A stretch of DNA of 64,000 nucleotides, taken from assembly GCA_016709965.1 (NCBI GenBank), contig JADJLT010000003.1, forward strand, positions 48,005 through 112,004, given 5' to 3'. Below, piece by piece: positions 1 through 64,000 of this stretch. The stretch comes from Betaproteobacteria bacterium (GTDB lineage: Bacteria > Pseudomonadota > Gammaproteobacteria > Burkholderiales > Rhodocyclaceae). The position numbers were made by a program, and so were the translations under genes. Numbering within the stretch: the first letter of the stretch is position 1; each line of letters opens with the position of its first letter. The notes under the pieces are model-generated. The model had not been told where the DNA came from and did no database searches. It was given only the letters and a program-made list of their open reading frames with translations.

Positions 1-3000
1 CTACTATCAGGCTGCCTCCCTGTGTCAGGGCGCCAAGCGTGCCCGTAGCCGAGAATAGGTCCTGGGCGTTGGTGCCGCCGTTGCGCGTGAGCGTCAGCGT
101 CGCACCATTAAAATTGTTGGCGGCACTGAGTTCCGCGTCGGTGATGGTGACATCGGCATCGAGCACGACCGCCGCAGCATTCTCGGTATAAGTCGGCGTG
201 CCGTTGAGGTTGGAGAAGAACGGTGCATCATTGACCGGGGTGATGCTGACGGCCACCGTATCGGTGTCGGTCATCGTCATGTCGCTGGCGAGGGTGGCGA
301 TTTCGATAGCGCTGAGCGCGCGATTGTAAACGCGCGCTTCGTCGATCAGTCCTTGGAAGTTGAAGTTTGGCTGGCCATTCCCGTGGGTGCCGATGAAGGT
401 TGTGGTGCCCTGCGTGTAGCTGATCGAATCGGCCGTGCTGATCTGGGCGACCAGGGTGCCGTCGAGATACAAGGCCGTCGCATTGGCTGTGTCATTGAAG
501 CTAAATGCTACATGGTGCCAGCCAGTGCCGGCCAGGACGGTATTGTAGGAGGTGCCAACCCAGGTGATGCCGTTGTAATACCCGCCGATCATGGCTCCGC
601 CAGCATCGAGGCGCAGCAAAACATTGTCACCCAGAGAGATGACTTCGGCACCGGACGTATCGGCAGCGGTCAAGTTAACCCAGGCAGCAATGGTCACGTT
701 GGCTGGTGCGCCGAAAGTGCCGGTAATCTGCAGGTTGCTGTTGGCGGTGCCGTCCAGTGACACAACCTTGCCGCGCGTCCCGTCTACGACGCTCGTGGCT
801 CCGACCACAGCGGCCATGTTGCCGGCTGCCGGACTGCTGTCATTGCCCAGGAAGGCGCTGTCGAAGGTGTAATGGCCGAGGAGGCTGGTGTCAATGTCCA
901 GACTCAATAGTACGGCGTCCTTGGTTGCCAGAGTTAGCGTGGCGTTGCCGTTGTAGTTGGCGGTCGGGCTGTAGCTCAGGCCATTGAGCGCGGTATTGAT
1001 CGCGCTGGCGGTGCCGCGGAAGGTCATTGTCGCGTCGCTGCTGCCATCGCCGCTGACAAATGTCAGTCCGCCGGTGCTGGCCAGAGTCAGTGTGCCGTTG
1101 GTGACGCTGAGCGTAACTTGATTGTTTACTCCGCCGGCGTCTATATCCGTGATTGAGATCGCATTGCCGTTGGCAGAGGAAAATACCGTGGCGGTGTCCT
1201 CGTTGGTGCTTTGAGCACCCGGCACGCTGTTGACTGGTGGATCGTTAACCGCAGTCACGCTGACATCGACGACATCGGTGGCGCTGGAAAAGGCGGAGGA
1301 GCCGCCATTGGTCGAAGTCGTCACCTTGGTCCCGGCCGTGCCGCTGGTCTGATCCCAGGCGCGAAGAGTAAGGGCCGAAGAGGAAGAACCGTTGTAGTTG
1401 GCGGCCGGCGAGAAATACAGGCGCGTACTGGCGTTGTTGGCGAGCAGTAGCGACGAGGTGGCGTTGACTGTGCCGACAGTCGTCCAGTTGGTGCCACCGT
1501 TGGTGGTGTAGTACCAGCTGCCATTGGTCTCATTGCTGGCGACCAGGGCAATGCCATTCACGGCACCGCTATCCACATCGCTGATGCCGCCGGTGAAGGC
1601 GCTGAGCAGTGAGACGACTGCCCCGGATGGCACGCCGGCATCCTCAGCGACGGTCAGGGAAAGTGCGGTGTCGGCGAGAATTGGGGCGTCGTTGACGGCA
1701 GTGACATTGAAGGTAAAGGTGTTGGGTGTCGGATCGAGATCGACACCGCCATTGCTGGTGCCGCCGTCGTCCTGAACCTGGAAGGTGAAACTGGCATAGG
1801 CAGCGCCATTCGCATTCGCGACCGGCATGAAAACCAGCTTGCTGGCCGCGATGTCGGCGGCGGTGATCGTCTGGCCTGCGGTCACTGCCGCGCCGGATAG
1901 CGTCAGGCTGCCTGCCGTTGGCAGGGTCGAGATCTTTACAGCGAGAAGATTGTTGGCCGGACTGTCGCTAGGGTCTGAGAAGCCAAAATCTGCGGTGCTG
2001 AATATGTGGCTCGCATCCTCCAGAATCGTTTGCGTTTTGTTGGTGCCGCTTGGCGCGTTATTTGGCGCAACCGCAGTGACATTCTGCGCGAATTCGGAGG
2101 TGTCAGTAAAAGTTGTATAGCTGGCGTTGGCCTTGGTTGCAGTGGCGGAGACGTACTGGCCTGCCGCGACCGAGACCGATAATGTAGTATTGAACGTTGC
2201 GTTGCCGCTGCCGTTGGTGTTTACATTGGCGTAACCGAGATAGGTCCGACCTTCGCCGTATCCGGTGCCATCCGCCGACGAATTTGAGAAAAACTCGATG
2301 CGGTAGTAACCGGAGGCAGTGCTGTTGAGTGAGCCGGCAATGACAATCGTGCTGCCATTTGTCGTCGCGCCAATTAGCGCCGGGAAGTTCTGCAGGTTGT
2401 TGGCGCCGCTATCTGCGTCGCCAGCATCGTTGGTCGTGACCCCATTATTGCCGAGGTCTATCCCCAAACCCGTATTGCCGTAGATCGAATTCGTGAGAAT
2501 CTGGATGTTGCCCGGATCCGCCAAGACCGCAACACCCGCGCCCGTGTTGCCGGCGATGGTGTTGCCCTGGCTTGCGCCGGTGCCGCCAATAAGTACGTTG
2601 CTCGAACCGCCCGCCTCGAAGATGCCGGCGGTGGATGCTCCGCCGCCATTACCCAAGGTGACCGTCCCCGTGGCGTCCAGACCGATGATGTTGCCCTGGA
2701 TCGTGGCACCGTTGGCATACAGATAGATGCCACCTCTGGAAGCGCTCCAACTGGTGTTGGTGTTGCCAGAGATCACGTTGTTCAGGATGCTGGTGTTGGA
2801 AGCGGCATAGTCGATTACCACGCCGAAACCACCGTTTGACACCGCTGCCGTACCAGCCGCATTGGTGCCCAGGTAATTGCCCTGGATAATGTTGTTGGTG
2901 GTGGCGCCAGCTTGGGCTGAGACGATCACCCCGTACTGCGTATTGCCCGAGATGACGTTGCGAGCAGCAGCGGTAGCACCGCCAATGGTATTGCCTGAGG

Positions 3001-5521
3001 CGCCGGTATCAATCATTACGCCGGTTTCGCCATTGGCGATGGCGGCGGTGCCGGCAGCGTTGACGCCGATGTAGTTGCCGGCGACGGTGTTGCCGGTGGC
3101 TGATGCGCTGGTGATTTCGACGCCGGAAAGACCATTGCCGGAGATGATATTGCGCGAACCGGCGCTGGTGCCGCCCACGGTATTGTTTGCCGAGGCGAGA
3201 GCAATACCCAGCCCGGAATTGGCAATGGCTCCGGTGCCGGTCGCGTTGGTGCCGATGTAGTTGCCGAGGATGAGGTTGCCGGTGGCCCCCGCGCCACTGA
3301 CGTTGATACCGTCGAAGCTGTTGCCGGAGATGATGTTTCGGCTGGCGGCGGTGGTCCCGCCGATCGTATTGTTGGCGGAACTGGCGATGACGATACCGAA
3401 ACGGTTGGCAGCGGCTGCCGTACCGGCGGCATTGGTGCCGATATAGTTGCCCTCGATAAGGTTACCGCCACCGGTGATCATATAGATGCCGTAGTGGCCG
3501 AAATTTTCAATTACCAAGCCGCGCACGGTGCTGCCACCTACGGTAATGCTCAGACCATCCGCCGAATTCGGGGCATTGATGCCATTGATGACGATCAGCG
3601 GTGTGCCGGCATAGCCCGGCTGAGTCCAGCCGTCGATCACGACTGCATTGGTGATGCCGGGCAGGGCCGTTGCGCCGAGCGTGATCGTCTGCACGCCGCC
3701 ACCTGCGATATTGAAGGCGATGACATCCGCCCCGCCCGAGCCATTGGCGGTATTGTTTGCCGCAGTGATTGCTTCGCGCAGACTGATCTTTCCGTCGGCG
3801 CCCTTGTTGGCCATGAGGCTGGCAATACTGGTGACCGTGCCGTCGACCGTATCGCTCGCTGTGTCGACGTAAAGCGTGTTGATCGTGTCGTTGTCAGTAT
3901 TGCTCAGACTGATGTCGCTGGCATTTAGCCCGTTGTAGCTTGCGTCGGCGCTGCTCGCTGCAGCGGTGATGACACTGTAGGCGATGTTGCCATCGATAAA
4001 ACTGTCATCGACACCGGTCACGGTGACTGTTTGCGGTGTGCTCCAATTGGCTGTCGTGAAGGTCAGGCTGCTGGTTGACAGCGTACCTTCGCTGCTGTCG
4101 GAGGAGCTCAGGGCAATCGTGACATTCGCCGTTGGGGCCTTGTCGAGAACCACGTTAAAGGTGGCCGTGCCGCCGGCTTCGGTCGTGGTCAGTCCACTGG
4201 TGGGGGTGACGGTGATGCCAGCTGCAGTCTTCATTGACACCGCAGCGATTTCCCATTGCACTGATCCACTCAGATTGCTGCTCATCACGACGCTGGCGGC
4301 GCCTGCTTCAAGAGTGGCGCCGCCACCCATCGTGCTGTTGGTTTGCGACCAGTATGAAGTTTGCCCTGCACCGGGGGTAGCACTGGTGGCTGGACTGTTT
4401 CTCCAATACAAAACGTCTATGACCTGTTCACCGGCGGCACTGGATGCAGTCACTGAAGCGGTGGTGCCGGTCCCCGTTGCGCTGACGAAGGTGCCGAATG
4501 CAGTGCCTATGGTCTGGGCAACGCCATTGAACGTGCTTGCACCGCCAGCAGCGGCGGTTGTCCCTGAAAATGACGCCACCACATTGGCCGTTCCGACAGT
4601 GGGGTTGATCAGCGCCCAGAGTTCGACCGCATGATTGCCCGTGCCGCGACCGATCTGGGTAAGGGCGACACCGCCGTAGGTAACCGAGGAAGCCGGTGCG
4701 CCCAGTCCGTCGAGGGCGAGCTCGACAACCAGTACCCGGTTGCTGCCGGCGCTGACAGTGTGGGACCAGGTGAGGCTGGTGGCGCCGGTTGTCTGGGTGG
4801 ATGTGACGGTGCCATTGCTGGTGATGGCCAGCGTGCCAGCCCACTGGGTTGGTTCGGTAGTGCCAGCAACGCTCTGTGTTTCGATGCTGCCAAATTTGTA
4901 TTCGAACTGCCAGTTGCCGCCTTGCGCGGCATTGCCGGTCTTGTCCGAACTCGCGGCAACGTCAGCGCCGGTCAGTGCGCCCAGGCGGGCGACGAAGGCT
5001 TGTCCGTCAGCCGTGCTGGCAACATCGCAACCGTAGAGCAGGAGGTCGGCATTGCCATTGAGGGCCGTTTGCCAACCCTGGATTTGAGCGGCGCGAGTAG
5101 TCAGCATCGCACCGTCTAGCTGAGTCGTGCCCAGCTGCAGCGTGCCGGCGCTGCCGTGCGAGATGATGTGGATGGCGTCGAGGTCATCGCGGCTGGCCAG
5201 TGCTGCGCTAATCTGGTCGATACCGTCGCGGCTGGCATCGATCAGTACGACATCGAGTTTGTTTTTTCCGGCGGCAGCTTCGATATCGCTGACCAGGGTT
5301 TCCCAGTGGTCGACACTGGTGTCGACGAATACGATTCCGCGCCGAGCGGCCTCGATCTGGCTGCTTTCCGCCAGATTGCTGAGGTTTGCGTTGTTCGTCG
5401 GTGCAATCTGGCGAACCTCGGCGGTGTCGAGCAGATGGGCGCCGGTCAGGGTGGCGAGGTCAGCCGAGAAGAGAATGCGCGGTTCCAGTTCCTCGACAAC
5501 CGGCCGGTGGCGCCGACTCAT
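1..5521 (-). CDS. Giant secreted repeat protein: DUF4347-type N-terminal head, Ig/cadherin-like modules, right-handed beta-helix (PbH1) block, LamG-like lectin domain. The 3' end lies outside the window; more than 1840 aa are visible.
   Basis: The complement ATG at 5521 gives MSRRHRPVVEELEPRILFSADL, the LEPRILFSA signature of DUF4347 heads. The frame (first codon base = 1 mod 3) contains none of the listed minus ORFs and spot translations at several sites found no stop; it is absent from the ORF track, which fits a frame with no stop in the window. Hand translation shows GNYIGTNAAGTAA..NNTIGG..RNIISGN coils, VNDAP module junctions, and LLGHYTFDSAFLGND ... NVTIAAWVNL (LamG-like) near 300-900. 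Confidence 0.85.
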   Translation of the reverse strand, partial: MSRRHRPVVEELEPRILFSADLATLTGAHLLDTAEVRQIAPTNNANLSNLAESSQIEAARRGIVFVDTSVDHWETLVSDIEAAAGKNKLDVVLIDASRDGIDQISAALASRDDLDAIHIISHGSAGTLQLGTTQLDGAMLTTRAAQIQGWQTALNGNADLLLYGCDVASTADGQAFVARLGALTGADVAASSDKTGNAAQGGNWQFEYKFGSIETQSVAGTTEPTQWAGTLAITSNGTVTSTQTTGATSLTWSHTVSAGSNRVLVVELALDGLGAPASSVTYGGVALTQIGRGTGNHAVELWALINPTVGTANVVASFSGTTAAAGGASTFNGVAQTIGTAFGTFVSATGTGTTASVTASSAAGEQVIDVLYWRNSPATSATPGAGQTSYWSQTNSTMGGGATLEAGAASVVMSSNLSGSVQWEIAAVSMKTAAGITVTPTSGLTTTEAGGTATFNVVLDKAPTANVTIALSSSDSSEGTLSTSSLTFTTANWSTPQTVTVTGVDDSFIDGNIAYSVITAAASSADASYNGLNASDISLSNTDNDTINTLYVDTASDTVDGTVTSIASLMANKGADGKISLREAITAANNTANGSGGADVIAFNIAGGGVQTITLGATALPGITNAVVIDGWTQPGYAGTPLIVINGINAPNSADGLSITVGGSTVRGLVIENFGHYGIYMITGGGNLIEGNYIGTNAAGTAAAANRFGIVIASSANNTIGGTTAASRNIISGNSFDGINVSGAGATGNLILGNYIGTNATGTGAIANSGLGIALASANNTVGGTSAGSRNIISGNGLSGVEITSASATGNTVAGNYIGVNAAGTAAIANGETGVMIDTGASGNTIGGATAAARNVISGNTQYGVIVSAQAGATTNNIIQGNYLGTNAAGTAAVSNGGFGVVIDYAASNTSILNNVISGNTNTSWSASRGGIYLYANGATIQGNIIGLDATGTVTLGNGGGASTAGIFEAGGSSNVLIGGTGASQGNTIAGNTGAGVAVLADPGNIQILTNSIYGNTGLGIDLGNNGVTTNDAGDADSGANNLQNFPALIGATTNGSTIVIAGSLNSTASGYYRIEFFSNSSADGTGYGEGRTYLGYANVNTNGSGNATFNTTLSVSVAAGQYVSATATKANASYTTFTDTSEFAQNVTAVAPNNAPSGTNKTQTILEDASHIFSTADFGFSDPSDSPANNLLAVKISTLPTAGSLTLSGAAVTAGQTITAADIAASKLVFMPVANANGAAYASFTFQVQDDGGTSNGGVDLDPTPNTFTFNVTAVNDAPILADTALSLTVAEDAGVPSGAVVSLLSAFTGGISDVDSGAVNGIALVASNETNGSWYYTTNGGTNWTTVGTVNATSSLLLANNASTRLYFSPAANYNGSSSSALTLRAWDQTSGTAGTKVTTSTNGGSSAFSSATDVVDVSVTAVNDPPVNSVPGAQSTNEDTATVFSSANGNAISITDIDAGGVNNQVTLSVTNGTLTLASTGGLTFVSGDGSSDATMTFRGTASAINTALNGLSYSPTANYNGNATLTLATKDAVLLSLDIDTSLLGHYTFDSAFLGNDSSPAAGNMAAVVGATSVVDGTRGKVVSLDGTANSNLQITGTFGAPANVTIAAWVNLTAADTSGAEVISLGDNVLLRLDAGGAMIGGYYNGITWVGTSYNTVLAGTGWHHVAFSFNDTANATALYLDGTLVAQISTADSISYTQGTTTFIGTHGNGQPNFNFQGLIDEARVYNRALSAIEIATLASDMTMTDTDTVAVSITPVNDAPFFSNLNGTPTYTENAAAVVLDADVTITDAELSAANNFNGATLTLTRNGGTNAQDLFSATGTLGALTQGGSLIV
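2440..3660 (-). repeat. Coding tandem periodicity of about 186 bp (62 aa, two beta-helix coils) inside the giant protein
   Basis: Three consecutive plus-strand shadow ORFs (2877-3074, 3075-3260, 3261-3446) are 186-198 bp and have near-identical starts. The minus-frame translation repeats GNYIG(T/V)NA.GT...N..G..I....NNTIGG....RN.ISGN. Confidence 0.6.
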
Positions 5522-5603
5522 GCTGAGGCCCGTTTCTGCTGGTCAGCCCGGCGCTCGCCGTTGATCAGGGCGAGCGGCTTTGAGGCGCGTCGCTCTCCAT
5601 CGC

Positions 5604-6962
5604 TCACAGCAGGGTGCGCTCCTGAACAATCAGCCAGCGTCCGGCTTGCTTGCGCCAGAGCAGTGCCTTGTGGACGGTTTCGGTGAAATCTCCGGCCTGG
5701 TAGTGCTGCTCGAAGGTGGTCTTAACCTCGTTGGGCGTCGGGCTCGTGGTTTGGAGTTGCTCGATGCTCAGCGTGATCGGCTCGGGCCGTGCCAGGCGCT
5801 GCTGCCGTTCTTCGGCCCATACTTCCCGGCTGGGGTGGTGCGTTGGTTGGAAGTTGCCGGCATAAAAGGCGAGATAGCGCTCGACCTGTTTACTCGCCCA
5901 GGCTTTGCGCCATTGTTCGACCAGTTCACTGACGGCTTCGCCCGGCGACTTGCTGGTGGCCTTGGCGAGAGGTTTGCTGGCTGGCGGCGCCGATTTGAGC
6001 GCCGGCTTGGGGCTTGTATCGCTGGCCTTGGGCGGTGCAACAGCCGGGACGGAAATTTCCGGTTTTGGCTCTTTTTTCGGGTTGACCGCAGCAATGGCTG
6101 GCGAGGCTGCTGTCAGTGGTGGATTCGTCGCGCTGGCACTGATTTTTGCGAAATCAGCCTTGCAGCGCAGGCCGGCGGGTAGTGTGTGCGTCGGGTTGTC
6201 GAGGCGGAGCAGGGTGCGGAAGGTGTTGCTGGCCGGATCGATGACCTTGTCGACACGGGTGACCTGGGCGCGGACAGTGCCAGCCCCCGGCAGTTCGGGC
6301 TGAATGGAGGCGCTGTCGCCGGGTGCGATCTGGCCGTAGAGGCTGATGGGAACGACCACCTGAACACGCAGCGGGTCAATTTGTGCCACGCGCAGGATTG
6401 CTTTTTCCTCGACGCGTTCGCCCGGGGCCAGGTAGCGTTCGGTGACGACGCCGTCAAAGGGGCTGATGATCGAGCGCTGACTCAGCAGAGCGCGCGAGTA
6501 GTCCACTTCATTGCTGGCGACGCGGCGGTTTTCACGCGCTTGTTCCAATTTCTGGCGAGTAACTTCGGCATCGGCGCGGCTTTGGTCCAGGGCGTTGTGC
6601 GAAATGAAGTTCCGCTTGAACAGGTCTTCGTTGCGCGCCAGTTGCTGGGCAGAAAATCGGGCGGCGGCTTCGGCGGCGTGAACCTCGCCCTCCGCTTCTT
6701 GCCGCGCCTTGGCCAGAGCGACGGCTGCGCGCTCGGATTGCGCTTTGAGGACGGCCAGAACCTGGCCTTTCTTGACCATGTCGCCACGTTCGACGGGAAT
6801 GGATTCGATAATGCCCACGACCTGACTGCCGATATCAGCCGTCCGCTCGGCCTCAATCAGGCAGCCCAGCGGCTGCGCCGCGTGGGCGCTGCCGACAACC
6901 AAGGCGACAAGACCGAAAAGCTGCAGCGCTCGGCGACGCAGGTGGTCTGGTGGCGAAATCAT
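5604..6962 (-). CDS. Periplasmic adaptor (MFP/HlyD-RND adaptor family) fused through a Pro/Lys/Ala-rich linker to a C-terminal NTF2/SnoaL-like (Cds6-type) domain
   Basis: 452-aa ORF with a signal-like N-terminus, LQLFGLVALVVGSAHA. Adaptor motifs: GQVLAVL, coiled-coil segment, IISPFDGVVTERY, RVQVVVP. The linker is aa ~270-335. The C-terminal module reads WRKAWASKQVERYLAFYAGNF...GRWLIVQE. Confidence 0.8.
   Translation of the reverse strand: MISPPDHLRRRALQLFGLVALVVGSAHAAQPLGCLIEAERTADIGSQVVGIIESIPVERGDMVKKGQVLAVLKAQSERAAVALAKARQEAEGEVHAAEAAARFSAQQLARNEDLFKRNFISHNALDQSRADAEVTRQKLEQARENRRVASNEVDYSRALLSQRSIISPFDGVVTERYLAPGERVEEKAILRVAQIDPLRVQVVVPISLYGQIAPGDSASIQPELPGAGTVRAQVTRVDKVIDPASNTFRTLLRLDNPTHTLPAGLRCKADFAKISASATNPPLTAASPAIAAVNPKKEPKPEISVPAVAPPKASDTSPKPALKSAPPASKPLAKATSKSPGEAVSELVEQWRKAWASKQVERYLAFYAGNFQPTHHPSREVWAEERQQRLARPEPITLSIEQLQTTSPTPNEVKTTFEQHYQAGDFTETVHKALLWRKQAGRWLIVQERTLL
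6055..6095 (-). repeat. Dispersed CGGTCAAC/A-tract repeat, copy c5, in-frame inside the adaptor linker
   Basis: The minus strand reads ATTGCTGCGGTCAACCCGAAAAAAGAGCCAAAACCGGAAAT, nearly identical to intergenic copy c2. It is translated as IAAVNPKKEPKPEI. Confidence 0.8.
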
Positions 6963-7153
6963 GTGGTGAGTTTCATTTTGCTTGAGGTGACAGACACAAT
7001 TTTCAACGCGCCGGGTTATGTAGGCTGTCGAATATTTCCGAATTGAGACATATTTTACATTTTAAGTACACGCAAGCTGGGCGTCGTCTTAATTACGGCA
7101 AAAACGCCGCAGTCTTGAGTTTGCATGTCCATAGCAGGGTGAATCCTTAGCGT

Positions 7154-9127
7154 TCATTCTTGAGTCGCCGAAAAAGCCAGTTGTCGATTTTGCTGTTTTA
7201 TCTGCGCTAGCAGCCGTCGGCGCAACAGGGCGTCGTGACTTTCCCGCGCTCGTTGTGGCCAGGCAAAGAGCGCGGCCAGCAGGCGCGGTGAGTTGATCGG
7301 GCAGCGTCTGGCCAGCCAACGACGCAATCCGGCGGGCAGGGTGCTGCGCAACAGGTGGCTGTCGAGTGACAGCCAGGTTTCAACGCTGCCCGGATCGCCC
7401 TGCCGGGCGCATCGCCCGATCAGTTGCCGGTCGATGCGGCGAGCATCGTTGAGCTGGCAGTTGATGATGTGCAGGCCGCCACGTTCGGCTACTTCGGGCG
7501 CTAACAGAATATCAGTGCCGCGACCGGCCATGTTGGTTGCCACCGTGACCCGTCCGGCTTGGCCAGCGTGGGCGACGATGGCGGCCTCCTCGCTGTCGTT
7601 GCGGGCATTGAGCAGCAAGTGGGCAATGCCGGCTGCCTGCAAGTGCCGGGCGAGCGCTTCGGAGTCGAGGACAGATTCCGTGCCGATCAGCACCGGGCGC
7701 CCGGCGTCGATCATTTCCCGGATGCGGACGCAAACCGCTGGCCACAGGCTGGCGTGATCGGTAAACAGGCGCGGCGGCAGGGTCACGCGGGCCGATGGTC
7801 GGCGCAGCGGAACACGGCAAACGGCCAACCCGTAGGTGGCGAACAGCTCGTCCCGTGCCTCGTGCAGGGTGCCGCTCAATCCACCGAGGCGAACGTAACG
7901 CGGGAAGAAGCGTTGAAAACTGGTGGCGGTCAGCGGTGCCGCCGGCAAAGTGGGCGTGCAGCCCTCTTTCAATTCGACCAGTTGGTGCAGGCCTTGTGAC
8001 CAGGCGCGGCCCGGCGCCGTGCGTCCGGTGTTGAGGTCGATGATGTGCACGGCATTGTCGGCGACCAGGTAGTCACGATCGCGCTGCAGGGCATGCAGCG
8101 CGACGAGGGCGATGGTGACCATCGCCTCGCGATGCGTGCGGTTGTGCCAAGGCCGGCTCAGCCAGCCGGTGCCTTTTTCAATACGCTTTTTTCCTTGCGC
8201 CGTCAGCAAGGCATGCTCTGCCCGGGCGTCCAGTATGAAGTCCTCACCGCTCTTTAGGCCGCGGGCGAGGGCCAGTGATTCTTTGAAAAAAGCGTCTTTT
8301 TCCGGGTTGACCGCAGCATCCGACAAAATCAGTGGCACGCGGGCTTCATCGATCAGGATGCTGTCGGCTTCGTCGATGATGCCCAGACAGAAGCCGCGCA
8401 GGGTAGTCGGCCGCGCTTTGCCGAGCAGGCGGTCGGTGTGCCAGCGCAGGCCCTCGGCACCCGGCACCATGCGGTCACGCAGACTGTCAAAAACCAGCTC
8501 CTTGGCCGTCGCATACACGATGTCGGCGGCGTAGGCGATGCTTCGCTCGGCGGGCGTAGCCGCCTCGGTGATGTAGGCGACTGACAGCCCGAGCATCGCG
8601 TAAAGCGGGCTGAGCGCTTCGGCATCGCGGTGGACGAGGTAATCGTTGACCGTCATGACATGGACCGGCATGCCGGCCAGCGCACCGCAGGCCGCCGCCA
8701 GCGCGACTGTCAGGGTTTTCCCTTCGCCGGTGGCCATTTCCGCCAGGCTGCCGTCGAGCACGATGCGGGCACCGATCAGTTGCACATCAAAAGGTCGTCG
8801 TCCGAGGCATCGCTGGCTGCATTCGCCGAGGATGGCGAAGGCCTCGGCAAGTAGCGTTTCCGGTAGCGCGGAGTTGCGCAAACGTTGGCGGATGCGGCGT
8901 ATGCGTTCAGTCAGCGCTGCATCGTCAAGTGACTGAAGTGGCGCTTCAAACTGTCGAACCCTGGCCACAAACTGCGGAAAGGCAGCTTCGCTCCGGCGTC
9001 GGCTCAAGGGCACGGCAAGTTGTTGCAGCCAGCGCTCAAGGCGAGGCAGCTCGGACCATGGGCGACGATTTTCCGGGTATGGCCCCCAGACCGGTCCGGG
9101 GACTGGCAAGGGGAGAGATTTCATCAT
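7154..9127 (-). CDS. SecA-like DEAD-motor ATPase (NBD1, shortened preprotein-crosslinking domain, NBD2) lacking most of the helical scaffold, the wing domain and the C-terminal tail
   Basis: 657 aa. SecA signatures present: FDVQLIG, MATGEGKTL (Walker A), VMTVNDYLVHRD, IIDEADSILIDEARVPLILS, TNMAGRGTDI, GGLHII...RRIDRQLIGRCARQGDPGS. Only about 90 aa follow the last motif. The start overlaps the upstream stop (ATGA at 9124-9127). Confidence 0.85.
   Translation of the reverse strand: MMKSLPLPVPGPVWGPYPENRRPWSELPRLERWLQQLAVPLSRRRSEAAFPQFVARVRQFEAPLQSLDDAALTERIRRIRQRLRNSALPETLLAEAFAILGECSQRCLGRRPFDVQLIGARIVLDGSLAEMATGEGKTLTVALAAACGALAGMPVHVMTVNDYLVHRDAEALSPLYAMLGLSVAYITEAATPAERSIAYAADIVYATAKELVFDSLRDRMVPGAEGLRWHTDRLLGKARPTTLRGFCLGIIDEADSILIDEARVPLILSDAAVNPEKDAFFKESLALARGLKSGEDFILDARAEHALLTAQGKKRIEKGTGWLSRPWHNRTHREAMVTIALVALHALQRDRDYLVADNAVHIIDLNTGRTAPGRAWSQGLHQLVELKEGCTPTLPAAPLTATSFQRFFPRYVRLGGLSGTLHEARDELFATYGLAVCRVPLRRPSARVTLPPRLFTDHASLWPAVCVRIREMIDAGRPVLIGTESVLDSEALARHLQAAGIAHLLLNARNDSEEAAIVAHAGQAGRVTVATNMAGRGTDILLAPEVAERGGLHIINCQLNDARRIDRQLIGRCARQGDPGSVETWLSLDSHLLRSTLPAGLRRWLARRCPINSPRLLAALFAWPQRARESHDALLRRRLLAQIKQQNRQLAFSATQE
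8295..8318 (-). repeat. Dispersed CGGTCAAC/A-tract repeat, copy c6 (5' half only), in-frame in the SecA-like gene
   Basis: The minus strand reads TGCTGCGGTCAACCCGGAAAAAGA, encoding AAVNPEKD directly after the DEAD-box segment. Confidence 0.65.
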
Positions 9128-11301
9128 CGAGACGTGCTTGGGCTGGCTGGCATCATCGGTGGCGCGCCACTGAACTGCTTGAGGAAAACCTGCGCGATCC
9201 GACGATAAAGCTGCGTGGCCAGCGGCGCATAGCCGTGGTCGAAGCGCACCCAGGCTCGTTCGCCGACATGCTTCAGCTCATCGTCGGCCAGTTTCAAGTC
9301 GACCAGAAAGACAGATTCTTGCAAACGCCGGCCATTTTCGTCACGTGGATCAGTCAGGTAAGGTCCGCCGCCACGGTCGCCGAGTGCCGCGCTGGGCAAT
9401 TCGCGGCTGGCGGCCGGGGTGTCGGCCTGAACGCTTGCCGCCAACGGCCGGCCGGGCATTTCAGGCAGGCGTACCTCGGCCGATCGGGTGTGCTGCTGAA
9501 CGAGGGAAATATCCTTCTCCGGCACGGCCGCGCGAATCACTGCCAAGCCATCGGCCAGCACATAGCCCATGGGCTCGCCATTGCGAATGAAACGGCCGGG
9601 CAGGTCGGTCTGTCGGGGCATCACCAGGCGGCCATCGACCCGGGCGCGGATCTCGAGGTCGCCGAGTTTGGCTTGGGCGCGGGCCAGTTCGGCTTCGGTC
9701 TTCTCGATGACTTCGGCCTGATTCTGGGCACCCTCGGGATCCCTGAGAAGCAGGCGGTAACGTTCGGCTTGCAAGCCGATCAGGCGGCTTTCAAGTTTTT
9801 CCTGTTGTACCTGTAGCTCGGGATTCTCGAGGCGGACAATCAGCTCGCCAATGTGGACCTGGCTACCATCCTTGACCGGCAACTCACTGACGAAGCCATC
9901 CACCTCGGGGCGAATCTGCGCCTTGTCCGGCAACCAGACGATACCGGGAGCAACAGTGCTGTAGGGCAGCGGCAGTGCAAAGATCAGCAAGGCCGGAACC
10001 GCCAGCAAAACGGCCAGCCGGCGGCGCGTGCGCGCCATTTCGTTGCCTGGCGTTGCACTGGCCAGCGATTGGGTGAAGCCACGCCAAAGCGGCAGGGCGA
10101 TCATGGTTGCGGCGAAGTAGATGGCGGCCACGCCGGCGGCGAAGAGCCAGAGCCCGGCCAGCCAGAACAGAATGGTCAGCGTGATCAGCAGCCGGTACGC
10201 CAGGGAAAGCGGCGCGTAGGCCAGCAGCCATTTACGTTCGCCGTGGCCCATCTGCGGAGTTTCCGAGGGCAGGCGCAGGAGGTGCCGGTGCAACAGGTGG
10301 CGCCAGTAGGCATTGCTGCGTGAGGCAAGGTTGGGCAGGTCGAGGACGTCGCAGAGGACGTAGTAGCCATCAAAGCGGAGCAACGGATTTCCGTTGAAGA
10401 GCAGTGTCGACAGGCTGCCGATAAAGAACAGCGCGAAGCCGATGTCGCGCATTGTTTCGCCACTGAGTTGCGACCAGATCAGCAGGCCGATGGCCGCGAT
10501 GAGCAGTTCGATCATGATGCCGGCAGCGCTGACCAGCGCGCGTTGCTGGCGGCCGAGAAAACCTGATGCGGCCGAGGCGTCGACATAGGGAGCCGGCATC
10601 AGGACGAGCAGCGCCACGCCTGCCTCATGCACGTCTCCACCCCAGCGACGTACGGCCAGCCCGTGCCCGGTTTCATGGAGCGCCTTGATGAGGGGAAAGG
10701 TCAGCCAGAGCAGGCCGAGATAGGCGGGTGAGTGAAGGCGAGTCGAACCGAACGCAAAAAGTTCGCGCCACTCGCCGGCCGCCGACAAGGCTGCGAACCC
10801 GATGAGCAGCAGCCAGAGCCAGAAGGTGACGGGCTGAAACAGCAGTTTGCCCAAGCCGTCCAGACGCGCCAGCAGCGCGTTCGGGTCGCCCAACGGTAGC
10901 CGGAAGGCCAGCGGATTGACGAGGCTGCGCAGGCGTCGCTGCCTTGATTCGTCGCGGCGCTGGAAGAGGCTGTCGACATCGGGAATGCGGTCGAATTGAA
11001 TGAGCTCTGCTTCGTTCAGGCTGACCAGCAGATCGACCACTTCATCCTGCGTCGAGGCGTCATCGGCATGCATCTGAAGCACGCCGTCCCAGACTTGTTG
11101 TACGTTGCGCAGGCCGTTGCAGCGGCCGATGAAGTGGTAGGCGGCATCGTTGATCCGGTGATGGCGGCCGCTGGCTTCGTCGGTCAGGACGAACCAGCGC
11201 TGGTCGCGCCAGCGCTTGCGCTGGATGCGGACTTGCGGGCGCAGGCGCGGCTTGAGGTCGGCGACTCGATACCAGCGCGCGCTGAACAGCGTCGCGGTCA
11301 C
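9124..11301 (-). CDS. Three-part membrane protein: N-terminal PqqD/RRE-like domain, polytopic M50 (site-2 protease) core, C-terminal HlyD-type periplasmic adaptor domain
   Basis: 725 aa. HETGH (HExxH) and NPLLRFDGYY (NPxxxxDG) lie in a hydrophobic core. The N-terminus FIGRCNGLRNVQQVWDGVL...DEVVDLLVSLNEAELI resembles PqqD-type peptide-binding domains. The C-terminal ~270 aa have a lipoyl-like hairpin plus coiled coil (VDGFVSEL...ELIVRLENPEL...ARVDGRLV). Confidence 0.8.
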   Translation of the reverse strand: MTATLFSARWYRVADLKPRLRPQVRIQRKRWRDQRWFVLTDEASGRHHRINDAAYHFIGRCNGLRNVQQVWDGVLQMHADDASTQDEVVDLLVSLNEAELIQFDRIPDVDSLFQRRDESRQRRLRSLVNPLAFRLPLGDPNALLARLDGLGKLLFQPVTFWLWLLLIGFAALSAAGEWRELFAFGSTRLHSPAYLGLLWLTFPLIKALHETGHGLAVRRWGGDVHEAGVALLVLMPAPYVDASAASGFLGRQQRALVSAAGIMIELLIAAIGLLIWSQLSGETMRDIGFALFFIGSLSTLLFNGNPLLRFDGYYVLCDVLDLPNLASRSNAYWRHLLHRHLLRLPSETPQMGHGERKWLLAYAPLSLAYRLLITLTILFWLAGLWLFAAGVAAIYFAATMIALPLWRGFTQSLASATPGNEMARTRRRLAVLLAVPALLIFALPLPYSTVAPGIVWLPDKAQIRPEVDGFVSELPVKDGSQVHIGELIVRLENPELQVQQEKLESRLIGLQAERYRLLLRDPEGAQNQAEVIEKTEAELARAQAKLGDLEIRARVDGRLVMPRQTDLPGRFIRNGEPMGYVLADGLAVIRAAVPEKDISLVQQHTRSAEVRLPEMPGRPLAASVQADTPAASRELPSAALGDRGGGPYLTDPRDENGRRLQESVFLVDLKLADDELKHVGERAWVRFDHGYAPLATQLYRRIAQVFLKQFSGAPPMMPASPSTSR

Positions 11302-11304
11302 GTC

Positions 11305-13074
11305 CTACAGTCCCCAGCCGAACAATTGCAGGCGCAGCCAGTCAATGCCGCGATGAGCAAGGCGCCAGATCAGCGCACGGTTGTCGGCATCGACCCGGGC
11401 CACGCCCAGCATGCCGGGACGCAGACTGGGCGGGTCTTCGGTCAGTTTGGCTTCGACTTCGAAAATGTTGTTGCCATCGCGACTGACGGCGACCGGCACG
11501 ATACGCTCCACCGAGAAGCTCAGCGCCTCGCCGGGCAGCGCGGTCAACGCGAGATTGCCCTGGCGGCCGCTGGCGATGTCGCCGATGTCGCGTTCATCGA
11601 CGTCGAGCAGCAGGCGATGGCGTCCTTGCGGGGCGAGCGTCAGCAGTGTGTCGCCGCGCCGTACCGGGGAGCCAAGTGATTGGGTGAGGTCGCCCTGGAC
11701 GATGATGCCATCGCTCGGCGCAACGATGCGCATCCGGGCGAGTTGGCTGCGCACCAGGTCGAGCTGGGCCGAGGCTTCATTGGCCTTGGCGCGGCTGACC
11801 GAGAACGCGGCGCGGTCAGCCCGGGCCATGGCGGCGATGTAAGCATTTTCGTGCTGGGTAAATTCAGCCTGCCACTTGCTTTCTTCCAGGCGCAAATCCT
11901 GGTCGGCCATTTGCGCCAGCGTCTGTCCGGCTTTGACGATGTCGCCTGGACGAACGTTGGCTTCCTTGAGAAAGCCATCAGTTGGGGCAACCAGAACATG
12001 TTGTTCGGCACCTTCAATACGGGCGCCGGCCGTTACCTGGTAAGGCAGTGGTATCAGCAGCAAGGCAAGCAGGGTGAGCGCAAGGCCGCCAAGGGCCATG
12101 CGCGACAGGCGGGATTCGCCAGCGCGGAGCGTTTGCCGGAGCTGACTCAGCTTTTCGAAAAACCGCTGCACCAGCGAACGCTCGGCCTGACGACGCAGGG
12201 CGATGATGGGTGCAGCCAGCGCGGCCAGATGTTCACATTGGGTTACTTCGTTGCGACCGGGGGGCAGCGAGCCGAGGCGCTCCAGGGTCAGGATGCCGAT
12301 CATGCGGTCATCATGGACCATGGGCAGCGAACATAAACTGGTTCCTGCGCGGGCGGAAAATTCGGTGTGAGCGAGCAGGATATAGGGCGGGTCATCGGGG
12401 CGTGGTGGCTGGGTGAGCGTGGCGCCCTGGTCGGCGGCTTCTTCCATCGCCGCGGCCAGGCTGCGCAGCAATTCCTGCTTGTGTTCGAAGGTGGCATTGT
12501 GCGAAATGGCGCCAATCCGAATCTGGTCATCCTCAAGCAAGCCGAGGCTGACACGCTCGAAGCGGAAGGTGCCCGCCAGTTCGTTGACGAAGGCAACCGT
12601 CGCAGATTCCAGATTTTCCTTGCCGAGCAAGGCTGACTGCAGCCCAAGCAGGGTGGCTGCCGGCCCGCTGCTGAGGTCATTTGGTGCATGCAGCAGCTTG
12701 TCCAGCGTGTTCTTCAGGCTGCGCAGATCGTTCAGGTAACCCTGGGCGACGTTGTCGTTGCTGCTCTTCAGGCCGAGGGCCATGATGCAGGGGGCACCGG
12801 CATCGCCCAGCAGAACCTGGACAATGCGCTGCGGACCCTGATCGGTCAGCATGACGGGGGGGACGACGATGTCCTCGAGTTTCCGCTTGAGGGAGATGGT
12901 GGCCGCATCAATGAGCGGCAGGTTGACGTCGCTGCGCTCGGGCCATTCCGCCAGAATGCGGATGTTTTCGCCCGCCAGGCTGGCGCCGACCACGACACAG
13001 CCGGTAATGACCGCTGACTGGTTGCAGTAGTCTCGAAGCCAGCGTTGCAGGGAGGCCGTGTTGATATCGTTCAT
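11305..13074 (-). CDS. GAF-domain cytoplasmic sensor fused to one TM helix and a HlyD-type periplasmic adaptor domain
   Basis: 589 aa. GAF-like segment: FRFERVSLGLL...SLCSLPMVHDDRMIGILTLER. TM helix: LGGLALTLLALLLIPL. HlyD-like part: VAPTDGFLKEANVRPGDIVKAGQTLAQM, coiled coil, IVAPSDGIIVQGD. The stop lies 3 nt before the next start. Confidence 0.75.
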   Translation of the reverse strand: MNDINTASLQRWLRDYCNQSAVITGCVVVGASLAGENIRILAEWPERSDVNLPLIDAATISLKRKLEDIVVPPVMLTDQGPQRIVQVLLGDAGAPCIMALGLKSSNDNVAQGYLNDLRSLKNTLDKLLHAPNDLSSGPAATLLGLQSALLGKENLESATVAFVNELAGTFRFERVSLGLLEDDQIRIGAISHNATFEHKQELLRSLAAAMEEAADQGATLTQPPRPDDPPYILLAHTEFSARAGTSLCSLPMVHDDRMIGILTLERLGSLPPGRNEVTQCEHLAALAAPIIALRRQAERSLVQRFFEKLSQLRQTLRAGESRLSRMALGGLALTLLALLLIPLPYQVTAGARIEGAEQHVLVAPTDGFLKEANVRPGDIVKAGQTLAQMADQDLRLEESKWQAEFTQHENAYIAAMARADRAAFSVSRAKANEASAQLDLVRSQLARMRIVAPSDGIIVQGDLTQSLGSPVRRGDTLLTLAPQGRHRLLLDVDERDIGDIASGRQGNLALTALPGEALSFSVERIVPVAVSRDGNNIFEVEAKLTEDPPSLRPGMLGVARVDADNRALIWRLAHRGIDWLRLQLFGWGL

Positions 13075-13196
13075 GTGGACGTGCGGTTTGAAACGGCTCG
13101 GCCGATGGTGTGTTTCACGCAGTTTCTCTGGATGCGGACGGCGGTTTTATGTGTCATTTTGCTATTGGCCATCAGGTGGGCGGAGTATATCGGCCA

Positions 13197-14969
13197 TTAA
13201 TCAGTCATCGCAACGCCGTTGGCAAGCAGGGCGGCAAATTGATCGGGGGCCACTGCCGGGCTGAAAAGGAATCCCTGGCAGGTATCGCAGTGGTGCGTGC
13301 GCAGAAATTCAAGCTGCTGGCGGGTTTCGACGCCTTCGGCGACGATCTTCAGACCCAGCTGGTGCCCCATGGAGACGATGGCGGTGACAATGGCGGCACT
13401 GTGCTCGTCGCTATGGATGCCGGTGAGAAACGAGCGATCAATTTTCAGTTCGTGTAGTGGCAGGCGCTTCAGGTAGGCGAGTGAGGAATAGCCCGTGCCG
13501 AAATCATCCACCGAGAGTTCGATGCCCAGCGAGCGCAGTGTTTCCAGCGTGCTCAGGTGGCTGTTGATATTGTCCATGATCACGCTTTCGGTGATCTCGA
13601 CACTGATGCGTTGACCGTCGATGCCGTGGCGGATGAGTGTGGCGGAAAGTTCGTCGACGAAATTTTTCTGGCTGAACTGCGGTGACGAGATATTGATGGC
13701 GATGCGTGGCGGCTGGATGCCGGCATCTAGCCAGAGGCGGATCTGGCGGCTGGCGATATTCAATACCCGGTCGCCGATCCGGTTGATCAGGCCGGATTCT
13801 TCGGCCACCGGAATGAACTCGGCGGGGCTGACCAGGCCGCGAACGGGATGTTGCCAGCGGAGCAGGGCTTCGGCGCCGCAAATTTTGCCGGAGACGATAT
13901 CAACCTTGGGCTGGTAGGCGAGGTGGAATTGATCACCATCCAGGGCATGGCGGAGATCGGCCTCAAGGTTGAGGCGATGGATGGCGCGCTCGTTGAATTT
14001 TTGCGAGAAGAAGCGGAAGCCGTCACCGCCGGCCCGCTTGACGTCGTGCATGGCGTTGTTGGCGGCGGAGATGATTTCGTTGCTTGTCTTGCCGTCATTG
14101 GGGAAGACGGAAATCCCGATCGAGCAGGTGGAGATCAGCTCGTGGCCGCCCGTGGTGAACGGTGTCTTGACCATGTCAAGGATGCGCTGGGCTACGATGG
14201 CCGCACTGTCCGGCCGGTCTATGCCGCAGAGCAGGACGGTAAACTCGTTGCCGGCAAGGCGGGAAAGCATGATCGACTGTTCGCGGACATCCTGGCGGGC
14301 GACGATGTCGGTGTCGCGTATGCATGTGCCGAGATTTTTCGCGACGGCGCGCAGCAGGCGGTCGCCGTTTGCCCAGCCAAGCGCTTCGACAACTTTCTTG
14401 AAGCGGTCGAGGTCGACGTGGAGTACGGCGCCGAGGATGTTGTAGCGCTGCGAATACTTGATCGCCCAGTCGAGGCGGTCGGTATAGCGCTCGCGATTGG
14501 GCAGCCCGGTCAGGTCATCGTGATAGACGACAAGGTTGCGGTAGGCTTTGGCGGCCAGCGTGTTTTGCAGGCGCAGTTTCATCTCGCCCGCATCGACCGG
14601 TTTGTTCAGGATATCGTTGGCGCCTTGGCCGAGCACCCGCAGGCGGAGCGCGCGACTGTCGTCGGCGGTCAGGACGATGATCGGCAGATGTCGGTGCACG
14701 GAATTATTCCGTACCTGCTCAAGAATATCGCTGCCGTCGATGGTGACCAATACTTCGTTGTCGATGAGTACGAGGTCGATGTCCAGCTCGTACAGCAGGT
14801 CAAGGACGGAACCTGAGCCGACGATGGAGAGGGCGTTTCGATAGCCGGCCGAACGCAGAAAGTGGAGCATGATTTCGGCGCTGGCGTTATCGCGCTCAAC
14901 AATCAGGATGCAGGCGTTCAGAAACTCGGTCGAGCGTTCCGGCGAGGCGTTCCGGCGATCAAGATTCAT
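13197..14969 (-). CDS. Response-regulator receiver, degenerate GGDEF, and EAL phosphodiesterase
   Basis: REC: DLVLID...; PIIVLTA; NKP. The GGDEF motif is replaced by AGNEF (RLAGNEFTVLL) and there is no RxxD I-site. EAL motifs are intact (EALLRW, DDFGTGYSSL, KIDRSF). The ATG at 14969 is preferred over the TTG at 14999; the start is uncertain. Confidence 0.9.
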   Translation of the reverse strand: MNLDRRNASPERSTEFLNACILIVERDNASAEIMLHFLRSAGYRNALSIVGSGSVLDLLYELDIDLVLIDNEVLVTIDGSDILEQVRNNSVHRHLPIIVLTADDSRALRLRVLGQGANDILNKPVDAGEMKLRLQNTLAAKAYRNLVVYHDDLTGLPNRERYTDRLDWAIKYSQRYNILGAVLHVDLDRFKKVVEALGWANGDRLLRAVAKNLGTCIRDTDIVARQDVREQSIMLSRLAGNEFTVLLCGIDRPDSAAIVAQRILDMVKTPFTTGGHELISTCSIGISVFPNDGKTSNEIISAANNAMHDVKRAGGDGFRFFSQKFNERAIHRLNLEADLRHALDGDQFHLAYQPKVDIVSGKICGAEALLRWQHPVRGLVSPAEFIPVAEESGLINRIGDRVLNIASRQIRLWLDAGIQPPRIAINISSPQFSQKNFVDELSATLIRHGIDGQRISVEITESVIMDNINSHLSTLETLRSLGIELSVDDFGTGYSSLAYLKRLPLHELKIDRSFLTGIHSDEHSAAIVTAIVSMGHQLGLKIVAEGVETRQQLEFLRTHHCDTCQGFLFSPAVAPDQFAALLANGVAMTD

Positions 14970-15040
14970 CGGCAAGTGGCATGGGTGGGGTGGCGGCAAA
15001 TGAGGTACAGCATACCGCAGCGGCGCGCCGCGATTACAGC

Positions 15041-15081
15041 TTGGCTGCGGTCAACCGGTAAAAATGGGCAAATTTGAAAAA
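15041..15081 (+). repeat. Dispersed CGGTCAAC/A-tract repeat, copy c1 (intergenic)
   Basis: TTGGCTGCGGTCAACCGGTAAAAATGGGCAAATTTGAAAAA. Confidence 0.8.
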
Positions 15082-15161
15082 CGAGCAGCGAGCGTCGATC
15101 CCGGCTCACCGCAAGTCCGATGCGTTTGCAATCTGTATTTCACGCCAGCAGGCTGGCGGTG

Positions 15162-15440
15162 TCAGGTATTTCCCGCCTCGTAGGCGGACAGCGTGACCCC
15201 GGCGTGGCTGAGCATCTCGCGGATCGTCTTGATGTCGGTCTTGCTGCAGGTGCTGCTGTTGTGCGGATGGTGCAGGAATGCTTCGACCTTGTTCAAGGTG
15301 ATCTTGAAGCGGGCGCCATGTGACGGTTCGATGTCGGCGCCCAAGTGCTTGAGCAACGATTCGATTTCGCGCCAGTGGATATTGGCCGGTAGCGGGTCCT
15401 GGAAGATGCTGCGCATCAGGTGGTCATGCTTGTGACTCAT
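15162..15440 (-). CDS. Small HicA-like (YcfA/HicA fold) protein with no adjacent HicB-like partner
   Basis: 92 aa. The pattern LMRSIFQDPLPANIHWREIESLLKHLGA...HHPH...IKTIREMLSHAGV matches my memory of a HicA-family subclass. The assignment rests on motif recall only. Confidence 0.4.
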   Translation of the reverse strand: MSHKHDHLMRSIFQDPLPANIHWREIESLLKHLGADIEPSHGARFKITLNKVEAFLHHPHNSSTCSKTDIKTIREMLSHAGVTLSAYEAGNT

Positions 15441-15495
15441 GATGAAGCTCCAAGCGTTAGGAACCCCAATATTCTATGCCTGTGCGGCCAGCTCG

Positions 15496-15981
15496 TCAGG
15501 CGAAAACGATCTTCAGCAGGGCCAGACAGAGCAAAGTGTACCCGGCCGCAACAAGGTCGTCGGCCATGACACCGAAGCCGTTCTTGACGTGCTGGTCAAA
15601 GTAGCGGGCCGGTTGCGGCTTGGTGATGTCGAAATAGCGGAACAGCGCGAAGGCAGCCAGTTGCCACAAGAAGGTATCGGGCGTCATCAGCAGGATGAGC
15701 CAGAAGGGAACGATTTCGTCCCAGACAATGCTGCCGTGGTCGGGGTCGCCGATCGCCTTGCCGGTAACGTCAATAAACCAGATGCCGCCGAGGTAGGCTG
15801 CGGTCAACAGGAATAAAAGGCCAAAATCGGAAAAATATTGATGGAAGAGGGCATAGGTCAGCCACGCGAACAGCGTGCCGAAAGTCCCTGGCGCCTTCGG
15901 CGCCAGGCCGCTGCCACAACCCAGCGCGAAAAAGTGCGCCGGATGGGCGAGCAGGAAGCGGACGCTAGGCGGTTTGGCCAA
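15496..15981 (-). CDS. pgpA: Phosphatidylglycerophosphatase A
   Basis: FLLAHPAHFFALGCGSGLAPKAPGTFGTL...WDEIVPFW...FRYFDITKP. The tracked 224-aa ORF extends into thiL. An in-frame TTG at 15981 gives about 161 aa and overlaps the thiL stop. Confidence 0.8.
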   Translation of the reverse strand: MAKPPSVRFLLAHPAHFFALGCGSGLAPKAPGTFGTLFAWLTYALFHQYFSDFGLLFLLTAAYLGGIWFIDVTGKAIGDPDHGSIVWDEIVPFWLILLMTPDTFLWQLAAFALFRYFDITKPQPARYFDQHVKNGFGVMADDLVAAGYTLLCLALLKIVFA

Positions 15982-16942
15982 AATGGTCGTAGCCTTTGCG
16001 GTCGAATTGGACCGGCTTGCCATCCGGGTCGAAAACCGTGACATCGCCCGTGGTGCCGGCCACCATCTCGCCGATGTTCCACAGCGGCAATTCCAGTGTG
16101 GCGGCGATTTGCGCGATGGCCAGACTTTGCGTGCCGGGCGCGGTGAAGCAGAGTTCGTAATCGTCGCCACCGGTCAGTTGGCATTCGAGGGCGATGCGGC
16201 GCAAATCAGCGTCGTAGCTTTCTCCCTTGGGCAAGTGTGGCAGCTGAACCAACTTAACGGCGGCGGCGCAGCCCGAGCGTTCGGCAATGTGGCTGAGGTC
16301 GGCCAGCAGGCCGTCGGAGACGTCGATCGCGGCGCTGGCAATGCCGTTCAGTGCAAGGCCGAGGGCCACGCGCGGACGTGGCTTTTCGAGGGCGCCAATG
16401 CACAGGCGCGGCCAGGGTTCGGGCAGTTTGATCTTGCCTTGCAGGAAGGCGAGGCCGAGGCTGGCCAGGCCGGGGCGACCGGAAACCCAGATCTGGTCGC
16501 CGACCTTGGCGCCATCGCGGCGAAGGGCGTGGCCGGGTTCGACTTCGCCCATGGCAGTAACGCAGAGGTTGAGCGGGCCTTTGGTTGTGTCGCCGCCGAT
16601 GACATCAACGCCGTATTCGGCGGCGCAGGCAAAGAAGCCTTCGGCGAACTGGGCAATCCACAGCTCATCGACCACCGGCAGCGCGCCGGCCAGCGTCACC
16701 CAGCGCGGCTGGGCGCCCATTGCGGCGAGATCGGAAAGATTGACGGCCAGGGCCTTCCAGCCGAGGTTCTTGGGGTTGGTGTCGGGCAGGAAATGCGTGC
16801 CGGCGACCAGCATGTCGGTGGTCACTGCCAGCTGCTTGCCCGGTGCTGGCTGAACCAGCGCGCAGTCGTCGCCAGGGCCGAGGATGGCCGAGGGCGTGGG
16901 CCGGGCAAAATACTTGTTGATCAGTTCAAATTCGCCGGCCAT
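15965..16942 (-). CDS. thiL: Thiamine-monophosphate kinase
   Basis: MAGEFELINKYF...GPGDDCA...VTTDMLVAGTHF...NLSDLAAMGA...GGDTT...LTGGDDYEL. The ATG at 16942 lies just after the nusB stop. Confidence 0.9.
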   Translation of the reverse strand: MAGEFELINKYFARPTPSAILGPGDDCALVQPAPGKQLAVTTDMLVAGTHFLPDTNPKNLGWKALAVNLSDLAAMGAQPRWVTLAGALPVVDELWIAQFAEGFFACAAEYGVDVIGGDTTKGPLNLCVTAMGEVEPGHALRRDGAKVGDQIWVSGRPGLASLGLAFLQGKIKLPEPWPRLCIGALEKPRPRVALGLALNGIASAAIDVSDGLLADLSHIAERSGCAAAVKLVQLPHLPKGESYDADLRRIALECQLTGGDDYELCFTAPGTQSLAIAQIAATLELPLWNIGEMVAGTTGDVTVFDPDGKPVQFDRKGYDHFGQTA

Positions 16943-16946
16943 GTGC

Positions 16947-17435
16947 CTACTTGCCTTGCTTGCGGGCGGCAACCTCTTCGGCACGAACGATGCCGGCAAC
17001 CTTGTCGAGCACGCCGTTGACGTACTTGTGGCCGTCGATGCCGCCGAAGGACTTGGTGAGTTCGATGGCCTCGTTGATGATCACGCGATAAGGCGTGTCG
17101 ACGTAGTTGATCAGCTCGAAACTGCCCAGCATCAGGATGCAGGCTTCAACCGGCGACAGCTCTTTAAATGGCCGATCGATATGGGCGGTAATGTGCTCGA
17201 TCAGCGCTTCCTTCTGGCCGATGACGCCGCGCAGCGTGCCAACGAAAAATTCGCGGTCAGCCTTGGCGAAGCCTTCCATTTCCGGCGCATAGGCTTCGAT
17301 GGCGGCTTCGTCGGCACCGCCGACGCGCCACTGGTAAAGACCCTGGACGACGAATTCACGGGAGCGGCGGCGGGCGGACTTGGGCGGGGCCTGGACGTCG
17401 TGCGGGTGTTCGCTGTCGCTGAGGAAGGTGGTCAT
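16947..17435 (-). CDS. nusB: Transcription antitermination factor NusB
   Basis: 162 aa. [15 protein letters not shown]...; conserved position downstream of ribH. Confidence 0.93.
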
Positions 17436-17905
17436 TGGGTAAGTGCTTTCTGAAGATTGGCCATTTCGACGGCGGCCTGGGCGCAGTCGCTGCCCTTGGG
17501 TTGGGTGCGGACTTCGGCCTGTTCGTCGGTGTCGCAGGTCAGGATGCCGTTGGCGATGGGGATGCCGGTATCGAGCTGGACTTCCATGATGGCGCGGCAG
17601 GCGTCATTGGAAACGACTTCGAAGTGATAGGTGTCGCCGCGAATGACGGCGCCAAGGGCCACCAGTGCATCGAAGCAGCCGCTCTGCGCCATGGTTTGCA
17701 GCACCAGCGGAACTTCCAGTGCGCCGGGCACGTTGGCGATGGTCATGTCGGCATCGGCTACGCCAAGGCGCTTGAGTTCGTTGACGCAGGAAGAGAGCAG
17801 GGCTTCGCAGATCGGCAGGTTGAAGCGTGCCATCACGACGCCGACTTTGAGGCCGGCGCCGTTCAGGTTGTTGTCGTATTCAAAGATGTTGTCGAAACGG
17901 GACAT
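17432..17905 (-). CDS. ribH: 6,7-dimethyl-8-ribityllumazine synthase
   Basis: 157 aa. VVMARFN...VPGALE(V)P...[14 protein letters not shown]. Confidence 0.93.
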
Positions 17906-17908
17906 GGC

Positions 17909-19018
17909 TCAGAGCTCCGCAGGTGAGGTGACGAAACCGGTGACTTCGAGGCCAAATCCGGTCATGGAGGGCATCTTGCGTGGGCTGGCGAGCAGCCGCA
18001 TCTTGCCGACACCGAGATCGCGCAGGATCTGGGCGCCAATGCCGTAGGTGCGCGGGTCCCATTTCATCGGGGCGCTGGGGGCGGTGCCGGTGAGGCGGGC
18101 AAGCAGGGCTTCGCCGTCTTCCGGGCGATGCATCAGCACGATGACCCCGTGGCCGAATTTGTCCATGGCGGCCTGCGCTTCTTCGATGGAGAAGGACTGA
18201 CGCTTGCTGGCCGGGTCGAGGAAGTCGAGCACTGACAGCGGCTCATGAACGCGGACCAGCGTTTCACCACCGGCCGGAATGCTGCCCTTGACCAGCGCCA
18301 GATGGGTCGCGCCGCTGGCCTGGTCGACGTAGGCGTGCATGGCAAACTCGCCGTGGGCGGTGCTGATGGTCTTGCTGGAGACGCGTTCGACCAGTGTTTC
18401 GGACGAGGCGCGATAGTGGATGAGGTCGGCGATGGTGCCGATCTTAAGGCCGTGTTCGGCAGCGAATTCCATCAGTTCCGGCAGGCGGGCCATGGTGCCG
18501 TCGTCGTTCATGATTTCGCAGATGACGGAGGATGGCTCCAGACCAGCCATGCCGGCGAGGTCGCAGCCGGCTTCGGTGTGGCCGGCGCGGACCAGCACGC
18601 CGCCTTCGCGGGCGGTGATCGGGAAGACGTGGCCGGGCTGCACGATGTCGTCGGCGGTCGATGCCCGGGCGACGGCGACCTGGATGGTGCGCGCGCGGTC
18701 GGCGGCGGAAATGCCGGTGGTGACGCCTTCGGCCGCTTCGATCGAGACGGTGAAGGCGGTGCCGTACTGAGCCTTGTTGTTCTTGGCCATCTGGACGAGG
18801 CCGAGCTTCTTGCAGCGGGCTTCGGTCAACGTCAGACAAATCAGGCCGCGGCCATGCTTGGCCATGAAATTGATCGCTTCGGGGGTGATGTGCTCGGCGG
18901 CCATGACGAGGTCGCCTTCGTTTTCGCGGTCTTCTTCATCGACCAGAATGACCATGCGGCCGGCCTTGAGTTCGGTGACGATCTCGGCGGTGCTGGCAAT
19001 GGTGGGATGGGGGGGCAT
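17909..19018 (-). CDS. ribBA: Bifunctional 3,4-dihydroxy-2-butanone-4-phosphate synthase / GTP cyclohydrolase II
   Basis: 369 aa. [12 protein letters not shown]...GLICL...GHTEA...; C-terminal cyclohydrolase II-like half. Confidence 0.93.
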
Positions 19019-19118
19019 GGGTGGAATCCGGGAACAGCAGAAGGGGGGTTATTTTCGCAGAAACAGGGCGTCGGCACATGACTTTAGTGAGGTGCCGGGG
19101 TGTTGGTGCGGCGCGTGT

Positions 19119-19706
19119 TCAGGGCAGATAGGCTTCGACCTGAATGCGCAGACGGACTTCATCGCCGATGAAGGGCAGGCCGTTGTCGAGGCCGAATTCG
19201 GAGCGACGCAGTACGCCGACTGCATCAGCGCCACAGCCTTGCTTGCGTTTGGCGAGATTAAAGCCGCATTTGAAGCGGCTGATGTCGAGTCGCATCGGGC
19301 GGACTTCACCGAGCATGGTCAGCGTGCCGTCAACGGCGCTTAACTTGTCGTCGGTGAACACGAGTTTCTGGCTGCGAAAGAGGATGTTCGGGAAATCCTT
19401 GACCTTGAACCAGGTGTCGCCGCGCAAGACGTCGTCGCGCAAGGCGAAGCCGGTATCCAGAGAGGCGGCGTCGATGGTGATGTCGATGCGGCCGGTTTTG
19501 CCTTCCGGGTCAAATTCCACAATGCCGCTGCTGCGGTTGAACTGGCCTCGCTGTGTCGAAAAGCCGAGGTGGTCGATTTCGAAACTGGCATAGGTGTGCG
19601 AGGCATCAATGTTGTATTCGGTTGCCAAGCTTGGCTGGGCAAAAGACATTGCGGCGGCAAAAAGTATGGCGGAGAGGCGTGCGGCGATGGGTTCTGCGGT
19701 CAACAC
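19119..19706 (-). CDS. yceI: YceI-family periplasmic polyisoprenoid-binding protein
   Basis: YNIDASHTYASFEIDHLGFSTQRGQF...GTLTMLG. The signal peptide LSAILFAAAMSFAQPSLA requires a start at GTG 19706 or TTG 19703, which lies inside repeat copy c8. The start is uncertain. Confidence 0.8.
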   Translation of the reverse strand: MLTAEPIAARLSAILFAAAMSFAQPSLATEYNIDASHTYASFEIDHLGFSTQRGQFNRSSGIVEFDPEGKTGRIDITIDAASLDTGFALRDDVLRGDTWFKVKDFPNILFRSQKLVFTDDKLSAVDGTLTMLGEVRPMRLDISRFKCGFNLAKRKQGCGADAVGVLRRSEFGLDNGLPFIGDEVRLRIQVEAYLP

Positions 19707-19730
19707 GAAATTTTGCCCAAAAATGAAATG
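19692..19730 (+). repeat. Dispersed CGGTCAAC/A-tract repeat, copy c8 (divergent promoter region, overlapping the probable yceI start)
   Basis: TTCTGCGGTCAACACGAAATTTTGCCCAAAAATGAAATG; closest to copy c4. Confidence 0.8.
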
Positions 19731-19795
19731 TGGATGCCGGTCTGACCGCGGCCATGGCGCACCGTTCCCGCAATTTCGGGTTAGCATCTTCGCCC

Positions 19796-21295
19796 ATGCG
19801 GCACGCCCTCCTTTTTTCCGTCTTTGTCATCGCCTCCTGCGGGCTGGCCTATGAGCTGATCGCTGGCGCGCTGTCGTCCTATCTGCTGGGCGATTCGGTG
19901 ACGCAGTTTTCGACGGTGATCGGCACCTATCTGTTTGCCATGGGCGCCGGCTCGTGGCTGTCGAAGTACATCACGCGTGACCTGATCGGGCGCTTCATCC
20001 AGATCGAGTTGATGGTCGGGCTGTTGGGTGGATTTTCGGCCATTGGCCTGTTTCTCGTTTTTGCCTGGCTGTCGGGGCCATTCAAGCTGGTCCTTTATCT
20101 GGCCGTGTTCGGGGTCGGCGTGCTGGTCGGGCTGGAAATTCCGCTGGTCATGCGTATTCTGAAGCGCGAATTGGCCTTCAAGGATCTGGTGTCGCAGGTG
20201 CTCACTTTTGATTATCTCGGTGCGCTGGTGGTCTCCATCCTCTTCCCGCTGGTGCTGGCGCCGCAGATCGGCATGGTGCGCACCGGCTTGCTGTTTGGGA
20301 TGCTCAATGTTGCCGTCGCGCTCTGGGCATTGCATCTGTTTCGCGATCAATTGCCGTCGCGGCGCTGGCTGGCGGTGCAAAGCTGGACGATATTCGGTCT
20401 TCTCGCAGCCGGCTTTGCCGGGGCCGGGCAACTGACCGGGATTGCCGAAGCGCATCTCTATGCAGATGAAATCATCTACGCCGAAACGACGCCTTATCAG
20501 CGTCTGGTCGTCACCCGTTGGCGCGATGATCTGCGCCTGTTCATCAACAACAATTTGCAGTTTTCATCGCATGACGAATACCGCTACCACGAGGCGCTGG
20601 TCCATCCCGGTCTGGCCAGCCTGCCCGGCGCCAAACGCGTGCTGGTGCTTGGTGGCGGTGACGGTCTGGCGGTGCGTGAAATTCTCAAGTACCCGAATGT
20701 CGAGTCGGTGACGCTGGTCGATCTTGATCCGGCGATGAATTCGCTATTTTCTACAGCGCCGGCATTGGTGGCGTTAAATCAGGGATCGCTGAACTCGCCC
20801 AGGGTCAAGGTGATCAACGCCGATGCGCTGCAATGGCTGGAAGAAAACCGCGATTTCTACGATTTCATCGTCATCGATTTTCCCGATCCGACCAATTTTG
20901 CGCTCGGCAAGCTCTACACCTCGGCCTTTTATCGCCTGCTGGAAAAGCGCCTGTCGGCGCGTGGCCTGCTGGTTGTGCAATCTACTTCGCCGCTCTATGC
21001 CCGGCAATCCTTCTGGTGCGTGGTGACGACGCTGGAAAGCGTCGGCTTCAAGACGGCACCGTACCACGCGCTGGTGCCGTCGTTTGGCGAATGGGGCTAC
21101 ATCATCGCGGGCCGCCAGGATTTCTCGATTCCCGCGGTCAACCCGGAAAATACCCGATTTTTGACATCCGAAATCCTGCCCGGCCTGTTCCAGTTCCCCG
21201 CTGACATGGCGCGCGTACCGGCCGAGGTCAATCAATTGAACAATCAGGTGCTGGTGCGCTACTTCGAAGCCGAGTGGCGCAAGGTCATTCGCTAG
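19796..21295 (+). CDS. speE: Membrane-anchored polyamine aminopropyltransferase (spermidine synthase-like)
   Basis: N-terminal multi-TM region, then YQRLVV...EYRYHEALVHP...VLVLGGGDGLAVRE...VDLDP. The ATG at 19796 (MRHALLF) is preferred over the GTG at 19730. Confidence 0.85.
   Translation: MRHALLFSVFVIASCGLAYELIAGALSSYLLGDSVTQFSTVIGTYLFAMGAGSWLSKYITRDLIGRFIQIELMVGLLGGFSAIGLFLVFAWLSGPFKLVLYLAVFGVGVLVGLEIPLVMRILKRELAFKDLVSQVLTFDYLGALVVSILFPLVLAPQIGMVRTGLLFGMLNVAVALWALHLFRDQLPSRRWLAVQSWTIFGLLAAGFAGAGQLTGIAEAHLYADEIIYAETTPYQRLVVTRWRDDLRLFINNNLQFSSHDEYRYHEALVHPGLASLPGAKRVLVLGGGDGLAVREILKYPNVESVTLVDLDPAMNSLFSTAPALVALNQGSLNSPRVKVINADALQWLEENRDFYDFIVIDFPDPTNFALGKLYTSAFYRLLEKRLSARGLLVVQSTSPLYARQSFWCVVTTLESVGFKTAPYHALVPSFGEWGYIIAGRQDFSIPAVNPENTRFLTSEILPGLFQFPADMARVPAEVNQLNNQVLVRYFEAEWRKVIR
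21133..21164 (+). repeat. Dispersed CGGTCAAC/A-tract repeat, copy c7, in-frame in the speE-like gene
   Basis: CGCGGTCAACCCGGAAAATACCCGATTTTTGA, encoding AVNPENTRFL. Confidence 0.6.
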
Positions 21296-21302
21296 CCTGT
21301 GC

Positions 21303-23054
21303 TCAGGGATGAGCGGCCTGGTAGGCCTTGAGGTAGGCGATGGTTTCGTCGAATGGCATCGGCCTGCTGTACAGGTAGCCTTGCAGCATGTCGCAGCCGA
21401 GTCGTGCCAGAAAAGCTCGCTGTGCTTCGGTTTCCACGCCTTCCGCGACCAGTTCCAGCCCCAGGCTGTGACCCAGCGCGATCGTGGCGGCACAGATGGC
21501 GGCATCGTTGGGGTCGGTTTCGATGTCCGTGACAAAGGAGCGGTCGAGTTTCAGGCGCTGAATCGGTAAGTGCTTGAGGTAGGCGAGCGACGAGTAGCCC
21601 GTGCCGAAATCGTCGATAGCCAACTTGATTCCCATGGCGGACAACTGGTCGAGGATCGAGAGGGTTGTTTCTGGGTGTTGCATGGCAGTGCTCTCGGTGA
21701 CTTCCAGTTCAATGTCTTCTGGCGACAGGTCATAACAGGCCAGGGCGCCACGAACGAGCAGCAGCAGGTTGTCGTGGCCCAGCTGCTGGGCCGAGATGTT
21801 GATGGCGACGCGAATGCCCGTGATTCCCTGCTGCTTCATGTTGCGAATCTGGCGACAGGTTTCCCAGATCACCCAGTCGCCCAGTGGCTGGATCAAACCA
21901 GTCTCCTCGGCAATGGCAATGAAGCGCACCGGCGAGATTTGGCCGAGTTTTGGATTATTCCAGCGCAGCAGCGCTTCCAGACCCAGCACGCGACCCGAGA
22001 CGGTCTCGATCTGCGGCTGGAAGTTCAGCGAAAACTCACAGCCGCTCGGCGAAATTGACGAAATAGCCTGCCGGAGTTCGTTCTCCATCTGCAGACGTTC
22101 GCCCGCCGCTTCGTTCATGCGTGCGGTGTAGAACTGGTGATTATTGCGGCCGGCACTTTTTGCGTGGTACATCGCCGTGTCGGCGTTGCGCAGCATGGTG
22201 CCGGGGTCGTTCCCATCAAACGGGTAGAGACTGATACCTATGCTGGGTGTGGCGTACAGGACGTGATCGCTGATTCGGTAGCTGTCGGCCAGGTTGCTTT
22301 GAATCTTGCTGGCAACCCGTGCTGCGGTCAGTGGCGATTCGATTTCCGGCAGGACCACCACAAATTCATCGCCGCCCAATCGCGCGACAAGGTCACTTGA
22401 GCGGACGCACTCGCTCAGACGCAGCGCCACTTTTTGCAACAACTTATCACCAACATGATGCCCTAGCGTGTCGTTGATATTCTTGAAATTGTCGAGGTCG
22501 ATCAGCATCAATGCCAGCTGATGATTTTCCCGTTCGCAAATGCGCAATGCCTGCCCCAGTTGTGACTCGAAGGCCAGTCGGTTGGGCAGATTGGTCAGCG
22601 GGTCATGATAGGCAAGGTAGGCCAGCCGGTCGGCCGCTTCATGGTTGGCATGGATATCGGTGAAGTTGGCTACATAGTTCTGGATTTTTCCATCGGAATC
22701 GCGCAGGACGGCAATTTTCAGCCAGCTGGGATGGCTTGAGCCATCATGATGCTTGTTCCAGATTTCGCCTTCCCAATAATTCTTGCTGTCCAATGCTTCC
22801 CACATGGCGACATACAACTCCGGGGCTGCACGGCCCGAAGCCAGAATGCGCGGGTTCTTCCCGAGCAGTTCATTCGGCGAATAGCCCGTCAGCCGCGAAA
22901 AAGCCCCATTGACAGCGATGATCAGATTGTTGCAGTCCGTGATCAGAATACCTTCGTGACTTTGCTCGAACGCACGTAACAACACCGCAGACGGCAACGG
23001 CGTGCTGTCCGTGGGGGAGCTGTTGGTATCGGCTGGCACTGAAGGCAGGATCAT
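21303..23054 (-). CDS. PAS-GGDEF-EAL c-di-GMP turnover protein with intact motifs
   Basis: PAS: ILITDCNNLIIAVNGAFSRLTGY. RSSD I-site five residues before GGDEF (ARLGGDEFVV). EALLRW, DDFGTGYSSL. Confidence 0.9.
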   Translation of the reverse strand: MILPSVPADTNSSPTDSTPLPSAVLLRAFEQSHEGILITDCNNLIIAVNGAFSRLTGYSPNELLGKNPRILASGRAAPELYVAMWEALDSKNYWEGEIWNKHHDGSSHPSWLKIAVLRDSDGKIQNYVANFTDIHANHEAADRLAYLAYHDPLTNLPNRLAFESQLGQALRICERENHQLALMLIDLDNFKNINDTLGHHVGDKLLQKVALRLSECVRSSDLVARLGGDEFVVVLPEIESPLTAARVASKIQSNLADSYRISDHVLYATPSIGISLYPFDGNDPGTMLRNADTAMYHAKSAGRNNHQFYTARMNEAAGERLQMENELRQAISSISPSGCEFSLNFQPQIETVSGRVLGLEALLRWNNPKLGQISPVRFIAIAEETGLIQPLGDWVIWETCRQIRNMKQQGITGIRVAINISAQQLGHDNLLLLVRGALACYDLSPEDIELEVTESTAMQHPETTLSILDQLSAMGIKLAIDDFGTGYSSLAYLKHLPIQRLKLDRSFVTDIETDPNDAAICAATIALGHSLGLELVAEGVETEAQRAFLARLGCDMLQGYLYSRPMPFDETIAYLKAYQAAHP

Positions 23055-23276
23055 GCGGGCGGTTTCTCTAGATAGGCGTTAAGCGCGTTACCTATAGTTT
23101 AGACCTGATCGGCTGTGCGTAAACAAGAGCTTTCTCTCTGCTACATGAAATATAGATGCGCGACTGCTGAAAGCGGAAGGCGCTAGAGAGCTCAGGGGGC
23201 GTGTCTTGTGATAACGCTTTTGCAGGTATCCGATGCGTTGCCTCGGCTAGCCAGATGGCTGCCGAGGTCTATCGAA

Positions 23277-24368
<1,092 letters not shown>

Positions 24369-24378
24369 GGGTTATTCC

Positions 24379-24957
24379 TTAGACGGCTTTGCCGTGCAAC
24401 TGTTGTTGAGCGCCGGCAAAGTCTCCGGCGGCGAGTTTTGGCCAGGCCAGCAGGCAGCGGGCGAGGGCGTGTTCGATGTCTGGTAGTTCTTCTTTGCGCG
24501 GCTGATGCAAAACGAAATCAACGACTTGTTGTGACAGACCAAGCGTGCGCGGGTGGCCGATGCCGAGGCGCAGGCGCCAGAAGTCCGGCGTGCCTAGTTT
24601 GGCCTGAATATCTTTCAAGCCATTGTGTCCACCATTGCCGCCGCCCTGTTTGAGGCGAATGCCGCCGGGCGGCAGGTCGAGTTCATCGTGGATGACGAGA
24701 ATTTCTTCAGGCGGGATCTTGTAAAAATTGGCCAGTGCCGCCACCGATTGGCCTGAACGGTTCATGAATGTGCTTGGCTCAAGCAGCCAGGTTTCGCCAA
24801 TGCGGGCGGCTTTACCGAAAAATTTGGCTTGCGGGGCGAGCGAGGCCTTCAGCTTGTCGGCCAGGTGGTCGACAAACCAGAAGCCGGCATTGTGCCGTGT
24901 GGCTTCGTATTCAGGGCCAGGATTACCAAGGCCGACGATCAGGCGAGGTGGGTTCAT
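24379..24957 (-). CDS. pth: Peptidyl-tRNA hydrolase
   Basis: [23 protein letters not shown]...GGHNGLKDI. Confidence 0.95.
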
Positions 24958-24970
24958 CAGGGGCTAAATG

Positions 24971-25004
24971 AAAAAGCCGCCGGCGGCAAAATGCCAGCGG
25001 CGGC
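24971..25004 (-). terminator. GC-rich hairpin plus U-run between rplY and pth (possible partial terminator or attenuator)
   Basis: The minus strand reads GCCGCCGCTGGCA-TTT-TGCCGCCGGCGGC followed by TTTTTCATTT, about 14 nt before the pth ATG. Confidence 0.4.
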
Positions 25005-25026
25005 CATAACAGCACGGAGCCGAAAA

Positions 25027-25632
25027 TTACTCGGCAGCAGCTTCGCCTTCTTCAGCAGCTTCGCTGGAGCCGCCCTTGCCGACGACGCCGACGACGACAT
25101 CGTCAGTCGCGTGGGCAACCAGCTTGACACCCTTCGGCAGATTGAGCTGGGAAAGGTGAATGCTGTCGCCGATCTTCAGGGTGCTGAGGTCAACTTCGAT
25201 GAAGCCAGGAAGGTCAGCTGCGAGGCAGTGAACGTCGACTTCAGTCATGACGTGGTTAACGAGGCCGCCGTTGAGCTTGACGCCCGGAGCGACTTCTTCG
25301 TTGACGAAGTGCAGCGGCACCTTGACGTGGATTTCGTGCGTGGCATCGACGCGCTGGAAGTCGAAGTGCAGAACGAGCGGACGGTAAGCGTGCATCTGGT
25401 AGTCACGCAGCAGGGCGGCTTCCTTCTTGCCGTCGATTACTAGGGTAACGACGGAAGAATGGAAGGCTTCTTTCTTCAGCTTGAGCAGCAGGTCGTTGTG
25501 AGCCACTTCGATCGACTGCGGAGCAGCTTCGCCACCGTAAATGATACCCGGCACCATGGCAGCGCGACGCAGGCGGCGGCTCGCACCCGTTCCCTGCAGC
25601 GTACGCGCTTGCGCGATTAGTTCAAAAGTCAT
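25027..25632 (-). CDS. rplY: 50S ribosomal protein L25 / general stress protein Ctc
   Basis: 201 aa. [10 protein letters not shown]...PGIIYGG...; acidic C-terminal tail. Confidence 0.95.
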
Positions 25633-25686
25633 ATTGATACTCCAAGTTTTTCCCGGTCCGCGACCAGAACGGGAAGTTAAAAAAGC

Positions 25687-26637
25687 TTAATCGATGAACA
25701 GCGACGAAACAGAGTCATCGTTGCTGATTCGGCGAATGGTTTCGGCCATGATTTCGGCCACGGAAAGCTGGCGGATGCGCGAAGAGGCAGCAGCTTCATC
25801 GCGCAGCGGAATGGTATCGGTAACGACCAGTGCGTCGAGGTCAGAGCTGTTGACACGATCAACTGCGGGGCCTGACAGGACGGGATGAGTGCAGTAGGCG
25901 ACGACCTTCTTGGCGCCATTGGCCTTGAGGGCGGTAGCTGCCTTGCACAGCGTGCCGGCAGTGTCGACCATGTCGTCCATGATGATGCAGGTACGCCCAT
26001 CGACTTCGCCGATAATGTTCATTACTTCTGAAACGTTGGCTTTCGGACGACGCTTGTCGATGATCGCCAGATCACATTCGAGGCGCTTGGCCAGCGACCG
26101 GGCGCGAACCACGCCGCCGTGGTCGGGGGAAACAACCATCGGGTTTTCGTAATGCTGTTTCTGGATGTCTGCGAGCAGAATGGGCAGGGCGTAGATATTG
26201 TCCACCGGGATATCGAAGAAACCCTGAATCTGTTCGGCGTGAAGATCCATGGTCAGCACGCGGTCGACGCCGGAGGCGACGAGCATGTTGGCCACCAGTT
26301 TGGCGGCAATCGGCACCCGCGAGGAGCGCGAACGACGATCCTGGCGAGCATAGCCAAAATACGGGATGGTGGCAGTGATTCGACCGGCTGAGGCGCGTTT
26401 CAGGGAGTCAACGATAACCAGCAATTCCATCAGGTTGTCGTTGCAGGGGGCGCAGGTGGATTGCAGCACGAAGATATCGCGGCCACGAACGTGCTCTTGC
26501 AGTTCGACGCTGACTTCGCCATCGGAAAAACGACCGACGTTGGCGCGACCGAGATCCACGTTAAGCTGTGCTGCAACATCAGCTGCCAGTTTTGGATTGG
26601 CATTGCCAGTGAAGACCATCAAGCTGTTGTAGGCCAT
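25687..26637 (-). CDS. prs: Ribose-phosphate pyrophosphokinase
   Basis: [18 protein letters not shown]...RFSDGE...[10 protein letters not shown]...DLHA...DDMVDTAGT. The tracked longer ORF runs through the tRNA gene, so the ATG at 26637 is used. Confidence 0.95.
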
Positions 26638-26728
26638 TCCCACATTCCTCCGGACCTTCTGCATGCTTACGTGCATTTGCCCGCCACAATGAAAATCGGG
26701 CAGGCTTATGACCTGCCCGAAAGAAATT

Positions 26729-26805
26729 TGGCTGGGGAAGAAGGATTCGAACCTTCGAATGCCGGAATCAAAATCCGGTGCCTTGACCAACTTGGCGACT
26801 CCCCA
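26729..26805 (-). tRNA. tRNA-Gln (anticodon UUG)
   Basis: The minus strand reads TGGGGAGTCGCCAAGTTGGTCAAGGCACCGGATTTTGATTCCGGCATTCGAAGGTTCGAATCCTTCTTCCCCAGCCA. It folds as a cloverleaf: 7-bp acceptor stem, anticodon stem CCGGA/TCCGG with loop TTTTGAT, T-arm GAAGG-TTCGAAT-CCTTC, encoded CCA. Confidence 0.9.
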
Positions 26806-26880
26806 GCGGGTTGCTCGAACGGGTTCGCGTCCGAGCGAGGCGCGAATAATACAGTAGCCCTATCCGAAAATCCAGTCCTC

Positions 26881-27729
26881 TCAGCAAATTTTTGCGAGCG
26901 GGTGCTGGTCGAGTCCATCAGCAATCCAGCCATTCAGTTCAGCCGGACATTGGGCGAGAAGGGCTACCGCATCTTCGTGGCGGTTGAATTCAGCAAAGAC
27001 ACAGCTGCCGGAGCCGGTCATCATAGCCAGTGGTGCGCGCGCCTTGAGCCAGGCGAGGGATTCGGCAACAGCCGGAAACTCGGTGCAGGCTACCGGTTCA
27101 AGGTCGTTGTGACCTTGCCCGTGAAGCCATTCTTCGGGGCGCATGGCAATCGTGTCGCGTTTCAGTTCGGTTGCGCCGAAAATACTGGCGGTTGGTACTT
27201 GAACCGCAGGATGTAACACCAGATAACTGGCCGGAGGAAGGGTTACATTGGTAAATGTTTCGCCAATACCCTCGGCAAAAGCGTTGTGGCCGTGCACAAA
27301 TATAGGCACGTCGGCACCAAGCGAGAGGCCAAGTGTCTCAAGTTGGGCGCGGGAAAGTCCCGTTTGCCACAAATGGTTGAGGGCGAGCAGCACGGTTGCC
27401 GCATCGGATGAGCCTCCGCCCAACCCTCCGCCCATCGCTAATTGCTTGTCGAGATGAATGGTGACGCCTTTGCGGCAGTTGCTGGCTTGTTGCAGCAAGC
27501 GGGCGGCGCGGACGGTGAGGTCCCTTTCTGCAGGAACCCCGGGAATGGGCGTGGCGAGGTGAATTTCTCCGTCATCCCGCGGCAGAAAACGCAGCGTGTC
27601 AGCGCGGTCGATAAAGCGAAAGACAGTTTGCAGAAGATGGTAGCCGTCAGGCCGCCGGCCGACGACGTGCAGGAAGAGATTCAGTTTTGCCGGTGCCGGC
27701 CAGTGGCTGTCCCAATTCCAAGTGTTCAT
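26881..27729 (-). CDS. ispE: 4-diphosphocytidyl-2-C-methyl-D-erythritol kinase
   Basis: WPAPAKLNLFLHVVGRRPDGYH...GGGLGGGSSDAA...MTGSGSCVFA. The ATG at 27729 overlaps the lolB stop (ATGA). Confidence 0.9.
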   Translation of the reverse strand: MNTWNWDSHWPAPAKLNLFLHVVGRRPDGYHLLQTVFRFIDRADTLRFLPRDDGEIHLATPIPGVPAERDLTVRAARLLQQASNCRKGVTIHLDKQLAMGGGLGGGSSDAATVLLALNHLWQTGLSRAQLETLGLSLGADVPIFVHGHNAFAEGIGETFTNVTLPPASYLVLHPAVQVPTASIFGATELKRDTIAMRPEEWLHGQGHNDLEPVACTEFPAVAESLAWLKARAPLAMMTGSGSCVFAEFNRHEDAVALLAQCPAELNGWIADGLDQHPLAKIC

Positions 27730-28298
27730 GGAGCATCTTTCCATTCTTCGATTCGCAGACGCAATTCGATTTCTCCATTGCGCGACAGCGTTAAACGGGC
27801 AGGCAGGGAGTCCGGGTTTTCATCGTCAAAGCTGTAGTCGATTTGCCAGCCATCTTCGATCAGCCTGAGCGGACGGCCGTGGGTGTCGTGTTCGATTCGT
27901 CCTTCGCCATCCGGGCGGCCAAGCAACCAGGCCGGGAATCGACTGACCGGCAGGCGTTGTCCGGTGACATCCTCCATCAATGCATCCGGGTCGATTGATT
28001 CACGGGTTTTGCCGTCAGCGGTACGTAACCGGGAGAGTTCGGGAGTTGTATTGATTTCGGCCAAGCCGTAGCCCAGCGGGTTGGAGATCATTACGCGATC
28101 ACTGGCGTTTTGATGGGTCCAGGTCAATCGACCCCCCGAGTTTTGCGGGGCTTGCCCGGCCAGGGTTACGCGTAGCGCGAAGCGGCCATCCAGGGAAAAA
28201 TTGCGGATATTGTCGCGTGGCGCCAGGGGCGTCGGCGGTGTGCTCGCGCAACCGGCGAGCAGGCTGGCTGCAAGGAGCAGGGCGTAACGCAGTTTCAA
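27726..28298 (-). CDS. lolB: Outer-membrane lipoprotein LolB
   Basis: Lipobox LLAGC at the N-terminus. 190 aa. Conserved position between the TPR gene and ispE. Confidence 0.85.
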   Translation of the reverse strand: MKLRYALLLAASLLAGCASTPPTPLAPRDNIRNFSLDGRFALRVTLAGQAPQNSGGRLTWTHQNASDRVMISNPLGYGLAEINTTPELSRLRTADGKTRESIDPDALMEDVTGQRLPVSRFPAWLLGRPDGEGRIEHDTHGRPLRLIEDGWQIDYSFDDENPDSLPARLTLSRNGEIELRLRIEEWKDAP

Positions 28299-30010
28299 GG
28301 AAAGAGTTTCTTGATGACGAGGTTGAGCACTTCGTTGTCAGGATTGGCCTTGGCTGCATCATTCAGCAGGCTGCGTGCGTCGTCCTTTCGATTTACAGTC
28401 CACAGTACTTCACCGAGGTGGGCGGCAATTTCAGGGTCGGCTCTGAGCTTGTAGGCCTTTTCCAGTGTTTGCAGGGCTTCGGGTAGTTTGCCTTGGCGAA
28501 ACAGGACCCAGCCCATGCTGTCCATGATGAAAGGGTCTTCCGGCGACAGCTTGAGTGCCTTGGCGATCAGGTCATGCGCTTCCGGCAACCGGGTATTGCG
28601 TTCTGCCCATGAGTAGCCAAGGGCGTTGAGCGCGTGCGCATGTTCCGGTTTGAGTTCAAGCAAATGTTTGAGGTGCTTGTCGAGTTGTTCCGGCTTTCCG
28701 ATGCGTTCGGCGGTCAATGCTGTCTCGTAAAGCAGTTCCGGATTGTCGGGATGGGCTGAAAGTGCGGCTTCCAGAACGATGTAAGCATCGTTCTGCCGAT
28801 TGGCCTCTCGCAGCAATTGTGATTCCGTCAGGATGAGCTGGGTGCGGTCGGCATTTGAGTTGCTATGCGTGTCGTGCAGGACTTCGCGAGCATCATCGAT
28901 CTTGCCTTGCTGGATCAGGATTTGTGCAGTTCGCGAGCGGGCGGGGATGTATTGTTCGCCAGTGGTGACCTGACGGTAATGTTCGAGAGCATCCTGCGGC
29001 CTTTTTTGCTCCTGATCGAGTTGGCCCAGGAAGAAGTGAATCGTACTCTTGTCCGGAAAATCCGTCTCCAGCAGGTGTTCGAGTTGCGTGCGACCGGTGG
29101 TGGTGTCGCCGTGCTGCAGGGCAAGCATGGCAACCGGGTAGATAACGTCGGGATTGTCCGGGTTTTCCTTGAGCAGGCGATCGAAGTGGCCACGAGCGTC
29201 GTCGTAGCGTTTTTCGCTGATCAGTAGCCGGGCCAGTGCCAGACGGGCATCGCGGGCGGCAGGATTGCTGTCGACAAAGTTGGTCAGGCTGTCAATCGCA
29301 GTTTGCGCCGACTGTCGGGCCTGAAGCTGGGCGCGGGCGATGGCTGCGATTTCCCAGTCCGGACGAAGCTGAAGGGCTTTTTCGGCTTCGTTCAGCGCGC
29401 GCAGGTTGTCGCCGGCATTCGCCGCGGCTTGGGCCATGGCGAAATGCGCTTCCGGCAAGTTGTCGTAGGGGGTGGCGACGCGGTCGACCAGTGACTGGAC
29501 CGCTTTTTTGTCGCTGATTTTGCCCAGAATGCGGTTCAAGTGCAGCAAGTTGTTGCCGACGTTGCTTTTGTCTTGCGCAAGCAAGGCGCTCATTTGCGGC
29601 GCAAGGTCGTCAATACGATTGCTCTGGATCAGCAGCGACGATTGGGCCTGCTTGGCCTTGACTGAGTCTGGTTCAGCTTCCAGCCATAGTTTGGTGAGTT
29701 CGAGGGCGCGGTCGTATTGGCGGGCAAGGCTGGCGACTTCCGTGGCGCGGGCCAGGACTTTTGGGTCGCGTGTGCGTTGGGCGAGGTCTGCCCAGGCGTC
29801 GGAGCTCAACTTGGCATCGCCACGCCGAAGGGCGAATTCGCCAAGCAGTGCCTGAAAGACCGTGCGTGCAAGCAGATCTTCGGAGGCGGCATGGGTGATC
29901 GGCCGCTTGCCTGAGGGCTTGGTGGCCGGGTCGCCAGCGGCCAGGCCATATCCCCAATGGGTCAGGCCGATAGCCAGGGTGAGGGCGGCTGCGATTCGCT
30001 TCGGTTGCAT
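28295..30010 (-). CDS. Secreted tetratricopeptide-repeat protein
   Basis: 571 aa with a signal-like N-terminus and many 34-aa A/L/Y-rich TPR-like helices. The stop overlaps the lolB start. Confidence 0.75.
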   Translation of the reverse strand: MQPKRIAAALTLAIGLTHWGYGLAAGDPATKPSGKRPITHAASEDLLARTVFQALLGEFALRRGDAKLSSDAWADLAQRTRDPKVLARATEVASLARQYDRALELTKLWLEAEPDSVKAKQAQSSLLIQSNRIDDLAPQMSALLAQDKSNVGNNLLHLNRILGKISDKKAVQSLVDRVATPYDNLPEAHFAMAQAAANAGDNLRALNEAEKALQLRPDWEIAAIARAQLQARQSAQTAIDSLTNFVDSNPAARDARLALARLLISEKRYDDARGHFDRLLKENPDNPDVIYPVAMLALQHGDTTTGRTQLEHLLETDFPDKSTIHFFLGQLDQEQKRPQDALEHYRQVTTGEQYIPARSRTAQILIQQGKIDDAREVLHDTHSNSNADRTQLILTESQLLREANRQNDAYIVLEAALSAHPDNPELLYETALTAERIGKPEQLDKHLKHLLELKPEHAHALNALGYSWAERNTRLPEAHDLIAKALKLSPEDPFIMDSMGWVLFRQGKLPEALQTLEKAYKLRADPEIAAHLGEVLWTVNRKDDARSLLNDAAKANPDNEVLNLVIKKLFP

Positions 30011-30109
30011 GGACGGCTTTCAGTCGAGGTTAATGCTGGATTGCGCATTTGAACGCATAGAATCCATTAAGTTTGCGATGTTATTTGGGTTTCGTCGGAG
30101 GAACAAGCA

Positions 30110-30943
30110 ATGCCGGAATTGCCAGAGGTGGAAGTTTGTCGTCGTGGCTTGGCGCCGGAGTTGGTTGGCGCCCGCATTGAGGGGGTGAAAATCCGCGCGC
30201 CAAAGTTGCGCCAGGATATTCCGCGCGAGTTGCTTGAGGTGCTGCCGGGGTGTCAAATCGTTGCCGTTCGGCGGCGTGCCAAGTATCTGCTGATCGATTG
30301 TCAGCGTGAGGGCGTGCAGGGTTCTCTGATCATTCATCTGGGGATGTCGGGCAATTTGCGCTTCGTGCCACATGACCAGCCGGTCGAGAAGCATGACCAT
30401 TTTGAACTGGTGCTGGCTAAATATATATTGCGCTTTGCCGACCCGCGTCGCTTTGGGGTTGTGCTTTGGCAACCGGGGCCACCGGCGCTTGCTGAACTGC
30501 ATCCTTTGCTCGCATCGCAGGGGGTTGAGCCGCTATCAGAGACTTTCACGGTCGACTGGATTTTTAAGGCTATTTCGAAAAGAAGTGGGCCAATCAAGCC
30601 GACCTTGATGGACAGCCATCTGGTTGTTGGCATCGGTAATATTTATGCGTCGGAGAGCCTTTTTCGGGCCGGCATCTCGCCGCTGCGGGCGGCCAACCGG
30701 ATCAGTCGGGCGCGTTACGAAATTCTTGTGCCGGCGATTCGTGAAACCCTGTCGGATGCCATTGCCGCCGGTGGCAGCAGCATTCGTGATTATGTGCATA
30801 GCGATGGTGGTGCCGGATGCTTTCAAATTCAGGCCGGTGTTTATGATCGTGCCGGCAAACCCTGTCTGCGCTGCGGTGGTGTCGTTCGGCAAATTCGGCA
30901 GGCCGGACGCAGCACCTATTACTGCACGGGTTGCCAGCATTAA
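30110..30943 (+). CDS. mutM: Formamidopyrimidine-DNA glycosylase
   Basis: MPELPEVE N-terminus and C-terminal zinc finger CLRCGG...YYCTGCQ. Confidence 0.95.
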   Translation: MPELPEVEVCRRGLAPELVGARIEGVKIRAPKLRQDIPRELLEVLPGCQIVAVRRRAKYLLIDCQREGVQGSLIIHLGMSGNLRFVPHDQPVEKHDHFELVLAKYILRFADPRRFGVVLWQPGPPALAELHPLLASQGVEPLSETFTVDWIFKAISKRSGPIKPTLMDSHLVVGIGNIYASESLFRAGISPLRAANRISRARYEILVPAIRETLSDAIAAGGSSIRDYVHSDGGAGCFQIQAGVYDRAGKPCLRCGGVVRQIRQAGRSTYYCTGCQH

Positions 30944-31009
30944 ACACTACCTGCAAGTCTCTGTTTTTATGCTAAATTGAGATTTCCGTAAGCCTCCGGA
31001 AATACCGTT

Positions 31010-32959
31010 ATGTCGCTCGCCAATCAATTTGCCGCCTATTCCGTCTGGCGCTCCCGTCTCGCTACCAATATCGGCGAGTTGCAGAGCTGGCTGAATCACA
31101 ACGAATTGTCCGATGCCCAGAGCGATCTGCGGCTGACACAACTGCTTGAACGCTTGCGCGAAGATCGCCTTAACGTCGCCTTCGTTGCAGAGTTCTCACG
31201 CGGCAAGTCGGAACTGATCAACGCCATTTTCTTTGCCGATTACGGCAACCGGATGTTGCCCTCTTCGGCCGGCCGGACGACGATGTGTCCGACAGAACTG
31301 CTGTTTGACGGCAACAAGCTGCCCTGTATCGAGTTGTTGCCGATCCAGACGCGTGCATCCAATTCCAGTGTCAGCGAGTACAAGCGCTTTGCTGATGAGT
31401 GGACCAAGGTGGATCTCGATACCGAATCGGCGGATGCCATGCAGGATGCGCTGCGCCATGTCAGTGAAACGACACGGGTGACGCCTGAAGAGGCTGGCCG
31501 ACTTGGGTTCGAAGTTGGTAGCGGCCAGATTGATTTGTACGTAATCGGTGACGACGGCCTGGTTGAAGTGCCGCGTTGGCGTCATGCGATGATCAATTTC
31601 CCGCACCCGCTGCTCAAGCAGGGGCTGGTCATTCTCGATACCCCGGGCCTGAATGCAATTGGCGCCGAACCGGAGTTGACGCTGTCGCTGCTGCCGAATG
31701 CCCACGCCGTGCTGTTCATTCTGGCGGCGGATACCGGTGTCACGCAGTCGGACATGGCGATCTGGCGCGAACATATTTGCGGTGGTGGCATGGCCAAGCG
31801 CGGGCGCATGGTGGTGCTGAACAAGATCGACGGGCAGTGGGACGAACTGAAGACCGAGGCGGAAATCGATGCCGAAATTCAGCGTCAGGCCGATACCAGC
31901 GCCAACTTGCTTGAGTTGCCGGCCAGCCAGATTTTCCCGGTTTCGGCCCAAAAAGGGCTGGTCGCCAAGATCAACGGCGATGATGCCTTGCTCGCCAAGA
32001 GCCGTCTGCCCCAGCTGGAGGCAGCACTCTCCGAAGAGCTGATTCCGGCCAAGCGCGATATCGTTTGCGATAGCACCGAAAGCGAGTTTGGCGATGTCAC
32101 CCGTCGGGTGCGTGTTCTGCTCGATTCACGCTTGCTGGGCCTGCGTGAGCAATTGACCGAACTGACCGAACTGCGTGGCAAGAACAAGGGCGTGGTCGAA
32201 TACATGATGGGCAAGGTTCGCGCCGAAAAGGATGAGTTCGAGTCCGGCCTGCAGCGCTACTACGCCGTGCGCAGTGTTTTTTCGACGCTGACCAACAATC
32301 TGTTCAGCCATCTCGGTCTCGACGTGTTGCGCCAGTTGACCCACCAAACCCGCGAAGCGATGCTGGATGCTGCCTTCTCCAAATCCTTGTCAGATGCGAT
32401 GGCCGCTTTCTTTACGGGTTCGCGTGATGCGCTGGCCAAGTCAAATGGCGAGATCGGCGAAATCCTGTCAATGATGGAAGCGGTGTACAAGAAATTTGCC
32501 ATCGAGCATGGCCTCAAACTTGGGTCGCCAACGACGTTCTCCCTGCTTCGCTACGAAAAGGAGCTCGATCGATTGCAGGCCTGGTGTAACGATCACCTGA
32601 ATACCATGGTCAGTTTGTTGACTCATGACAAGAAGAACATCACGCAGAAGTTCTTTGAGGAAGTGGCGACTCAGGTGCGGCGTGCTTTCGAACACGCCAA
32701 TCGCGATGCCGAAATATGGCTGCGAGCCATCATGGCGCCGATGGAAACCCAGGTTCGCGAGCATCAGATCCAGCTAAAGCGTCGTCTTGAAAGTATCAAA
32801 CGCATCCATCAGGCGACCGATACGCTGGAAGATCGTATTGCTGAGCTTGAGGGCGTTGAAAAGAGCCTGCAGCAACAGATCGAAGGCCTGGAGGAAATTG
32901 TCGGCCGGGTTCAGGACATGCTGGTGCCGCTCAACAAGCAGGAATTGCAGGCGGCCTGA
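31010..32959 (+). CDS. Bacterial dynamin-like GTPase
   Basis: G1 AEFSRGKSELINA, G3 DTPGLNAIG, G4 LNKID, followed by a long helical stalk. 649 aa. Confidence 0.85.
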   Translation: MSLANQFAAYSVWRSRLATNIGELQSWLNHNELSDAQSDLRLTQLLERLREDRLNVAFVAEFSRGKSELINAIFFADYGNRMLPSSAGRTTMCPTELLFDGNKLPCIELLPIQTRASNSSVSEYKRFADEWTKVDLDTESADAMQDALRHVSETTRVTPEEAGRLGFEVGSGQIDLYVIGDDGLVEVPRWRHAMINFPHPLLKQGLVILDTPGLNAIGAEPELTLSLLPNAHAVLFILAADTGVTQSDMAIWREHICGGGMAKRGRMVVLNKIDGQWDELKTEAEIDAEIQRQADTSANLLELPASQIFPVSAQKGLVAKINGDDALLAKSRLPQLEAALSEELIPAKRDIVCDSTESEFGDVTRRVRVLLDSRLLGLREQLTELTELRGKNKGVVEYMMGKVRAEKDEFESGLQRYYAVRSVFSTLTNNLFSHLGLDVLRQLTHQTREAMLDAAFSKSLSDAMAAFFTGSRDALAKSNGEIGEILSMMEAVYKKFAIEHGLKLGSPTTFSLLRYEKELDRLQAWCNDHLNTMVSLLTHDKKNITQKFFEEVATQVRRAFEHANRDAEIWLRAIMAPMETQVREHQIQLKRRLESIKRIHQATDTLEDRIAELEGVEKSLQQQIEGLEEIVGRVQDMLVPLNKQELQAA

Positions 32960-32978
32960 TTTTGCGGTCTTCGGGGGC

Positions 32979-33020
32979 ATTGCTGCGGTCAACCGGAAAA
33001 AACAGCCAAAACTGAAAAAT
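32979..33020 (+). repeat. Dispersed CGGTCAAC/A-tract repeat, copy c2 (intergenic)
   Basis: ATTGCTGCGGTCAACCGGAAAAAACAGCCAAAACTGAAAAAT, immediately 5' of the bidirectional terminator. Confidence 0.8.
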
Positions 33021-33050
33021 AAAAAACCCGCGAAATTCGCGGGTTTTTTA
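33021..33050. terminator. Bidirectional rho-independent terminator between the convergent dynamin-like and ferredoxin genes
   Basis: AAAAAA-CCCGCG-AAATT-CGCGGG-TTTTTTA. Confidence 0.75.
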
Positions 33051-33067
33051 TGGCGCGGTGAAAAAGC

Positions 33068-34387
<1,320 letters not shown>

Positions 34388-34391
<4 letters not shown>

Positions 34392-35677
34392 TCGGCGGCT
34401 ACCGTCACCGTGATCAGGTTTTCCGGACGAACGTGGCGTGCAAATGCCTGCTTGATCTGCTCGGCCGTTACTGCTTGAACCCTGGCCTGGTAGTGGTCGA
34501 GATAATCGAGTGGAAGGCCATAGAAGCCGATCACCGCTACGTTCTCGAGCAGCTTCTTGTTGCTGTCGAGGCGTAGTGGGAAGCTGCCGGTCAGGTTGGC
34601 CTGGGCGGCGGTCAGTTCTTCTTCTGTCGGCCCGTCCTTCAGAAAGCCATTCAGGACGTCCTGGGCAACCTTGACGGCGTCCCCGGCTTGCGAACGCTTG
34701 GTTTGCAGTCCGATCTGGAACGGGCCAGTCTGCTTCATGGGGGAGAAATAGCTGTAAACACTGTAGGCGTAGCCGCGTTTGTCGCGGACTTCCTTCATCA
34801 GCCTCGAGACGAAGCCGCCGCCACCGAGGGAATAGTTGCCGACGAGCAACGGAAAGTAGTCAGGATTGCCTCGCTCTATCGCCGGCAGGCCGATAAAAAC
34901 ATGGGCCTGGCTAGCCGGGTGGGCAAGCTGGATCAGACGTTTTTGTGGCTTTTCCGGTATGGCTGGGAGCGCGGCCGGTTCGCCCTTGGGCAGGCCGGCG
35001 GCGATGGACTCGGCGATTTTCTCGGCGTCATTGCGGGAGATGTCGCCCACCAGCGTGATGCTGGCGTTGGCCGCGTTGTAATAGCGGGCGTAGAAGGCGG
35101 TAAGGTCATCGCGAGTCAGTGATGCAATGCTTTCTGGCGTGGCTTGGCGACCGTAGGGGTGATTCGGGTACATCGCCGCCCAGAACGCCTTTCCGGCAAT
35201 GCTGTCGGGGCGGGTCATGGCCTCCTTGAGGCCGGCAATGGTGCGCGCCTTTTCGCGTTCGAAGATGGCGCCATCGAAACGTGGGGCGTGCAGTACGCTT
35301 CTCAGGATGTCGAGTGCCGGGTCACGCTTGTCCCTGGCCGACAGGGTGCGCAAGGCGACGCTGGCACGGTCGGTGTCGGCGCCGCCGGCAAGATTGGCGC
35401 CGATGTCGGCCATCTGCTCGGCGATGGCGGTTTCATCCAGCTTGCCGGCCCCGAGGTCCAGGGTGCCGCGGGTCAGGGCTGCAGTACCTGATTTGCCCGC
35501 GGGATCGAACATCGAGCCAGCGGCAAAGTCGACCTGAACGTCTAGCATTGGCAAGACGCGACTTTCGATAAAATAAACGCGGGCGCCCGAGGGTGAAACC
35601 CAGTGCTCGATCTTGACGCCAGCCAATGCGACTTGCGAGATCATCAGGACGATTACTGCGGTCAACAGTCTTTTCAT
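34388..35677 (-). CDS. M16-family peptidase, second subunit-like paralogue (no HxxEH seen)
   Basis: Signal peptide MKRLLTAVIVLMISQVALAG. Pitrilysin-family length and motifs (NASITLVGD, GGGFVSRLMKEVRDKRGYAYSV). The ATG at 35677 abuts the stop of the preceding small ORF. Confidence 0.85.
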
Positions 35678-35686
35678 GCGAAAAAC
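35654..35686 (+). repeat. Variant or partial copy (c13) of the CGGTCAAC repeat at the small-ORF/M16 junction
   Basis: TACTGCGGTCAACAGTCTTTTCATGCGAAAAAC. The 11-nt core CTGCGGTCAAC and the 3' GAAAAAC are shared with c1, but the internal tract differs. Confidence 0.45.
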
Positions 35687-36084
35687 TCCGTTAAGCGGGG
35701 TTGCCATGCAAAAAGCAGGGCAAGGCAAGCGACGACTGCCGTCAAGGCAAGGCCCCAGGCCAGGCGCCGGGCGAGCCGACGGAAATTATCAACTTGCGCC
35801 ACAAGCAGTGCATTTTGTTCGCTCAGCGCCTGGATGAGTTCACCGGAAGCGAGCATTTGCGTACGCAATTTCCGTTGGACGGCTTCCAGCGCTGCCAGCC
35901 TTGTTGCGAGATCGGCATCGGGCGAAAGATTGGGTTCTGCCATCAAATCTGATCCTGAGCCGTCGCCATTCTTGCGGCTCATGCCCTTCCACAGCTTCTT
36001 GGCGCCATCGGCGATGATCGGCGCCTTGCCGAGTACGTCGCTCCACGGCACGCTGGTGAGGATTATTTTCCACGGCAAGGGCAT
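35674..36084 (-). CDS. Hypothetical coiled-coil protein with a C-terminal TM anchor, wedged between the two M16 peptidase genes
   Basis: 136-aa ORF that fills the whole 418-bp gap. AGGA lies 5 nt before the ATG. Central heptad-like region ATRLAALEAVQRKLRTQMLASGELIQALSEQNALLVAQVDNF. C-terminal LAWGLALTAVVACLALLFAW. Confidence 0.5.
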   Translation of the reverse strand: MPLPWKIILTSVPWSDVLGKAPIIADGAKKLWKGMSRKNGDGSGSDLMAEPNLSPDADLATRLAALEAVQRKLRTQMLASGELIQALSEQNALLVAQVDNFRRLARRLAWGLALTAVVACLALLFAWQPRLTEFFA

Positions 36085-36095
36085 GGTTTCCTGGC

Positions 36096-37454
36096 TCAGT
36101 GGCGAGTGGCAACAGCCGGCCGACGCGGCTTGCTATCGAGCGGTTGCGGATCAAGAAGGCCAATGGTGAGGGCGTCGTCGTCAAAATACTTTCTGGCGAC
36201 GGCCTGGACTTCGGCCGCAGTGACGGACTGCAGCTTTTCAAGCATTCGGTCGATTTTCTGGTAAGGCAGGCCGACCGCCTCGATCTGGCCGATTTCCATG
36301 GCTTGGCCAAACATGGAGTCGAGCTTGTAGACTTGCCCTGCCAGCAGTTGTGCCTTGGCGCGTTTGAGTTCCTGCTCGCTGACCCCGTCTTTCTGGACGC
36401 GGGTGATTTCGGCACGCAGGGCGGCTTGCAGATCGGCCACCGTTTTGCCTTCCGAGGGTATGCCGTGCAGGTACAACATGCCCGGGCCGCGCGCCGTGTT
36501 GTCATAGTCGATACCGACTGACAGTGCGACCTTCTCCTCGCGTACCAACTTTTTGTTGAAGCGGGCTGCATCGTGGCCATCGAGAATCGAGGCGAGCATT
36601 TCCAGTGCATAGGGATCGCTGTCACGCTCGATGTCGCGCAGGATTGGCGCCTTGTAGCCCATGATCAGTATTGGCAATTCGGCCGGGGCCTTGACGGTGA
36701 CGGAGCGTGGGCCTTCTTGCCGAGGTTCTATCTGCTGGCGGCGGAGAGGCAGGGCACGCCCTTCAAGCGGGCCGTAGTATTTTTCCGCCTGCGCGAACAC
36801 GGCCTTGTGATCGACGTCGCCGGTAATGACTACGTAGGCGTTGTTCGGCACGTACCAGGTGTCGTACCAGGCCTTGGCATCGGCGGCGGTCATTGTTTCG
36901 AGATCGTTCATCCAGCCGATGATCGGTCGGCGGTAGGGGTGAGCCTGAAAGGCGACGGCATTCATCTGCTCAAACAGCTTGGATTGCGGATTGTCGTCGG
37001 TGCGCATGCGGCGCTCCTCCATGACGACCTTGATTTCCTGGGCGAATTCCTTTTTATCCACGTTCAGATGACGCATGCGGTCCGCTTCGAGCGCCATCAT
37101 CTCGTCCAGTTTTTCCTTGGGTACCTGCTGGAAGTAGGCCGTGTAATCGCGGCTGGTAAAGGCGTTGTCGCGCCCGCCGGCCGCGGCAACGCGCTTGTTG
37201 AATTCACCGGGGCCGACGCTCGGCGTGCCCTTGAACATCATGTGTTCGAGCACATGGGCGACGCCGGAGTGACCATCAACTTCGTCGATACTGCCAATGC
37301 GGTACCAGACCATTTGTACTGCGGTCGGCGCGCGGTGGTCTTCCTTGACGATGATGCGCAGGCCGTTTTTCAGCGTTGTTTCAAAGGGGTTGGCGAAAGC
37401 TGCGGTAGACAGCGAGGCAGCAAGCAAGACGGGGAGCAGGTATTTGATACGCAT
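36096..37454 (-). CDS. M16-family zinc peptidase (catalytic subunit-like)
   Basis: Signal peptide; inverted zinc motif HVLEH in GVAHVLEHMMFKG. 452 aa. Confidence 0.9.
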   Translation of the reverse strand: MRIKYLLPVLLAASLSTAAFANPFETTLKNGLRIIVKEDHRAPTAVQMVWYRIGSIDEVDGHSGVAHVLEHMMFKGTPSVGPGEFNKRVAAAGGRDNAFTSRDYTAYFQQVPKEKLDEMMALEADRMRHLNVDKKEFAQEIKVVMEERRMRTDDNPQSKLFEQMNAVAFQAHPYRRPIIGWMNDLETMTAADAKAWYDTWYVPNNAYVVITGDVDHKAVFAQAEKYYGPLEGRALPLRRQQIEPRQEGPRSVTVKAPAELPILIMGYKAPILRDIERDSDPYALEMLASILDGHDAARFNKKLVREEKVALSVGIDYDNTARGPGMLYLHGIPSEGKTVADLQAALRAEITRVQKDGVSEQELKRAKAQLLAGQVYKLDSMFGQAMEIGQIEAVGLPYQKIDRMLEKLQSVTAAEVQAVARKYFDDDALTIGLLDPQPLDSKPRRPAVATRH

Positions 37455-37583
37455 GGCAAAGGGCGTGAGCGGGGCTTTCTGCTAGAATTGGAGGTTGATT
37501 TTGCATCGATCCGGACGGCATCTTAACGGCTTGCCGCCCGCCTGTCAGCAAGGCTTCAGACCCCGCTTGAGACAACTATTCCC

Positions 37584-38561
37584 ATGTTCAGTTTCCTGAA
37601 AAAATCCGCTACCGACAAGAAAGCCGAAGTTGCGGCTGAAACACCCGCTGCGCCCAGTTGGCGCGAGCGCCTGTTCAAGGGGCTGGCCAAGACCCGTGCC
37701 CAGTGGGGCGGCAAGCTCAAAACCATTTTTTCGCGCGGCAAGGTTGACGATGAGCTCCTGGAGGAACTGGAAACCCTGTTGCTGACCAGTGATTGTGGCA
37801 TTGAGGCTACCCAGCACCTGCTTGATGAGCTGAAAAAAGCTGCCAAGCGCGACAAACTGGATACGCCTGAGGCTATTCAGAAAGCACTGCACGATGCCCT
37901 GCTCGAAACCTTGTCGCCGCTTGAAAAACCGCTCGATATTTCGACACACAAGCCTTTCGTGATCATGATTGCCGGCGTGAATGGTGCCGGCAAGACAACG
38001 TCAATCGGTAAGCTGGCCAAATATTTCCAGACTCAGGGCAAGACGGTGCTGCTGGCGGCTGGCGACACTTTCCGCGCGGCGGCTCGCGAACAACTGGAAA
38101 CCTGGGGCGAGCGCAATAACGTGACGGTGATCGCGCAGGACAACGGTGATCCGGCAGCCGTCGTTTTCGACGCCATTTCGGCCGCCAAGGCGCGTGGGAT
38201 CGACATTGTGCTGGCTGACACGGCAGGTCGCCTGCCGACGCAGCTGCATCTGATGGAAGAAATCGCCAAGGTACGCCGCGTCATTCAGAAAATCGACCCG
38301 GAGGGTCCGCACGAAACCCTGCTGGTGCTCGATGCCAACATCGGCCAGAACGCCCTGCAGCAGGTCAAGGCTTTTGACAAGGCGATCAAAGTGACAGGAC
38401 TGGTGCTGACCAAACTCGACGGAACAGCCAAGGGTGGTGTGGTGACGGCGATTGCCAGACAGTGCCCCAAACCGATCCGTTTCATTGGTGTTGGTGAGCA
38501 GATCGACGATCTGCGTCCTTTCTCGGCGCGTGATTTTGTGGATGCAATGTTCGAGCAATGA
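37584..38561 (+). CDS. ftsY: Signal recognition particle receptor FtsY
   Basis: GVNGAGKTTSIGKLA...DTAGR...TKLDGTAKGG. Confidence 0.95.
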   Translation: MFSFLKKSATDKKAEVAAETPAAPSWRERLFKGLAKTRAQWGGKLKTIFSRGKVDDELLEELETLLLTSDCGIEATQHLLDELKKAAKRDKLDTPEAIQKALHDALLETLSPLEKPLDISTHKPFVIMIAGVNGAGKTTSIGKLAKYFQTQGKTVLLAAGDTFRAAAREQLETWGERNNVTVIAQDNGDPAAVVFDAISAAKARGIDIVLADTAGRLPTQLHLMEEIAKVRRVIQKIDPEGPHETLLVLDANIGQNALQQVKAFDKAIKVTGLVLTKLDGTAKGGVVTAIARQCPKPIRFIGVGEQIDDLRPFSARDFVDAMFEQ

Positions 38562-39208
38562 TTGTTGCCAGCAACCTGAGCAAGCGCTATCCGGGCGGAT
38601 TCGAAGCCGTCAAGGATGTCAGTTTCCAAATCGAAGCCGGACAGATGGTGCTGATCACTGGTCACTCTGGCGCCGGCAAGACGACGCTGGTCAAGCTGAT
38701 GTCGACCATCGAAAAACCAACTTCCGGCAGCCTGGTCGTCAATGGCCAGAATTTGTCAGCCATGCGGCGCAGCGCCATCCCGCACGTCCGGCGTCACTTC
38801 GGACTGGTTTTTCAGAATCAGAAACTGTTGTTCGACCGCAACGCCCTCGACAATGTCCTGTTGCCGCTACAGATCGCCGGTCTGCCGCGTCGCGAGGCGA
38901 TTCGTCGCGCGCAGGCCGCCCTCGACAAGGTGGGCCTGCTCCTTCGCGAAAAAGCCAATCCGATTGCGTTGTCCGGTGGAGAGCAGCAACGGCTGGCGAT
39001 CGCCCGGGCCGTGGTCAATCGTCCGACGGTCCTGCTGGCCGATGAGCCCACTGGTAACCTTGATGTCGAATCCGGGGCCGAAATTCTGGAGATTTTTGCT
39101 GACTTCCATCGCGTCGGTGTCACTGTGGTGGTTGCCACGCATGACCAGAGCTGGATCGAGCGTTATCACCCGAATGTGTTGCGCCTTGATCATGGGCGCC
39201 TGTTATGA
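38558..39208 (+). CDS. ftsE: Cell-division ABC ATPase FtsE
   Basis: GHSGAGKTTL, LSGGEQQRLAIARA, LLADEPTGNLD. 4-nt overlap with ftsY. Confidence 0.95.
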   Translation: MIVASNLSKRYPGGFEAVKDVSFQIEAGQMVLITGHSGAGKTTLVKLMSTIEKPTSGSLVVNGQNLSAMRRSAIPHVRRHFGLVFQNQKLLFDRNALDNVLLPLQIAGLPRREAIRRAQAALDKVGLLLREKANPIALSGGEQQRLAIARAVVNRPTVLLADEPTGNLDVESGAEILEIFADFHRVGVTVVVATHDQSWIERYHPNVLRLDHGRLL

Positions 39209-40104
39209 GCCAGTGGTTTTCACTTCATCGCGCCGCGCTGGCTTTGGCTTTTCGCCGGCTATGGGCGACGCCGCTCAATACCTTGCTTTCGCTGCTTGTT
39301 ATCGGTATCGCGCTGACCTTGCCGGCTTTCGGTTATGTGGCGCTCGATAATCTGCGAACGCTCGGCAACAGCGCCTCCGGTGTGCAGCAGATCAGCCTGT
39401 TCATGAGCCTCGATGCCGGCAAGAAGGAAATCGGTGAAATCGAAAGCAGGTTGCGCCAGGCAGCGAATGGCAAGTGGCGTTTCGTGCCGAAGGAGGATGC
39501 ACTGAAGCACATGCAATCGAGCGAAGGCATGGCTGAAATCGTTGCCAGTCTGCCGCGCAATCCACTGCCCGATGCCTTCATTGTCGAGCCGGCCAATACC
39601 GAGCCGGAAGCGCTCGAAGTCCTGCGCAAGGAAATATCCGGCTGGCCCAAAGTGGCACATGTCCAGCTGGATTCGGCCTGGGTGAAGCGTTTCGATGCCT
39701 TCTTGCGGCTGGGCAAGCTGGCACTCTGGATGCTCGCCGGTTTGTTTGGCGCAGGCTTGGTGGCAGTGACGTTCAACACCATCCGCCTCCAGGTGATGGC
39801 GCAGTCGGCAGAAATCGAGGTGGCGCGGATGATTGGTGCGACCGATGGCTTCATTCGCCGGCCGTTCTATTATTTCGGCGCCTTGCAGGGCGCACTTGGC
39901 GGCTTGCTGGCAGCGCTGCTGGTGGTCGGTGCCTTGCGCATGCTGGCCGGGCCGGTGGGCGAACTGGCGACCCTCTACGGTGGCAGTTTTGCCTTGCGCT
40001 TGCCGGGGCTGAGCGAGATTCTGGGGCTGGCCGGGGTGGGTGCCTTGCTGGGCTGGATAGGAGCCCAGCTTTCCGTCAGTTTGTCGCTGCGTAAATTTGA
40101 CTGA
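39205..40104 (+). CDS. ftsX: Cell-division permease-like protein FtsX
   Basis: 299 aa with four hydrophobic segments and a periplasmic loop. 4-nt overlap with ftsE. Confidence 0.9.
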   Translation: MSQWFSLHRAALALAFRRLWATPLNTLLSLLVIGIALTLPAFGYVALDNLRTLGNSASGVQQISLFMSLDAGKKEIGEIESRLRQAANGKWRFVPKEDALKHMQSSEGMAEIVASLPRNPLPDAFIVEPANTEPEALEVLRKEISGWPKVAHVQLDSAWVKRFDAFLRLGKLALWMLAGLFGAGLVAVTFNTIRLQVMAQSAEIEVARMIGATDGFIRRPFYYFGALQGALGGLLAALLVVGALRMLAGPVGELATLYGGSFALRLPGLSEILGLAGVGALLGWIGAQLSVSLSLRKFD

Positions 40105-41701
40105 TCGGCGGGAATTTTTGCGCATCGTCGGGGCCGCGGCCCTGACCGGATGCTCACCCGCTGCCAAACATCCCTTGCCGCCTGGCGACTTGCTGGGCAT
40201 GAATCACGCGCTTGGCCATCGCCTGCGCGATGGCGGTTTTCCGCCGCCTTCCGAAACGAGAAAGACCGGCGTGCTGATCGTTGGTGGCGGCATCTCCGGG
40301 CTATCGGCAGCCTGGAAACTGGCCAATGCTGCGGTCGACGACTTTTTGTTGCTGGAAATGGAAAGTGAAGTCGGTGGCAATTCGCGTGCCGGACAATCAC
40401 AGCTTGTCGCCTATCCGTGGGGCGCGCATTACCTGCCGCTACCGACGCGTGAGGCCGTACATGTCCGCGACTTGCTGGCTGAACTGGGTGTTTTGCAGGG
40501 TGATCCGGCGGCGCTCAGGCCAATTTACGACGAACGTTATCTGTGCGCGACGCCGCAGGAGCGGGTGTACCGCAATGGCTTCTGGGAAGAGGGTTTGCTG
40601 CCCCATCGCGGCCTGGATACAGCCGAGCGTGCGCAGCAGAAGCGCTTTCAGCAGCAGATGGAAGTGTTCAAGCGGGCGATTGGTCGGGATGGTCGGCGTG
40701 CCTTTGCCATTCCCATGGCCTTATCCAGCAGTGACCCGGCGTGGCGCGAGCTCGACAGGATTTCCTTTGCGCAATGGCTGAACGAAAACGGTTTCACGGC
40801 GAAGACTGTGCACTGGCTTGCCAACTATGCTTGCCGCGACGACTTCGGTATGGCGCATGATCAGGTATCGGCCTGGGCCGGCTTGCACTATTTTGCCTGT
40901 CGTAACGGAGAGGCTGGCAACGCGGCGAACGATGCGGTGCTGACGGCGCCGGAGGGCAATGCCTGGCTGGCACGTGGTTTGGCCCGCAAGGCTGGCGCAC
41001 GCGTGCTTACCGGGGCTATGGTCTGGCATATTGAAGAAGGAAAGTCGGGTGTTTCGGTCGATGCCTTGGTCGGTGAAAAATCCATCCGCTTCGAGGCGCA
41101 GCAATTGATTTGGGCGGCGCCCGCTTTTGTCTTGCCGCGCGTCTGGCCGGGCATTCCAGAGGCATTGAAATTGGCGGCGCTGGCAGGTGATTACGCGCCG
41201 TGGCTGGTCGCCAACCTGCATCTTTCGGATTTGCCGGAGGAGCGCTTGGGTGCGCCGGCCGCATGGGATAACGTTTTCTACGACAGCCCCGGTCTTGGTT
41301 ACGTGAGCGCCACGCATCAACTGATTCGCCGCCGGCTGACCGGTACGGTTTTGACCTACTACCGGGCGCTTCACGATGTGGCGCCAGCCGAGGGGCGACG
41401 CCTGCTGCTAGATACCCCGCGCGAAGCGTGGGCGGAAGGTATTCTTTCCGAGTTGGAGCGGGTGCATCCGGATATCCGCAAGCTGACGACCCGCCTCGAT
41501 GTCTTCCGGCATGGCCATGCCATGCGTCGTCCGGTGCCGGGCAGCCTGTTCCACGGTCAACGGGAAAAAATGGCCAATTTTGAAAACCTGCACATCAGCC
41601 TGGCCCATGCCGATTTGTCGGGATTCTCTTTGTTTGAAGAGGCGCAGTATCGTGGTGTCCTGGCGGCCGAGCGGGTAATGCGGCGCTACGACGCCAGATA
41701 G
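40097..41701 (+). CDS. Tat-exported, probably lipidated FAD/NAD(P)-binding oxidoreductase (amine-oxidase-like)
   Basis: The N-terminus MTDRREFLRIVGAAALTGC combines a twin-arginine motif and a lipobox-like Cys. Dinucleotide fold VLIVGGGISGLSAA. The TTG start overlaps the ftsX stop by 8 nt. Confidence 0.7.
   Translation: MTDRREFLRIVGAAALTGCSPAAKHPLPPGDLLGMNHALGHRLRDGGFPPPSETRKTGVLIVGGGISGLSAAWKLANAAVDDFLLLEMESEVGGNSRAGQSQLVAYPWGAHYLPLPTREAVHVRDLLAELGVLQGDPAALRPIYDERYLCATPQERVYRNGFWEEGLLPHRGLDTAERAQQKRFQQQMEVFKRAIGRDGRRAFAIPMALSSSDPAWRELDRISFAQWLNENGFTAKTVHWLANYACRDDFGMAHDQVSAWAGLHYFACRNGEAGNAANDAVLTAPEGNAWLARGLARKAGARVLTGAMVWHIEEGKSGVSVDALVGEKSIRFEAQQLIWAAPAFVLPRVWPGIPEALKLAALAGDYAPWLVANLHLSDLPEERLGAPAAWDNVFYDSPGLGYVSATHQLIRRRLTGTVLTYYRALHDVAPAEGRRLLLDTPREAWAEGILSELERVHPDIRKLTTRLDVFRHGHAMRRPVPGSLFHGQREKMANFENLHISLAHADLSGFSLFEEAQYRGVLAAERVMRRYDAR
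41551..41587 (+). repeat. Dispersed CGGTCAAC/A-tract repeat, copy c12, in-frame near the 3' end of the oxidoreductase gene
   Basis: CCACGGTCAACGGGAAAAAATGGCCAATTTTGAAAAC, encoding HGQREKMANFEN. Confidence 0.75.
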
Positions 41702-44700
41702 TGCAGCAGCAACATCTTGAGGTCTTGCGGGTCAACCGGCTTGACGATGAAGTCATTCATGCCTGCATCGAGGCAACGCTCGCGATCCTCGGCGAAGGCG
41801 TTGGCTGTCATGGCAATGATGGGCAGCAGCGTGTACTGCGACTGGGCCCGGATATGACGAGTTGCCTCCAGCCCATCCATTTCAGGCATCTGCATGTCCA
41901 TCAGAATAAGGTCGAAGGTCTTCGTTTTGAGGATGTCGAGGGCTTGGCGGCCGTTTTCGGCCGTGTCGGCGGTGATGTCGTATTCGCGGAGCAGTTCCAA
42001 GGCAATTTCGCGGTTGATCGGTTCGTCTTCAACGACCAGCAGATGGCGTCCGGCCAGACTGTCGTGTACCGCTTGCATTGAAAGGCCGGCAAAGGTTGAG
42101 GTCAGCGCATCCATGGCTTCATCACCGGGTTTGAGTCGGGCGCTGAACCAGAAGCGGCTGCCCGCGCCAAGGCGACTGGTTACGCCAACGCGGCCCCCCA
42201 TCAGTTCGGCGAGGCGGCGAGTAATGGCCAGGCCCAAACCGGTGCCACCGAATTTACGGCTGGTTGAGCTGTCGGCCTGTTCAAAAATACCGAACAGGCG
42301 AGGGATGGACTCTTCGGCAATGCCGATGCCGGTATCTTCGACTTCAAAGCGGAGTTGAACGCCGTCGGCGTTTTCAGAGAGGCGACGGGCTCTGATCGTG
42401 ACGCTGCCCCGTTCCGTGAACTTGATGGCGTTGGCGGTGTAATTGATCAGGCATTGGATGATGCGCGTCGGGTCACCGATCAGCGTGTGTTCAAAGGGGT
42501 CGGATTCGGTCAAAAGCTCCAGCCCTTTTTCGTGGGCGCGTTCGCCGAGGACAGAGGTGACGCGTTTGAGAATGCTGTTGATATCGACCTTGGTCTCGTC
42601 AAGCTGCAGCTTGCCGGCTTCGATCTTTGAAATATCGAGGATATCGTTGATGACGGCGAGCAGATGCTGCGAAGCATTGTCGATCTTGTCGAGGCGATCG
42701 ATTTGCACTGGGGTCGGGTTGTCGCGACGCAACAGGTAAACCATGCCGAGAACCGCATTGAGCGGCGTGCGGATTTCGTGGCTCATGTTGGCGAGGAAGG
42801 CACTCTTCGAACGACTCGATGCCTCCGCTGCCTGACGGGCAATTTCGAGCTGTGCGGTGCGTTGTTCGACCTGTTTTTCCAGGTTTTGTCGGTGCTCTTC
42901 AAGCGCCTTGGCATGGCGCAAGGTCTCGCTGATGTCCGAAAAGGCAACAACGACGCCAGTAACGACGCCATCGTGCCGTTTGGGGGTTATCGTCAGGCGC
43001 ACCGGAAAGGCTGTCCCGTCCTTGCGCCAGAATACATCTTCCGTCCGGCGCAGTTTGCCATCCTGGGCGGTAAGCCGGATTGGGCATTCAGATTCCGGAT
43101 ACGTGCTTCCATCAGATCGATGGCGATGGAACAAGGTGTGGGAATTTCGGCCCAGCACCTCTTTTTCCTCGAACCCCAGTTGTGCCAGACCGGCTGGATT
43201 CATGAAGGAACAGACGCCGTAGAGGTCGGTCCCGAAAATGCCTTCCCCCAGTGTTTCAAATATCATGCGCTGGCGCGCTTCGCTCTCGATCAGCGCACGT
43301 TCGGCGCTGGCCAGATCGGCCAGGTCAATATCCAGGCAGAACATCATGGGGCCGCGATCGGCCGTATCCAGAATGGTGTGACTGGAATACACCTCGACAG
43401 GTTGTCCATTTTTGTGGCGCAGCGTCATTCGACCCGCCGGAATGCCGGTCTTGTGCTCGAACATCCATTGCACCGCATTGTGCACGCCTTCATGCATCGC
43501 CGGCGGGATGATCAGTTCCAGCAATGATTTTCCCAGCGCCTCTTCCTGTGTATAGCCGTAAAGCGTTTGCGAGGCGTGGTTCCAGTAAGCAACGGTGCCA
43601 TCTACCAGATAGCCCTGAATGGACAGGGCATCGACATTTTCGAAAATGGCACGAAAGCGGGCTTCGGTCGAGGTCAGCTCCGCCATGGTCTGCTTGTTGC
43701 GCGCGCGCTCGGCCTTGAGGCGCCGATTGTTCCTGAACAGTATGAAAACGGCGAGCAGGACAGCGCCCAGAATCAGCAGGGTGACGATCGCAACCACCCA
43801 AGCATATTGTGCAATGACCTCGGCCAAGCTGACATTGGGGGCAGTGTCGAAAGGCGGGAAGCGCATTTTGCGCAACAAATCCTCGACCGGGCGGTAGTCG
43901 GCGGGAATGCTGAAGCCGTAAATGTTGGCGGCCATGGCGACATCACCGTTGTGGGGCAAGGTCAGAATGGCAGCAGCGAGTTGCCGGGCAAAGCGTTCAT
44001 CCGCCCAGGGCATGGCCGCCAGCGGCCATTCCGGATACAGGCGGGTCGAGTGGATCAGGGGATAGTCGTCTTCCTTGGCGTTGATGATGCGCAGGCGTCG
44101 GGCGTCCAGCTTCTTGTCTTTTTCCATCGCTTCGATCAGGCCGGTGCGCACAAAGGCAGCGTCGGCATGGCCGGCCAGCAATTCGACGATTGCCTGATCC
44201 TGGGATGGCCCTGTTTCGAGAATCCTGGCATCGTCCGGGAGTTGGATTCCCCGCTGCATCATTTCATAGGCTTGCGCCATGTAGCCACCCAGCTCGGCCT
44301 TGCTGCTGACAGCAATGCGCTTGCCGGCGAGGTCGGCAAGGCTCTGAATGTCCTTCTGGTCTGAACGGGCGGCAATGACGCCGCTAATACTGGGCAAGGG
44401 TTTGTCTCCCAGTTTTTCGATCAGAGTGGCGAGTGGTGACAGCAAGCCCTCGCGTTGGGCGAGCAAAATGTAGTGAGCGGGTTGGGTCAGGACGAAGTCG
44501 ACCTGCTTTTCGCGGATGGCGGCTTCCAGGTCCTTCTGGCCAAGAGCGACCAGCTCAAGGCGTCGGCCGAGATTGGCGTTGTTGAGGTAGTCGATCAGCG
44601 GTTGCCAGCGTGCGATGGTTTCGGGCTGGGGGCGAAAGGCCAGAATTGCGAATTTGGCTGGTTTTTTACCGTTGACCGCGGGAGTCGCCGCGGGGATGGT

Positions 44701-44793
44701 ACTCGCTTCCATGATTGCGGCTGACGGTTGTTCGTCCGCATTGGCCTGCGACAGGCCAAATGCCAAGCTGAATATCAGGCCAAGTATCGCCAT
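41686..44793 (-). CDS. Hybrid sensor histidine kinase / response regulator with a periplasmic PhnD-like solute-binding domain and PAS domains
   Basis: Signal peptide from the ATG at 44793. Periplasmic FAILAFRPQ...VDFVLTQP. H-box MSHEIRTPLNAVLG. HATPase DTGIGI...GGTGLGLAI. REC DLILMDMQMPEMDG...KP. Confidence 0.85.
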   Translation of the reverse strand: MAILGLIFSLAFGLSQANADEQPSAAIMEASTIPAATPAVNGKKPAKFAILAFRPQPETIARWQPLIDYLNNANLGRRLELVALGQKDLEAAIREKQVDFVLTQPAHYILLAQREGLLSPLATLIEKLGDKPLPSISGVIAARSDQKDIQSLADLAGKRIAVSSKAELGGYMAQAYEMMQRGIQLPDDARILETGPSQDQAIVELLAGHADAAFVRTGLIEAMEKDKKLDARRLRIINAKEDDYPLIHSTRLYPEWPLAAMPWADERFARQLAAAILTLPHNGDVAMAANIYGFSIPADYRPVEDLLRKMRFPPFDTAPNVSLAEVIAQYAWVVAIVTLLILGAVLLAVFILFRNNRRLKAERARNKQTMAELTSTEARFRAIFENVDALSIQGYLVDGTVAYWNHASQTLYGYTQEEALGKSLLELIIPPAMHEGVHNAVQWMFEHKTGIPAGRMTLRHKNGQPVEVYSSHTILDTADRGPMMFCLDIDLADLASAERALIESEARQRMIFETLGEGIFGTDLYGVCSFMNPAGLAQLGFEEKEVLGRNSHTLFHRHRSDGSTYPESECPIRLTAQDGKLRRTEDVFWRKDGTAFPVRLTITPKRHDGVVTGVVVAFSDISETLRHAKALEEHRQNLEKQVEQRTAQLEIARQAAEASSRSKSAFLANMSHEIRTPLNAVLGMVYLLRRDNPTPVQIDRLDKIDNASQHLLAVINDILDISKIEAGKLQLDETKVDINSILKRVTSVLGERAHEKGLELLTESDPFEHTLIGDPTRIIQCLINYTANAIKFTERGSVTIRARRLSENADGVQLRFEVEDTGIGIAEESIPRLFGIFEQADSSTSRKFGGTGLGLAITRRLAELMGGRVGVTSRLGAGSRFWFSARLKPGDEAMDALTSTFAGLSMQAVHDSLAGRHLLVVEDEPINREIALELLREYDITADTAENGRQALDILKTKTFDLILMDMQMPEMDGLEATRHIRAQSQYTLLPIIAMTANAFAEDRERCLDAGMNDFIVKPVDPQDLKMLLLHYLAS
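44642..44680 (-). repeat. Dispersed CGGTCAAC/A-tract repeat, copy c10, in-frame just after the kinase signal peptide
   Basis: The minus strand reads CGCGGTCAACGGTAAAAAACCAGCCAAATTCGCAATTCT, encoding AVNGKKPAKFAIL. Confidence 0.7.
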
Positions 44794-44941
44794 GGCTCGC
44801 CAAAGCCAATGATCGACCACCTTATGGAAGCATACGTGCACACCGACCCCATTGGACCTTGCCAGCAATATCCTATGATAGTCGCAATTGGCAATACTCA
44901 CGAATGGTTATTTCCATATGGCATAGACATTTGCCTTTAAG

Positions 44942-46156
44942 TCAGTAGAGCATGAAATCGTTGATTTGTTCCTGCCAGGCATGCTCGTCGGCCTTGGCAA
45001 ACCGATCCAGATCGGCTGCTGCCGAGGCTGAATCGTCCACCCATTCGCGCAACAGTGGCGAACCGTTGATGAGATCGATGGCCAGCCGGTCATGTTCGTA
45101 TTCGTAGGCAAAATCACGCCACAGCGGATAATCGGGGTAGAGCCGACGAATGGCCTTGAAGGCTAGCGCCTGCAAGCGCCAGGGGCGGAAGGCGGCATGC
45201 TCGTAGCTGGCGTCTTCGACATGAATCTGCAGGCCGTTGCAAAGCTTGCCGGCATGCTTGTGAAAAGTTGGCTCGAACCAGCATTCGCGCAGCTTGCAGC
45301 CTTGCAGCCAGTGCGGGGCGAAGCGGCGCATTTCAGCAAGAACGGCGCGCGCATCGATATCAGGTGCGCCGAACAGTTCCAGGGGGCGCGTCGTGCCGCG
45401 TCCTTCGGACAGCGTAGCGCCTTCGAGCATCACTGTGCCGGCGTAGGCGCGGGCCATCCACAGGTTGGGTGCGTTCGGGCTGGGGTTGATCCAGGTTCGT
45501 TCGCCGAGTGGCCAGCCGTAGCCGGGCGCGGTATCCGGCTGCCAGCCTTGCATCGTGACCACTTTGTAATCGACATTGAGCTTCAGGGTGGCGATGAACC
45601 ATTGGCCAAGTTCGCCCATGGTCAGGCCGTGGCGCATCGGCATGGCGCCGGCGCCGACAAAACTCTCCCAGCCCTCGCGCAGCGTCAGGCCTTCGATCGG
45701 CCGGCCGGCCGGGTTGGGGCGGTCGAGCACCCAGACGCTTTTGCCATGCCTGGCCGCGGCTTCGAGCACGTAACGCAGCGTGGTGATGAAGGTGTAGATA
45801 CGGCACCCAAGGTCTTGCAAATCGACGAGCAAAACGTCGAAGCTGTCCATCATCGCATCAGTCGGCCGCCGTACTTCACCGTAAAGGCTGAAGACCGGAA
45901 TGCCGAGTTGCGGATCGAGGAAGTCGGGTGACTCGACCATGTTGTCCTGTTTGTCACCGCGCAGACCGTGCTGGGGCCCGAAGGCCGCACTCAGTTTGAG
46001 GTCGGGCAGCGCGGCAAGGGCGTCGAGCGAATGGGTCAAGTCGGCGGTCACCGATGCCGGGTGGGCGAGCAGGGCGATGCGCTTGCCGGCCAGCGTTCGG
46101 CGCAGGTCCGGGTCGGCAAGCAGGCGGTCAAGGCCAAACTGGATGGGCTGTGTCAT
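44942..46156 (-). CDS. DUF1343-family protein (NamZ-like exo-beta-N-acetylmuramidase family)
   Basis: 404 aa. GKRIALLAHPASV...FGPQHGLRGD...VDLQDLGCRIYTFITT, as remembered for DUF1343. Confidence 0.8.
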   Translation of the reverse strand: MTQPIQFGLDRLLADPDLRRTLAGKRIALLAHPASVTADLTHSLDALAALPDLKLSAAFGPQHGLRGDKQDNMVESPDFLDPQLGIPVFSLYGEVRRPTDAMMDSFDVLLVDLQDLGCRIYTFITTLRYVLEAAARHGKSVWVLDRPNPAGRPIEGLTLREGWESFVGAGAMPMRHGLTMGELGQWFIATLKLNVDYKVVTMQGWQPDTAPGYGWPLGERTWINPSPNAPNLWMARAYAGTVMLEGATLSEGRGTTRPLELFGAPDIDARAVLAEMRRFAPHWLQGCKLRECWFEPTFHKHAGKLCNGLQIHVEDASYEHAAFRPWRLQALAFKAIRRLYPDYPLWRDFAYEYEHDRLAIDLINGSPLLREWVDDSASAAADLDRFAKADEHAWQEQINDFMLY

Positions 46157-46707
46157 GGCATGTTTCGGTGGAAGGTCAGCGCGAAGCTCTGACGGAGATG
46201 AAAATCGGGTTGCGGCGCACCGTGTTCAAGTGCCCAGTAGCTTTTGCTGCTGTCGGCAGTTTCGATCACCAAGCTGATGCCTAGTAACAGCGTCTGCTCG
46301 TCAGGCAGCAATTCGCGGGCGATGGATGCATCAAGCTGGAAGCCATCGGGTCGTGATTGAAGGGAGATCAGCGGTGCTGCGGCAGGGACAAAGTCGGCAT
46401 CACGTTCCCGGTAATCGTTGAAACGATAGGCTGCCCACTGGCCCGAGGGGGAAAAATTGAATTCCTGGTATTTTTTCCGGTTGACCGTGGCAATGAAGGC
46501 TTCGCAGCAGGTGTGCTGCCAAAGATTGTCAGCGGGGCCGGAAGGCTGCGCGAGGGGAAGTTGGATGTCTTCAGTCCTTCCGCTCACGCGAAATGACAGA
46601 TCAAGGCCGCCGGCAGCGTTGCCGTGCACCACGATTTCGATGCAGTCGATGGCGCTACAAGGGCTGGCTTGATGACAACTCAGGGTGGCGTGGTGCGCTG
46701 GGTTCAA
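46153..46707 (-). CDS. DOMON/CBM9-like domain protein, co-transcribed with the DUF1343 gene
   Basis: 184 aa with a 4-nt overlap with the downstream gene. The beta-rich pattern NLWQHTCCEAF...EFNFSPSGQWAAYRF is consistent with DOMON-like proteins. Motif recall only. Confidence 0.5.
   Translation of the reverse strand: MNPAHHATLSCHQASPCSAIDCIEIVVHGNAAGGLDLSFRVSGRTEDIQLPLAQPSGPADNLWQHTCCEAFIATVNRKKYQEFNFSPSGQWAAYRFNDYRERDADFVPAAAPLISLQSRPDGFQLDASIARELLPDEQTLLLGISLVIETADSSKSYWALEHGAPQPDFHLRQSFALTFHRNMP
46452..46494 (-). repeat. Dispersed CGGTCAAC/A-tract repeat, copy c9, in-frame in the DOMON-like gene
   Basis: The minus strand reads ATTGCCACGGTCAACCGGAAAAAATACCAGGAATTCAATTTTT, encoding IATVNRKKYQEFNF. 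Confidence 0.7.
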
Positions 46708-46766
46708 GGTGGCGTCGGGCGGTGAATACGGAAGGCAGGCGGTACTTTAACTGCTTGTTCCGGATG

Positions 46767-46800
46767 TTGCTGCGGTCAACACCGAAAAATGGCCAAAATC
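46767..46800 (+). repeat. Dispersed CGGTCAAC/A-tract repeat, copy c3 (divergent intergenic region)
   Basis: TTGCTGCGGTCAACACCGAAAAATGGCCAAAATC. It forms an inverted pair with c9 about 270 bp away. Confidence 0.8.
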
Positions 46801-46875
46801 CGCATACGCCCTTGGTCGGACAGGGCATTTGGAGTAACTTACCGCCTTTCAACAAATGCTTTCCGGGAGAGAAAA

Positions 46876-48240
46876 GTGACCCCGCTGCGCATCAATTTAG
46901 ACCAAGAAGATATCCCAACCCACTGGTACAACGTGGTTGCTGATCTGGCACATCCGCCGGCCCCGCCACTCGGGCCCGATGGCAACCCGGTGCCGCCGGA
47001 AGCAATGGGCGCCATTTTCCCCGGGCCGATTCTTGAGCAGGAAATGTCAGCCGAGCGCTGGATCGCCATCCCCGAGGAAGTCCGTCAGATTTACGCGCTG
47101 TGGCGTCCCGCCCCGCTCTGTCGGGCGCTGCGTCTGGAGCAGGCGCTCGGTACGCCCGCCAAGATTTTCTACAAATACGAAGGCGTTTCGCCCGCTGGTT
47201 CGCACAAGCCGAACTCTGCCGTGCCGCAGGCCTACTTCAACAAGATTGCAGGCACCAAACGCCTGACCACCGAAACCGGCGCCGGTCAGTGGGGTTCGTC
47301 GATTGCCTTCGCCGGTCAGATGTTTGGCCTGCCGGTGCGCGTTTTCATGGTCAAGGTCAGCTATCAGCAGAAGCCATTCCGTCGTTCGATGATGCAGACC
47401 TGGGGGGCGGAGGTCTTCGCCAGCCCGAGTGACCTGACCAATGCGGGTCGTGCGGCGCTGGCTGCCGATCCGGATAATCAAGGGTCGCTCGGATTGGCGA
47501 TTTCAGAAGCGGTTGAAGAGGCCGCCGCCGATCCTGGCACCTGCTATACCTTGGGCTCAGTTCTCAACCACGTGCTGCTGCACCAGAGTGTTATTGGTCT
47601 TGAGGCCAAGAAGCAGTTCGATAAAATCGGTCTCTACCCGGATGTGATCTTCGGCCCTTGCGGCGGTGGTTCCAGTTTTGGCGGCATTGCCTTTCCGTTT
47701 CTCGCCGACAAGGCGGCAGGTGACAAGCGCGCGACCAAGCTGCGTTGCGTCGCGGTCGAGCCCACCTCTTGCCCGACCCTGACCAAAGGGCATTACGCCT
47801 ACGATTACGGCGATGTTTCCGGCTACACCCCGATCATGAAAATGTACACGCTCGGCCACGACTTCATGCCGCCGGGCATCCACGCTGGCGGCCTGCGCTA
47901 CCACGGTGATTCGCCACTGGTCTCGCAGCTGCTCCATGATGGCCTGATCGAGGCGCAGGCCGTGCCGCAGGTTGCCACCTTCGAGGCGGGCGTTCAGTTT
48001 GCCCGCGCCGAAGGCATCATTCCTGCGCCCGAGTCATGCCACGCCATTCGCGCTGCCATTGACGAGGCGCTGAAATGCAAGGTGACTGGTGAAGCCAAAA
48101 CAATCCTCTTCAGCCTGACCGGCCACGGTCACTTTGACATGGCTTCCTACGACAAGTTTTTTGCCGGACAGCTAGAGGATTTTGACTATCCGGAAGAGGC
48201 CATTGCCGAATCCCTGAAGCATTTGCCAAAGGTGGGTTGA
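46876..48240 (+). CDS. TrpB-like PLP-dependent enzyme (TrpB2 class), stand-alone
   Basis: IPTHWYN...[17 protein letters not shown]...GAGQWGSS...GGGSSFGG. The GTG at 46876 follows GGGAGAGAAAA. The ATG at 46789 would include repeat c3. Confidence 0.85.
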
Positions 48241-48244
48241 GCCT

Positions 48245-48955
48245 GTGAAAATCCTTGTTTTTCTGCTCGTGCTGGGCAATCTTCTGTTCTATGCGTTTGG
48301 CGCCGGCTACTTCGGCAGCGCGGAAAATCCGGATTCTGAACGAGTCAATCAACAAGTCGTACCGGAACGTATGAAGATTGTCTCGCGCGGCGAAGCGCCG
48401 GTTATCTCCCCCAAGCCCGAGCCAGCGGTTGAAGACCCCAAGCCGGAAGCCGCGCAAGAGCCGGAAGCGCCGATCAAGGAGACAAAGGCGGACACCACGC
48501 CGGTCTGCCTTGCCTGGCGCCAGCTTTCGGTGGCCGATGCTGATCGCCTTTCGGTCTTGTTGGCGAAGCGTTTTTCGGGCTTCAAGTTGATTCGCAAGAC
48601 GCTTGCCGCGGAGGGAAACGGTTGGTGGGTATTCGTTTCCCCTCAGCCCAACAAGGCAGAGGCAGACAAGAAGGCTGCCGAGTTGCGTGAATTCGGTGTC
48701 AAGGATTTCTTTGTTATCCAGGATGGCCCAAATCGGTTCGCCATTTCGCTGGGGGTATTCTCTACCGAAAAAGGCAGTCAGGATCGCTTGGCTGAACTGA
48801 AAGCCAAGGGGGTTCGCTCGGCGGCGGCCGGACCTCGCCCCGGCAAGGATAGCGTCGTGAACTTGCAGGCCAGAGGCCTGGCGTCCGAAAAGCCGGCGCT
48901 ACTGGCAGCGGTTGCTGATGCGCTTCCGAAGGTTCAACTGCAGGCTTGCAAGTGA
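48245..48955 (+). CDS. SPOR-domain membrane protein
   Basis: N-terminal TM ILVFLLVLGNLLFYAF, Pro/Glu-rich linker, C-terminal GWWVFVSPQPNKAEADKKAAELREFGVKDFFVI...FAISLGVF. Confidence 0.7.
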   Translation: MKILVFLLVLGNLLFYAFGAGYFGSAENPDSERVNQQVVPERMKIVSRGEAPVISPKPEPAVEDPKPEAAQEPEAPIKETKADTTPVCLAWRQLSVADADRLSVLLAKRFSGFKLIRKTLAAEGNGWWVFVSPQPNKAEADKKAAELREFGVKDFFVIQDGPNRFAISLGVFSTEKGSQDRLAELKAKGVRSAAAGPRPGKDSVVNLQARGLASEKPALLAAVADALPKVQLQACK

Positions 48956-49575
48956 GCGATTTCATCGTCGGGGTGACCGGGGGGATCGGCAGTGGCAAGA
49001 GTACGGTGGCGGATGCCTTCGTTGGGTTGGGGGCGGGCCTGGTTGACACCGATGTGATCGCCCGCGAACTGACCATGGCGAACGGCGCGGCAATGCCGGC
49101 ATTGGTCGCCGAATTTGGCCCGGAAATTGTTGGAAAAGATGGGGCCATGGATCGATCGGCCGTGCGTCAACGGGTATTCGCAGATCCCTCGGCCCGGGAA
49201 AGGCTTGAGGCAATCCTGCATCCGCTGATTCGACAGATATCGACAGAGCGTTGTCTGGCCGCGACCGAACCCTATGTTATTTTGGCTGTCCCGCTATTGG
49301 TTGAGTCGGGCAATTACAACGAGCGTTGCGACCGGATTGTTGTGGTTGACTGCCCGGAAAGTGTTCAAATCGAGCGTGTCATTGAGCGTAATGGTCTGTC
49401 GGTTGACGAGGTAAAGGCCATCATGGCGGCGCAGGCAACGCGTCAACAACGACTTTTTGCTGCAAATGACGTTGTTGTTAATGATGGCCTGAGAACAAAA
49501 ATTTACGAACAGGTTAATGCCTTGCATTTAAAGTATCTGGCACTGGCTGGTGAAAAACTTAAAGCAAGCTGTTGA
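48952..49575 (+). CDS. coaE: Dephospho-CoA kinase
   Basis: VGVTGGIGSGKST. The GTG at 48952 overlaps the upstream stop (GTGA). The TTG at 48946 is an alternative start. Confidence 0.9.
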   Translation: MSDFIVGVTGGIGSGKSTVADAFVGLGAGLVDTDVIARELTMANGAAMPALVAEFGPEIVGKDGAMDRSAVRQRVFADPSARERLEAILHPLIRQISTERCLAATEPYVILAVPLLVESGNYNERCDRIVVVDCPESVQIERVIERNGLSVDEVKAIMAAQATRQQRLFAANDVVVNDGLRTKIYEQVNALHLKYLALAGEKLKASC

Positions 49576-49635
49576 GATTTGCCTGCAAATAGCTCAGAAT
49601 AAACATAATTTTCCGTTTCTTCGGACCCTCGCCGC

Positions 49636-50394
49636 GTGATTACTTACGAATACCCGTTCAATGAGCGCATCCGCACACTGCTGCGTCTCGAGGACCTGTT
49701 CGAAAAATCCGCCTACTTTGCGCAGGATGACGGTGCGCTTGAGCACCATACGGCACTCGTTTCCCTGTTTGAAATTCTTGAAGTGGCCGGTCGCGCCGAC
49801 CTCAAGATGGATCTGATTCAGGAACTGGAAAGACAGCGTCAAACCCTGCTGGCCTTTCGCAATAATCCCGAAATTTCCGAAGAAGCGCTTTCTGGTGCGC
49901 TTTATGAAATCGAGCAGTCATCTGCCGCATTGCTTGGCATGACCGGCAAGATTGGCCAGTACCTGCGCGAAAACGACTGGTTGATGGGTATCAAGAGCCG
50001 GGCGGCAATTCCAGGTGGCGTCTGCGAATTTGATCTGCCGTCCTACCACTGGTGGTTGCATCGCCCGAGTGAAGTTCGGCGCAGCGCGCTGGAGGGGTGG
50101 ACCAAGCCGATGTTGCCCTTGCGTGATGCGGCAACGATTGTCCTGCGCCTGCTGCGATCCAGTGGTCGCCCCAAAAACTACGCTGCTACCAACGGACAGT
50201 TTCAGCTCAATCTGAGTGGTTCGGCGGCGCAAATGGTTCGTGTCACCTTGAGTGCCGAGGAACAGGCCATCCCCGAAGTCAGCGCCAACAAGTATTTCCT
50301 GAATATTCGTTTCACCAAGCCGCCGGCCGGTGAAATCAAGGCGCGTAGCTGCGAGCGCGACGTCGCGTTCGATCTGACCTTCTGTAATCTTTAG
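49636..50394 (+). CDS. zapD: Cell-division protein ZapD
   Basis: ITYEYPFNERIRTLLRLE...; 252 aa; conserved position after coaE. Confidence 0.9.
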   Translation: MITYEYPFNERIRTLLRLEDLFEKSAYFAQDDGALEHHTALVSLFEILEVAGRADLKMDLIQELERQRQTLLAFRNNPEISEEALSGALYEIEQSSAALLGMTGKIGQYLRENDWLMGIKSRAAIPGGVCEFDLPSYHWWLHRPSEVRRSALEGWTKPMLPLRDAATIVLRLLRSSGRPKNYAATNGQFQLNLSGSAAQMVRVTLSAEEQAIPEVSANKYFLNIRFTKPPAGEIKARSCERDVAFDLTFCNL

Positions 50395-50667
50395 GCCGGT
50401 TAGGCCCCAAGTCGAGCTGCGCTTTTCGCGTTTAGCCGCCTCCCCCTTTTCTTTCTGCTTCCTGCTGATTTTGGCTTGCCTCCGGTGCTTTAAGCGTGCT
50501 GCTTGCTTGGTCGTCTATACGTCAATCGCTCATTGTTTTTGCCATGTAATTGCAGTAGTCTGAGATTGCATTTGTCATTGGCGTGAGGCGGCCGTCAACA
50601 TGCTCTCCACTATTGATCTTTTGCCGGGTTTTATCTTGCATTTCCGTTTCGGAAAAGGAAACTCATC

Positions 50668-53274
50668 ATGTTCCGTCGATCATTTTCTCTAGGATTTTTT
50701 TTGCTGCTCGGTGTTCTGCATTGCCAAGCAGTGTTGGCACTTGGAGCAAAAGATGCCTGTTCCTGGAAAGCCAGTTTTATTGCCACGGGATCGATGTCTG
50801 CTCCGCGGGCGGGCCATGCTGCCACGGTTTTGCTTGACCGGCGGGTCTTGATCAGCGGGGGAAGTACGCCTGTCAATGCGGTCAATGTGGGAGAAATTTT
50901 CAGTCCGGCGACCGGGCTTTTTGTGCCGACGCAAAATTTGATCTCGCCGCGCTATTTCCATACTGCAACCTTGCTTGACTCCGGGAAAGTCCTGGTTGCG
51001 GGTGGCAGTATCGGCGGTGGAAGCGCGGGGGCGCTGGCCAGTGCCGAGATCTTTGATCCAGCGAGTAATGGTTTTGCCGCAACCGGTTCATTACTCAAGG
51101 CGCGTGTCGACCACAGCGCGACGCTGTTGGGCGATGGCAAGGTGCTTCTGGTTGGAGGCAGTGGGGTGGCTGGCGGCTCGTCGACAGGGCCGGTTGCCGA
51201 GCTGGAATTATTTGATCCGGCATCTGGAACGTTTAGTGTGGTTGGCAATCTGGCCACGCCCCGTTCTCACCATACCGCGACCCGTCTGACGGGAAGTCCG
51301 GCAGGTATTGACGAAGTCCTGATTGTCGGTGGCAACGGCCCGTTCAGCGCGACTGAAAATGTTGAAATCCTTTCCTACAACAGGGCGACACGAACGGTAA
51401 GTACACGTGCCGCGCCTTCACTGGCATCCGCTCGTCAGGATCATGCGGCGACCTTGCTGGCGGATGGCAGCGTTCTTGTGACCGGCGGGGCCGATCGTAA
51501 CTATCAGCCTGTGGCGGCAGTTGAGCGCTGGAACAGAACGGTGGTTGCACCAGCCGGCGTGCTGAGTCATCCCCGCATGAATCACTTCGCAACCTTGCTG
51601 CCCACCGGGCAGGTGCTGGTGGCTGGCGGACTGGATACTCAGGCAGTCGCGCCCACCGAGCTTTACACCCCAGGGGCCGGCTTCAAGGACGCGGGCAATA
51701 TGGTAACGCCGCGCTTCTACGCTGTAGCAGCCCCTTTGCCGAACGGACAGGTCTTGTACGCCGGCGGCTTTGATGCCTCGTTTCTGAATCAAGTGGCAGG
51801 TGCCGAGATTTACGATCCGTTCTGGGCCGGCGTCGGCCCGATGAACGAGGGACGCTCCAGTCATTCGAGTACCTTGCTGGTCGATGGTAGGGTCTTGCTT
51901 GCCGGTGGCGGTGATGGCATGGGCGCCGCAAGAGGCAGTGCGGAGTTGTTCGATCCGGCGACGATGAGTTTTACTCGGGTCGCCATGCAGGGCGCTCGCG
52001 AGAAACATTCGGCAACACTACTGACGAGTGGCGATGTGTTGTTGACCGGCGGGCAAAATGGCACAGGTCATTTCTTATCTGCATCCGAAATATTCAATCC
52101 GGCGGCCAATAATTTCAGTGGTACTGCCGCCCTCTCTGTACCACGCCTTGATCATACGGCTACCTTGCTGTCTGACGGGCGGGTACTAGTGACGGGTGGC
52201 TTTTCGCCCACGCCCCAGCGGACGACGGAGTTTTTCAGCTGGAATGCTGTTAGCAGACAAGGGACGTTCGCCGCAGGTCCGGACATGACGCGGGACCGGC
52301 GCGGTCACGCTGCGGTTCGCGTGAGCAATGGGCGGGTTCTGGTATCGGGTGGCTGGAGCGATCTGGTGAGCGGAATTACCTATGCGGTGGAAGAGTTTGA
52401 TCCCGTCGCCAACGCATTTTCGGCTTTTCCGAATTCGTCGTGGATGGTGACCAATCGTAAGGATCACCGCATGGCAGCAGTCGCCGGTCAGGCGTCGGCG
52501 CTGCTAGTTGGTGGGCTGACTTCCGGGATTACCCCGACGAAGTCCTTCGAAACGGTGCCAGCCGGCAGCCAGGGGCAAACCCAGCAAGCTCGTTTTCATC
52601 ATGCCATGACCGAGATTGGGCGGGGCGCCAGTGCTTTTTGGGTGATTGGCGGACAAGATACGTATTCCGGGAATCCTCTGGCCACGGTCGAGAGTCTTGA
52701 CCCGACCAATCTGGGAATGACGAACGTGGTTCCTGAGTTGGGGACTGGTCGGGCCAACCATACGGCAACGCTTCTTGCCGATGGGAGAGTACTGGTCGCA
52801 GGTGGAACGCGAACCATGGATGGCACGACGCCTACTGCTGAAATTTCGAAATCGACGGTCTGTCGGCTGATTGCTGTACATCCCAGGCCGGGGCATTTTT
52901 CATTCGAGAAGGTGTACCTTCGTATCGAATCCAAGGCCGTCGCGCTTAGGGCGCTGGTTGGCAATGCCGGGCGGGTCAATAACCCGGCATCGACCATTCG
53001 TTACGATGTTGTTGCGCGGGATGGCTCCGATCTGCGCGTCGCCGCTGGTGAAATGCGGGTGCCGAAACTTGGCCCGGGTGAGAAGGTTCGTCTGAGCTCA
53101 CGTTTTGATATACCTGCCCGTTTGCCCAAGGGGGCGTATGGCATTCAGGCCTGTCTGCCGCCGCAATCCGGTGTGGCCGGCCAGTGTTTTGATACCACAG
53201 GCCGCATTGAGGTCGTCGGGCTAAAAAGTGTTTCAGTGATGCAGTTCCCGTTTCTCGGTGAATCCGGGAAGTAA
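50668..53274 (+). CDS. Secreted Kelch-repeat protein (about 14 blades) with a C-terminal Ig/CARDB-like domain
   Basis: Signal peptide. Fourteen repeats of H(T/S)ATLL.DG(R/K)VLV.GG spaced about 50 aa apart. The last ~130 aa are beta-rich (RALVGNAGRVNNPAST...LPKGAYGIQACL). Confidence 0.8.
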   Translation: MFRRSFSLGFFLLLGVLHCQAVLALGAKDACSWKASFIATGSMSAPRAGHAATVLLDRRVLISGGSTPVNAVNVGEIFSPATGLFVPTQNLISPRYFHTATLLDSGKVLVAGGSIGGGSAGALASAEIFDPASNGFAATGSLLKARVDHSATLLGDGKVLLVGGSGVAGGSSTGPVAELELFDPASGTFSVVGNLATPRSHHTATRLTGSPAGIDEVLIVGGNGPFSATENVEILSYNRATRTVSTRAAPSLASARQDHAATLLADGSVLVTGGADRNYQPVAAVERWNRTVVAPAGVLSHPRMNHFATLLPTGQVLVAGGLDTQAVAPTELYTPGAGFKDAGNMVTPRFYAVAAPLPNGQVLYAGGFDASFLNQVAGAEIYDPFWAGVGPMNEGRSSHSSTLLVDGRVLLAGGGDGMGAARGSAELFDPATMSFTRVAMQGAREKHSATLLTSGDVLLTGGQNGTGHFLSASEIFNPAANNFSGTAALSVPRLDHTATLLSDGRVLVTGGFSPTPQRTTEFFSWNAVSRQGTFAAGPDMTRDRRGHAAVRVSNGRVLVSGGWSDLVSGITYAVEEFDPVANAFSAFPNSSWMVTNRKDHRMAAVAGQASALLVGGLTSGITPTKSFETVPAGSQGQTQQARFHHAMTEIGRGASAFWVIGGQDTYSGNPLATVESLDPTNLGMTNVVPELGTGRANHTATLLADGRVLVAGGTRTMDGTTPTAEISKSTVCRLIAVHPRPGHFSFEKVYLRIESKAVALRALVGNAGRVNNPASTIRYDVVARDGSDLRVAAGEMRVPKLGPGEKVRLSSRFDIPARLPKGAYGIQACLPPQSGVAGQCFDTTGRIEVVGLKSVSVMQFPFLGESGK

Positions 53275-53400
53275 TTTTCGCTAGCAGCATGCTTGGAGAC
53301 TGCGGCGTCCGCATTTCAGGGCGTCGCAGTCTTCAGCCCGTCTGAGTTATCGGGGATAATTCCATTTTTAGCCTGATTGTCTTTTCGGTAACGGTACACC

Positions 53401-53610
53401 ATGACTTCTCAACGCAAAGTTCGTTGCCCACAATGTGGTAAGGATGCCCTTTGGGCGCCCGAAAATCCGTATCGCCCATTTTGTTCCGAGCGCTGCAAGC
53501 AGATTGATCTGGGGTGCTGGGCTAGCGATTCTTATCGCATCGGTGGCGCAGTGAGCGACGAAGAGGCCGGTATGCCGGGTATCGATTTTCCGGATCAGCC
53601 CGAACGTTGA
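53401..53610 (+). CDS. yacG: DNA gyrase inhibitor YacG (zinc finger)
   Basis: VRCPQCGK...[16 protein letters not shown]. Confidence 0.9.
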
Positions 53611-53630
53611 AGTTGGCCGTCCGGTGATCT

Positions 53631-53670
53631 TCTACGGTCAACCGGAAATTTTGCCCAAAATCGAAATATT
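53631..53670 (+). repeat. Dispersed CGGTCAAC/A-tract repeat, copy c4 (between convergent genes)
   Basis: TCTACGGTCAACCGGAAATTTTGCCCAAAATCGAAATATT. Confidence 0.8.
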
Positions 53671-53683
53671 CTGGCGGCGAGGT

Positions 53684-54628
53684 TTACCAGCCGCGCATCA
53701 GCGCGATGCCGTGGGCACCGTGATTTTCCGCTTCGCGCAGCATGTCCGGCAGCATGCCACCCAGGGCAAAAACTGGCAGCGTGTTGCCGATAAGTTGCTT
53801 TTCAACTTCTGCCCAGCCAAGTCCTTTGGCTTCGGGGTGGGTTGGCGTTGGCAAAACGGGGCCCAGCAATGCGTAGTCGAAGTCGAGATGGCCCGCGCGG
53901 GTGATTTCGTCGGCGCTGTGGCAGGAGGCGCCTACCCAAGCGAAGTCAGGGCGCTGCGCGCAGTTGGCGAGGCGGACTGACGAAAAATGGATGCCATTGG
54001 CGCCGACCTGACGGGCGATTTCTTCATCGTCATTAATGACAACCAGCGCATCGTAACGATGTGCCATTTGACAGACCATTTTTGCAAACGAATGGCGTTC
54101 GGCTGCTGACAAGCCTTTGTCGCGTACCTGGATTAGTCGCAGGCCGCCTTTCAGGGCGTTTTCCAGTCGTTTCAGCTGGCGTTCGACGCCTTCGATTGCG
54201 GCCATCGTGATGGCCATCGTTGTCGGCAGCGACAGCGCTTTCAGGATGGGATCGTTGGCCGGCAGGATGGGGGCGACGGTGGCAGCCTTGCCCGTTATTT
54301 GCCAGTCAACCGCTGAGTGCTCCAGTGGCGCGGTAATCCCGATTTCGCCTTGCCAGGCCGTGACCCGCCAGAAGTTAAGGCGTACGGTGGCGTGCGGGTA
54401 GGTGAATTGGCGGGTTAGCCACGGCGAACATTCGGTCACAGTGATGCCTAGCTCCTCCTGCAATTCGCGAATCAGCGCCTGACGAACGGTCTCGCCGGGC
54501 TCGACCTTGCCACCGGGGAACTCCCAGTAACCAGCGTAAACCTTGCCCTCCGGCCGCTGGGCCAGCAGGAACTCGCGGCCGTTGGCGCGCAGCATGACGG
54601 CAGCAGCCACTTCGACGATCTTGGTCAC
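53684..54628 (-). CDS. mutT: Nudix (MutT-type 8-oxo-dGTP diphosphatase) fused to a ThiE/TenI-like domain
   Basis: Nudix box GGKVEPGETVRQALIRELQEELG. C-terminal IQVRDK...ALGGM pattern of thiamine-phosphate synthase-like folds. Confidence 0.85.
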   Translation of the reverse strand: MTKIVEVAAAVMLRANGREFLLAQRPEGKVYAGYWEFPGGKVEPGETVRQALIRELQEELGITVTECSPWLTRQFTYPHATVRLNFWRVTAWQGEIGITAPLEHSAVDWQITGKAATVAPILPANDPILKALSLPTTMAITMAAIEGVERQLKRLENALKGGLRLIQVRDKGLSAAERHSFAKMVCQMAHRYDALVVINDDEEIARQVGANGIHFSSVRLANCAQRPDFAWVGASCHSADEITRAGHLDFDYALLGPVLPTPTHPEAKGLGWAEVEKQLIGNTLPVFALGGMLPDMLREAENHGAHGIALMRGW

Positions 54629-55515
54629 TTGTTTTTCTTTCGCTTTGGCTTCTGACGACCGGCCAGATCCTTGGCGAATTGCCAGGCTACACGGCCGGAG
54701 CGTGAGCCGCGGCTAAGTGCCCAGTTCAGTGCTTCACGTTCGCACGCAGCGATGACTTCTTCGGTAACACCCAGTTGGCGTGCCCAGTGATTGGCGATGG
54801 CCAGATAGTCGTCCTGGCTGAAAGGGTAGAAAGAAATCCAGAGACCGAAACGTTCGGATAGCGAGATCTTCTCTTCAGTCGTCTCGCCGGGATGAATTTC
54901 GTCGTTAACGCGATGCGTTTCGAGATTTTCCGAAAAGTATTCCGGCATCAGGTGGCGGCGATTCGAAGTCGCGTAAATCAGCACGTTGTCGGGCGGTGCG
55001 GCGATGGAGCCGTCGAGAACCGATTTGAGTGCTTTGTAGGCAGTCTCGCCGGCTTCGAAGGATAGGTCGTCACAAAAAATGATGAATTTCTCCGGTCGAC
55101 CGTTAATCAGATCCACGATGTCCGGCAGGTCGATCAGATCTTCCTTGTCTACCTCGATCAGGCGTAGACCCTTACTCGAAAAATGGTTGAGCACCGCCTT
55201 GACCAGAGAGGATTTCCCCGAGCCGCGGGAGCCGGTCAGCAGTACGTTGTTGGCCGTCTGGCCGGCAACAAATTGGCGGGTATTGGCGGTAATGCGTTCT
55301 TTCTGGTTGTCAATGTTCTCCAAATCGCTCAGGCGAATCGGGTGCGGCTGACGAACCGCCTGTAACCAGCCACGCCCATTACTCTTTCGCCAGCGAAAAG
55401 CGACAGCGGCACCCCAGTCCGGTAGCTCCGGTGTAGGGGGCAGTACCGCCTCAAGGCGAGCAAGGACGGCCTCGGCACGGACAAGCAGGTGTTCCAACGA
55501 CGTTGGTTTGGGCAT
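54625..55515 (-). CDS. DUF815-type AAA-like ATP-binding protein
   Basis: Walker A LLTGSRGSGKSSLV, Walker B FIIFCDDLSF. The ATG at 55515 (MPKPTSLEHL) is preferred over the 408-aa extension. Confidence 0.75.
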   Translation of the reverse strand: MPKPTSLEHLLVRAEAVLARLEAVLPPTPELPDWGAAVAFRWRKSNGRGWLQAVRQPHPIRLSDLENIDNQKERITANTRQFVAGQTANNVLLTGSRGSGKSSLVKAVLNHFSSKGLRLIEVDKEDLIDLPDIVDLINGRPEKFIIFCDDLSFEAGETAYKALKSVLDGSIAAPPDNVLIYATSNRRHLMPEYFSENLETHRVNDEIHPGETTEEKISLSERFGLWISFYPFSQDDYLAIANHWARQLGVTEEVIAACEREALNWALSRGSRSGRVAWQFAKDLAGRQKPKRKKNK

Positions 55516-55561
55516 GGTGGCAGGTATACTTCTCGGCAAATTGAGAACTCTAGCGAAACCC

Positions 55562-56791
55562 ATGCGAAAAATCCAAGCAGTCGCTCTTTTATTTATTACC
55601 TTACTGGCAGGCTGTTCCACGGTGCCGCCCGCCACAGTTCCTGCGGCTTGTACGCCCAGCGTCTCAAGCTGTCCGGCTTGCCCGGTATGCCCGACGGTGC
55701 AGCCGGTAGCTACGCCGACGACGCCGCCTGTTTTTTCGCGCACTTTCCAGGCGGCAAGCTGGAGTGATCTTCCCGGTTGGTCGGAGGATGATGTTGCTGC
55801 GGCATGGCCGGCCTTCATGCTCTCCTGTCGTGGGGTGGCAAGCAAGCCCAATGGCCCTGGCTGGAAACGAGTCTGCGATCTGGCGCGGGCAGCAGACGGG
55901 AAGCCCGGCCATAACCCGCGCCGCTTCTTCGAGCAGCACCTGAAACCTTATGCGGTTTCATCCGGCGATGGCGTGATCAGCGGAATGGTCACTGGCTATT
56001 ACGAGCCACTACTGAACGGCAGTCGAACACGAGCCAAAGGCTATGAACAGCCTGTGCGTGGTGTCCCGGATGACCTGCTGACGATCGACCTGTCAGCGGT
56101 ATTTCCTGAATTGAAAGACAAGCGAGTGCGCGGCCGTCTGGAGGGAAACAAGGTCGTTCCCTACTGGTCGCGCGCAGAAATCTCCGCACGTGGCGAAAAA
56201 CTGCCGGGCAAAGCGCTGCTTTACGTTGACGATGCGGTTGAACTTTTCTTCCTGCAAGTGCAGGGTTCAGGGCGGGTCAGGCTGACTGATGGCAGTACCG
56301 CTCGCTTGAATTACGCTGATCAGAACGGACACCCTTATCAATCCATTGGCAGGTTGCTTGTCGAACGCGGTGAATTGAAACTGGAAGAGGCCTCGATGCA
56401 GGGGATTCAGGCTTGGGCTCGCGCCAATCCTACGCGCCTGGATAACTTGCTGAATTCAAACCCGAGTTACGTCTTCTTCCGTGAAGTGCCAAACGGTCAG
56501 GGTGGCCCGACTGGCGCACTGGGTGTGCCGCTGACGGCGGAGCGAAGTATTGCCATTGATCCACGCTCGATACCACTGGGTTCGCCGGTCTTTTTGGCGA
56601 CGACCCGTCCAAATTCTGCGCTGCCGTTGAATCGCCTGGTCATGGCCCAGGATACGGGTGGGGCGATCAAAGGGGCGGTGCGCGCCGATTTTTTCTGGGG
56701 CTTCGGCAAGGAGGCTGGTGACCTCGCCGGGCGGATGAAGCAGAGTGGTCGGCTATGGATTTTGCTGCCGCACGAGCTCTCCCCTAAATGA
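55562..56791 (+). CDS. mltA: Membrane-bound lytic murein transglycosylase A
   Basis: Lipobox LLAGCS from the ATG at 55562. YYEP...YADQNGHPY.SIGR...NPSYVFF...AQDTGGAIKG. Confidence 0.9.
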   Translation: MRKIQAVALLFITLLAGCSTVPPATVPAACTPSVSSCPACPVCPTVQPVATPTTPPVFSRTFQAASWSDLPGWSEDDVAAAWPAFMLSCRGVASKPNGPGWKRVCDLARAADGKPGHNPRRFFEQHLKPYAVSSGDGVISGMVTGYYEPLLNGSRTRAKGYEQPVRGVPDDLLTIDLSAVFPELKDKRVRGRLEGNKVVPYWSRAEISARGEKLPGKALLYVDDAVELFFLQVQGSGRVRLTDGSTARLNYADQNGHPYQSIGRLLVERGELKLEEASMQGIQAWARANPTRLDNLLNSNPSYVFFREVPNGQGGPTGALGVPLTAERSIAIDPRSIPLGSPVFLATTRPNSALPLNRLVMAQDTGGAIKGAVRADFFWGFGKEAGDLAGRMKQSGRLWILLPHELSPK

Positions 56792-56900
56792 TGCGTTATG
56801 GCACCAAGATGGAACTTGTGCGTCACAAAATGCACCATTAAAGTGCCATTTGGTCGGTGTTCGGTTTTGCAATGCACTGATTTGCATCATTAATGGCGCA

Positions 56901-56917
56901 CTGGAATGGTGCTTGCT
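56901..56917 (+). promoter_or_regulatory. Candidate sigma-54 promoter upstream of amt
   Basis: CTGGAATGGTGCTTGCT. GG and GC are spaced 12 nt apart as in TGGCAC-N5-TTGCW. Partial NtrC-like dyads (TGCACCATTAAAGTGCC, GCACTGGAATGGTGC) lie in 56830-56915. Confidence 0.35.
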
Positions 56918-56950
56918 TTCTAAACGCCCATTCTTTGTTTGGGGTGTTTC

Positions 56951-58153
56951 ATGGAAACGTATCAATCCAGCAGTAATGTGTTGTTCATCTTATTGGGCGC
57001 CATCATGGTGCTCGCCATGCACGCCGGTTTTGCCTTCCTCGAAGTGGGCACGGTCCGCAAGAAAAATCAGGTCAACGCCTTAGTCAAGATTCTGAGTGAT
57101 TTTGGAATCTCGACGGTTGCCTACTTCTTCGTTGGCTACAGCATTGCCTACGGCGTCAATTTTTTCTCTGGCGTTGAAACATTGATGGAAAAAAATGGAT
57201 ATGAACTGACCAAATTTTTCTTTCTGCTGACTTTTGCGGCCGCTATTCCGGCGATTATTTCCGGCGGAATAGCCGAGCGGGCCAAGTTCAATCCGCAATT
57301 GATAGCCACTTTTCTGCTGGTCGGTTTTGTCTATCCTTTTTATGAAGGTATCGCCTGGAATCAGGCATTCGGCATCCAGGCCTGGCTGAAGGCAAGCTTT
57401 GGCGAAGAGTTTCATGATTTCGCCGGTTCGGTTGTGGTTCACGCCATGGGCGGCTGGATTGCACTGCCTGCGGTTCTTCTGCTCGGCGCACGTTACGGCC
57501 GCTATAGCAAGGATGGCCGGATCTCGGCGCATCCGCCATCATCGATTCCCTTTTTGGCGCTGGGTGCCTGGATTCTGACTGTCGGCTGGTTCGGATTCAA
57601 TGTCATGAGCGCTCAGACCCTCGACAAGATATCCGGTCTAGTGGCCTTGAATTCCTTGATGGCCATGGTCGGCGGTACGCTGGTTGCGCTGGTCGCCGGG
57701 AAAAATGACCCGGGCTTTCTGCATAACGGCCCTTTGGCGGGCCTGGTCGCGGTCTGTGCCGGCTCCGATTTAATGCACCCAATTGGGGCGTTGGTCGTCG
57801 GTGGTGTGGCGGGGGCTCTCTTCGTGGGTATGTTCACCTTGGTGCAGAATCGCTGGAAAATTGATGACGTGCTCGGCGTCTGGCCGCTGCATGGCATGTG
57901 CGGTGCTTGGGGCGGGATAGCCGCAGGAGTCTTCGGCAGCAAGGCCTTGGGAGGTGCGGGCGGTATTGCCTTCATGCCGCAACTGATCATGACGGCGTTG
58001 GCGATCCTGGTTGCCCTGATCGGTGGCACCCTCGTTTATGGCGTGCTCAAGGCAACCTTGGGCCTACGCCTGGATCAGGACGAAGAATACGATGGGGCAG
58101 ATATCAGCATCCATAGAATTACCTCCACGCCGGAGCGCGAGCCAAACTGGTAA
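56951..58153 (+). CDS. amt: Ammonium transporter
   Basis: Multi-TM protein. FAFLEVG, DFAGS.VVH..GG, GVWPLHG.CG.WG. ATG at 56951. Confidence 0.9.
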   Translation: METYQSSSNVLFILLGAIMVLAMHAGFAFLEVGTVRKKNQVNALVKILSDFGISTVAYFFVGYSIAYGVNFFSGVETLMEKNGYELTKFFFLLTFAAAIPAIISGGIAERAKFNPQLIATFLLVGFVYPFYEGIAWNQAFGIQAWLKASFGEEFHDFAGSVVVHAMGGWIALPAVLLLGARYGRYSKDGRISAHPPSSIPFLALGAWILTVGWFGFNVMSAQTLDKISGLVALNSLMAMVGGTLVALVAGKNDPGFLHNGPLAGLVAVCAGSDLMHPIGALVVGGVAGALFVGMFTLVQNRWKIDDVLGVWPLHGMCGAWGGIAAGVFGSKALGGAGGIAFMPQLIMTALAILVALIGGTLVYGVLKATLGLRLDQDEEYDGADISIHRITSTPEREPNW

Positions 58154-58220
58154 TTGACGTTGATCGCAATAAATAAAGTCTGTCGGAGTGTAATAAAGTC
58201 GGTCGGACAGAACTTAGTGA

Positions 58221-58247
58221 AGCCCCGCCATTGTGCGGGGCTTTTTG
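58221..58247 (+). terminator. Rho-independent terminator after amt
   Basis: AGCCCCGC-CATTGT-GCGGGGCT-TTTTG. Confidence 0.7.
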
Positions 58248-58262
58248 CTGATGGGCCTCCGG

Positions 58263-59360
58263 CTAAAACACATAGGCTTCAGCCAAACTTTTCTGAATCA
58301 GTTCCCGGTTGTACGAGTAGATGGGCTGAAGCTCTTTGGCAATATCTGCGGCAAGTTCCTCAACTTCCGCTTTCAAAAGGCGCAGCCCTTCGAATTTATC
58401 AGGGGAGTCAAACACTTTTCTTGACATGTCCGGAACGTCGATCATTTTTGCCTGTGCCGAATTGGCCTCAAGGTACTGCAAATAGGCGAGTATTTCCCCA
58501 ACTAGAGACAGCTCAAGATAGTAGGGTTTATTCAGCGCTTGGCTATCGAGGTTCCACACAATCGACGCAATGTCGTAACTGCTCAATTTGATGTCTTTTG
58601 ATGAATCTCTCTTGAGGTTTTTAAGTAACCGAATAACCTTTTTTGTTCCGCCATTGGTTAGGGACTCCTTGTCCTGAATTTTTTGCATGTGGAGGAAAGG
58701 TCTGTTGGCGATAAGCTTTTTCTCAAACTTGTCCAGAATGCGAATTTCACGATCGTGTTTTTCTCGTGATATCTGATATGCCGCCGAGTCATGCCAATGA
58801 CTCGGAACGACATCGATTTTTCGTTGCAATGAGCCACCTGATACACAAATAGACTTGGCTCCTGATTTATCTACCTTGGCCGAAGGAAATTTCTGGTCAA
58901 GAATCGATTCGCAACGGCTGCGGAGCGCAACCATCTCATCTAGAACAGTGCCTGACAACGTTACGTAGGTAGATGCTTTGCATCCTGTCCAGTCTACCGT
59001 GACAAAACCGCCGTGAAGTACGAGCAGATCAATGTCACTCGTACGACGGATGTGGATATCGAGAGGCACAGATCCTTGGTACTCAAAATAGGCAGGAATT
59101 CCAAGCGTTTGGAGACCTGCGTCGAGTTGTTTCTTAACGCGATCGCCTTCCTGGATGCTGACCTCGGTGTATTTTGCGTCGAGTGCTTGCATCGCACCTA
59201 ACGCATACTTGATGGCCTCTGTTTTTCCGCGGGTTTCATATGCTTCAGTTAGCGATTTATGTAGTGATGCGCTGTCGAAGGCGGCAGATAGTGCCGCGCT
59301 GGCATCAAGGCCAAGCCGGCGACTGCGCATATTCGCCAGTTTTTGGGTGTAATTAGACAT
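58263..59360 (-). CDS. CD-NTase / SMODS-type nucleotidyltransferase (CBASS cyclase candidate)
   Basis: Pol-beta NTase signature GSVPLDIHIRRTSDIDLLVL plus a third acidic site KIDVVPS, then an all-helical C-terminal half. 365 aa from the ATG at 59360, preceded by AAGGAG at 7 nt. Local GC is visibly lower than the flanks. Confidence 0.65.
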   Translation of the reverse strand: MSNYTQKLANMRSRRLGLDASAALSAAFDSASLHKSLTEAYETRGKTEAIKYALGAMQALDAKYTEVSIQEGDRVKKQLDAGLQTLGIPAYFEYQGSVPLDIHIRRTSDIDLLVLHGGFVTVDWTGCKASTYVTLSGTVLDEMVALRSRCESILDQKFPSAKVDKSGAKSICVSGGSLQRKIDVVPSHWHDSAAYQISREKHDREIRILDKFEKKLIANRPFLHMQKIQDKESLTNGGTKKVIRLLKNLKRDSSKDIKLSSYDIASIVWNLDSQALNKPYYLELSLVGEILAYLQYLEANSAQAKMIDVPDMSRKVFDSPDKFEGLRLLKAEVEELAADIAKELQPIYSYNRELIQKSLAEAYVF

Positions 59361-59859
59361 TCGCTGGCTCCTTGCGGACAAGTTTCATGCGGCCAAAAGT
59401 TACCCGACCACGATTGTTGAAATAGTTTCCTTCCGCCGTGCTCAAACTCTCATCAAGTTGCAGCTCACAGTAACCCACGTGCGTTCGAAGCTCGGGCTCT
59501 CCTATCTTTGGCTCGTTTTGATAGCTATACATCAGTACATATCCTCGCCCAGGTTCTCGCACTAATGCTGCAGATTTGCTTCTGGAGCACGATTGACCTG
59601 TGTTGAGGTAGATCCTGATTCTTTCCCAAGTCTGATTGATCGTGACCTTGGCGTTCCAGTGGTATGTCACACAGCCATCCTCGCCTATGGTTTCACCTTC
59701 GCATTCCCAAACGCCATTCAAGTCTGGAATGCCTAGTAGTGATTGAACGAATTTCCGTCGCCAAATCCACTTATCAAATGAGGCATGGCCAATCAAGTAA
59801 AAAGTTGCCGCATTTAGCGGAACCAGAACAACGTTTGTTTCACTAGTAGGCAGCCCGAG
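59353..59859 (-). pseudogene. Cap15-like (SMODS-associated 2TM beta-strand-rich) effector, 5'-truncated at the IS21 left end
   Basis: Beta-barrel pattern LNGVWECEG...VTINQTWERIRIYLNTGQSCSRSKSAAL...YVLMYSYQNEP...HVGYCELQL...EGNYFNNRGRVTFGRMKLVRK. The frame stays open upstream of the TTG at 59796 (..NVVLVPLNAATFYLIGHASF) right up to the IS end at 59860. No start codon and no first TM helix are present. Confidence 0.55.
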
Positions 59860-59886
59860 TGTTGACGCTCGTTGAAAACTGACCAG
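59860..59886 (+). repeat. IS21 left terminal inverted repeat
   Basis: TGTTGACGCTCGTTGAAAACTGACCAG. A second internal copy of GAAAATTGACCAG lies at about 59908-59920. Confidence 0.75.
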
Positions 59887-59964
59887 AAAAGCGAGGTTGT
59901 GCGCGCTGAAAATTGACCAGGGTGATTAACTAGTCCGCTCATTTTTTGAGCAGGATTTTAGGAG

Positions 59965-61396
59965 ATGATCACCATGAAGGATCTGGGAAGGATTCGGCGG
60001 TTGTTTTACCGGGATGGCGTGTCGCTATCCGAGATTTCGAGGAAGACGGGGTATAGCCGGAACACCGTCAAGCGTTGGTTACGGACGCCGGAAGGCACGG
60101 AGCCGAAGTACGAACGGGAGAACCCGAACGTCAAGATTGCGCCCTATGCGGCGCGACTCATCAAGGCGCTGGAAACGGATGCTCGGCGCCCGAAACGGGA
60201 TCGGCGTACGGCGCTGAAACTCTTTGGTGAATTGCAGGCGGCCGGATTTACGGGCACCTACTGCCGGGTCACTGAGTTCATCCGGCGCTGGCGTTCCGAT
60301 GGTGGCGCGGCGGTCAGCAAAGCCTTCGTTCCGCTCCACTTTGAATTAGGCGAAGCCTTCCAGTTCGACTGGAGCGAAGAGCATTTGGTGATCGGTGGTG
60401 TCTGGCGCAAGATTCTCGCCTCGCATCTGAAGTTCTGTGCCAGTCGGGCCTTTGTGGTTCAGGCCTACCCGACGCAAGGCCACGAAATGCTGTTTGATGC
60501 CCATACCCGTTCGTTTGCGGCCTTGGGCGGCATTCCTCGGCGCGGCATCTACGACAATATGAAGACGGCCGTGGATAAGGTGCAGAAGGGCAAGTCCCGT
60601 ATCGTCAATGCCCGCTTCTCGGCCATGGCCTCCCACTACCTGTTCGACCCGGATTTCTGCAATGTCGCCAGCGGCTGGGAGAAAGGCGTTGTCGAGAAGA
60701 ATGTCCAGGATAGCCGGCTGCGGCTCTGGCAGGATGCCGGCAAGGAACGCTTCAGCTCTTTCACCGAACTGAACGTCTGGCTGCTCGAACGCTGCCGTAG
60801 CCTGTGGCAGGAATTGCGCCATCCTGAGTACGCGGATCTGACGGTGGCCGAGATGCTGGAACACGAGCAACCGAGCCTGATGCCAATGGTGGCGCCCTTC
60901 GATGGTTATGTTGGAAACCCTGGGCAAAGTCTCCAGCACCTGCCTAGTCACGCTGGATCGTAATCGCTATTCGGTGCCGTGCGAGTTGGTCGGCCAGGTC
61001 GTTAGCCTGCGTCTCTATCCGGAGCGGATTGATATGGTGGCGCACGATCTGCGCATGGCCAGCCATCCGCGTAGTTTCACCCGGCAACAAACGCTCTACG
61101 ACTGGCAGCACTACATTCCGCTGATTGAACGCAAGCCGGGTGCCTTGAGAAATGGCGCGCCATTTGCCGACATGCCGGAAGCTTTGCAGCGCCTGCGCAG
61201 TTTGTTGCTGCGTCGAGAAGGTGGTGATCGGGTCATGGCCAAGGTCCTGTCAGCGATTGCGCAGTTCGGTCTGGAGTCTGTGCTGGTGGCGGTCGATCTG
61301 GTTCTGGAATCAGGCTTGCCCAGTGCCGAGCACGTCGAGAACATGCTCAATCGACTGAAGTCTGGACCCATGCCACCACCGGTGGAGACCCGCTGA
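59965..61396 (+). pseudogene. istA: IS21 transposase IstA, split by a +1 frameshift near 60913
   Basis: The 332-aa ORF (HTH GVSLSEISRKTGYSRNTVKRWL, DDE region) ends shortly after ..MVAPFDGYV. The 164-aa ORF continues as (V)ETLGKVSSTCLVTLDRNRYSVP in the +1 frame. Removing one G from GTTGGAAAC restores a single ORF of about 477 aa. The likely true start is the ATG at 59974. Confidence 0.8.
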
Positions 61397-61462
61397 CGAT
61401 CAGCGAAGCACCGATCGCCGATACGGGTCGCTACGACCAGCTGCGCGTGGAGGTGAGCGACC

Positions 61463-62209
61463 ATGCGTGAGCTGATGAGTGAGTTCAAGGAGCTGCGCCT
61501 GCACGGCATGGCTGGTGCCTGGGAAGAGCTATCGGCCAACGGTGGCGCCGGCATCGACACTTCTCGCTGGTTGATCGAGCATCTGCTGCAGGCCGAACAT
61601 ACTGACCGGGTCATGCGCTCGATTGGCTACCAGATGCATGCGGCCCGCTTCCCTGTACATCGGGATCTAGCGGGATTCGACTTCGATCAATCGAAGGTAG
61701 ATCAGAAACTGATTCGGCAACTGGCCGACCTGTCCTTTACCGAGGAAGCGCAGAACGTGGTGTTCATCGGTGGCACGGGAACCGGCAAGACGCACCTGGC
61801 CACGGCACTGGGTGTTTCGGGGATTGGGCACCATAACAAGCGGGTTCGGTTCTTCTCGACGGTGGATCTGGCCAATGCCCTGGAACAAGAGAAGGCGGCC
61901 GGCAAAGCTGGCCGGATTGCCTTGGGACTGCTGCGCATGGATCTGGTGATTCTCGATGAGCTGGGCTATCTGCCGTTCAGCCAGGCTGGTGGTGCCTTGC
62001 TGTTTCACTTGCTGTCGAAGCTCTACGAGCACACCAGCGTGATGATCACGACCAACCTGACCTTTGCCGCCGTCCTCCACGGCTTCCCCAACGCATTCAT
62101 CGTGGCTCGGAAATCGGTTGTTCTGAGCTACACTTATCCACAAGCCAACCTATGTCAGGTGGCTATCACACCTGGTCAAAATTCAACGAGCACAGGTGGT
62201 CAAAATTAA
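61463..62209 (+). CDS. istB: IS21 helper ATPase IstB, with an atypical C-terminus
   Basis: Walker A GGTGTGKTHLA, Walker B LVILDELGYLP, ITTNL. The last ~45 aa do not match the EW...LDRL.HH...SYR tail I expect for IstB, and the ORF stops inside the right IR. Confidence 0.75.
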   Translation: MRELMSEFKELRLHGMAGAWEELSANGGAGIDTSRWLIEHLLQAEHTDRVMRSIGYQMHAARFPVHRDLAGFDFDQSKVDQKLIRQLADLSFTEEAQNVVFIGGTGTGKTHLATALGVSGIGHHNKRVRFFSTVDLANALEQEKAAGKAGRIALGLLRMDLVILDELGYLPFSQAGGALLFHLLSKLYEHTSVMITTNLTFAAVLHGFPNAFIVARKSVVLSYTYPQANLCQVAITPGQNSTSTGGQN

Positions 62210-62222
62210 ACGCGCGCCGACA
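62196..62222 (-). repeat. IS21 right terminal inverted repeat
   Basis: The complement reads TGTCGGCGCGCGTTTAATTTTGACCAC. A second internal copy (CTGGTCAAAATTC) lies at about 62172-62184. Confidence 0.75.
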
Positions 62223-62492
62223 GTTGATAGCTGACAGTTGGTGGGCGAGGACCAATCGTTGGATCTGGCTGACTACCTGCCTGTACGATCTGATCAGAAG
62301 TCGCTTTAACGATGTGTTACCGACTACATTTTTTGTCCCAATCGGGAGTGGCTTTAGTAGAGGCCTTGTTACGGACAGAGAGGTTTTTTTAGTGCGCTCA
62401 CGACGCTTGATTTCTCGTGTTCAGCTGTTACGGACTTTGTTAGTAAGATCAGACGATGATGGGGATGGCGTATTGAGTCTGTCCGGTAGCGC

Positions 62493-62528
62493 AAAAAAGG
62501 GAGCAGGGTTGCTCCCTTTTTTGTTTTT
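62493..62528 (+). terminator. Orphan rho-independent terminator in the non-coding stretch right of the IS
   Basis: AAAAAA-GGGAGC-AGGGTT-GCTCCC-TTTTTTGTTTTTG. No convincing upstream plus-strand gene remains. Confidence 0.55.
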
Positions 62529-62672
62529 GTCTCGCGCGGAACCGAACGGTTCCCGAAATGATTGGTTACCAAATGTCGCAGAACATAGCTTGAAAGCACG
62601 ACAGGCAATTCATATCTTGGACACCAAGGAGATTCCATGAACGGTAGCTCCAATAAACGTCTGGAGGCTTGA

Positions 62673-63536
62673 ATGAAAAAGATCATCTTTGCTTTTATCG
62701 TGTTTGCCTCTGTCGGCTTTTGTCTGCCGACATTTGCTTCCGAGCCCTCACTTCATGAGGTGTATCAAGCGGCTGGTGCTGGTAAAGTGAATGATGCCCA
62801 ACGAATGATGCGTGAAGTTTTACAGGCGCATCCAAACAGCGGAAAGGCGCATTATGTTGAAGCCGAATTGCTGGCGAAACAAGGGCTGTTGAAACAGGCG
62901 GCAAATGAACTGGAGACAGCGGAAAAACTTGCGCCAGGTTTGCCATTTGCAAATGGGCAATCTGTTTCCCGTCTCAAAGACAGTCTGGTTTCCCACAAAG
63001 TAACCGCTGCTTCAGGGCTACCGGTTCAGCGTGCAGTTTCTCCTGCAGCGTCGGAAACGAATTCGAACCCTCCGTGGGGAATTTTGTTCATCGGATTAGG
63101 GCTTATAGCTTTTATTGTGTGGGCAACCAAATTCATGGGGCGCCGTAATTCCACCAACAATGGTGGTGCAGATCAACCAGCATTTGGTGGTTATCGTCCG
63201 GCTTATCCTTCATCGCCAAATGGTGGCGTTGCACAGGGCTATGGTGCAACGGGTGTTCTACCGGTCGCCGGCCAGGGGATTGGTTCGCAAATGTTGGGTG
63301 GCTTGGCGACAGGTGCTGCTGTTGGGGCTGGAGTCGTCGCCGGCGAGGCATTGATGCATCGTTTCATGGATGGGCACAAAACTGTACCGGCCAGTGACCA
63401 GGCATTCTCCAGTTTTGACAGTATCCCCAATTTGCCGTCGACACCGCTGGACGATATGGGTGGTAACGACTTCGGTATTGCAGATAGTTCTTCCTGGGAT
63501 GATGGTGCTTCCAGTGCCGATAGCGACTGGAACTAA
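62673..63536 (+). CDS. Secreted or membrane protein with an N-terminal TPR-like domain, one TM helix, and a Gly-rich segment with an acidic tail
   Basis: Signal peptide FIVFASVGFCLPTFA. TPR-like HPNSGKAHYVEAELLAKQGLLKQAANELETAEKLAP. TM WGILFIGLGLIAFIVWA. Gly-rich GGLATGAAVGAGVVAG. GGAGG lies 5 nt before the ATG. Confidence 0.6.
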   Translation: MKKIIFAFIVFASVGFCLPTFASEPSLHEVYQAAGAGKVNDAQRMMREVLQAHPNSGKAHYVEAELLAKQGLLKQAANELETAEKLAPGLPFANGQSVSRLKDSLVSHKVTAASGLPVQRAVSPAASETNSNPPWGILFIGLGLIAFIVWATKFMGRRNSTNNGGADQPAFGGYRPAYPSSPNGGVAQGYGATGVLPVAGQGIGSQMLGGLATGAAVGAGVVAGEALMHRFMDGHKTVPASDQAFSSFDSIPNLPSTPLDDMGGNDFGIADSSSWDDGASSADSDWN

Positions 63537-63611
63537 TCGTCGTCAGAGGATTTGATTTCCTCGGTGTCGCTCCATGGCACTGCCTGACATGAGCCTACCG
63601 AACCGAGGGGG

Positions 63612-64000
63612 CTAGTTTCTTGCGTGCGACAGATGAAACTCTTCAACCCCGTCAAAGCGACCAAGTTCAGCGGCCAGGCTGGAAAGAGACATGGCTGCAT
63701 CTTTTTTCAATGCAATCGCGACATAGCGCCATTCTTCTCGATCATTGATCCGGTGTATCTGAAATGAACCGCTTGCAACTTCGTAGCCGCGTTCGCTGGC
63801 GACTCTGGACAACACGTCTTCACGCGGACTAAATCCGGGTCGAAAACATAATGTGATAGCGACTGCTGGTCGTGATGGCAGCCATTGCTCCAGCTTTGCT
63901 GCCCACATCATCAGGGCGGCGGAGAGTATCGTCAGCAATATGGCTGCTGAATAGAAGCCTATGCCGACGAGAATGCCAATCGCTGACGAGGACCAGATAG
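63612..64000 (-). CDS. MgtC/SapB-family membrane protein; the 5' part lies outside the window
   Basis: The frame is open upstream of the tracked start to the window edge (..IWSSSAIGILVGIGFYSAAILLTILSAALMMW, an MgtC-type TM region). ACT-like C-terminal domain ITLCFRPGF...EEFHLSH. Confidence 0.7.
   Translation of the reverse strand, partial: IWSSSAIGILVGIGFYSAAILLTILSAALMMWAAKLEQWLPSRPAVAITLCFRPGFSPREDVLSRVASERGYEVASGSFQIHRINDREEWRYVAIALKKDAAMSLSSLAAELGRFDGVEEFHLSHARN

Follow-up and report, generated by a model that had tools for sequence, protein, structure and literature searches.

A conserved gene cluster of HlyD-type adaptors, an M50 protease and a short SecA paralogue beside a giant LEPR-XLL/DUF4347 protein

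What might a set of HlyD-type adaptors do beside a SecA-type ATPase, with no export pump encoded nearby? The question is raised by a locus in a 64,000-nucleotide stretch of DNA from Betaproteobacteria bacterium (contig JADJLT010000003.1; the window), for which the initial annotation had suggested a type 1-like export system driven by SecA. On balance we think it probable that the locus encodes a dedicated envelope-spanning apparatus, which exports, processes and probably regulates the display of the adjacent giant LEPR-XLL/DUF4347 protein. The function is assigned through guilt by association, and the mechanism is one that we infer.

All of the open reading frames lie on the minus strand, and their coordinates and tight packing were borne out on reading the sequence. 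The gene for a 589-aa GAF-HlyD protein (11305-13074) is followed after a 3-nt gap (TAG-gac-GTG, 11307-11299) by that for a 725-aa fusion of a PqqD-like domain (RRE), an M50 protease and a HlyD adaptor (9124-11301), which has a GTG start and whose N-terminus, MTATLFSARWYRV, agrees with its homologues. The stop codon of this gene overlaps the start of the gene for a 657-aa short SecA paralogue (7154-9127) in an ATGA read at 9127-9124. An AT-richer spacer of 191 bp (6963-7153), which may contain an internal promoter or regulatory region, then precedes the gene for a 452-aa adaptor-NTF2 fusion (5604-6962), and a further 82 bp (5522-5603) precedes that of the giant protein (1-5521). The frame of the latter is open from the ATG at 5521 to the window start, so that the protein is, as had been claimed, longer than the 1840 N-terminal residues visible here. 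On the other side of the module, also on the minus strand, lies a gene for a REC-GGDEF-EAL response regulator (13197-14999; EAL 262, GGDEF 120 and Response_reg 58 bits), which is likely to be a regulator of the module; its predicted role is in c-di-GMP turnover. Profile-HMM annotation confirmed all of the domain calls, with PqqD and M50 scoring below their Pfam gathering thresholds.

The arrangement is not peculiar to the window. Among 89 related loci around M50-HlyD orthologues (about 40-100% identity), which include near-duplicates so that the counts overstate independence, GAF-HlyD is found beside M50-HlyD in 85 of the 85 loci that could be evaluated and the short SecA in 75 of 78. The small periplasmic adaptor is present in 49 of 55, and a DUF4347 giant follows the module in 40 of 43. 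In 28 of the 89 loci an orthologue of the GGDEF/EAL regulator adjoins the module or lies within it, sometimes between module genes; hybrid kinase genes are also linked in some. The M50-HlyD and SecA genes lie a median of 26 nt apart and stay together in either gene order, even where GAF-HlyD is displaced. Starting from SecA or from DUF4347 instead led to loci with the same gene set. The loci come from Beta-, Gamma- and Deltaproteobacteria, including the complete genome of Piscinibacter sakaiensis, and the homologue family, clustered at 50% identity, numbers 3808 representatives with E <= 1e-30; of the top 150 nearly all are full length. The cluster is beyond chance: the five genes form a conserved unit, to which a c-di-GMP regulator is often attached. 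Six loci (L049, L089, L091, L092, L094 from Cellvibrio and L013 from Nitrospira) keep M50-HlyD, the adaptors and a LEPR-type giant without an adjacent SecA, which indicates that a linked SecA is not obligatory and that it may be accessory or encoded elsewhere.

The ATPase is an unmistakable SecA homologue (SecA_DEAD 277 bits, SecA_PP_bind 77, P-loop_SecA 153), with NBD1, the preprotein cross-linking domain (PPXD), NBD2 and a stub of the scaffold helix. It contains, on the minus strand, a Walker A motif (GEGKT, 8714-8728), a DEAD motif (8363-8374) and GRGTD (7511-7525); across 28 homologues there is no variation in the Walker A, DEAD or arginine-finger motifs. The NCBIfam SecA equivalog scores 494.5 bits, below its cut-off of 814, over model positions 16-492 of 814, and the protein is below all four SecA2 equivalog cut-offs. 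It aligns to residues 29-552 only of B. subtilis SecA, ending after the residue that matches 552, and from both profile and alignment the helical wing domain, the two-helix finger and the C-terminal tail are absent. The short SecA keeps the ATPase motifs and PPXD without the parts that insert into SecY. This domain content, motor and PPXD with the C-terminal third missing, is that of the N68 fragment of E. coli SecA, an experimental construct.

Gram-positives have SecA2 systems that serve a large adhesin encoded next to them, and the short SecA, with its PPXD and motor domains, could be a SecA2-like dedicated motor that hands the giant to SecYEG, the adaptors and M50 protease acting afterwards. 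Consistent with this, no other inner-membrane channel is evident in the module, and the C-terminal transmembrane anchor found in complete giants (see below) is a stop-transfer type of element that SecYEG handles. However, what is missing from the short SecA is the SecY-engaging portion, namely the two-helix finger, the wing domain and most of the scaffold; the substrate has no hydrophobic signal peptide; and translational coupling ties the SecA gene to M50-HlyD and to no Sec component. The canonical SecA N-terminus is also replaced by a family-specific motif, LPVPGPVWGPYPEN in the window (consensus LPxPGLxWGxYPER in the 28 homologues), in which P10, G11, G15, P18 and E19 are invariant. We regard a hand-over to SecYEG as rather unlikely. 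In such a scheme the adaptors and M50 would serve to conduct the protein through the periplasm to the outer membrane and to cleave its anchor or leader. The accessory Sec systems, with SecA2/SecY2 in streptococci and staphylococci and SecA2 only in mycobacteria, Listeria and C. difficile, resemble the module in that a second SecA paralogue seems to serve one particular large surface protein whose gene lies alongside. They differ in that the module is found in Gram-negative hosts, has no SecY2, Asp or glycosyltransferase genes, couples its SecA to MFP adaptors and an M50 protease, and lacks the finger, wing and tail that known SecA2 proteins largely keep.

The partner to which the short SecA is coupled is a membrane protease with an adaptor attached. 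The RRE lies at about 10996-11250 (profile match to the PqqD structure 3g2b, E = 9e-5), followed by a polytopic membrane region with an M50 site-2-type metalloprotease (about 9976-10860) that carries HETGH (10663-10677) and NGNPLLRFDG (10366-10395), and by a MexA-like adaptor (about 9223-9930; Foldseek matches to MexA, AcrA and MacA, E = 1e-13), all on the minus strand. The HExxH and NxNPxxxFDG motifs are invariant among homologues, and the S2P-type active site is, by its motifs, intact. In the AF2 model (pLDDT 84) the N-terminal domain consists of three strands and three helices; membrane helices and an adaptor with an alpha-hairpin of 2x26 aa are also seen. The M50 and PqqD calls stand on the agreement of the NCBIfam daptide_HExxH model, the motifs, 3g2b and AF2, but both Pfam scores are below gathering (Peptidase_M50 20.2 bits, cut-off 27.2; PqqD 18.0, cut-off 23.4). 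The daptide_HExxH match (NF041824; aa 18-409 against model positions 1-369 of 379) reaches 154 bits against a cut-off of 300, so that M50-HlyD is not a member, and YydH/LiaK (NF058609) gives 32 bits. These RiPP leader proteases are its closest curated RRE-M50 relatives, and homology over the whole PqqD-like and HExxH membrane protease region lends support to a mode of action in which the membrane active site is handed its peptide by a cytoplasmic recognition domain.

The PqqD-M50 part could accordingly trim the leader of a small RiPP or bacteriocin peptide that the adaptors export, leaving the giant a mere neighbour, and there are also weak matches to the NHLP bacteriocin HlyD model. We consider this very improbable. 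All of these matches are far below their family cut-offs (300, 225 and 156 bits), and M50-HlyD differs from the RiPP proteases in its fusion to a periplasmic adaptor. In the annotated loci the module has no linked radical-SAM or other modifying enzyme, no ABC/C39 exporter and no precursor gene, whereas a giant almost always follows the module and its conserved N-terminal peptide could itself be the leader. The 191-bp spacer has only 22- and 25-aa reading frames wholly inside, neither convincing as a peptide gene; a 76-aa minus-strand frame (7089-7319) overlaps it but extends, in a different frame, over the end of the SecA gene. A scan of the spacer for promoter and terminator consensus gave a score not above that of shuffled sequences. 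The client of M50-HlyD is likely to be the N- or C-terminus of the giant protein.

The two other adaptors are simpler. In GAF-HlyD the GAF domain (about 12202-12594; 25.2 bits, cut-off 22.4) lies in a cytoplasmic N-terminal region; a single transmembrane helix (aa 326-344, about 12043-12099) is followed by a HlyD/MFP adaptor in the periplasm (about 11377-12036; HlyD_3 67.9, RND_mfp 95.7 against a cut-off of 94.9), all on the minus strand. The 452-aa protein, on the same strand, begins with a hydrophobic segment that we read as a signal peptide for secretion to the periplasm; a Pro/Ala/Lys-rich linker joins its HlyD/MFP core (about 6144-6857; RND_mfp 141 bits) to a Cds6_C NTF2-like domain (about 5619-5930; 61 bits). 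HlyD domains had been counted in the GAF and M50 proteins, correctly, but this third adaptor is HlyD-type too, bringing the total to three. With the type_I_hlyD model TIGR01843 the three score 50, 33 and 28, far below the cut-off of 208.65.

The initial annotation had reported no ABC, RND or MFS transporter and no TolC-like gene in the window. In a scan of most reading frames of at least 220 aa and a few shorter ones this held for efflux and T1SS pumps and for TolC-like outer-membrane proteins (OEP), but ftsX is present, with ftsY (37584-40104, ftsE presumably between them), as is a gene for an ammonium transporter (56939-58153), all of them housekeeping genes with no relation to the module. 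The possibility that a canonical transporter lies just outside the cluster was likewise not borne out. In nine proteobacterial loci with Pfam-annotated 10-kb flanks the neighbours differ, and no ABC or RND exporter or OEP is linked; MFS genes occur in two of the nine, on different sides, and are not conserved. With the triad also syntenic elsewhere, neither computational refutation test went against the initial interpretation, which is supported overall.

The type 1 secretion systems of giant adhesins (LapA/LapBCE with LapD/LapG, SiiE and MpIBP) resemble the module in several respects: their periplasmic adaptors belong to the HlyD/MFP family, their machinery is encoded beside a giant repetitive surface protein with cadherin- or Ig-like domains, c-di-GMP genes lie nearby, an N-terminal element is under proteolytic control and the outer-membrane channel is often unlinked. 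In contrast, the module has no ABC transporter in any locus, its ATPase is of the SecA type, one of its three adaptor paralogues is fused to an intramembrane M50 protease, and its substrate has a conserved N-terminal signal, no RTX repeats and, when complete, a transmembrane anchor in place of a C-terminal secretion signal.

This substrate carries the near-invariant N-terminal peptide EELEPRILYSAD (NCBIfam LEPR-XLL), present in 40 of 40 module-linked giants; in the window the motif is VVEELEPRILFSAD (5459-5500, minus strand; NF012209 21.1 bits, cut-off 17). There is no hydrophobic Sec signal peptide at the N-terminus, nor are there GGxGxD repeats or a HemolysinCabind match. A small peptide or the giant had been offered as substrate, and of these the giant is favoured by its linkage, by the peptide and by the absence of a Sec signal. 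DUF4347 (4829-5335, minus strand; 186 bits) sits about 40-60 residues after the motif. A weak beta-helix match (Beta_helix 18.7, cut-off 25.9), cadherin-like domains (Cadherin_4 26.0, cut-off 25.1; Cadherin_3 25.2, below its cut-off of 25.5) and LamG (Laminin_G_3 72 bits) follow. The five complete homologues end in a transmembrane segment, LPAWRxIDPLPIL and an acidic tail.

The cysteine protease fold of large toxins self-processes the protein that carries it. The DUF4347 domain has, in its AF2 model, a fold resembling these domains of MARTX, TcdA and TcdB, with an invariant His122 (codon in 5153-5164) and Cys165 (in 5024-5035, both minus strand) at dyad spacing; TM-scores to caspases and legumain are low (0.3-0.4). 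The best Foldseek match is P. aeruginosa Tce1 (9qpe_G, E = 3e-6) in an Hcp3 ring. Tce1 (PA0256), which itself belongs to the DUF4347 proteins, is described as a TcdB-CPD-like putative cysteine protease and is loaded into Hcp3; the giant might similarly be type VI secretion cargo, the module being unrelated to its export. This seems extremely improbable: Tce1, at 310 aa, fits inside an Hcp ring, the giants span roughly 800 to over 5000 residues, and no T6SS gene is found in any annotated locus. What is common is the protease-like fold, not the delivery route, and in the giants, unlike in the toxins and Tce1, the domain follows an N-terminal export-type motif in an adhesin-like protein.

The conserved anchor, the intact S2P-type site, the linked GGDEF/EAL and hybrid kinase genes and the loci without a linked SecA would also be compatible with a device for retention and release, in which the giant leaves through an unlinked system, the GAF domain senses c-di-GMP or another signal and M50 cuts the anchor or leader. 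LapD and LapG control LapA in an analogous way. The SecA-like ATPase would then be an unfoldase or extractor feeding the protease. This gives no account of how a giant with over 1840 aa exits without a Sec or RTX/T1SS signal, three MexA-like adaptors with hairpins make little sense unless there is a trans-periplasmic conduit, and an OEP (TolC-like) gene adjoins the Nitrospira variant of the module. We think it unlikely.

For the dedicated export apparatus that we favour, the following scheme can be proposed. The cytoplasmic PqqD-like domain of M50-HlyD would bind the N-terminal peptide, and the short SecA, docked on M50-HlyD, to whose gene its own is translationally coupled, would grip the unfolded chain and feed it N-terminus first across the inner membrane. 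The SecA-type motor would in this way replace an ABC ATPase and drive export through the adaptors. Polytopic M50-HlyD and single-pass GAF-HlyD might together form a complex that serves as the route across the inner membrane; S2P-type proteases and MFP adaptors are not known to conduct polypeptides. The three adaptor paralogues could form a periplasmic tube to a TolC-type outer-membrane channel, which in the proteobacterial loci has no linked gene and would be encoded elsewhere, or adjacently in the Nitrospira variant. The M50 site may remove the leader or cut the C-terminal anchor, the DUF4347 domain may carry out a second, self-processing or release step, and the GAF domain and neighbouring GGDEF-EAL regulator may gate the process.

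We found no published description of such a module, which looks like an undescribed Gram-negative route for the export and processing of giant proteins. SecA-type ATPases distinct from the housekeeping SecA also occur as in-cis domains of Omnitrophota giant proteins and actinobacterial giant toxins, where they have been predicted to help the giants export themselves; the papers on them mention neither HlyD nor M50 partners. Here the SecA is instead a separate gene, coupled to that of M50-HlyD. The NTF2 fusion of the small adaptor is confined to three loci, two close relatives of the window (L014 and L015) and L004, which is roughly 60% identical.

The module lies on the minus strand and comprises genes for GAF-HlyD (11305-13074, 589 aa), M50-HlyD (9124-11301, 725 aa), a short SecA (7154-9127, 657 aa), a small adaptor (5604-6962, 452 aa) and a giant protein, whose ATG is at 5521 and whose frame leaves the window after 1840 codons and is open at the window edge. 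The initial annotation's gene coordinates were reproduced exactly by the ORF table and translations, and both junctions that it described can be read directly: the 3-nt gap as TAG-gac-GTG and the 4-nt overlap as a stop/start ATGA. Profile annotation also bore out each of its domain calls, with the M50 and PqqD Pfam scores falling below gathering and support coming from elsewhere. Upstream of the module is a REC-GGDEF-EAL regulator gene (13197-14999), and the flank on that side consists of housekeeping genes (thiL, nusB, rib genes and YceI). A scan for promoter and terminator consensus sequences gave a signal not above that of its shuffles.

To define the gene set, neighbourhood look-ups were seeded separately from homologues of SecA, M50-HlyD and DUF4347, and all three converged on the same genes. 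The hosts were Thiobacillus, Sterolibacteriaceae, Methylophilaceae and deltaproteobacterial MAGs, together with the complete genome of Piscinibacter sakaiensis, where locus L007 lies in CP182947, and two long contigs. An alignment-based metagenome scan contributed 80 further loci and a single-protein scan of genome contigs gave 3; close relatives place the window among Azonexus-like Rhodocyclaceae (91% identity to the related locus L001). Each locus with an M50-HlyD orthologue (~40-100% identity) was scored for partners by tblastn, using the window's proteins as queries. GAF-HlyD was found beside that orthologue in 85/85 evaluable loci, the short SecA in 75/78, the small adaptor in 49/55 and the DUF4347 giant N-terminus in 40 of the 43, while a GGDEF-EAL gene lay within the stretch covered in 28/89; near-duplicates among the loci mean that these counts are not independent. 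Two gene orders occur, either GAF, M50, SecA, adaptor, giant or M50, SecA, GGDEF-EAL, GAF, adaptor, giant, and the M50-HlyD/SecA junction is kept in both, with a median gap of 26 nt. Outside the module the flanks vary by locus, with no conserved pump or outer-membrane protein (OEP) in nine annotated loci. The M50-HlyD family has 3808 representatives (50% identity clustering, E ≤ 1e-30), and nearly all of the best 150 are ~710-730 aa and matched over their full length. These genes are not a chance cluster, and we hold with high confidence that together they serve the giant protein as a single functional unit. The initial annotation had proposed a SecA-type motor working with HlyD scaffolds in a type-1-like system; that interpretation survives both computational tests that could have overturned it, the synteny of the triad and the search for a canonical transporter just outside the cluster.

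In M50-HlyD, the Pfam scores for Peptidase_M50 (20.2 against a gathering threshold of 27.2) and PqqD (18.0 against 23.4) are low, and the assignment of both domains draws on motifs, profiles and predicted structure. The HExxH and NxNPxxxFDG motifs are invariant (H209, E210, H213, N303, N305, P306, F310 and D311), also in a distant Nitrospira protein, and the AF2 model places them in predicted helices 192-219 and 282-303 and in the segment after the second of these. M50-HlyD thus has the zinc-site motifs of M50/site-2 proteases, HExxH and NxxPxxxxDG, in predicted membrane helices. An NCBIfam model for daptide intramembrane metalloproteases aligns with 154 bits over nearly its whole length. At the N-terminus a profile search hits PqqD 3g2b (E = 9e-5), the match spanning residues 13-94 of the 95 in the chain. 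Here the model predicts strands 24-31, 34-41 and 46-51 and helices 52-58, 67-81 and 85-97, the three-stranded sheet and three helices of the small winged-helix domain that makes up a PqqD-like RiPP recognition element (RRE). Overall, the model (pLDDT 84) runs from this three-strand/three-helix domain through a membrane region of helices to a C-terminal adaptor bearing a hairpin of 2x26 residues; the adaptor structurally matches MexA, AcrA and MacA (E ~1e-13). Profile searches show GAF-HlyD to be a GAF domain joined to a HlyD-type periplasmic adaptor (MFP), and the small adaptor to be an MFP with a Cds6_C NTF2-like domain. Two of the three MFP-type proteins pass the RND_mfp model TIGR01730 (95.7 and 141.3 against 94.9), and all three are far under the cut-off of the type 1 secretion (T1SS)-specific TIGR01843.

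RiPP leader proteases are homologues of the protease part of M50-HlyD, which nevertheless lies outside those families: the daptide and YydH-LiaK equivalogs score 154/300 and 32/225 bits, and no RiPP enzymes are found in the annotated loci. The initial annotation had left two substrates open, a small peptide or the giant protein. The first is rejected as the main reading: the 191-bp spacer wholly contains only 22- and 25-aa ORFs, and RiPP enzymes are unlinked to the module. Despite the homology, maturation of a RiPP peptide therefore seems very improbable, and the giant LEPR/DUF4347 protein is the favoured substrate.

The short SecA has clear Pfam matches to SecA_DEAD (277 bits), SecA_PP_bind (77) and P-loop_SecA (153), and GEGKT (Walker A), DEAD and GRGTD (arginine finger) are invariant in 28 homologues, so that the motor and preprotein cross-linking domain (PPXD) of the housekeeping SecA are present. 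The SecA equivalog (NCBIfam NF009538/TIGR00963) scores 494.5 bits against a cut-off of 814 and is matched over positions 16-492/814. Alignment to B. subtilis SecA covers residues 29-552 and leaves ~60 residues after it. From the end of this alignment at residue 552 and the partial equivalog match, the protein consists of NBD1, PPXD, NBD2 and a scaffold-helix stub, without a full scaffold bearing the two-helix finger, the wing domain or the C-terminal linker and metal-binding tail. In content it equals the N68 fragment of E. coli SecA. In place of the canonical SecA N-terminus, the first 45 residues (8995-9127) carry a family-specific motif (consensus LPxPGLxWGxYPER; LPVPGPVWGPYPEN in the window), with P10, G11, G15, P18 and E19 invariant, which may be a docking element. 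In NCBI records some homologues of the short SecA appear as 'prepilin peptidase' and others as 'DEAD/DEAH box helicase', labels that are at odds with their domains and are probably misannotations.

A SecA paralogue beside a giant protein recalls accessory Sec, and on an accessory-Sec model export would pass through SecYEG. However, the protein is below the cut-offs of all four SecA2 models (456/1085, 419/725, 407/930 and 333/1100), and the secY2, asp and glycosyltransferase genes of accessory Sec are found neither in the window nor in nine annotated loci. Its substrates are serine-rich with an extended signal peptide, whereas the giant protein here has no hydrophobic signal peptide; further, the module's SecA is without the SecY-engaging parts and its hosts are Gram-negative. 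We consider an accessory-Sec model unlikely. SecA-like domains in cis have been proposed to aid the self-export of giant Omnitrophota proteins and actinobacterial toxins, though a partnership with HlyD and M50 proteins is not described there.

The giant protein contains DUF4347, LamG and cadherin-like domains, with a sub-threshold beta-helix match. Near its N-terminus (aa 8-26) is a LEPR-XLL motif (NF012209, 21.1 bits against a cut-off of 17). Every module-linked giant for which the N-terminus was recovered (40/40) carries this motif, as [RK]-x-[LVI]-[VI]-E-[EA]-[LI]-E-P-R-[IL]-L-[YF]-S-A-D, and a variable linker of 40-60 residues separates it from DUF4347 (PF14252, 185.6 bits; 4829-5335). In DUF4347, His118, His122, Cys165, Asp67, Asp159 and a TGADVAAS motif are invariant, and for H122 (within 5153-5164) and C165 (within 5024-5035) this holds across 53 sequences. 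The best PDB match to the AF2 model (core pLDDT >90) is Tce1 in an Hcp3 ring (9qpe_G, E = 3e-6), followed by caspases and legumains; Pfam score, His-Cys dyad and the predicted caspase/CPD-like fold all agree with a clan-CD-like cysteine protease fold. P. aeruginosa Tce1 (PA0256) is itself a DUF4347 protein, and a published description calls it a putative cysteine protease whose His/Cys dyad is like that of the TcdB autoprocessing domain. One domain is thus shared by a small T6SS effector and by giant surface proteins, where it lies at the N-terminus. Although this kinship might suggest T6SS cargo, that reading was rejected on the size of the protein and the absence of T6SS genes from the annotated loci, and is very improbable. 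DUF4347 may process the giant protein itself; speculatively, the end of the LEPR motif, L-[LFY]↓S-A-D, is similar to the Leu↓small-residue sites at which domains of the TcdB type act.

The C-terminus of the window's own giant protein lies beyond the window, and its features are taken from homologues. Five complete ones (in L005, at 11983-18678, and in L039, L041, L082 and L023) share a hydrophobic/TM helix, the sequence LPAWRxIDPLPIL and an acidic tail. This conserved C-terminal region has no Pfam or NCBIfam match and no known sorting signal; it may serve to anchor the protein in the membrane, be cut by the M50 protease or act as another recognition signal. A device for retaining and releasing the giant protein, with no export function, is a rival reading that we regard as rather improbable, slightly more so than an accessory-Sec model.

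In its working the module would be most like T1SS for giant adhesins. T1SS, however, is energised by an ABC protein, and none was found in the 13-kb locus, among the scanned window ORFs (save ftsX, with ftsE presumed and unscanned) or in the nine annotated flanks. T1SS substrates carry an uncleaved C-terminal signal, usually with RTX nonapeptides, whereas the module's giants are without RTX (no HemolysinCabind match and 0 GGxGxD motifs in the window's 1840 aa) and the complete homologues end in the TM helix and acidic tail. A TolC-type factor was found neither among the window ORFs scanned nor linked in proteobacterial loci, while an OEP adjoins the module of a Nitrospira MAG, L013; tblastn with this OEP across the loci gave no second match, a weak test as OEPs diverge. 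The claim that the window has no transporter holds for efflux and T1SS pumps and OEPs among the ORFs scanned (most of those ≥220 aa and a few shorter). The only transporters among them are ftsX (with the presumed ftsE) and amtB, far from the module; ftsY is also present. Two ORFs of 1071 and 404 aa, which by size could have been an RND pump and its adaptor, are a hybrid histidine kinase and NamZ, and a 483-aa ORF considered as a hidden pump is a PLP enzyme. The composition of the module matches no described secretion system. We found no description of it in open-access papers and bioRxiv, though an earlier one may exist elsewhere.

Function was assigned from comparative genomics and structure prediction only. 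On this basis we favour, by a modest degree, a dedicated apparatus that would export and process the giant LEPR/DUF4347 protein. By homology with RRE-M50 leader proteases, the LEPR peptide would be recognised by the cytoplasmic PqqD-like domain. The short SecA, translationally coupled to M50-HlyD, would dock to it and thread the unfolded chain N-terminus first, the inner membrane being crossed through the membrane parts of M50-HlyD and GAF-HlyD. The three adaptors would form a periplasmic conduit to a TolC-type channel, M50 and DUF4347 would remove the leader and/or anchor, and the GAF domain and c-di-GMP enzymes could serve as a gate. More tentatively, the module may represent a new class of Gram-negative secretion, in which a SecYEG-independent, SecA-derived ATPase and a membrane complex of S2P-protease/adaptor and sensor/adaptor thread the substrate N-terminus first into a tube of MFPs that leads to a channel in the outer membrane, with LEPR-XLL as dedicated signal and proteolysis by M50 and DUF4347 controlling release.

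If correct, this would add a secretion route for giant surface proteins that is widespread, judging by the 3808 M50-HlyD representatives. A SecA motor would have been recruited away from SecYEG, which bears on how SecA moves polypeptides, and an RRE/S2P protease would be tied to protein export rather than to peptide natural products or signalling. The LEPR-XLL motif, widespread and unexplained, becomes a candidate secretion signal under the exporter reading. The hosts are Proteobacteria of environmental and technical importance; they include relatives of Accumulibacter, Azonexus, Thiobacillus, Methylophilaceae and Cellvibrio as well as the PET-degrading Piscinibacter (Ideonella) sakaiensis. 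All components have clear motifs to mutate, and the module is carried by a complete genome from a named, culturable species.

Variant loci help to define the core. Four loci (L049, L089, L091 and L092) and a Cellvibrio MAG (L094) have no adjacent short SecA, and retain a full-length M50-HlyD, adaptors and a LEPR-type giant; in the Cellvibrio locus (4781-10786) the M50-HlyD orthologue is 37% identical. Near several SecA-less loci there are genes for hybrid histidine kinases and REC-GGDEF-EAL proteins. The Nitrospira locus L013 (3985-11026) is also SecA-less; besides M50-HlyD and a DUF4347 protein it encodes an OEP and an adaptor, and it has a second HlyD gene that is frameshifted. Its M50-HlyD apparently lacks the PqqD part, in a MAG that is frameshifted, and the start of its DUF4347 gene is mis-called, with the motif LEQRLMFDAA upstream of the called start; the test for a joint absence of RRE and leader there is thus void. 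A Nostoc DUF4347 protein is without both the LEPR motif and the module. From these variants the core is M50-HlyD, the adaptors and the LEPR/DUF4347 substrate, almost always joined by the short SecA in Beta- and Deltaproteobacteria and in some Gammaproteobacteria.

REC-GGDEF-EAL genes lie repeatedly beside or inside the module, as in the window and in L005, L008, L023, L027, L091, L092 and L094, and in some loci they are accompanied by hybrid histidine kinases with an Hpt domain. This recurrent linkage suggests c-di-GMP control of the module.

The Cds6_C NTF2-like domain of the small adaptor (5619-5930) occurs in only 3 surveyed loci (L004, L014 and L015). As its namesake, H. pylori Csd6/HP0518, is a peptidoglycan L,D-carboxypeptidase, the domain might serve to hold the adaptor at the cell wall. 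A small HicA-toxin-like ORF (15162-15440; 28 bits against a cut-off of 27) is situated between the GGDEF-EAL gene and thiL. Elsewhere in the window, and unlinked to the module, are genes for a dynamin-family GTPase (31010-32959, 649 aa), a hybrid histidine kinase whose N-terminal sensor domain resembles phosphonate-binding proteins (41686-44901) and a multi-Kelch-repeat protein (50668-53274, 868 aa).

Follow-up and report, generated by a model that had tools for sequence, protein, structure and literature searches.

We identified a motif of about 40 bp that is over-represented within the 64-kb window (the whole stretch of DNA analyzed) and in its relatives. It consists of a constant core (CGGTCAAC) and, downstream of it, two A/T-rich tracts spaced by one turn of the helix. 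With roughly even confidence, we read it as a USS/DUS-type DNA uptake sequence of a single Dechloromonas/Azonexus clade (Azonexaceae, Betaproteobacteria). Judged from its sequence, the motif has a population signature matching those of the Pasteurellaceae USS and Neisseriaceae DUS, and its architecture is USS-like.

The window holds 18 occurrences of CGGTCAAC against 2.59 +/- 1.52 in dinucleotide shuffles, none of 100 shuffles reaching 18, which bears out the over-representation claimed in the preliminary description. The core plus its A-tract (CGGTCAACNNNNAAAA) was observed 9 times versus 0.02 expected, and GCTGCGGTCAAC with at most one mismatch 11 times versus 0.45 expected. By an unbiased k-mer count, GCTGCGGTCAAC is the top 12-mer of the window (186-fold), and together with overlapping words it leads the 12-mer ranking at 133-213 times the order-3 Markov expectation; enrichment of the bare 8-mer CGGTCAAC is only about 5- to 7-fold. 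An nhmmer profile separated 13 matches in the window (E <= 8e-6) cleanly from all others, the best of which reached E = 0.35. The sites are as follows.

6055-6094 (core 6081-6088), minus strand: full copy, in frame (xCG GTC AAC), linker-encoding part of an HlyD/Cds6_C protein gene (5604-6962); E 1.8e-11
8280-8319 (core 8306-8313), minus strand: full copy, sense, within a SecA-like ATPase gene (7154-9127)
15042-15081 (core 15048-15055), plus strand: full copy, tandem spacer between a GGDEF-EAL regulator gene and hicA
15795-15834 (core 15801-15808), plus strand: full copy, overlooked earlier, antisense within pgpA
19691-19730 (core 19697-19704), plus strand: full copy, divergent spacer between yceI and a spermidine-synthase-like gene; orthologous copies in L140-L142
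21129-21168 (core 21135-21142), plus strand: full copy, sense, C-terminal tail of the spermidine-synthase-like (speE-like) gene
30543-30582 (core 30549-30556), plus strand: candidate copy with variant core CGGTCGAC and T-rich flanks, within fpg/mutM; E 0.35, flank score 19
32980-33019 (core 32986-32993), plus strand: full copy, convergent spacer, immediately upstream of a separate terminator-like hairpin
35653-35692 (core 35659-35666), plus strand: variant copy with weak A/T tracts, antisense, 5' end of an M16 peptidase gene; E 8e-6
41548-41587 (core 41554-41561), plus strand: full copy, sense, read in another frame (H-G-Q-R-E-K), close to the 3' end of an FAD oxidoreductase gene
44645-44684 (core 44671-44678), minus strand: full copy, sense, periplasmic domain of a hybrid histidine kinase gene
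46454-46493 (core 46480-46487), minus strand: full copy, sense, small gene of unknown function; orthologous copy in L039 (79% nucleotide identity)
46767-46806 (core 46773-46780), plus strand: full copy, divergent spacer; orthologous copy in L039
53629-53668 (core 53635-53642), plus strand: full copy, convergent spacer
54286-54315, minus strand: decayed or proto copy CAGCGGTTGACTGGCAAATAACGGGCAAGG, NUDIX-ThiE gene

All 12 copies of the preliminary description lie where it had placed them, and a 13th full copy, overlooked at 15801+, changes the strand split from 8 plus/4 minus to 9 plus/4 minus. Its four bare cores are likewise present, and a fifth brings the set to 8645-, 11541+, 13610-, 18823+ and 52041-.

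Rebuilt entirely from cores that had not been used for block selection, the motif carries information between -8 and about +32/+33; pairwise identity is 1.00 for the core and 0.43-0.57 for the flanks, falling to 0.26-0.28 beyond -8/+33. The extended consensus, T-GCTG-CGGTCAAC-SSG-A5-6-N5-AAAAT, is present at 13 of the 18 window cores. Upstream of the core, conservation is seen at T-5, C-3, Y-2 and R-1, usually in the context GCTG or CCA, and downstream A/T tracts 1 and 2 begin at +11 and +22. The helical phasing reported earlier for the A-tracts therefore holds for these two, about one turn apart, but not for the third, which begins at about +29, just 7 bp past the second, and is weak in the larger sample. 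A scan scoring the flanks only returned 284 sites versus 7 in shuffles, and the cores at these sites were CGGTCAAC in 184 cases, CGGTCGAC in 31, and other single mismatches in just 3; the 8-mer previously called invariant is fixed in the full window copies, with CGGTCGAC tolerated as a core variant. Perfect cores likewise outnumber singly mismatched ones in the H. influenzae USS (PMC1626085). As had been proposed, the motif lacks internal dyad symmetry: over 12 copies, fold z-scores lay between -1.4 and +1.9, no structure was common to the copies, and no dyad, terminal inverted repeats, or target-site or flank duplications were found in motif copies.

A motif scan of 185,579 species genomes (one genome per species) yielded at least 120 blocks, almost all of which belong to Dechloromonas/Azonexus/Azonexaceae/Rhodocyclaceae (Rhodocyclales), with 8 of them dispersed over the 3.46-Mb chromosome OU015322. 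Cores that had played no part in selection occurred at 0.205/kb in 843 kb of group DNA versus 0.07/kb in unrelated control blocks totalling 59 kb, and the motif is over-represented far outside the window, in the genomes of more than 30 relatives; spacing in bearing genomes is about one per 4-8 kb. The motif is absent from a D. denitrificans-like genome and two other relatives and is thus a trait of one Dechloromonas/Azonexus subclade, not of the whole genus.

For genomic context, statistics were taken on 219 full sites. We observed no bias of strand (110/109) or of orientation relative to GC skew (83/78), and orientation counts of 6/7 and 3/5 on the OU015322 replichores showed no polarity. Sixty-six percent of the sites are intragenic, in DNA that is about 89% coding, and these copies (87 sense, 58 antisense) use at least four reading frames and encode different peptides, in agreement with the tolerance inside genes claimed earlier. 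Convergent (3') spacers are enriched: although they make up 13% of spacer DNA, they hold 31 of the 66 spacer copies that are flanked by two called genes, while divergent spacers hold 11 of the 219 sites though they make up 37% of intergenic DNA. Only four close pairs were found among the 219 sites, and inverted terminator-type pairs are rare. A few head-to-head motif pairs make long palindromes.

Comparison of orthologous sites revealed both conservation of copies (L039, L140-L143) and gain within coding sequence. The pgpA copy (15801) is common to L140-L143, and L136, L138 and L139 have unrelated, colinear coding sequence at the site; at the sites orthologous to the speE-like copy (21135), L140-L142 have CGGTCGAC, and L138 and L139 are colinear and motif-free; and at the NUDIX-ThiE site (54286-54315), the corresponding codons make up a full copy in L069 and, in L039, a copy with the CGGTCGAC core, the alignment being free of indels. 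Because three coding copies (pgpA, speE-like, and the L069 NUDIX-ThiE copy) align gap-free to motif-free sister-species orthologues, the alignments indicate that they arose in place through substitution, not insertion. Orthologous copies survive 15-25% nucleotide divergence, even in one otherwise scrambled spacer, and copy 53635, missing from L069, is retained in L039 despite a diverged, indel-bearing spacer. Non-coding copies could still have involved insertion or deletion, since two motif-free relatives show a 29-nt gap at the place of the intergenic copy 19697.

The likeness to USS architecture noted earlier agrees with the literature (PMC1626085, PMC3458573). Both Pasteurellaceae USS types, Hin-type (AAGTGCGGT) and Apl-type (ACAAGCGGT(C)), are followed by two AT-rich segments, and the arrangement of a core and two such segments about one helical turn apart is shared with our motif (PMC1626085). 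Also shared are (G)CGGT(C), which appears as (G/A)CGGT in the motif and whose GCGG is the USS inner core on which uptake in H. influenzae critically depends (PMC3458573), the lack of orientation bias with about two thirds of copies intragenic, origin by point mutation rather than insertion, the excess of perfect over singly mismatched cores, and clade-specific consensus types. By contrast, USS hosts are host-associated Gammaproteobacteria, whereas the motif's hosts are free-living Betaproteobacteria of the order Rhodocyclales; in the motif the constant word is CGGTCAAC with CAAC obligatory and G or A preceding CGG, T-GCTG or CCA stands upstream where the USS has A-A/C-R-T/A, the first A/T tract starts 7 bp past GGT instead of about 2 bp, the core-strand tracts are A-rich rather than T-rich as in H. 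influenzae, and density is about 0.12-0.24/kb versus about 0.4-0.8/kb. Uptake preference has been demonstrated for USS and is a candidate property of the motif. The Neisseriaceae DUS and its dialects (e.g. AT-GCCGTCTGAA), which the minor pilin ComP recognises, also belong to Betaproteobacteria; DUS are 10-12-bp words that, like the motif, are over-represented genome-wide on both strands and found in genes with a preference for 3' intergenic regions, with clade-restricted variants and copies common to orthologous sites (PMC3630211, bioRxiv 10.1101/2025.10.24.684340). However, the motif has no sequence similarity to any dialect and lacks the conserved CTG core context, flanking AT tracts are absent from DUS (PMC1626085), and DUS are roughly 4-8 times denser and often form inverted pairs acting as terminators. 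REP/BIME, ERIC and Correia elements resemble the motif as short dispersed repeats in hundreds of copies, some between convergent genes, but they lie between genes, arrive by insertion and carry a palindrome or terminal inverted repeats, whereas the motif has no dyad, fold or duplicated flanks and is mostly intragenic, its coding copies having come by substitution. Chi and KOPS/FtsK-orienting sequences share an invariant 8-bp word over-represented chromosome-wide, genes included, yet these are strongly skewed to one replication strand with no flank requirement, unlike the unskewed motif with its roughly 25 bp of co-occurring flank.

The sequence evidence fits selection for a chromosomal protein-binding site equally well. 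A chromosomal DNA-binding protein specific to the lineage, such as a nucleoid-associated, chromosome-organising or segregation factor, could use the copies as an array of sites, reading CGGTCAAC and preferring the adjoining bent A-tract. Weak per-site selection, not uptake bias, would then keep the sites, and we consider this possible though rather unlikely. An invariant core with degenerate yet phased flanks, in-place origin with conservation at orthologous positions, and dispersal on both strands around one chromosome would suit such a protein; the motif comes and goes between sister lineages, as expected from one protein's gain or loss, and the literature searched yielded no competence data for the group. 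We know of no nucleoid protein with hundreds of asymmetric 30-40-bp sites, two thirds of them intragenic, and sites lying in genes in four frames, paid for with amino-acid changes, are unlike those of known nucleoid proteins. With roughly 400-1000 sites, per-site selection would be very weak, whereas transmission bias explains accumulation directly; moreover, divergent, promoter-containing spacers are avoided, and the exact signature has precedents only among uptake sequences (PMC1626085).

Other explanations carry less weight. On the other strand the motif reads TTTTT-N-ATTTTGGCCATTTTTTCCGG-TTGACC-GCAGCA, a T-rich UP-like element followed by a -35-like TTGACC, and two window copies (19697, 46773) lie in divergent spacers, but a promoter or a global regulator's operator is very doubtful: information ends 8 bp beyond the core, so a conserved -10 region is missing at the proper distance, convergent spacers and gene interiors dominate over the sparsely occupied divergent spacers, and gene-relative orientation is mixed. 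The earlier idea of a miniature mobile element (MITE/REP-like), spread by insertion and surviving as remnants or ends, draws on the dispersal of a repeat of about 40 bp, the gap facing the non-coding copy 19697, and the palindromic head-to-head pairs; it is scarcely credible, since similarity is confined to about 40 bp and stops at -8/+33, terminal inverted repeats, target-site duplications and a fold are all absent, and two thirds of copies lie in frame within undisrupted genes. Colinearity of the three coding copies with motif-free orthologues contradicts insertion there, and a perfect core with degenerate flanks is the opposite of the uniform decay of a transposed copy. Sequence-biased repair or gene conversion, or another non-uptake transmission bias (a recombination site, a Chi-like signal, or a self-marking nuclease or defence signal), would account for an invariant 8-mer of Chi-site size, in-place substitution and lineage specificity, yet it is improbable. 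Chi/KOPS-type signals are replication-polar and the motif is not, such signals do not need A/T tracts one and two turns away, and known repair biases act on words of 4-5 bp, compared with about 35 bp here.

For the uptake-sequence reading, we propose that a surface-exposed type IV pilus/competence DNA receptor would bind dsDNA at (T)GCTG-CGGTCAAC, and that the A/T tracts, which share a helix face at one and two turns' distance downstream, would give a bent or kinkable stretch that could aid in pulling a DNA loop through the outer-membrane secretin. Word-bearing fragments would be preferentially taken up and then recombine with the resident allele; because of this preference, match-improving substitutions would be over-transmitted, which may be the cause of the observed build-up of copies in place where tolerated. 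Counterpoints to uptake are that the motif is about 4-8 times sparser than classical USS/DUS (roughly 1/kb) and that inverted pairs within terminators, frequent in DUS/USS, are rare here. No pilin signature turned up in a search of about 1.1 Mb of loci, and our literature search returned no paper connecting an uptake sequence with Dechloromonas. Pilus-like gene clusters are described in the D. aromatica genome paper, which also speaks of type IV pili systems and does not mention competence (PMC2907700). The testable sequence-level predictions of the earlier uptake-signal idea all held, and uptake is the candidate function. Since the motif is scattered and appears to have arisen in place by point mutation, like the uptake sequences of Haemophilus and Neisseria, it may represent a third, undescribed case of an uptake sequence.

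Counting both strands, the core octamer CGGTCAAC occurs 18 times in the window, compared with 2.59 +/- 1.52 occurrences in dinucleotide-preserving shuffles, of which 0 of 100 reached 18, and the over-representation claimed in the preliminary description thus stands. When the 18 cores were aligned in register, 13 carried a longer common motif and five were bare. All 12 copies listed earlier were found, to which an overlooked full copy at 15801(+) must be added; the bare cores listed with them were likewise real, a fifth at 52041(-) having been missed. A profile built from the 13 copies gave 13 matches in the window (E values of 2e-11 to 8e-6), with the next best at E = 0.35, and the window consensus reads TTGCTG-CGGTCAAC-CGG-AAAAAA-TGGCC-AAAAT-YG-AAAAA. 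The combination of core and A-tract, CGGTCAACNNNNAAAA, was present nine times against 0.02 expected, and GCTGCGGTCAAC with at most one mismatch 11 times against 0.45 expected. Without any prior, the top-ranked 12-mers of the window were GCTGCGGTCAAC itself (6 copies, 186 times the order-3 Markov expectation) and three words overlapping it. Similarity among the copies is confined to a short interval around the core, with positions counted here and below from the core start.

Mean pairwise identity among the 13 window copies
Core: 1.00
Positions -8 to -1: 0.52
Positions +8 to +33: 0.43-0.57
Everything outside: 0.26-0.28

The window is unremarkable chromosomal DNA (about 59% G+C). Its genes include prs, rplY, pth, ychF, ribBA, ribH, nusB, thiL, pgpA, fpg, ftsYEX, coaE and zapD; it also has a single tRNA-Gln gene and, towards its right end, an IS21-type element. 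A metagenome contig (L001) matches 22.6 kb of it at 99.85% identity, with too few SNPs for a bias at motif sites to show. Together with the Dechloromonas names of its closest PgpA homologues, this match identifies the source as an uncultured Dechloromonas/Azonexus-type member of the Azonexaceae (Rhodocyclales, Betaproteobacteria).

IS21-family element in the window
59965-62209: whole element, in the low-GC right end of the window (that end: GC 0.52-0.56, no motif copy)
59965-60963: IstA-like transposase, HTH/rve ORF, overlapping the next
60902-61396: IstA-like transposase, ORF with Mu-transposase C-terminal domain
61463-62209: IstB, following the IstA-like ORFs

The split IstA-like transposase may be frameshifted. 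No motif copies occur in the 10 kb past 53.7 kb that include this element, which is not a significant shortfall (P ~0.12). Nearby, a gene for an 868-aa Kelch-repeat protein (50668-53274) is missing from the orthologous locus of a relative (L039, on OU015322), which is otherwise colinear but stops aligning between window positions 50390 and 53413; this is an indel between relatives, and the Kelch segment holds only the bare core at 52041 and no full motif. At the other end, window 2-13074 on the minus strand is an unusual gene cluster. Its giant DUF4347/cadherin/LamG protein exceeds 1,839 aa and runs off the window; next come an HlyD+Cds6_C protein, a SecA-like ATPase of 657 aa, an M50-like/HlyD protein and one of GAF-HlyD type. 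The cluster resembles a dedicated exporter that includes a SecA paralogue, and it had no synteny in the relatives examined.

Scanning one genome per species across 185,579 species for TGCTGCGGTCAACNNNNAAAAA, we obtained at least 120 blocks of up to 8 kb each, and at least 112 of those listed came from Dechloromonas, Azonexus, Azonexaceae, Rhodocyclaceae or betaproteobacterial genome bins. Perchlorate reducers and candidate phosphate accumulators both belong to the Dechloromonas/Azonexus group, and the listed matches include Candidatus Dechloromonas phosphorivorans, a candidate phosphate-accumulating organism of wastewater plants, as well as one match each in D. hortensis MA-1 and Dechloromonas sp. 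Dech2017. On the complete chromosome OU015322 (3.46 Mb), at least eight blocks are spread over positions 0.12 to 3.14 Mb, and eight single matches in unrelated phyla, among the matches listed, served as chance controls. Since the blocks are fixed partitions of contigs, the cores that they contain besides the selecting one give an unbiased density: we counted 173 in 843 kb of sequence drawn from over 30 related genomes, or 0.205 per kb, compared with 0.07 per kb in the unrelated blocks and about 0.04 per kb implied by the window shuffles, so the over-representation extends beyond the window. Extrapolation from the sampled blocks gives some 400-1000 copies per genome, below the number for classical uptake sequences, and the density is 4-8 times lower than theirs. 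A scan of IMG/VR viral contigs with the motif returned 12 single matches, approximately the chance level, among which only four contigs held full copies.

Full copies on IMG/VR viral contigs
L004: 2873-2911 and 3549-3588
L006: ~10331-10365
L009: ~8886-8922
L015: ~5900-5943

These four contigs may represent prophages, or pieces of host genomes belonging to this clade, and the remaining viral matches look like chance.

The unselected cores reproduce the whole motif. Their logo has T at -5, C at -3, Y at -2 and R at -1 (G in 45% and A in 35% of cores), giving an upstream consensus of T-G-C-T/C-G/A; within the core CAAC is obligatory, and on its 3' side come a weakly conserved S-rich stretch at +8 to +10, an A/T tract at +11 to +15 and, beyond a G/C spacer, another at +23 to +27, with no information past -8 or +32. 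The two tract peaks are 10-11 bp apart and, because the core, the first tract and the second tract follow one another at this spacing, all three lie on one helix face. The phasing of A-tracts described earlier therefore holds for tracts 1 and 2, one turn apart, but not for the third A-run, which lies 7 bp further and is weak in the larger sample. To score the flanks independently of the core, we used a weight matrix restricted to -6 to -1 and +8 to +32, which found 284 sites in the window and related blocks, 7 in shuffles and 0 in controls. The eight unscored bases at these sites were CGGTCAAC in 184 cases, CGGTCGAC in 31 and any other single mismatch in 3, a split that marks the core as close to invariant; CGGTCGAC is one tolerated transition that occurs across many genomes rather than a separate variant of one genome. 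The preliminary description was also right that the element lacks an internal dyad: 12 copies folded as single strands gave z values of -1.4 to +1.9 and no structure in common. An RNA element, a terminator and a REP hairpin were rejected on the same folds and on an Rfam scan of the window that found only the tRNA-Gln. With the variant core, the sequence CGGTCGACCG is a perfect 10-bp palindrome that includes the SalI-type GTCGAC.

Sites of the palindromic variant CGGTCGACCG
L141: 4865-4874 and 13572-13581
L142: 4856-4865
L140: 6269-6278
L064: 3634-3643

Since the non-palindromic AAC form is six times commoner, a symmetric dimer is an improbable reader, and a palindromic operator was rejected on this ratio and on the weak conservation of +8 to +10. 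Integration host factor, with the consensus WATCAANNNNTTR, was likewise rejected, since the two agree in TCAA alone and the A-tract sits on the wrong side.

We placed the motif relative to genes using a simple home-made caller trained on the window and applied also to related loci, defining a full site as a perfect core with a flank score of at least 8, of which there are 219 in 907 kb. Genes hold 145 of them (66%) and the other 74 are intergenic, amounting to 34% of full sites compared with 11% of the DNA. Genic sites are sense in 87 cases and antisense in 58 (35 and 36 among sites unused for selection), and one frame is strongly favoured in each sense, xCG GTC AAC accounting for 70 of the 87 sense sites. 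Overall, the genic sites use four frames or more and encode the unrelated peptides AAVN.EK, HGQPEK, LTAA and VDRS, which indicates that the DNA and not the peptide is conserved; a repeated peptide was rejected because copies are intergenic, antisense and in four frames.

Intergenic full sites by spacer type
Convergent spacers: 31 copies, 13% of spacer DNA
Tandem spacers: 24 copies
Divergent spacers: 11 copies, 37% of spacer DNA
Block edges, spacer type not classed: 8 copies

The density in convergent spacers is about 5-8 times that in tandem or divergent ones, so the motif is depleted near promoters and commonest where the DNA is under least constraint. Close inverted pairs are rare among the 219 sites, with three head-to-head and one tail-to-tail (L021 4690-4750; L060 ~1737-1748; L016 7074-7086; L041 5972-6036), all of them long imperfect palindromes that recall the inverted USS and DUS pairs of terminators (USS, the Pasteurellaceae uptake signal sequence; DUS, the Neisseriaceae DNA uptake sequence).

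Focusing on individual copies, we compared orthologous sites among relatives. Two scan blocks happen to be orthologous to part of the window. In the OU015322 block (L039, 79% identity), copies are kept at window 46480(-), 46773(+) and 53635(+), the last persisting although the surrounding spacer has diverged, with indels. At the NUDIX-ThiE site, the same codons align without a gap as a full copy, TGCTGCGGTCAACTGGGAAAAATGCGGAAAATCGG, in Ca. D. phosphorivorans (L069), as the CGGTCGAC form in L039 and as a degenerate CAGCGGTTGACTGGCAAATAACGGGCAAGG in the window. Loci chosen by PgpA were fetched independently of the motif; homologues at 75-97% identity bear Dechloromonas names, and window 15.2-21.5 kb is colinear with six other genomes at 80-85% identity. 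Copies are present at all three window sites (15801 in pgpA, 19697 in a spacer, 21135 in a speE-like gene) in the relatives L140 to L142, and the pgpA copy is present in L143, where just a portion of the region is shared; L138, L139 and the D. denitrificans-like L136/L137 contain no full copy in 20 kb each. At the pgpA and speE-like sites, these motif-free genomes have ordinary homologous codons of equal length (for example, window GGCTGCGGTCAACAGGAATAAAAGGCCAAAATCGG versus L138 GGCCGCGGCGAGCAGGAAAAGCAGCTGGAAATCAC, without a gap), so the motif was evidently written by substitutions. By the gap test of Redfield et al. 2006, pgpA, speE-like and NUDIX-ThiE align without gaps between motif bearers and motif-free orthologues, and the non-coding site 19697 has a 29-nt gap in two motif-free genomes. 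Comparison of orthologous sites thus bore out copies shared by relatives, three coding ones having arisen by substitution rather than insertion. A neighbour-joining tree built on 6,130 columns without gaps unites the motif-bearing genomes (bootstrap 141/200), and divergence between sister lineages that have the motif and those that lack it is only about 15%. Two further features of these loci were recorded. A HicA-toxin-like gene (window 15162-15440) adjoins pgpA and keeps this position in all fetched loci (L136-L143), with no obvious hicB in the gene tables. Opposite window 19697, the L136 spacer between the speE-like gene (4602-6101) and yceI (6283-6846) contains a palindromic REP-like element (..CGCTCGCAATGACCGGCGCCGGTCATTGCGAGCG..), whose 12-mers recur three times in 20 kb and which is a different, classical kind of repeat.

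These comparisons bear directly on what the motif might be. The preliminary description had allowed for remnants of a mobile element. One of the MITE, REP or Correia-like kind is contradicted for the coding copies, which align colinearly with orthologues that lack the motif; in addition, similarity falls sharply to background outside -8 to +33, and 66% of copies are in genes. A search for longer similarity, for duplication of the flanks and for polymorphic insertions found none of these. Chi- or KOPS-like polar signals are also short words scattered through a chromosome, and they do not fit either: the 219 full sites divide into 110 plus and 109 minus, and the strong leading-strand skew of such signals is absent in this modest sample, in which orientation against the sign of local GC skew gave 83/78 (p = 0.75). 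As local GC skew is a rough proxy for the leading strand, we added a check by chromosome position in OU015322, where skew switches sign as two replichores predict and orientations are mixed in each (6/7 and 3/5; a small sample). Chi or KOPS function would also leave the flank requirement unexplained.

A promoter or operator is contradicted by the positions of the copies, and a reverse-strand promoter (UP element plus TTGACC) was rejected on position and for having no -10 region. Binding sites of a lineage-specific chromosomal protein, kept by selection, are the main rival explanation, possible but less likely than uptake; were the motif no uptake signal, a 35-bp asymmetric site substituted into hundreds of genes would represent an unusual protein-DNA system. 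We give roughly even weight to the proposal that one Dechloromonas/Azonexus clade has its own DNA uptake sequence. The accepted explanation of such motifs is transmission bias, and acting through uptake this is the mechanism we favour, with about half confidence: the uptake machinery would prefer motif-bearing DNA, and recombination after uptake would spread alleles that match the motif better. Uptake preference, competence, a receptor and a bending role of the A-tracts are all features that we infer.

Compared with known systems, the motif matches the description of the Pasteurellaceae USS feature for feature (PMC1626085), and apart from its flanks it also fits that of the Neisseriaceae DUS (PMC1626085). 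The USS-like picture comes from the invariant core, the phased AT tracts, the hundreds of copies (extrapolated), strand symmetry, the use of several frames in genes, the excess in 3' spacers, origin by point mutation and restriction to a clade. In sequence, however, a match to the USS core consensus ANNNGCGGT failed, with only (G/A)CGGT common to both; GCGG comprises the bases critical for uptake in Haemophilus influenzae (PMC3458573), and the Apl-type USS 10-mer is ACAAGCGGTC (PMC1626085). The partial resemblance of the motif's (G/A)CGGTC to USS is treated here as analogy, not homology. Like USS, the motif has a pair of AT-rich segments about one turn apart on the 3' side of its core, but its first tract is offset from GGT by about 5 bp more. 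The DUS is a word of the GCCGTCTGAA type, built on a CTG core and lacking flanking motifs, whereas the motif consensus TTGCTGCGGTCAACCGGAAAAAATGGCCAAAAT is unrelated and has flanking tracts. Failing the sequence definition of either, the motif belongs to neither USS nor DUS; judged by its sequence, it behaves like known uptake sequences and is built like USS, making uptake a candidate function. A pilin-signature search of about 1.1 Mb of sampled loci found no pilin genes. For D. aromatica, the genome paper reports pilus-like clusters and refers to type IV pili systems, with no mention of competence (PMC2907700). Our literature search returned no paper linking Dechloromonas with an uptake sequence and no uptake or transformation data, and the core CGGTCAAC was not found in the top-ranked uptake-sequence papers.

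Sequence-specific DNA uptake is documented in two host-associated families only, Pasteurellaceae and Neisseriaceae (PMC1626085; bioRxiv 10.1101/2025.10.24.684340); uptake sequences were unknown outside them in a 2006 study (PMC1626085), and a 2025 survey comprises the same two alone (bioRxiv 10.1101/2025.10.24.684340). If the uptake reading is true, the motif would represent a third family of uptake sequences, of independent evolutionary origin and the first from free-living bacteria of the environment, and would combine a betaproteobacterial host with a core-plus-phased-AT-tract design hitherto found only in Pasteurellaceae. The function of USS-type flanks and the USS receptor are open questions in the field, and an independent example of this design would allow a comparative test of the idea that DNA is kinked on its way through the secretin. 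Because motif-bearing lineages and their motif-free sisters are so little diverged, comparing their gene content would offer a direct route to the predicted receptor. In practice, the word of about 40 bp could make these bacteria transformable when added to constructs, and could mark the lineage for contig binning or flag foreign DNA in genomes. For the organisms themselves, an uptake function would imply sequence-selective natural transformation and a new receptor in bacteria never reported to be competent, and a preference for self-DNA would then extend to free-living Rhodocyclales and so would not be peculiar to mucosal commensals.

Follow-up and report, generated by a model that had tools for sequence, protein, structure and literature searches.

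The stretch of DNA downstream of the ammonium transporter gene amtB in the window (the whole 64,000-nucleotide stretch of a Rhodocyclaceae genome that was analysed) raises the question of whether a CD-NTase gene and a headless partner gene, lodged together against an insertion sequence (IS), still amount to an anti-phage system. An earlier note, made from the letters alone, had described the pair as a minimal type I CBASS whose Cap15-like effector was beheaded by an IS21 element, probably part of a decaying islet. The reading preferred here, held at a probability of about 85%, is that the locus preserves, in inactivated form, only the 3′ part of a CdnE-Cap15 CBASS cassette with CapW-type regulation, and is dead as a defence module. 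Its features are as follows:

56939..58153, plus strand: amtB, ammonium transporter (Pfam Ammonium_transp, E 1.3e-88), part of the chromosomal flank

58157..58262, no strand: islet end nearest amtB, with a conserved end motif and then a hairpin

58263..59360, minus strand: cdn, an intact 365-aa CD-NTase gene (PADLOC cyclase PDLC00772, E 2.5e-137)

59353..59859, minus strand: cap15 remnant, codons 46-212 of a 212-aa Cap15, with the stop (Pfam Cap15_CD_rec, 7.7e-37)

59860..62222, plus strand: IS21-family element, defective (Pfam IstB_IS21, 1.5e-64), with TG...CA ends

62223..62452, no strand: distal islet remnant of 230 nt, within the stretch that the empty-site allele lacks

Both overlapping reading frames described in the earlier note were found in place, and the AT-richer character that it had ascribed to the pair is borne out by a GC of 0.44-0.515 over 58200-59800, compared with 0.57-0.60 in both flanks.

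The cyclase gene is complete, with no stops or frameshifts. The ATG at 59360 (365 aa) is taken as its true start because homologues begin with MxNYTQKLANM, and a 372-aa version from an upstream TTG, present in the ORF list, was rejected on the same ground. An AAGGAG Shine-Dalgarno sequence lies 7 nt before this ATG, which overlaps the cap15 stop in a stretch of 8 nt (ATGTCTAA). The GS...DxD...D nucleotidyltransferase signature that had been read from the 365-aa protein is present as catalytic residues G96-S97, D109-I-D111 and D183, of which the GS and DxD align with their counterparts in 6wt9, a CdnE structure. Since a Pfam scan of the cyclase returned a chance match alone (DUF5473, E 0.16) and NCBIfam matches fell far below the cutoff, the protein was placed through PADLOC and the PDB. 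The CD-NTase HMM search that the earlier note had proposed gave a full-length match to the PADLOC CBASS oligonucleotide-cyclase model PDLC00772 (E 2.5e-137), and the three PDB matches are all CdnE (6wt9, 4.9e-28; 6wt8, a STING-associated CdnE; and 7x4c, EfCdnE). A protein identical to the window cyclase, which the assembly collection indexes in 95 blocks, carries the precomputed Pfam domain CD_NTase_C. Judging from these matches, the cyclase is probably a CD-NTase of clade E (CdnE-like). Grouping with MNT or antibiotic nucleotidyltransferases, the outcome that would have spoken for a function outside CBASS, did not appear, the matches being to CBASS cyclase models and CdnE structures. The sole named genome matching the pair is that of Azonexus hydrophilus, at 69% amino-acid identity.

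The upstream frame had been assigned to the Cap15/S-2TM-beta effectors from its strand pattern, and this assignment holds. The Pfam domain Cap15_CD_rec covers the remnant at profile positions 3-122 of 122 (E 7.7e-37), the PADLOC 2TM effector model aligns at positions 48-208 of 209, and residues 77-208 of the closest intact homologue (P0001; 212 aa, 96% identity to the remnant), all of which are encoded in the remnant, align to the Cap15 crystal structure 7n34 with an E value of 1.3e-31. A database search recovered more than 60 full-length Cap15 homologues of 209-214 aa, every one with both Cap15_TM and Cap15_CD_rec, and the intact homologues at 96-97% identity are 212 aa long. [quoted passage not shown] The window pair could on that account be pictured as an inverse-signalling, Panoptes-like system or as a non-defence nucleotidyltransferase pair, a reading that is exceedingly improbable: by its matches to CBASS cyclase HMMs and to CdnE structures, the synthase is a CD-NTase of 365 aa, where Panoptes has a minimal CRISPR polymerase (mCpol), and nothing points to inverse signalling.

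Comparison with intact homologues, suggested earlier as a means of sizing the missing 5′ segment, shows that 45 codons are gone. The window joins P0001 at residue 46 (…GLPTSETNVV…), and codons 1-45 (133-135 nt) are missing, including TM1, which by hydropathy spans about residues 19-40 of the intact Cap15. Together with TM1, the gene has lost its start codon and promoter. The beta-barrel receptor is complete and the DNA of the whole of TM2 is kept, with Cap15_TM retained at positions 34-59 of 59 only; the view that just part of one hydrophobic segment was left does not stand. As the earlier note had stated, the frame is open without a start codon up to the IS end, running through 59859 into the IS without meeting an ATG, GTG or TTG upstream of the TTG at 59796. 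This TTG, at residue 66, is the only canonical start left, and it is the point from which the upstream ORF (59353-59796) was counted as 147 aa; if it were used, most of TM2 would be lost. Of the two parts of the Cap15/S-2TM-beta family architecture, the C-terminal cyclic-dinucleotide receptor barrel is thus present and the pair of TM helices is not. Judging from the truncation, Cap15 probably cannot be made as a membrane protein, and the locus would neither kill its host cell nor defend it against phage.

The position of the break is fixed by several alleles. Contigs L002 and L017, both with intact cap15, align to the window up to 59858/59859 and no farther, and the metatranscriptome contig X26 passes 59859 straight into …VTLGLGAAQF, the intact allele. 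Two independent observations, the end of cap15 homology there and the departure of other IS copies' flanks from the window immediately ahead of 59860, place the left end of the IS at 59860; the right end is 62222, where the flanks of other copies likewise diverge. The earlier claim that an IS21 element directly abuts the truncated gene is therefore correct. The element has istA followed by istB, TG..CA ends and multiple terminal repeats (59860-59886 plus 59898-59921 at the left; 62167-62190 plus 62191-62222 at the right), as in the IS21 family, and its two istA pieces carry the Pfam domains HTH, rve and Mu-transpos_C_2.

The IS is flanked by CCGAG and GTTGA, without the target-site duplication (4-8 bp) of simple IS21 insertions. 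Using blastn and tblastn with L002, L017 and P0001, the 5′ end of cap15 and its upstream genes were sought in the window and none was found; no part of L002 1-1041 or L017 1-8132 occurs anywhere in it. A simple insertion, with the other half of cap15 to the right of the IS, was ruled out by these searches. Because the target-site duplication is lacking and the upstream DNA absent, the event is read as an insertion plus a deletion, the latter arising through either adjacent deletion or recombination of two IS copies. The effector is thus truncated at the IS, as had been proposed, with a deletion involved beyond simple insertion.

The IS has itself degenerated. An extra base near 60913 causes a frameshift in istA (copies elsewhere, with one base fewer, restore an IstA of ~498 aa), one base is absent at 61388, after which other copies have an extra C, and a 224-bp internal deletion at 62070 removes the C-terminus of istB (…EWPSVFGDAK…). 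The nearest annotated copy, a 2586-bp IS on plasmid JX194160 that is 87% identical, shares the istA/istB organisation, the TG...CA ends and the multiple terminal repeats; it has istA and istB intact, while the window copy has the istA frameshift, the second 1-nt indel and the deletion truncating istB. Other copies in the same metagenomes are without the three lesions. In run X11, ~11x of a depth of 208x at 60913 does not follow the consensus, a share that a variant confined to the single window copy could explain, and assembly error may lie behind the two 1-nt indels.

What was deleted can be estimated from the intact relatives. At ~14 independent loci, Cap15 and the CD-NTase close a larger cassette, and the earlier term "minimal pair" describes what remains and not the ancestor, a larger, regulated cassette. 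In intact relatives a divergent WYL/BrxR-type regulator lies directly upstream, followed by a small gene (encoding either a soluble protein of 57 aa or one of 107-133 aa that has hydrophobic segments) and a gene for a YdjM-like membrane protein of 122 aa (PF04307, E 4.3e-11), the stop of which overlaps or abuts the cap15 start; a hydrophobic protein of 91-93 aa is often present. In Azonexus L001 and in L009 the WYL gene is replaced by an M78 peptidase and HTH pair that, by its motifs and Pfam matches, appears to resemble CapP/CapH. In L017, where the islet is 98-99.5% identical to that of the window, the WYL gene has a type I restriction-modification system (hsdR, hsdM) on its upstream side, and if the window ancestor resembled L017, an estimated 8 kb of DNA at least was lost. 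Genes for E1/E2/JAB or HORMA/TRIP13 proteins were found neither in the window nor in the cassettes of L001, L002, L003, L005, L007 and L017, and the system is accordingly of type I, without Cap2/Cap3 or HORMA/TRIP13 ancillary genes. The YdjM-like and small proteins matched no PADLOC model, and a literature search found no paper naming both 'YdjM' and 'CBASS'. The intact ancestors point to a candidate Cap15 CBASS variant, undescribed in the papers searched, in which the YdjM-like protein would be an obligate partner.

The remnant falls close to known systems. It shares with the CdnE-Cap15 type I CBASS (Yersinia aleksiciae Cap15, 7n34/7n35; EfCdnE, ClCdnE and LpCdnE with Cap15) the same barrel domain, CdnE as the nearest cyclase structures, and adjacent co-oriented genes with overlapping stop and start. 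It differs in an effector without TM1, start codon or promoter, in the gene order of its subfamily (effector, then cyclase), and in the YdjM-like and small proteins that intact relatives add upstream in the operon. In CBASS regulated by CapW (a WYL/BrxR-family protein), the regulator is divergent and upstream and is associated with Cap15 systems (PMC9122588); the intact relatives place a WYL/BrxR-type gene in the same way, whereas in the window the regulator is absent, having been deleted. Following published work on the CdnE-Cap15 family, the intact system would work through a divergent WYL repressor controlling an operon of the small protein, the YdjM-like membrane protein, Cap15 and the CD-NTase. 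Upon infection, the CD-NTase would make a cyclic dinucleotide, to which the Cap15 beta-barrel would bind and in response oligomerise, and the two N-terminal TM helices would then disrupt the inner membrane and abort the infection. In the window, the IS abuts cap15 codon 46, and the island DNA upstream of this point is missing as far as the final 230 nt. Cap15 has thereby lost TM1 and its start codon, and the cassette its promoter, its regulator and both the small and the YdjM-like gene; neighbouring defence genes probably went as well. With its effector truncated and the promoter region deleted, the locus is very probably not a functional CBASS.

Despite this loss, the cyclase gene is undamaged, and it could be a functional orphan, still expressed and making a cyclic dinucleotide for some other receptor or effector, encoded elsewhere in the genome or by a co-resident element. 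The open reading frame, the catalytic residues and the AAGGAG ribosome-binding site are all intact, the identical protein occurs in many samples from 2013 to 2025, and comparison of cdn with the intact L002 allele gives a purifying-selection signature (dN/dS 0.044; 42 synonymous and 7 non-synonymous differences). The divergence behind this ratio is probably mostly older than the truncation, so that the value indicates only a lack of accumulated decay, and the cdn copies of the truncated lineage (six metagenome contigs, described below) offer no variants from which selection could be read. The lack of decay in the cyclase is a point against a dead remnant, and is also what would be expected if the truncation were recent. 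The earlier description of a decaying islet fits the truncated effector and the defective IS; it does not fit cdn, which is without point-mutation decay.

Expression of cdn was assessed from the sequence and from metatranscriptomes. A scan of the minus strand over 58100-60000 found no sigma-70-like promoter. In four metatranscriptomes no RNA contig lies over 59645-59859 and none crosses the IS/cap15 junction, leaving read-through from the IS unsupported. Bioreactor metatranscriptomes contain low-depth RNA contigs (2-6x, similar to amtB) over cdn and part of the cap15 remnant, which could reflect some expression, though they are unstranded and may include DNA carry-over. This patchy RNA over cdn is a point against a dead remnant and fits an orphan cyclase. 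Against the orphan cyclase stand the absence of the native promoter and regulator, with no promoter-like site or junction-spanning RNA in their place, and the absence of a second Cap15-like gene from the window. Further, in the 99%-identical islet of L017 the damage is the other way round, with cap15 intact and cdn interrupted by a nonsense codon, which favours loss of the whole system over selective retention of the cyclase. A functional orphan is, on balance, unlikely.

The Cap15 remnant could similarly be given a residual role, as a soluble barrel translated from the TTG at residue 66 that would serve as a cyclic-dinucleotide sponge or regulator. Residues 77-208 are complete, the reading frame is open, and substitutions are few: relative to L002 the remnant has a dN/dS of 0.16 (9 synonymous, 5 non-synonymous), and the non-synonymous changes lie mostly on the L002 side where outgroups are informative. 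The TTG, however, has no Shine-Dalgarno sequence before it and no promoter-like site, gene callers on the metagenome contigs call the remnant as a 59-aa piece only, and the stretch over 59645-59859 is the one bare of RNA contigs, which together make a soluble product very unlikely. A joint version, in which the orphan cyclase is kept and weakly expressed, signalling to another receptor, with the soluble barrel as a possible nucleotide buffer, is also improbable; if true, the orphan cyclase would represent a CBASS part heading to a new use as opposed to loss. Returning to the preferred reading of an inactivated remnant, the cyclase without its native promoter would be at best weakly expressed and without a cognate effector, and is probably a leftover with weak expression or none.

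The surroundings of the pair suggest how it came to lie beside amtB. In DNA contigs from runs X20 and X19 an empty-site allele joins 58156 directly to 62453, with ACG on either side, and because these contigs skip the intervening segment the islet is bounded at about 58157-62452. The island begins a few nucleotides past the amtB stop, and the same junction is seen in L017, L022 and L034. At about 58160-58210 lies an end motif, TGATCGCAATAAATAAAGTCTGTCGGAG..AATAAAGTCGGTCGGA, with the fuller form TGATCG.AATAAATAAAGTC.GTCGGAG…AATAAAGTC.GTCGGA, after which comes a G+C hairpin with a T-run (58220-58247) facing amtB. Both L017 and L002 match the segment 58157-58262 at 99% identity. In L017, L022 and L034 the motif again follows the amtB stop by a few nucleotides; in this set amtB and the CBASS genes are much more divergent and the end motif is kept. 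An Rfam search of 57900-62900 gave nothing above the gathering score, and the motif and hairpin thus correspond to no known RNA family. At the distal end, 62425-62452 is a degenerate inverted form of the motif (~18/29 matches by manual comparison), and local alignment of the two islet ends gives a weak inverted repeat. The 230-nt distal remnant had no match in any compared locus, L002 and L017 included, and the size of the deletion and the lost cargo consequently stay estimates.

In L034 an inverted copy of the motif closes a 14.4-kb defence island with a helicase-nuclease, a BrxR-CBASS, DUF2779 and GmrSD as cargo, and a TnsD fragment is called in L008, a contig equivalent to L034. The flank around amtB in L017 is ~83-88% identical to the window, compared with 98-99.5% for the islet. 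The empty site, the shared motif, the inverted copy in L034 and this contrast in identity point to a putative mobile defence island, bounded by repeats and specific for the 3′ side of amtB, with the idea of terminal repeats leaning mainly on L034 and the four-lineage alignment. The window islet appears to be a remnant of such an island inserting just after amtB, and the same Cap15 CBASS variant would, as the intact relatives point to, ride a repeat-bounded island aimed at the amtB 3′ end. The amtB-linked site can be regarded as an insertion hotspot for the mobile defence island.

The truncated allele is present beyond the window. Its cap15/IS junction is found in six metagenome contigs (99.6-100% identity), all of which break off 52-139 nt inside the IS; across them the cap15 remnant has one synonymous SNP and cdn none, versus seven variants in amtB, from which the allele is taken to be young and near-clonal. 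It is widespread in populations of wastewater and activated sludge, and sequence words of the islet occur in many such runs dated between 2013 and 2025. One contig of run X19 joins 59859 to 62225, keeping the truncation with the IS plus 2 nt gone and a TG microhomology at the joint, and is read as near-precise loss of the IS. This IS-less allele is less likely to be ancestral: it lacks 2 extra nt in addition to the IS, and its break is the exact IS end. The empty-site allele occurs in related strains, and the islet is dispensable.

Erosion of the Cap15/CD-NTase cassette looks recurrent, with the qualification that low-coverage assembly errors are possible for single contigs. In L017, a nonsense codon at K215 interrupts cdn next to an intact cap15; cap15 seems to be frameshifted in L026 and L028; in L031 the last 36 cap15 codons are all that is left; and in L032 both cap15 and cdn are absent between the ydjM-like gene and a small downstream gene. 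The locus is a degraded member of the well-described CdnE-Cap15 CBASS and almost certainly an ordinary dead remnant, and its biology is known biology. What makes it useful is the worked example of CBASS erosion that it gives, in which an allele series from wastewater communities, running from the intact form (L002) through the cdn nonsense (L017), the beheaded gene with the IS (window) and the same truncation without the IS (X19) to the empty site (X20, X19), shows gain at a hotspot and then repeated disabling of abortive-infection systems. For specialists there are two by-products: the YdjM-like and small genes, which this subfamily conserves ahead of cap15 in translational coupling, and the end motif that sets islands a few nucleotides past amtB in at least four lineages.

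Related strains in wastewater metagenomes have this site empty, contigs from runs X20 and X19 running straight from amtB to position 62453 (joint 58156/62453), and the entire 4.3-kb islet, comprising cdn, the cap15 remnant and a defective IS21-family element, is therefore a presence/absence polymorphism. An end motif (TGATCG.AATAAATAAAGTC.GTCGGAG..AATAAAGTC.GTCGGA plus a hairpin) lies a few nucleotides past the amtB stop codon and is conserved in four lineages, with copies located in the window and in three related loci on other contigs as follows.

Copies of the end motif
Window 58157-58262 and 62425-62455
L034 1985-2043 and ~16372
L022 ~6068-6157
L017 9730-9835

The copy at the distal island end is inverted in L034 and inverted but degenerate in the window. 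The recurrence of the motif after amtB in four lineages, together with these far-end copies, suggests a mobile defence island that is bounded by repeats and has a specificity for the 3' side of amtB. A loose end was also observed in run X5, where a contig departs from the window after 58160 and the new sequence opens with a similar motif (GATCGTATAAATAAAGTCAG…); this divergence suggests that the same amtB hotspot may hold alternative cargo. Beyond the islet, positions 62492-62523 form a perfect 14-bp inverted repeat (CAAAAAAGGGAGCA..TGCTCCCTTTTTTG) with A and T runs at its sides, which looks like a candidate bidirectional terminator and, in the empty-site strains, would serve amtB.

A further allele, represented by one 973-nt contig from X19 (depth, 4.45), retains the same cap15 truncation but is missing the IS and 2 nt (joint 59859/62225, with TG microhomology) and probably reflects a near-precise loss of the IS. 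Within the window there is only one copy of this IS21-family element, the defective one at 59860-62222. In the same communities the element is very abundant, reaching depths of 70-5000 compared to flank depths of 4-50, and it also features prominently amongst the RNA contigs.

The related locus L017, with an islet 99% identical to that of the window, has the opposite lesion, as its cap15 is intact while its cyclase is stopped in frame at cdn codon 215 (KFEK*LIAN; ~9274-9276), though this stop was read from one contig with 3.6x coverage and could be a sequencing error. A type I restriction-modification system (hsdM, hsdR; L017 1606-5851) adjoins the WYL-CBASS cassette in L017, the closest intact relative, and the ancestor of the window may also have lost such a system.

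In this CBASS subfamily, ~14 independent loci encode a YdjM-like membrane protein of 122 aa (PF04307, HRQFFHS motif) immediately 5' of cap15, its stop codon frequently overlapping the cap15 start. In the literature searched, no paper names YdjM and CBASS together, and the PADLOC models returned no match for the YdjM-like protein or for the small protein (57 aa or 107-133 aa) encoded 5' of it. Representative YdjM-like genes, all outside the window, are listed below.

YdjM-like genes in related loci
L002 (intact cap15 and cdn) 532-900
L017 7624-7992
L001 4993-5361
L005 2822-3190
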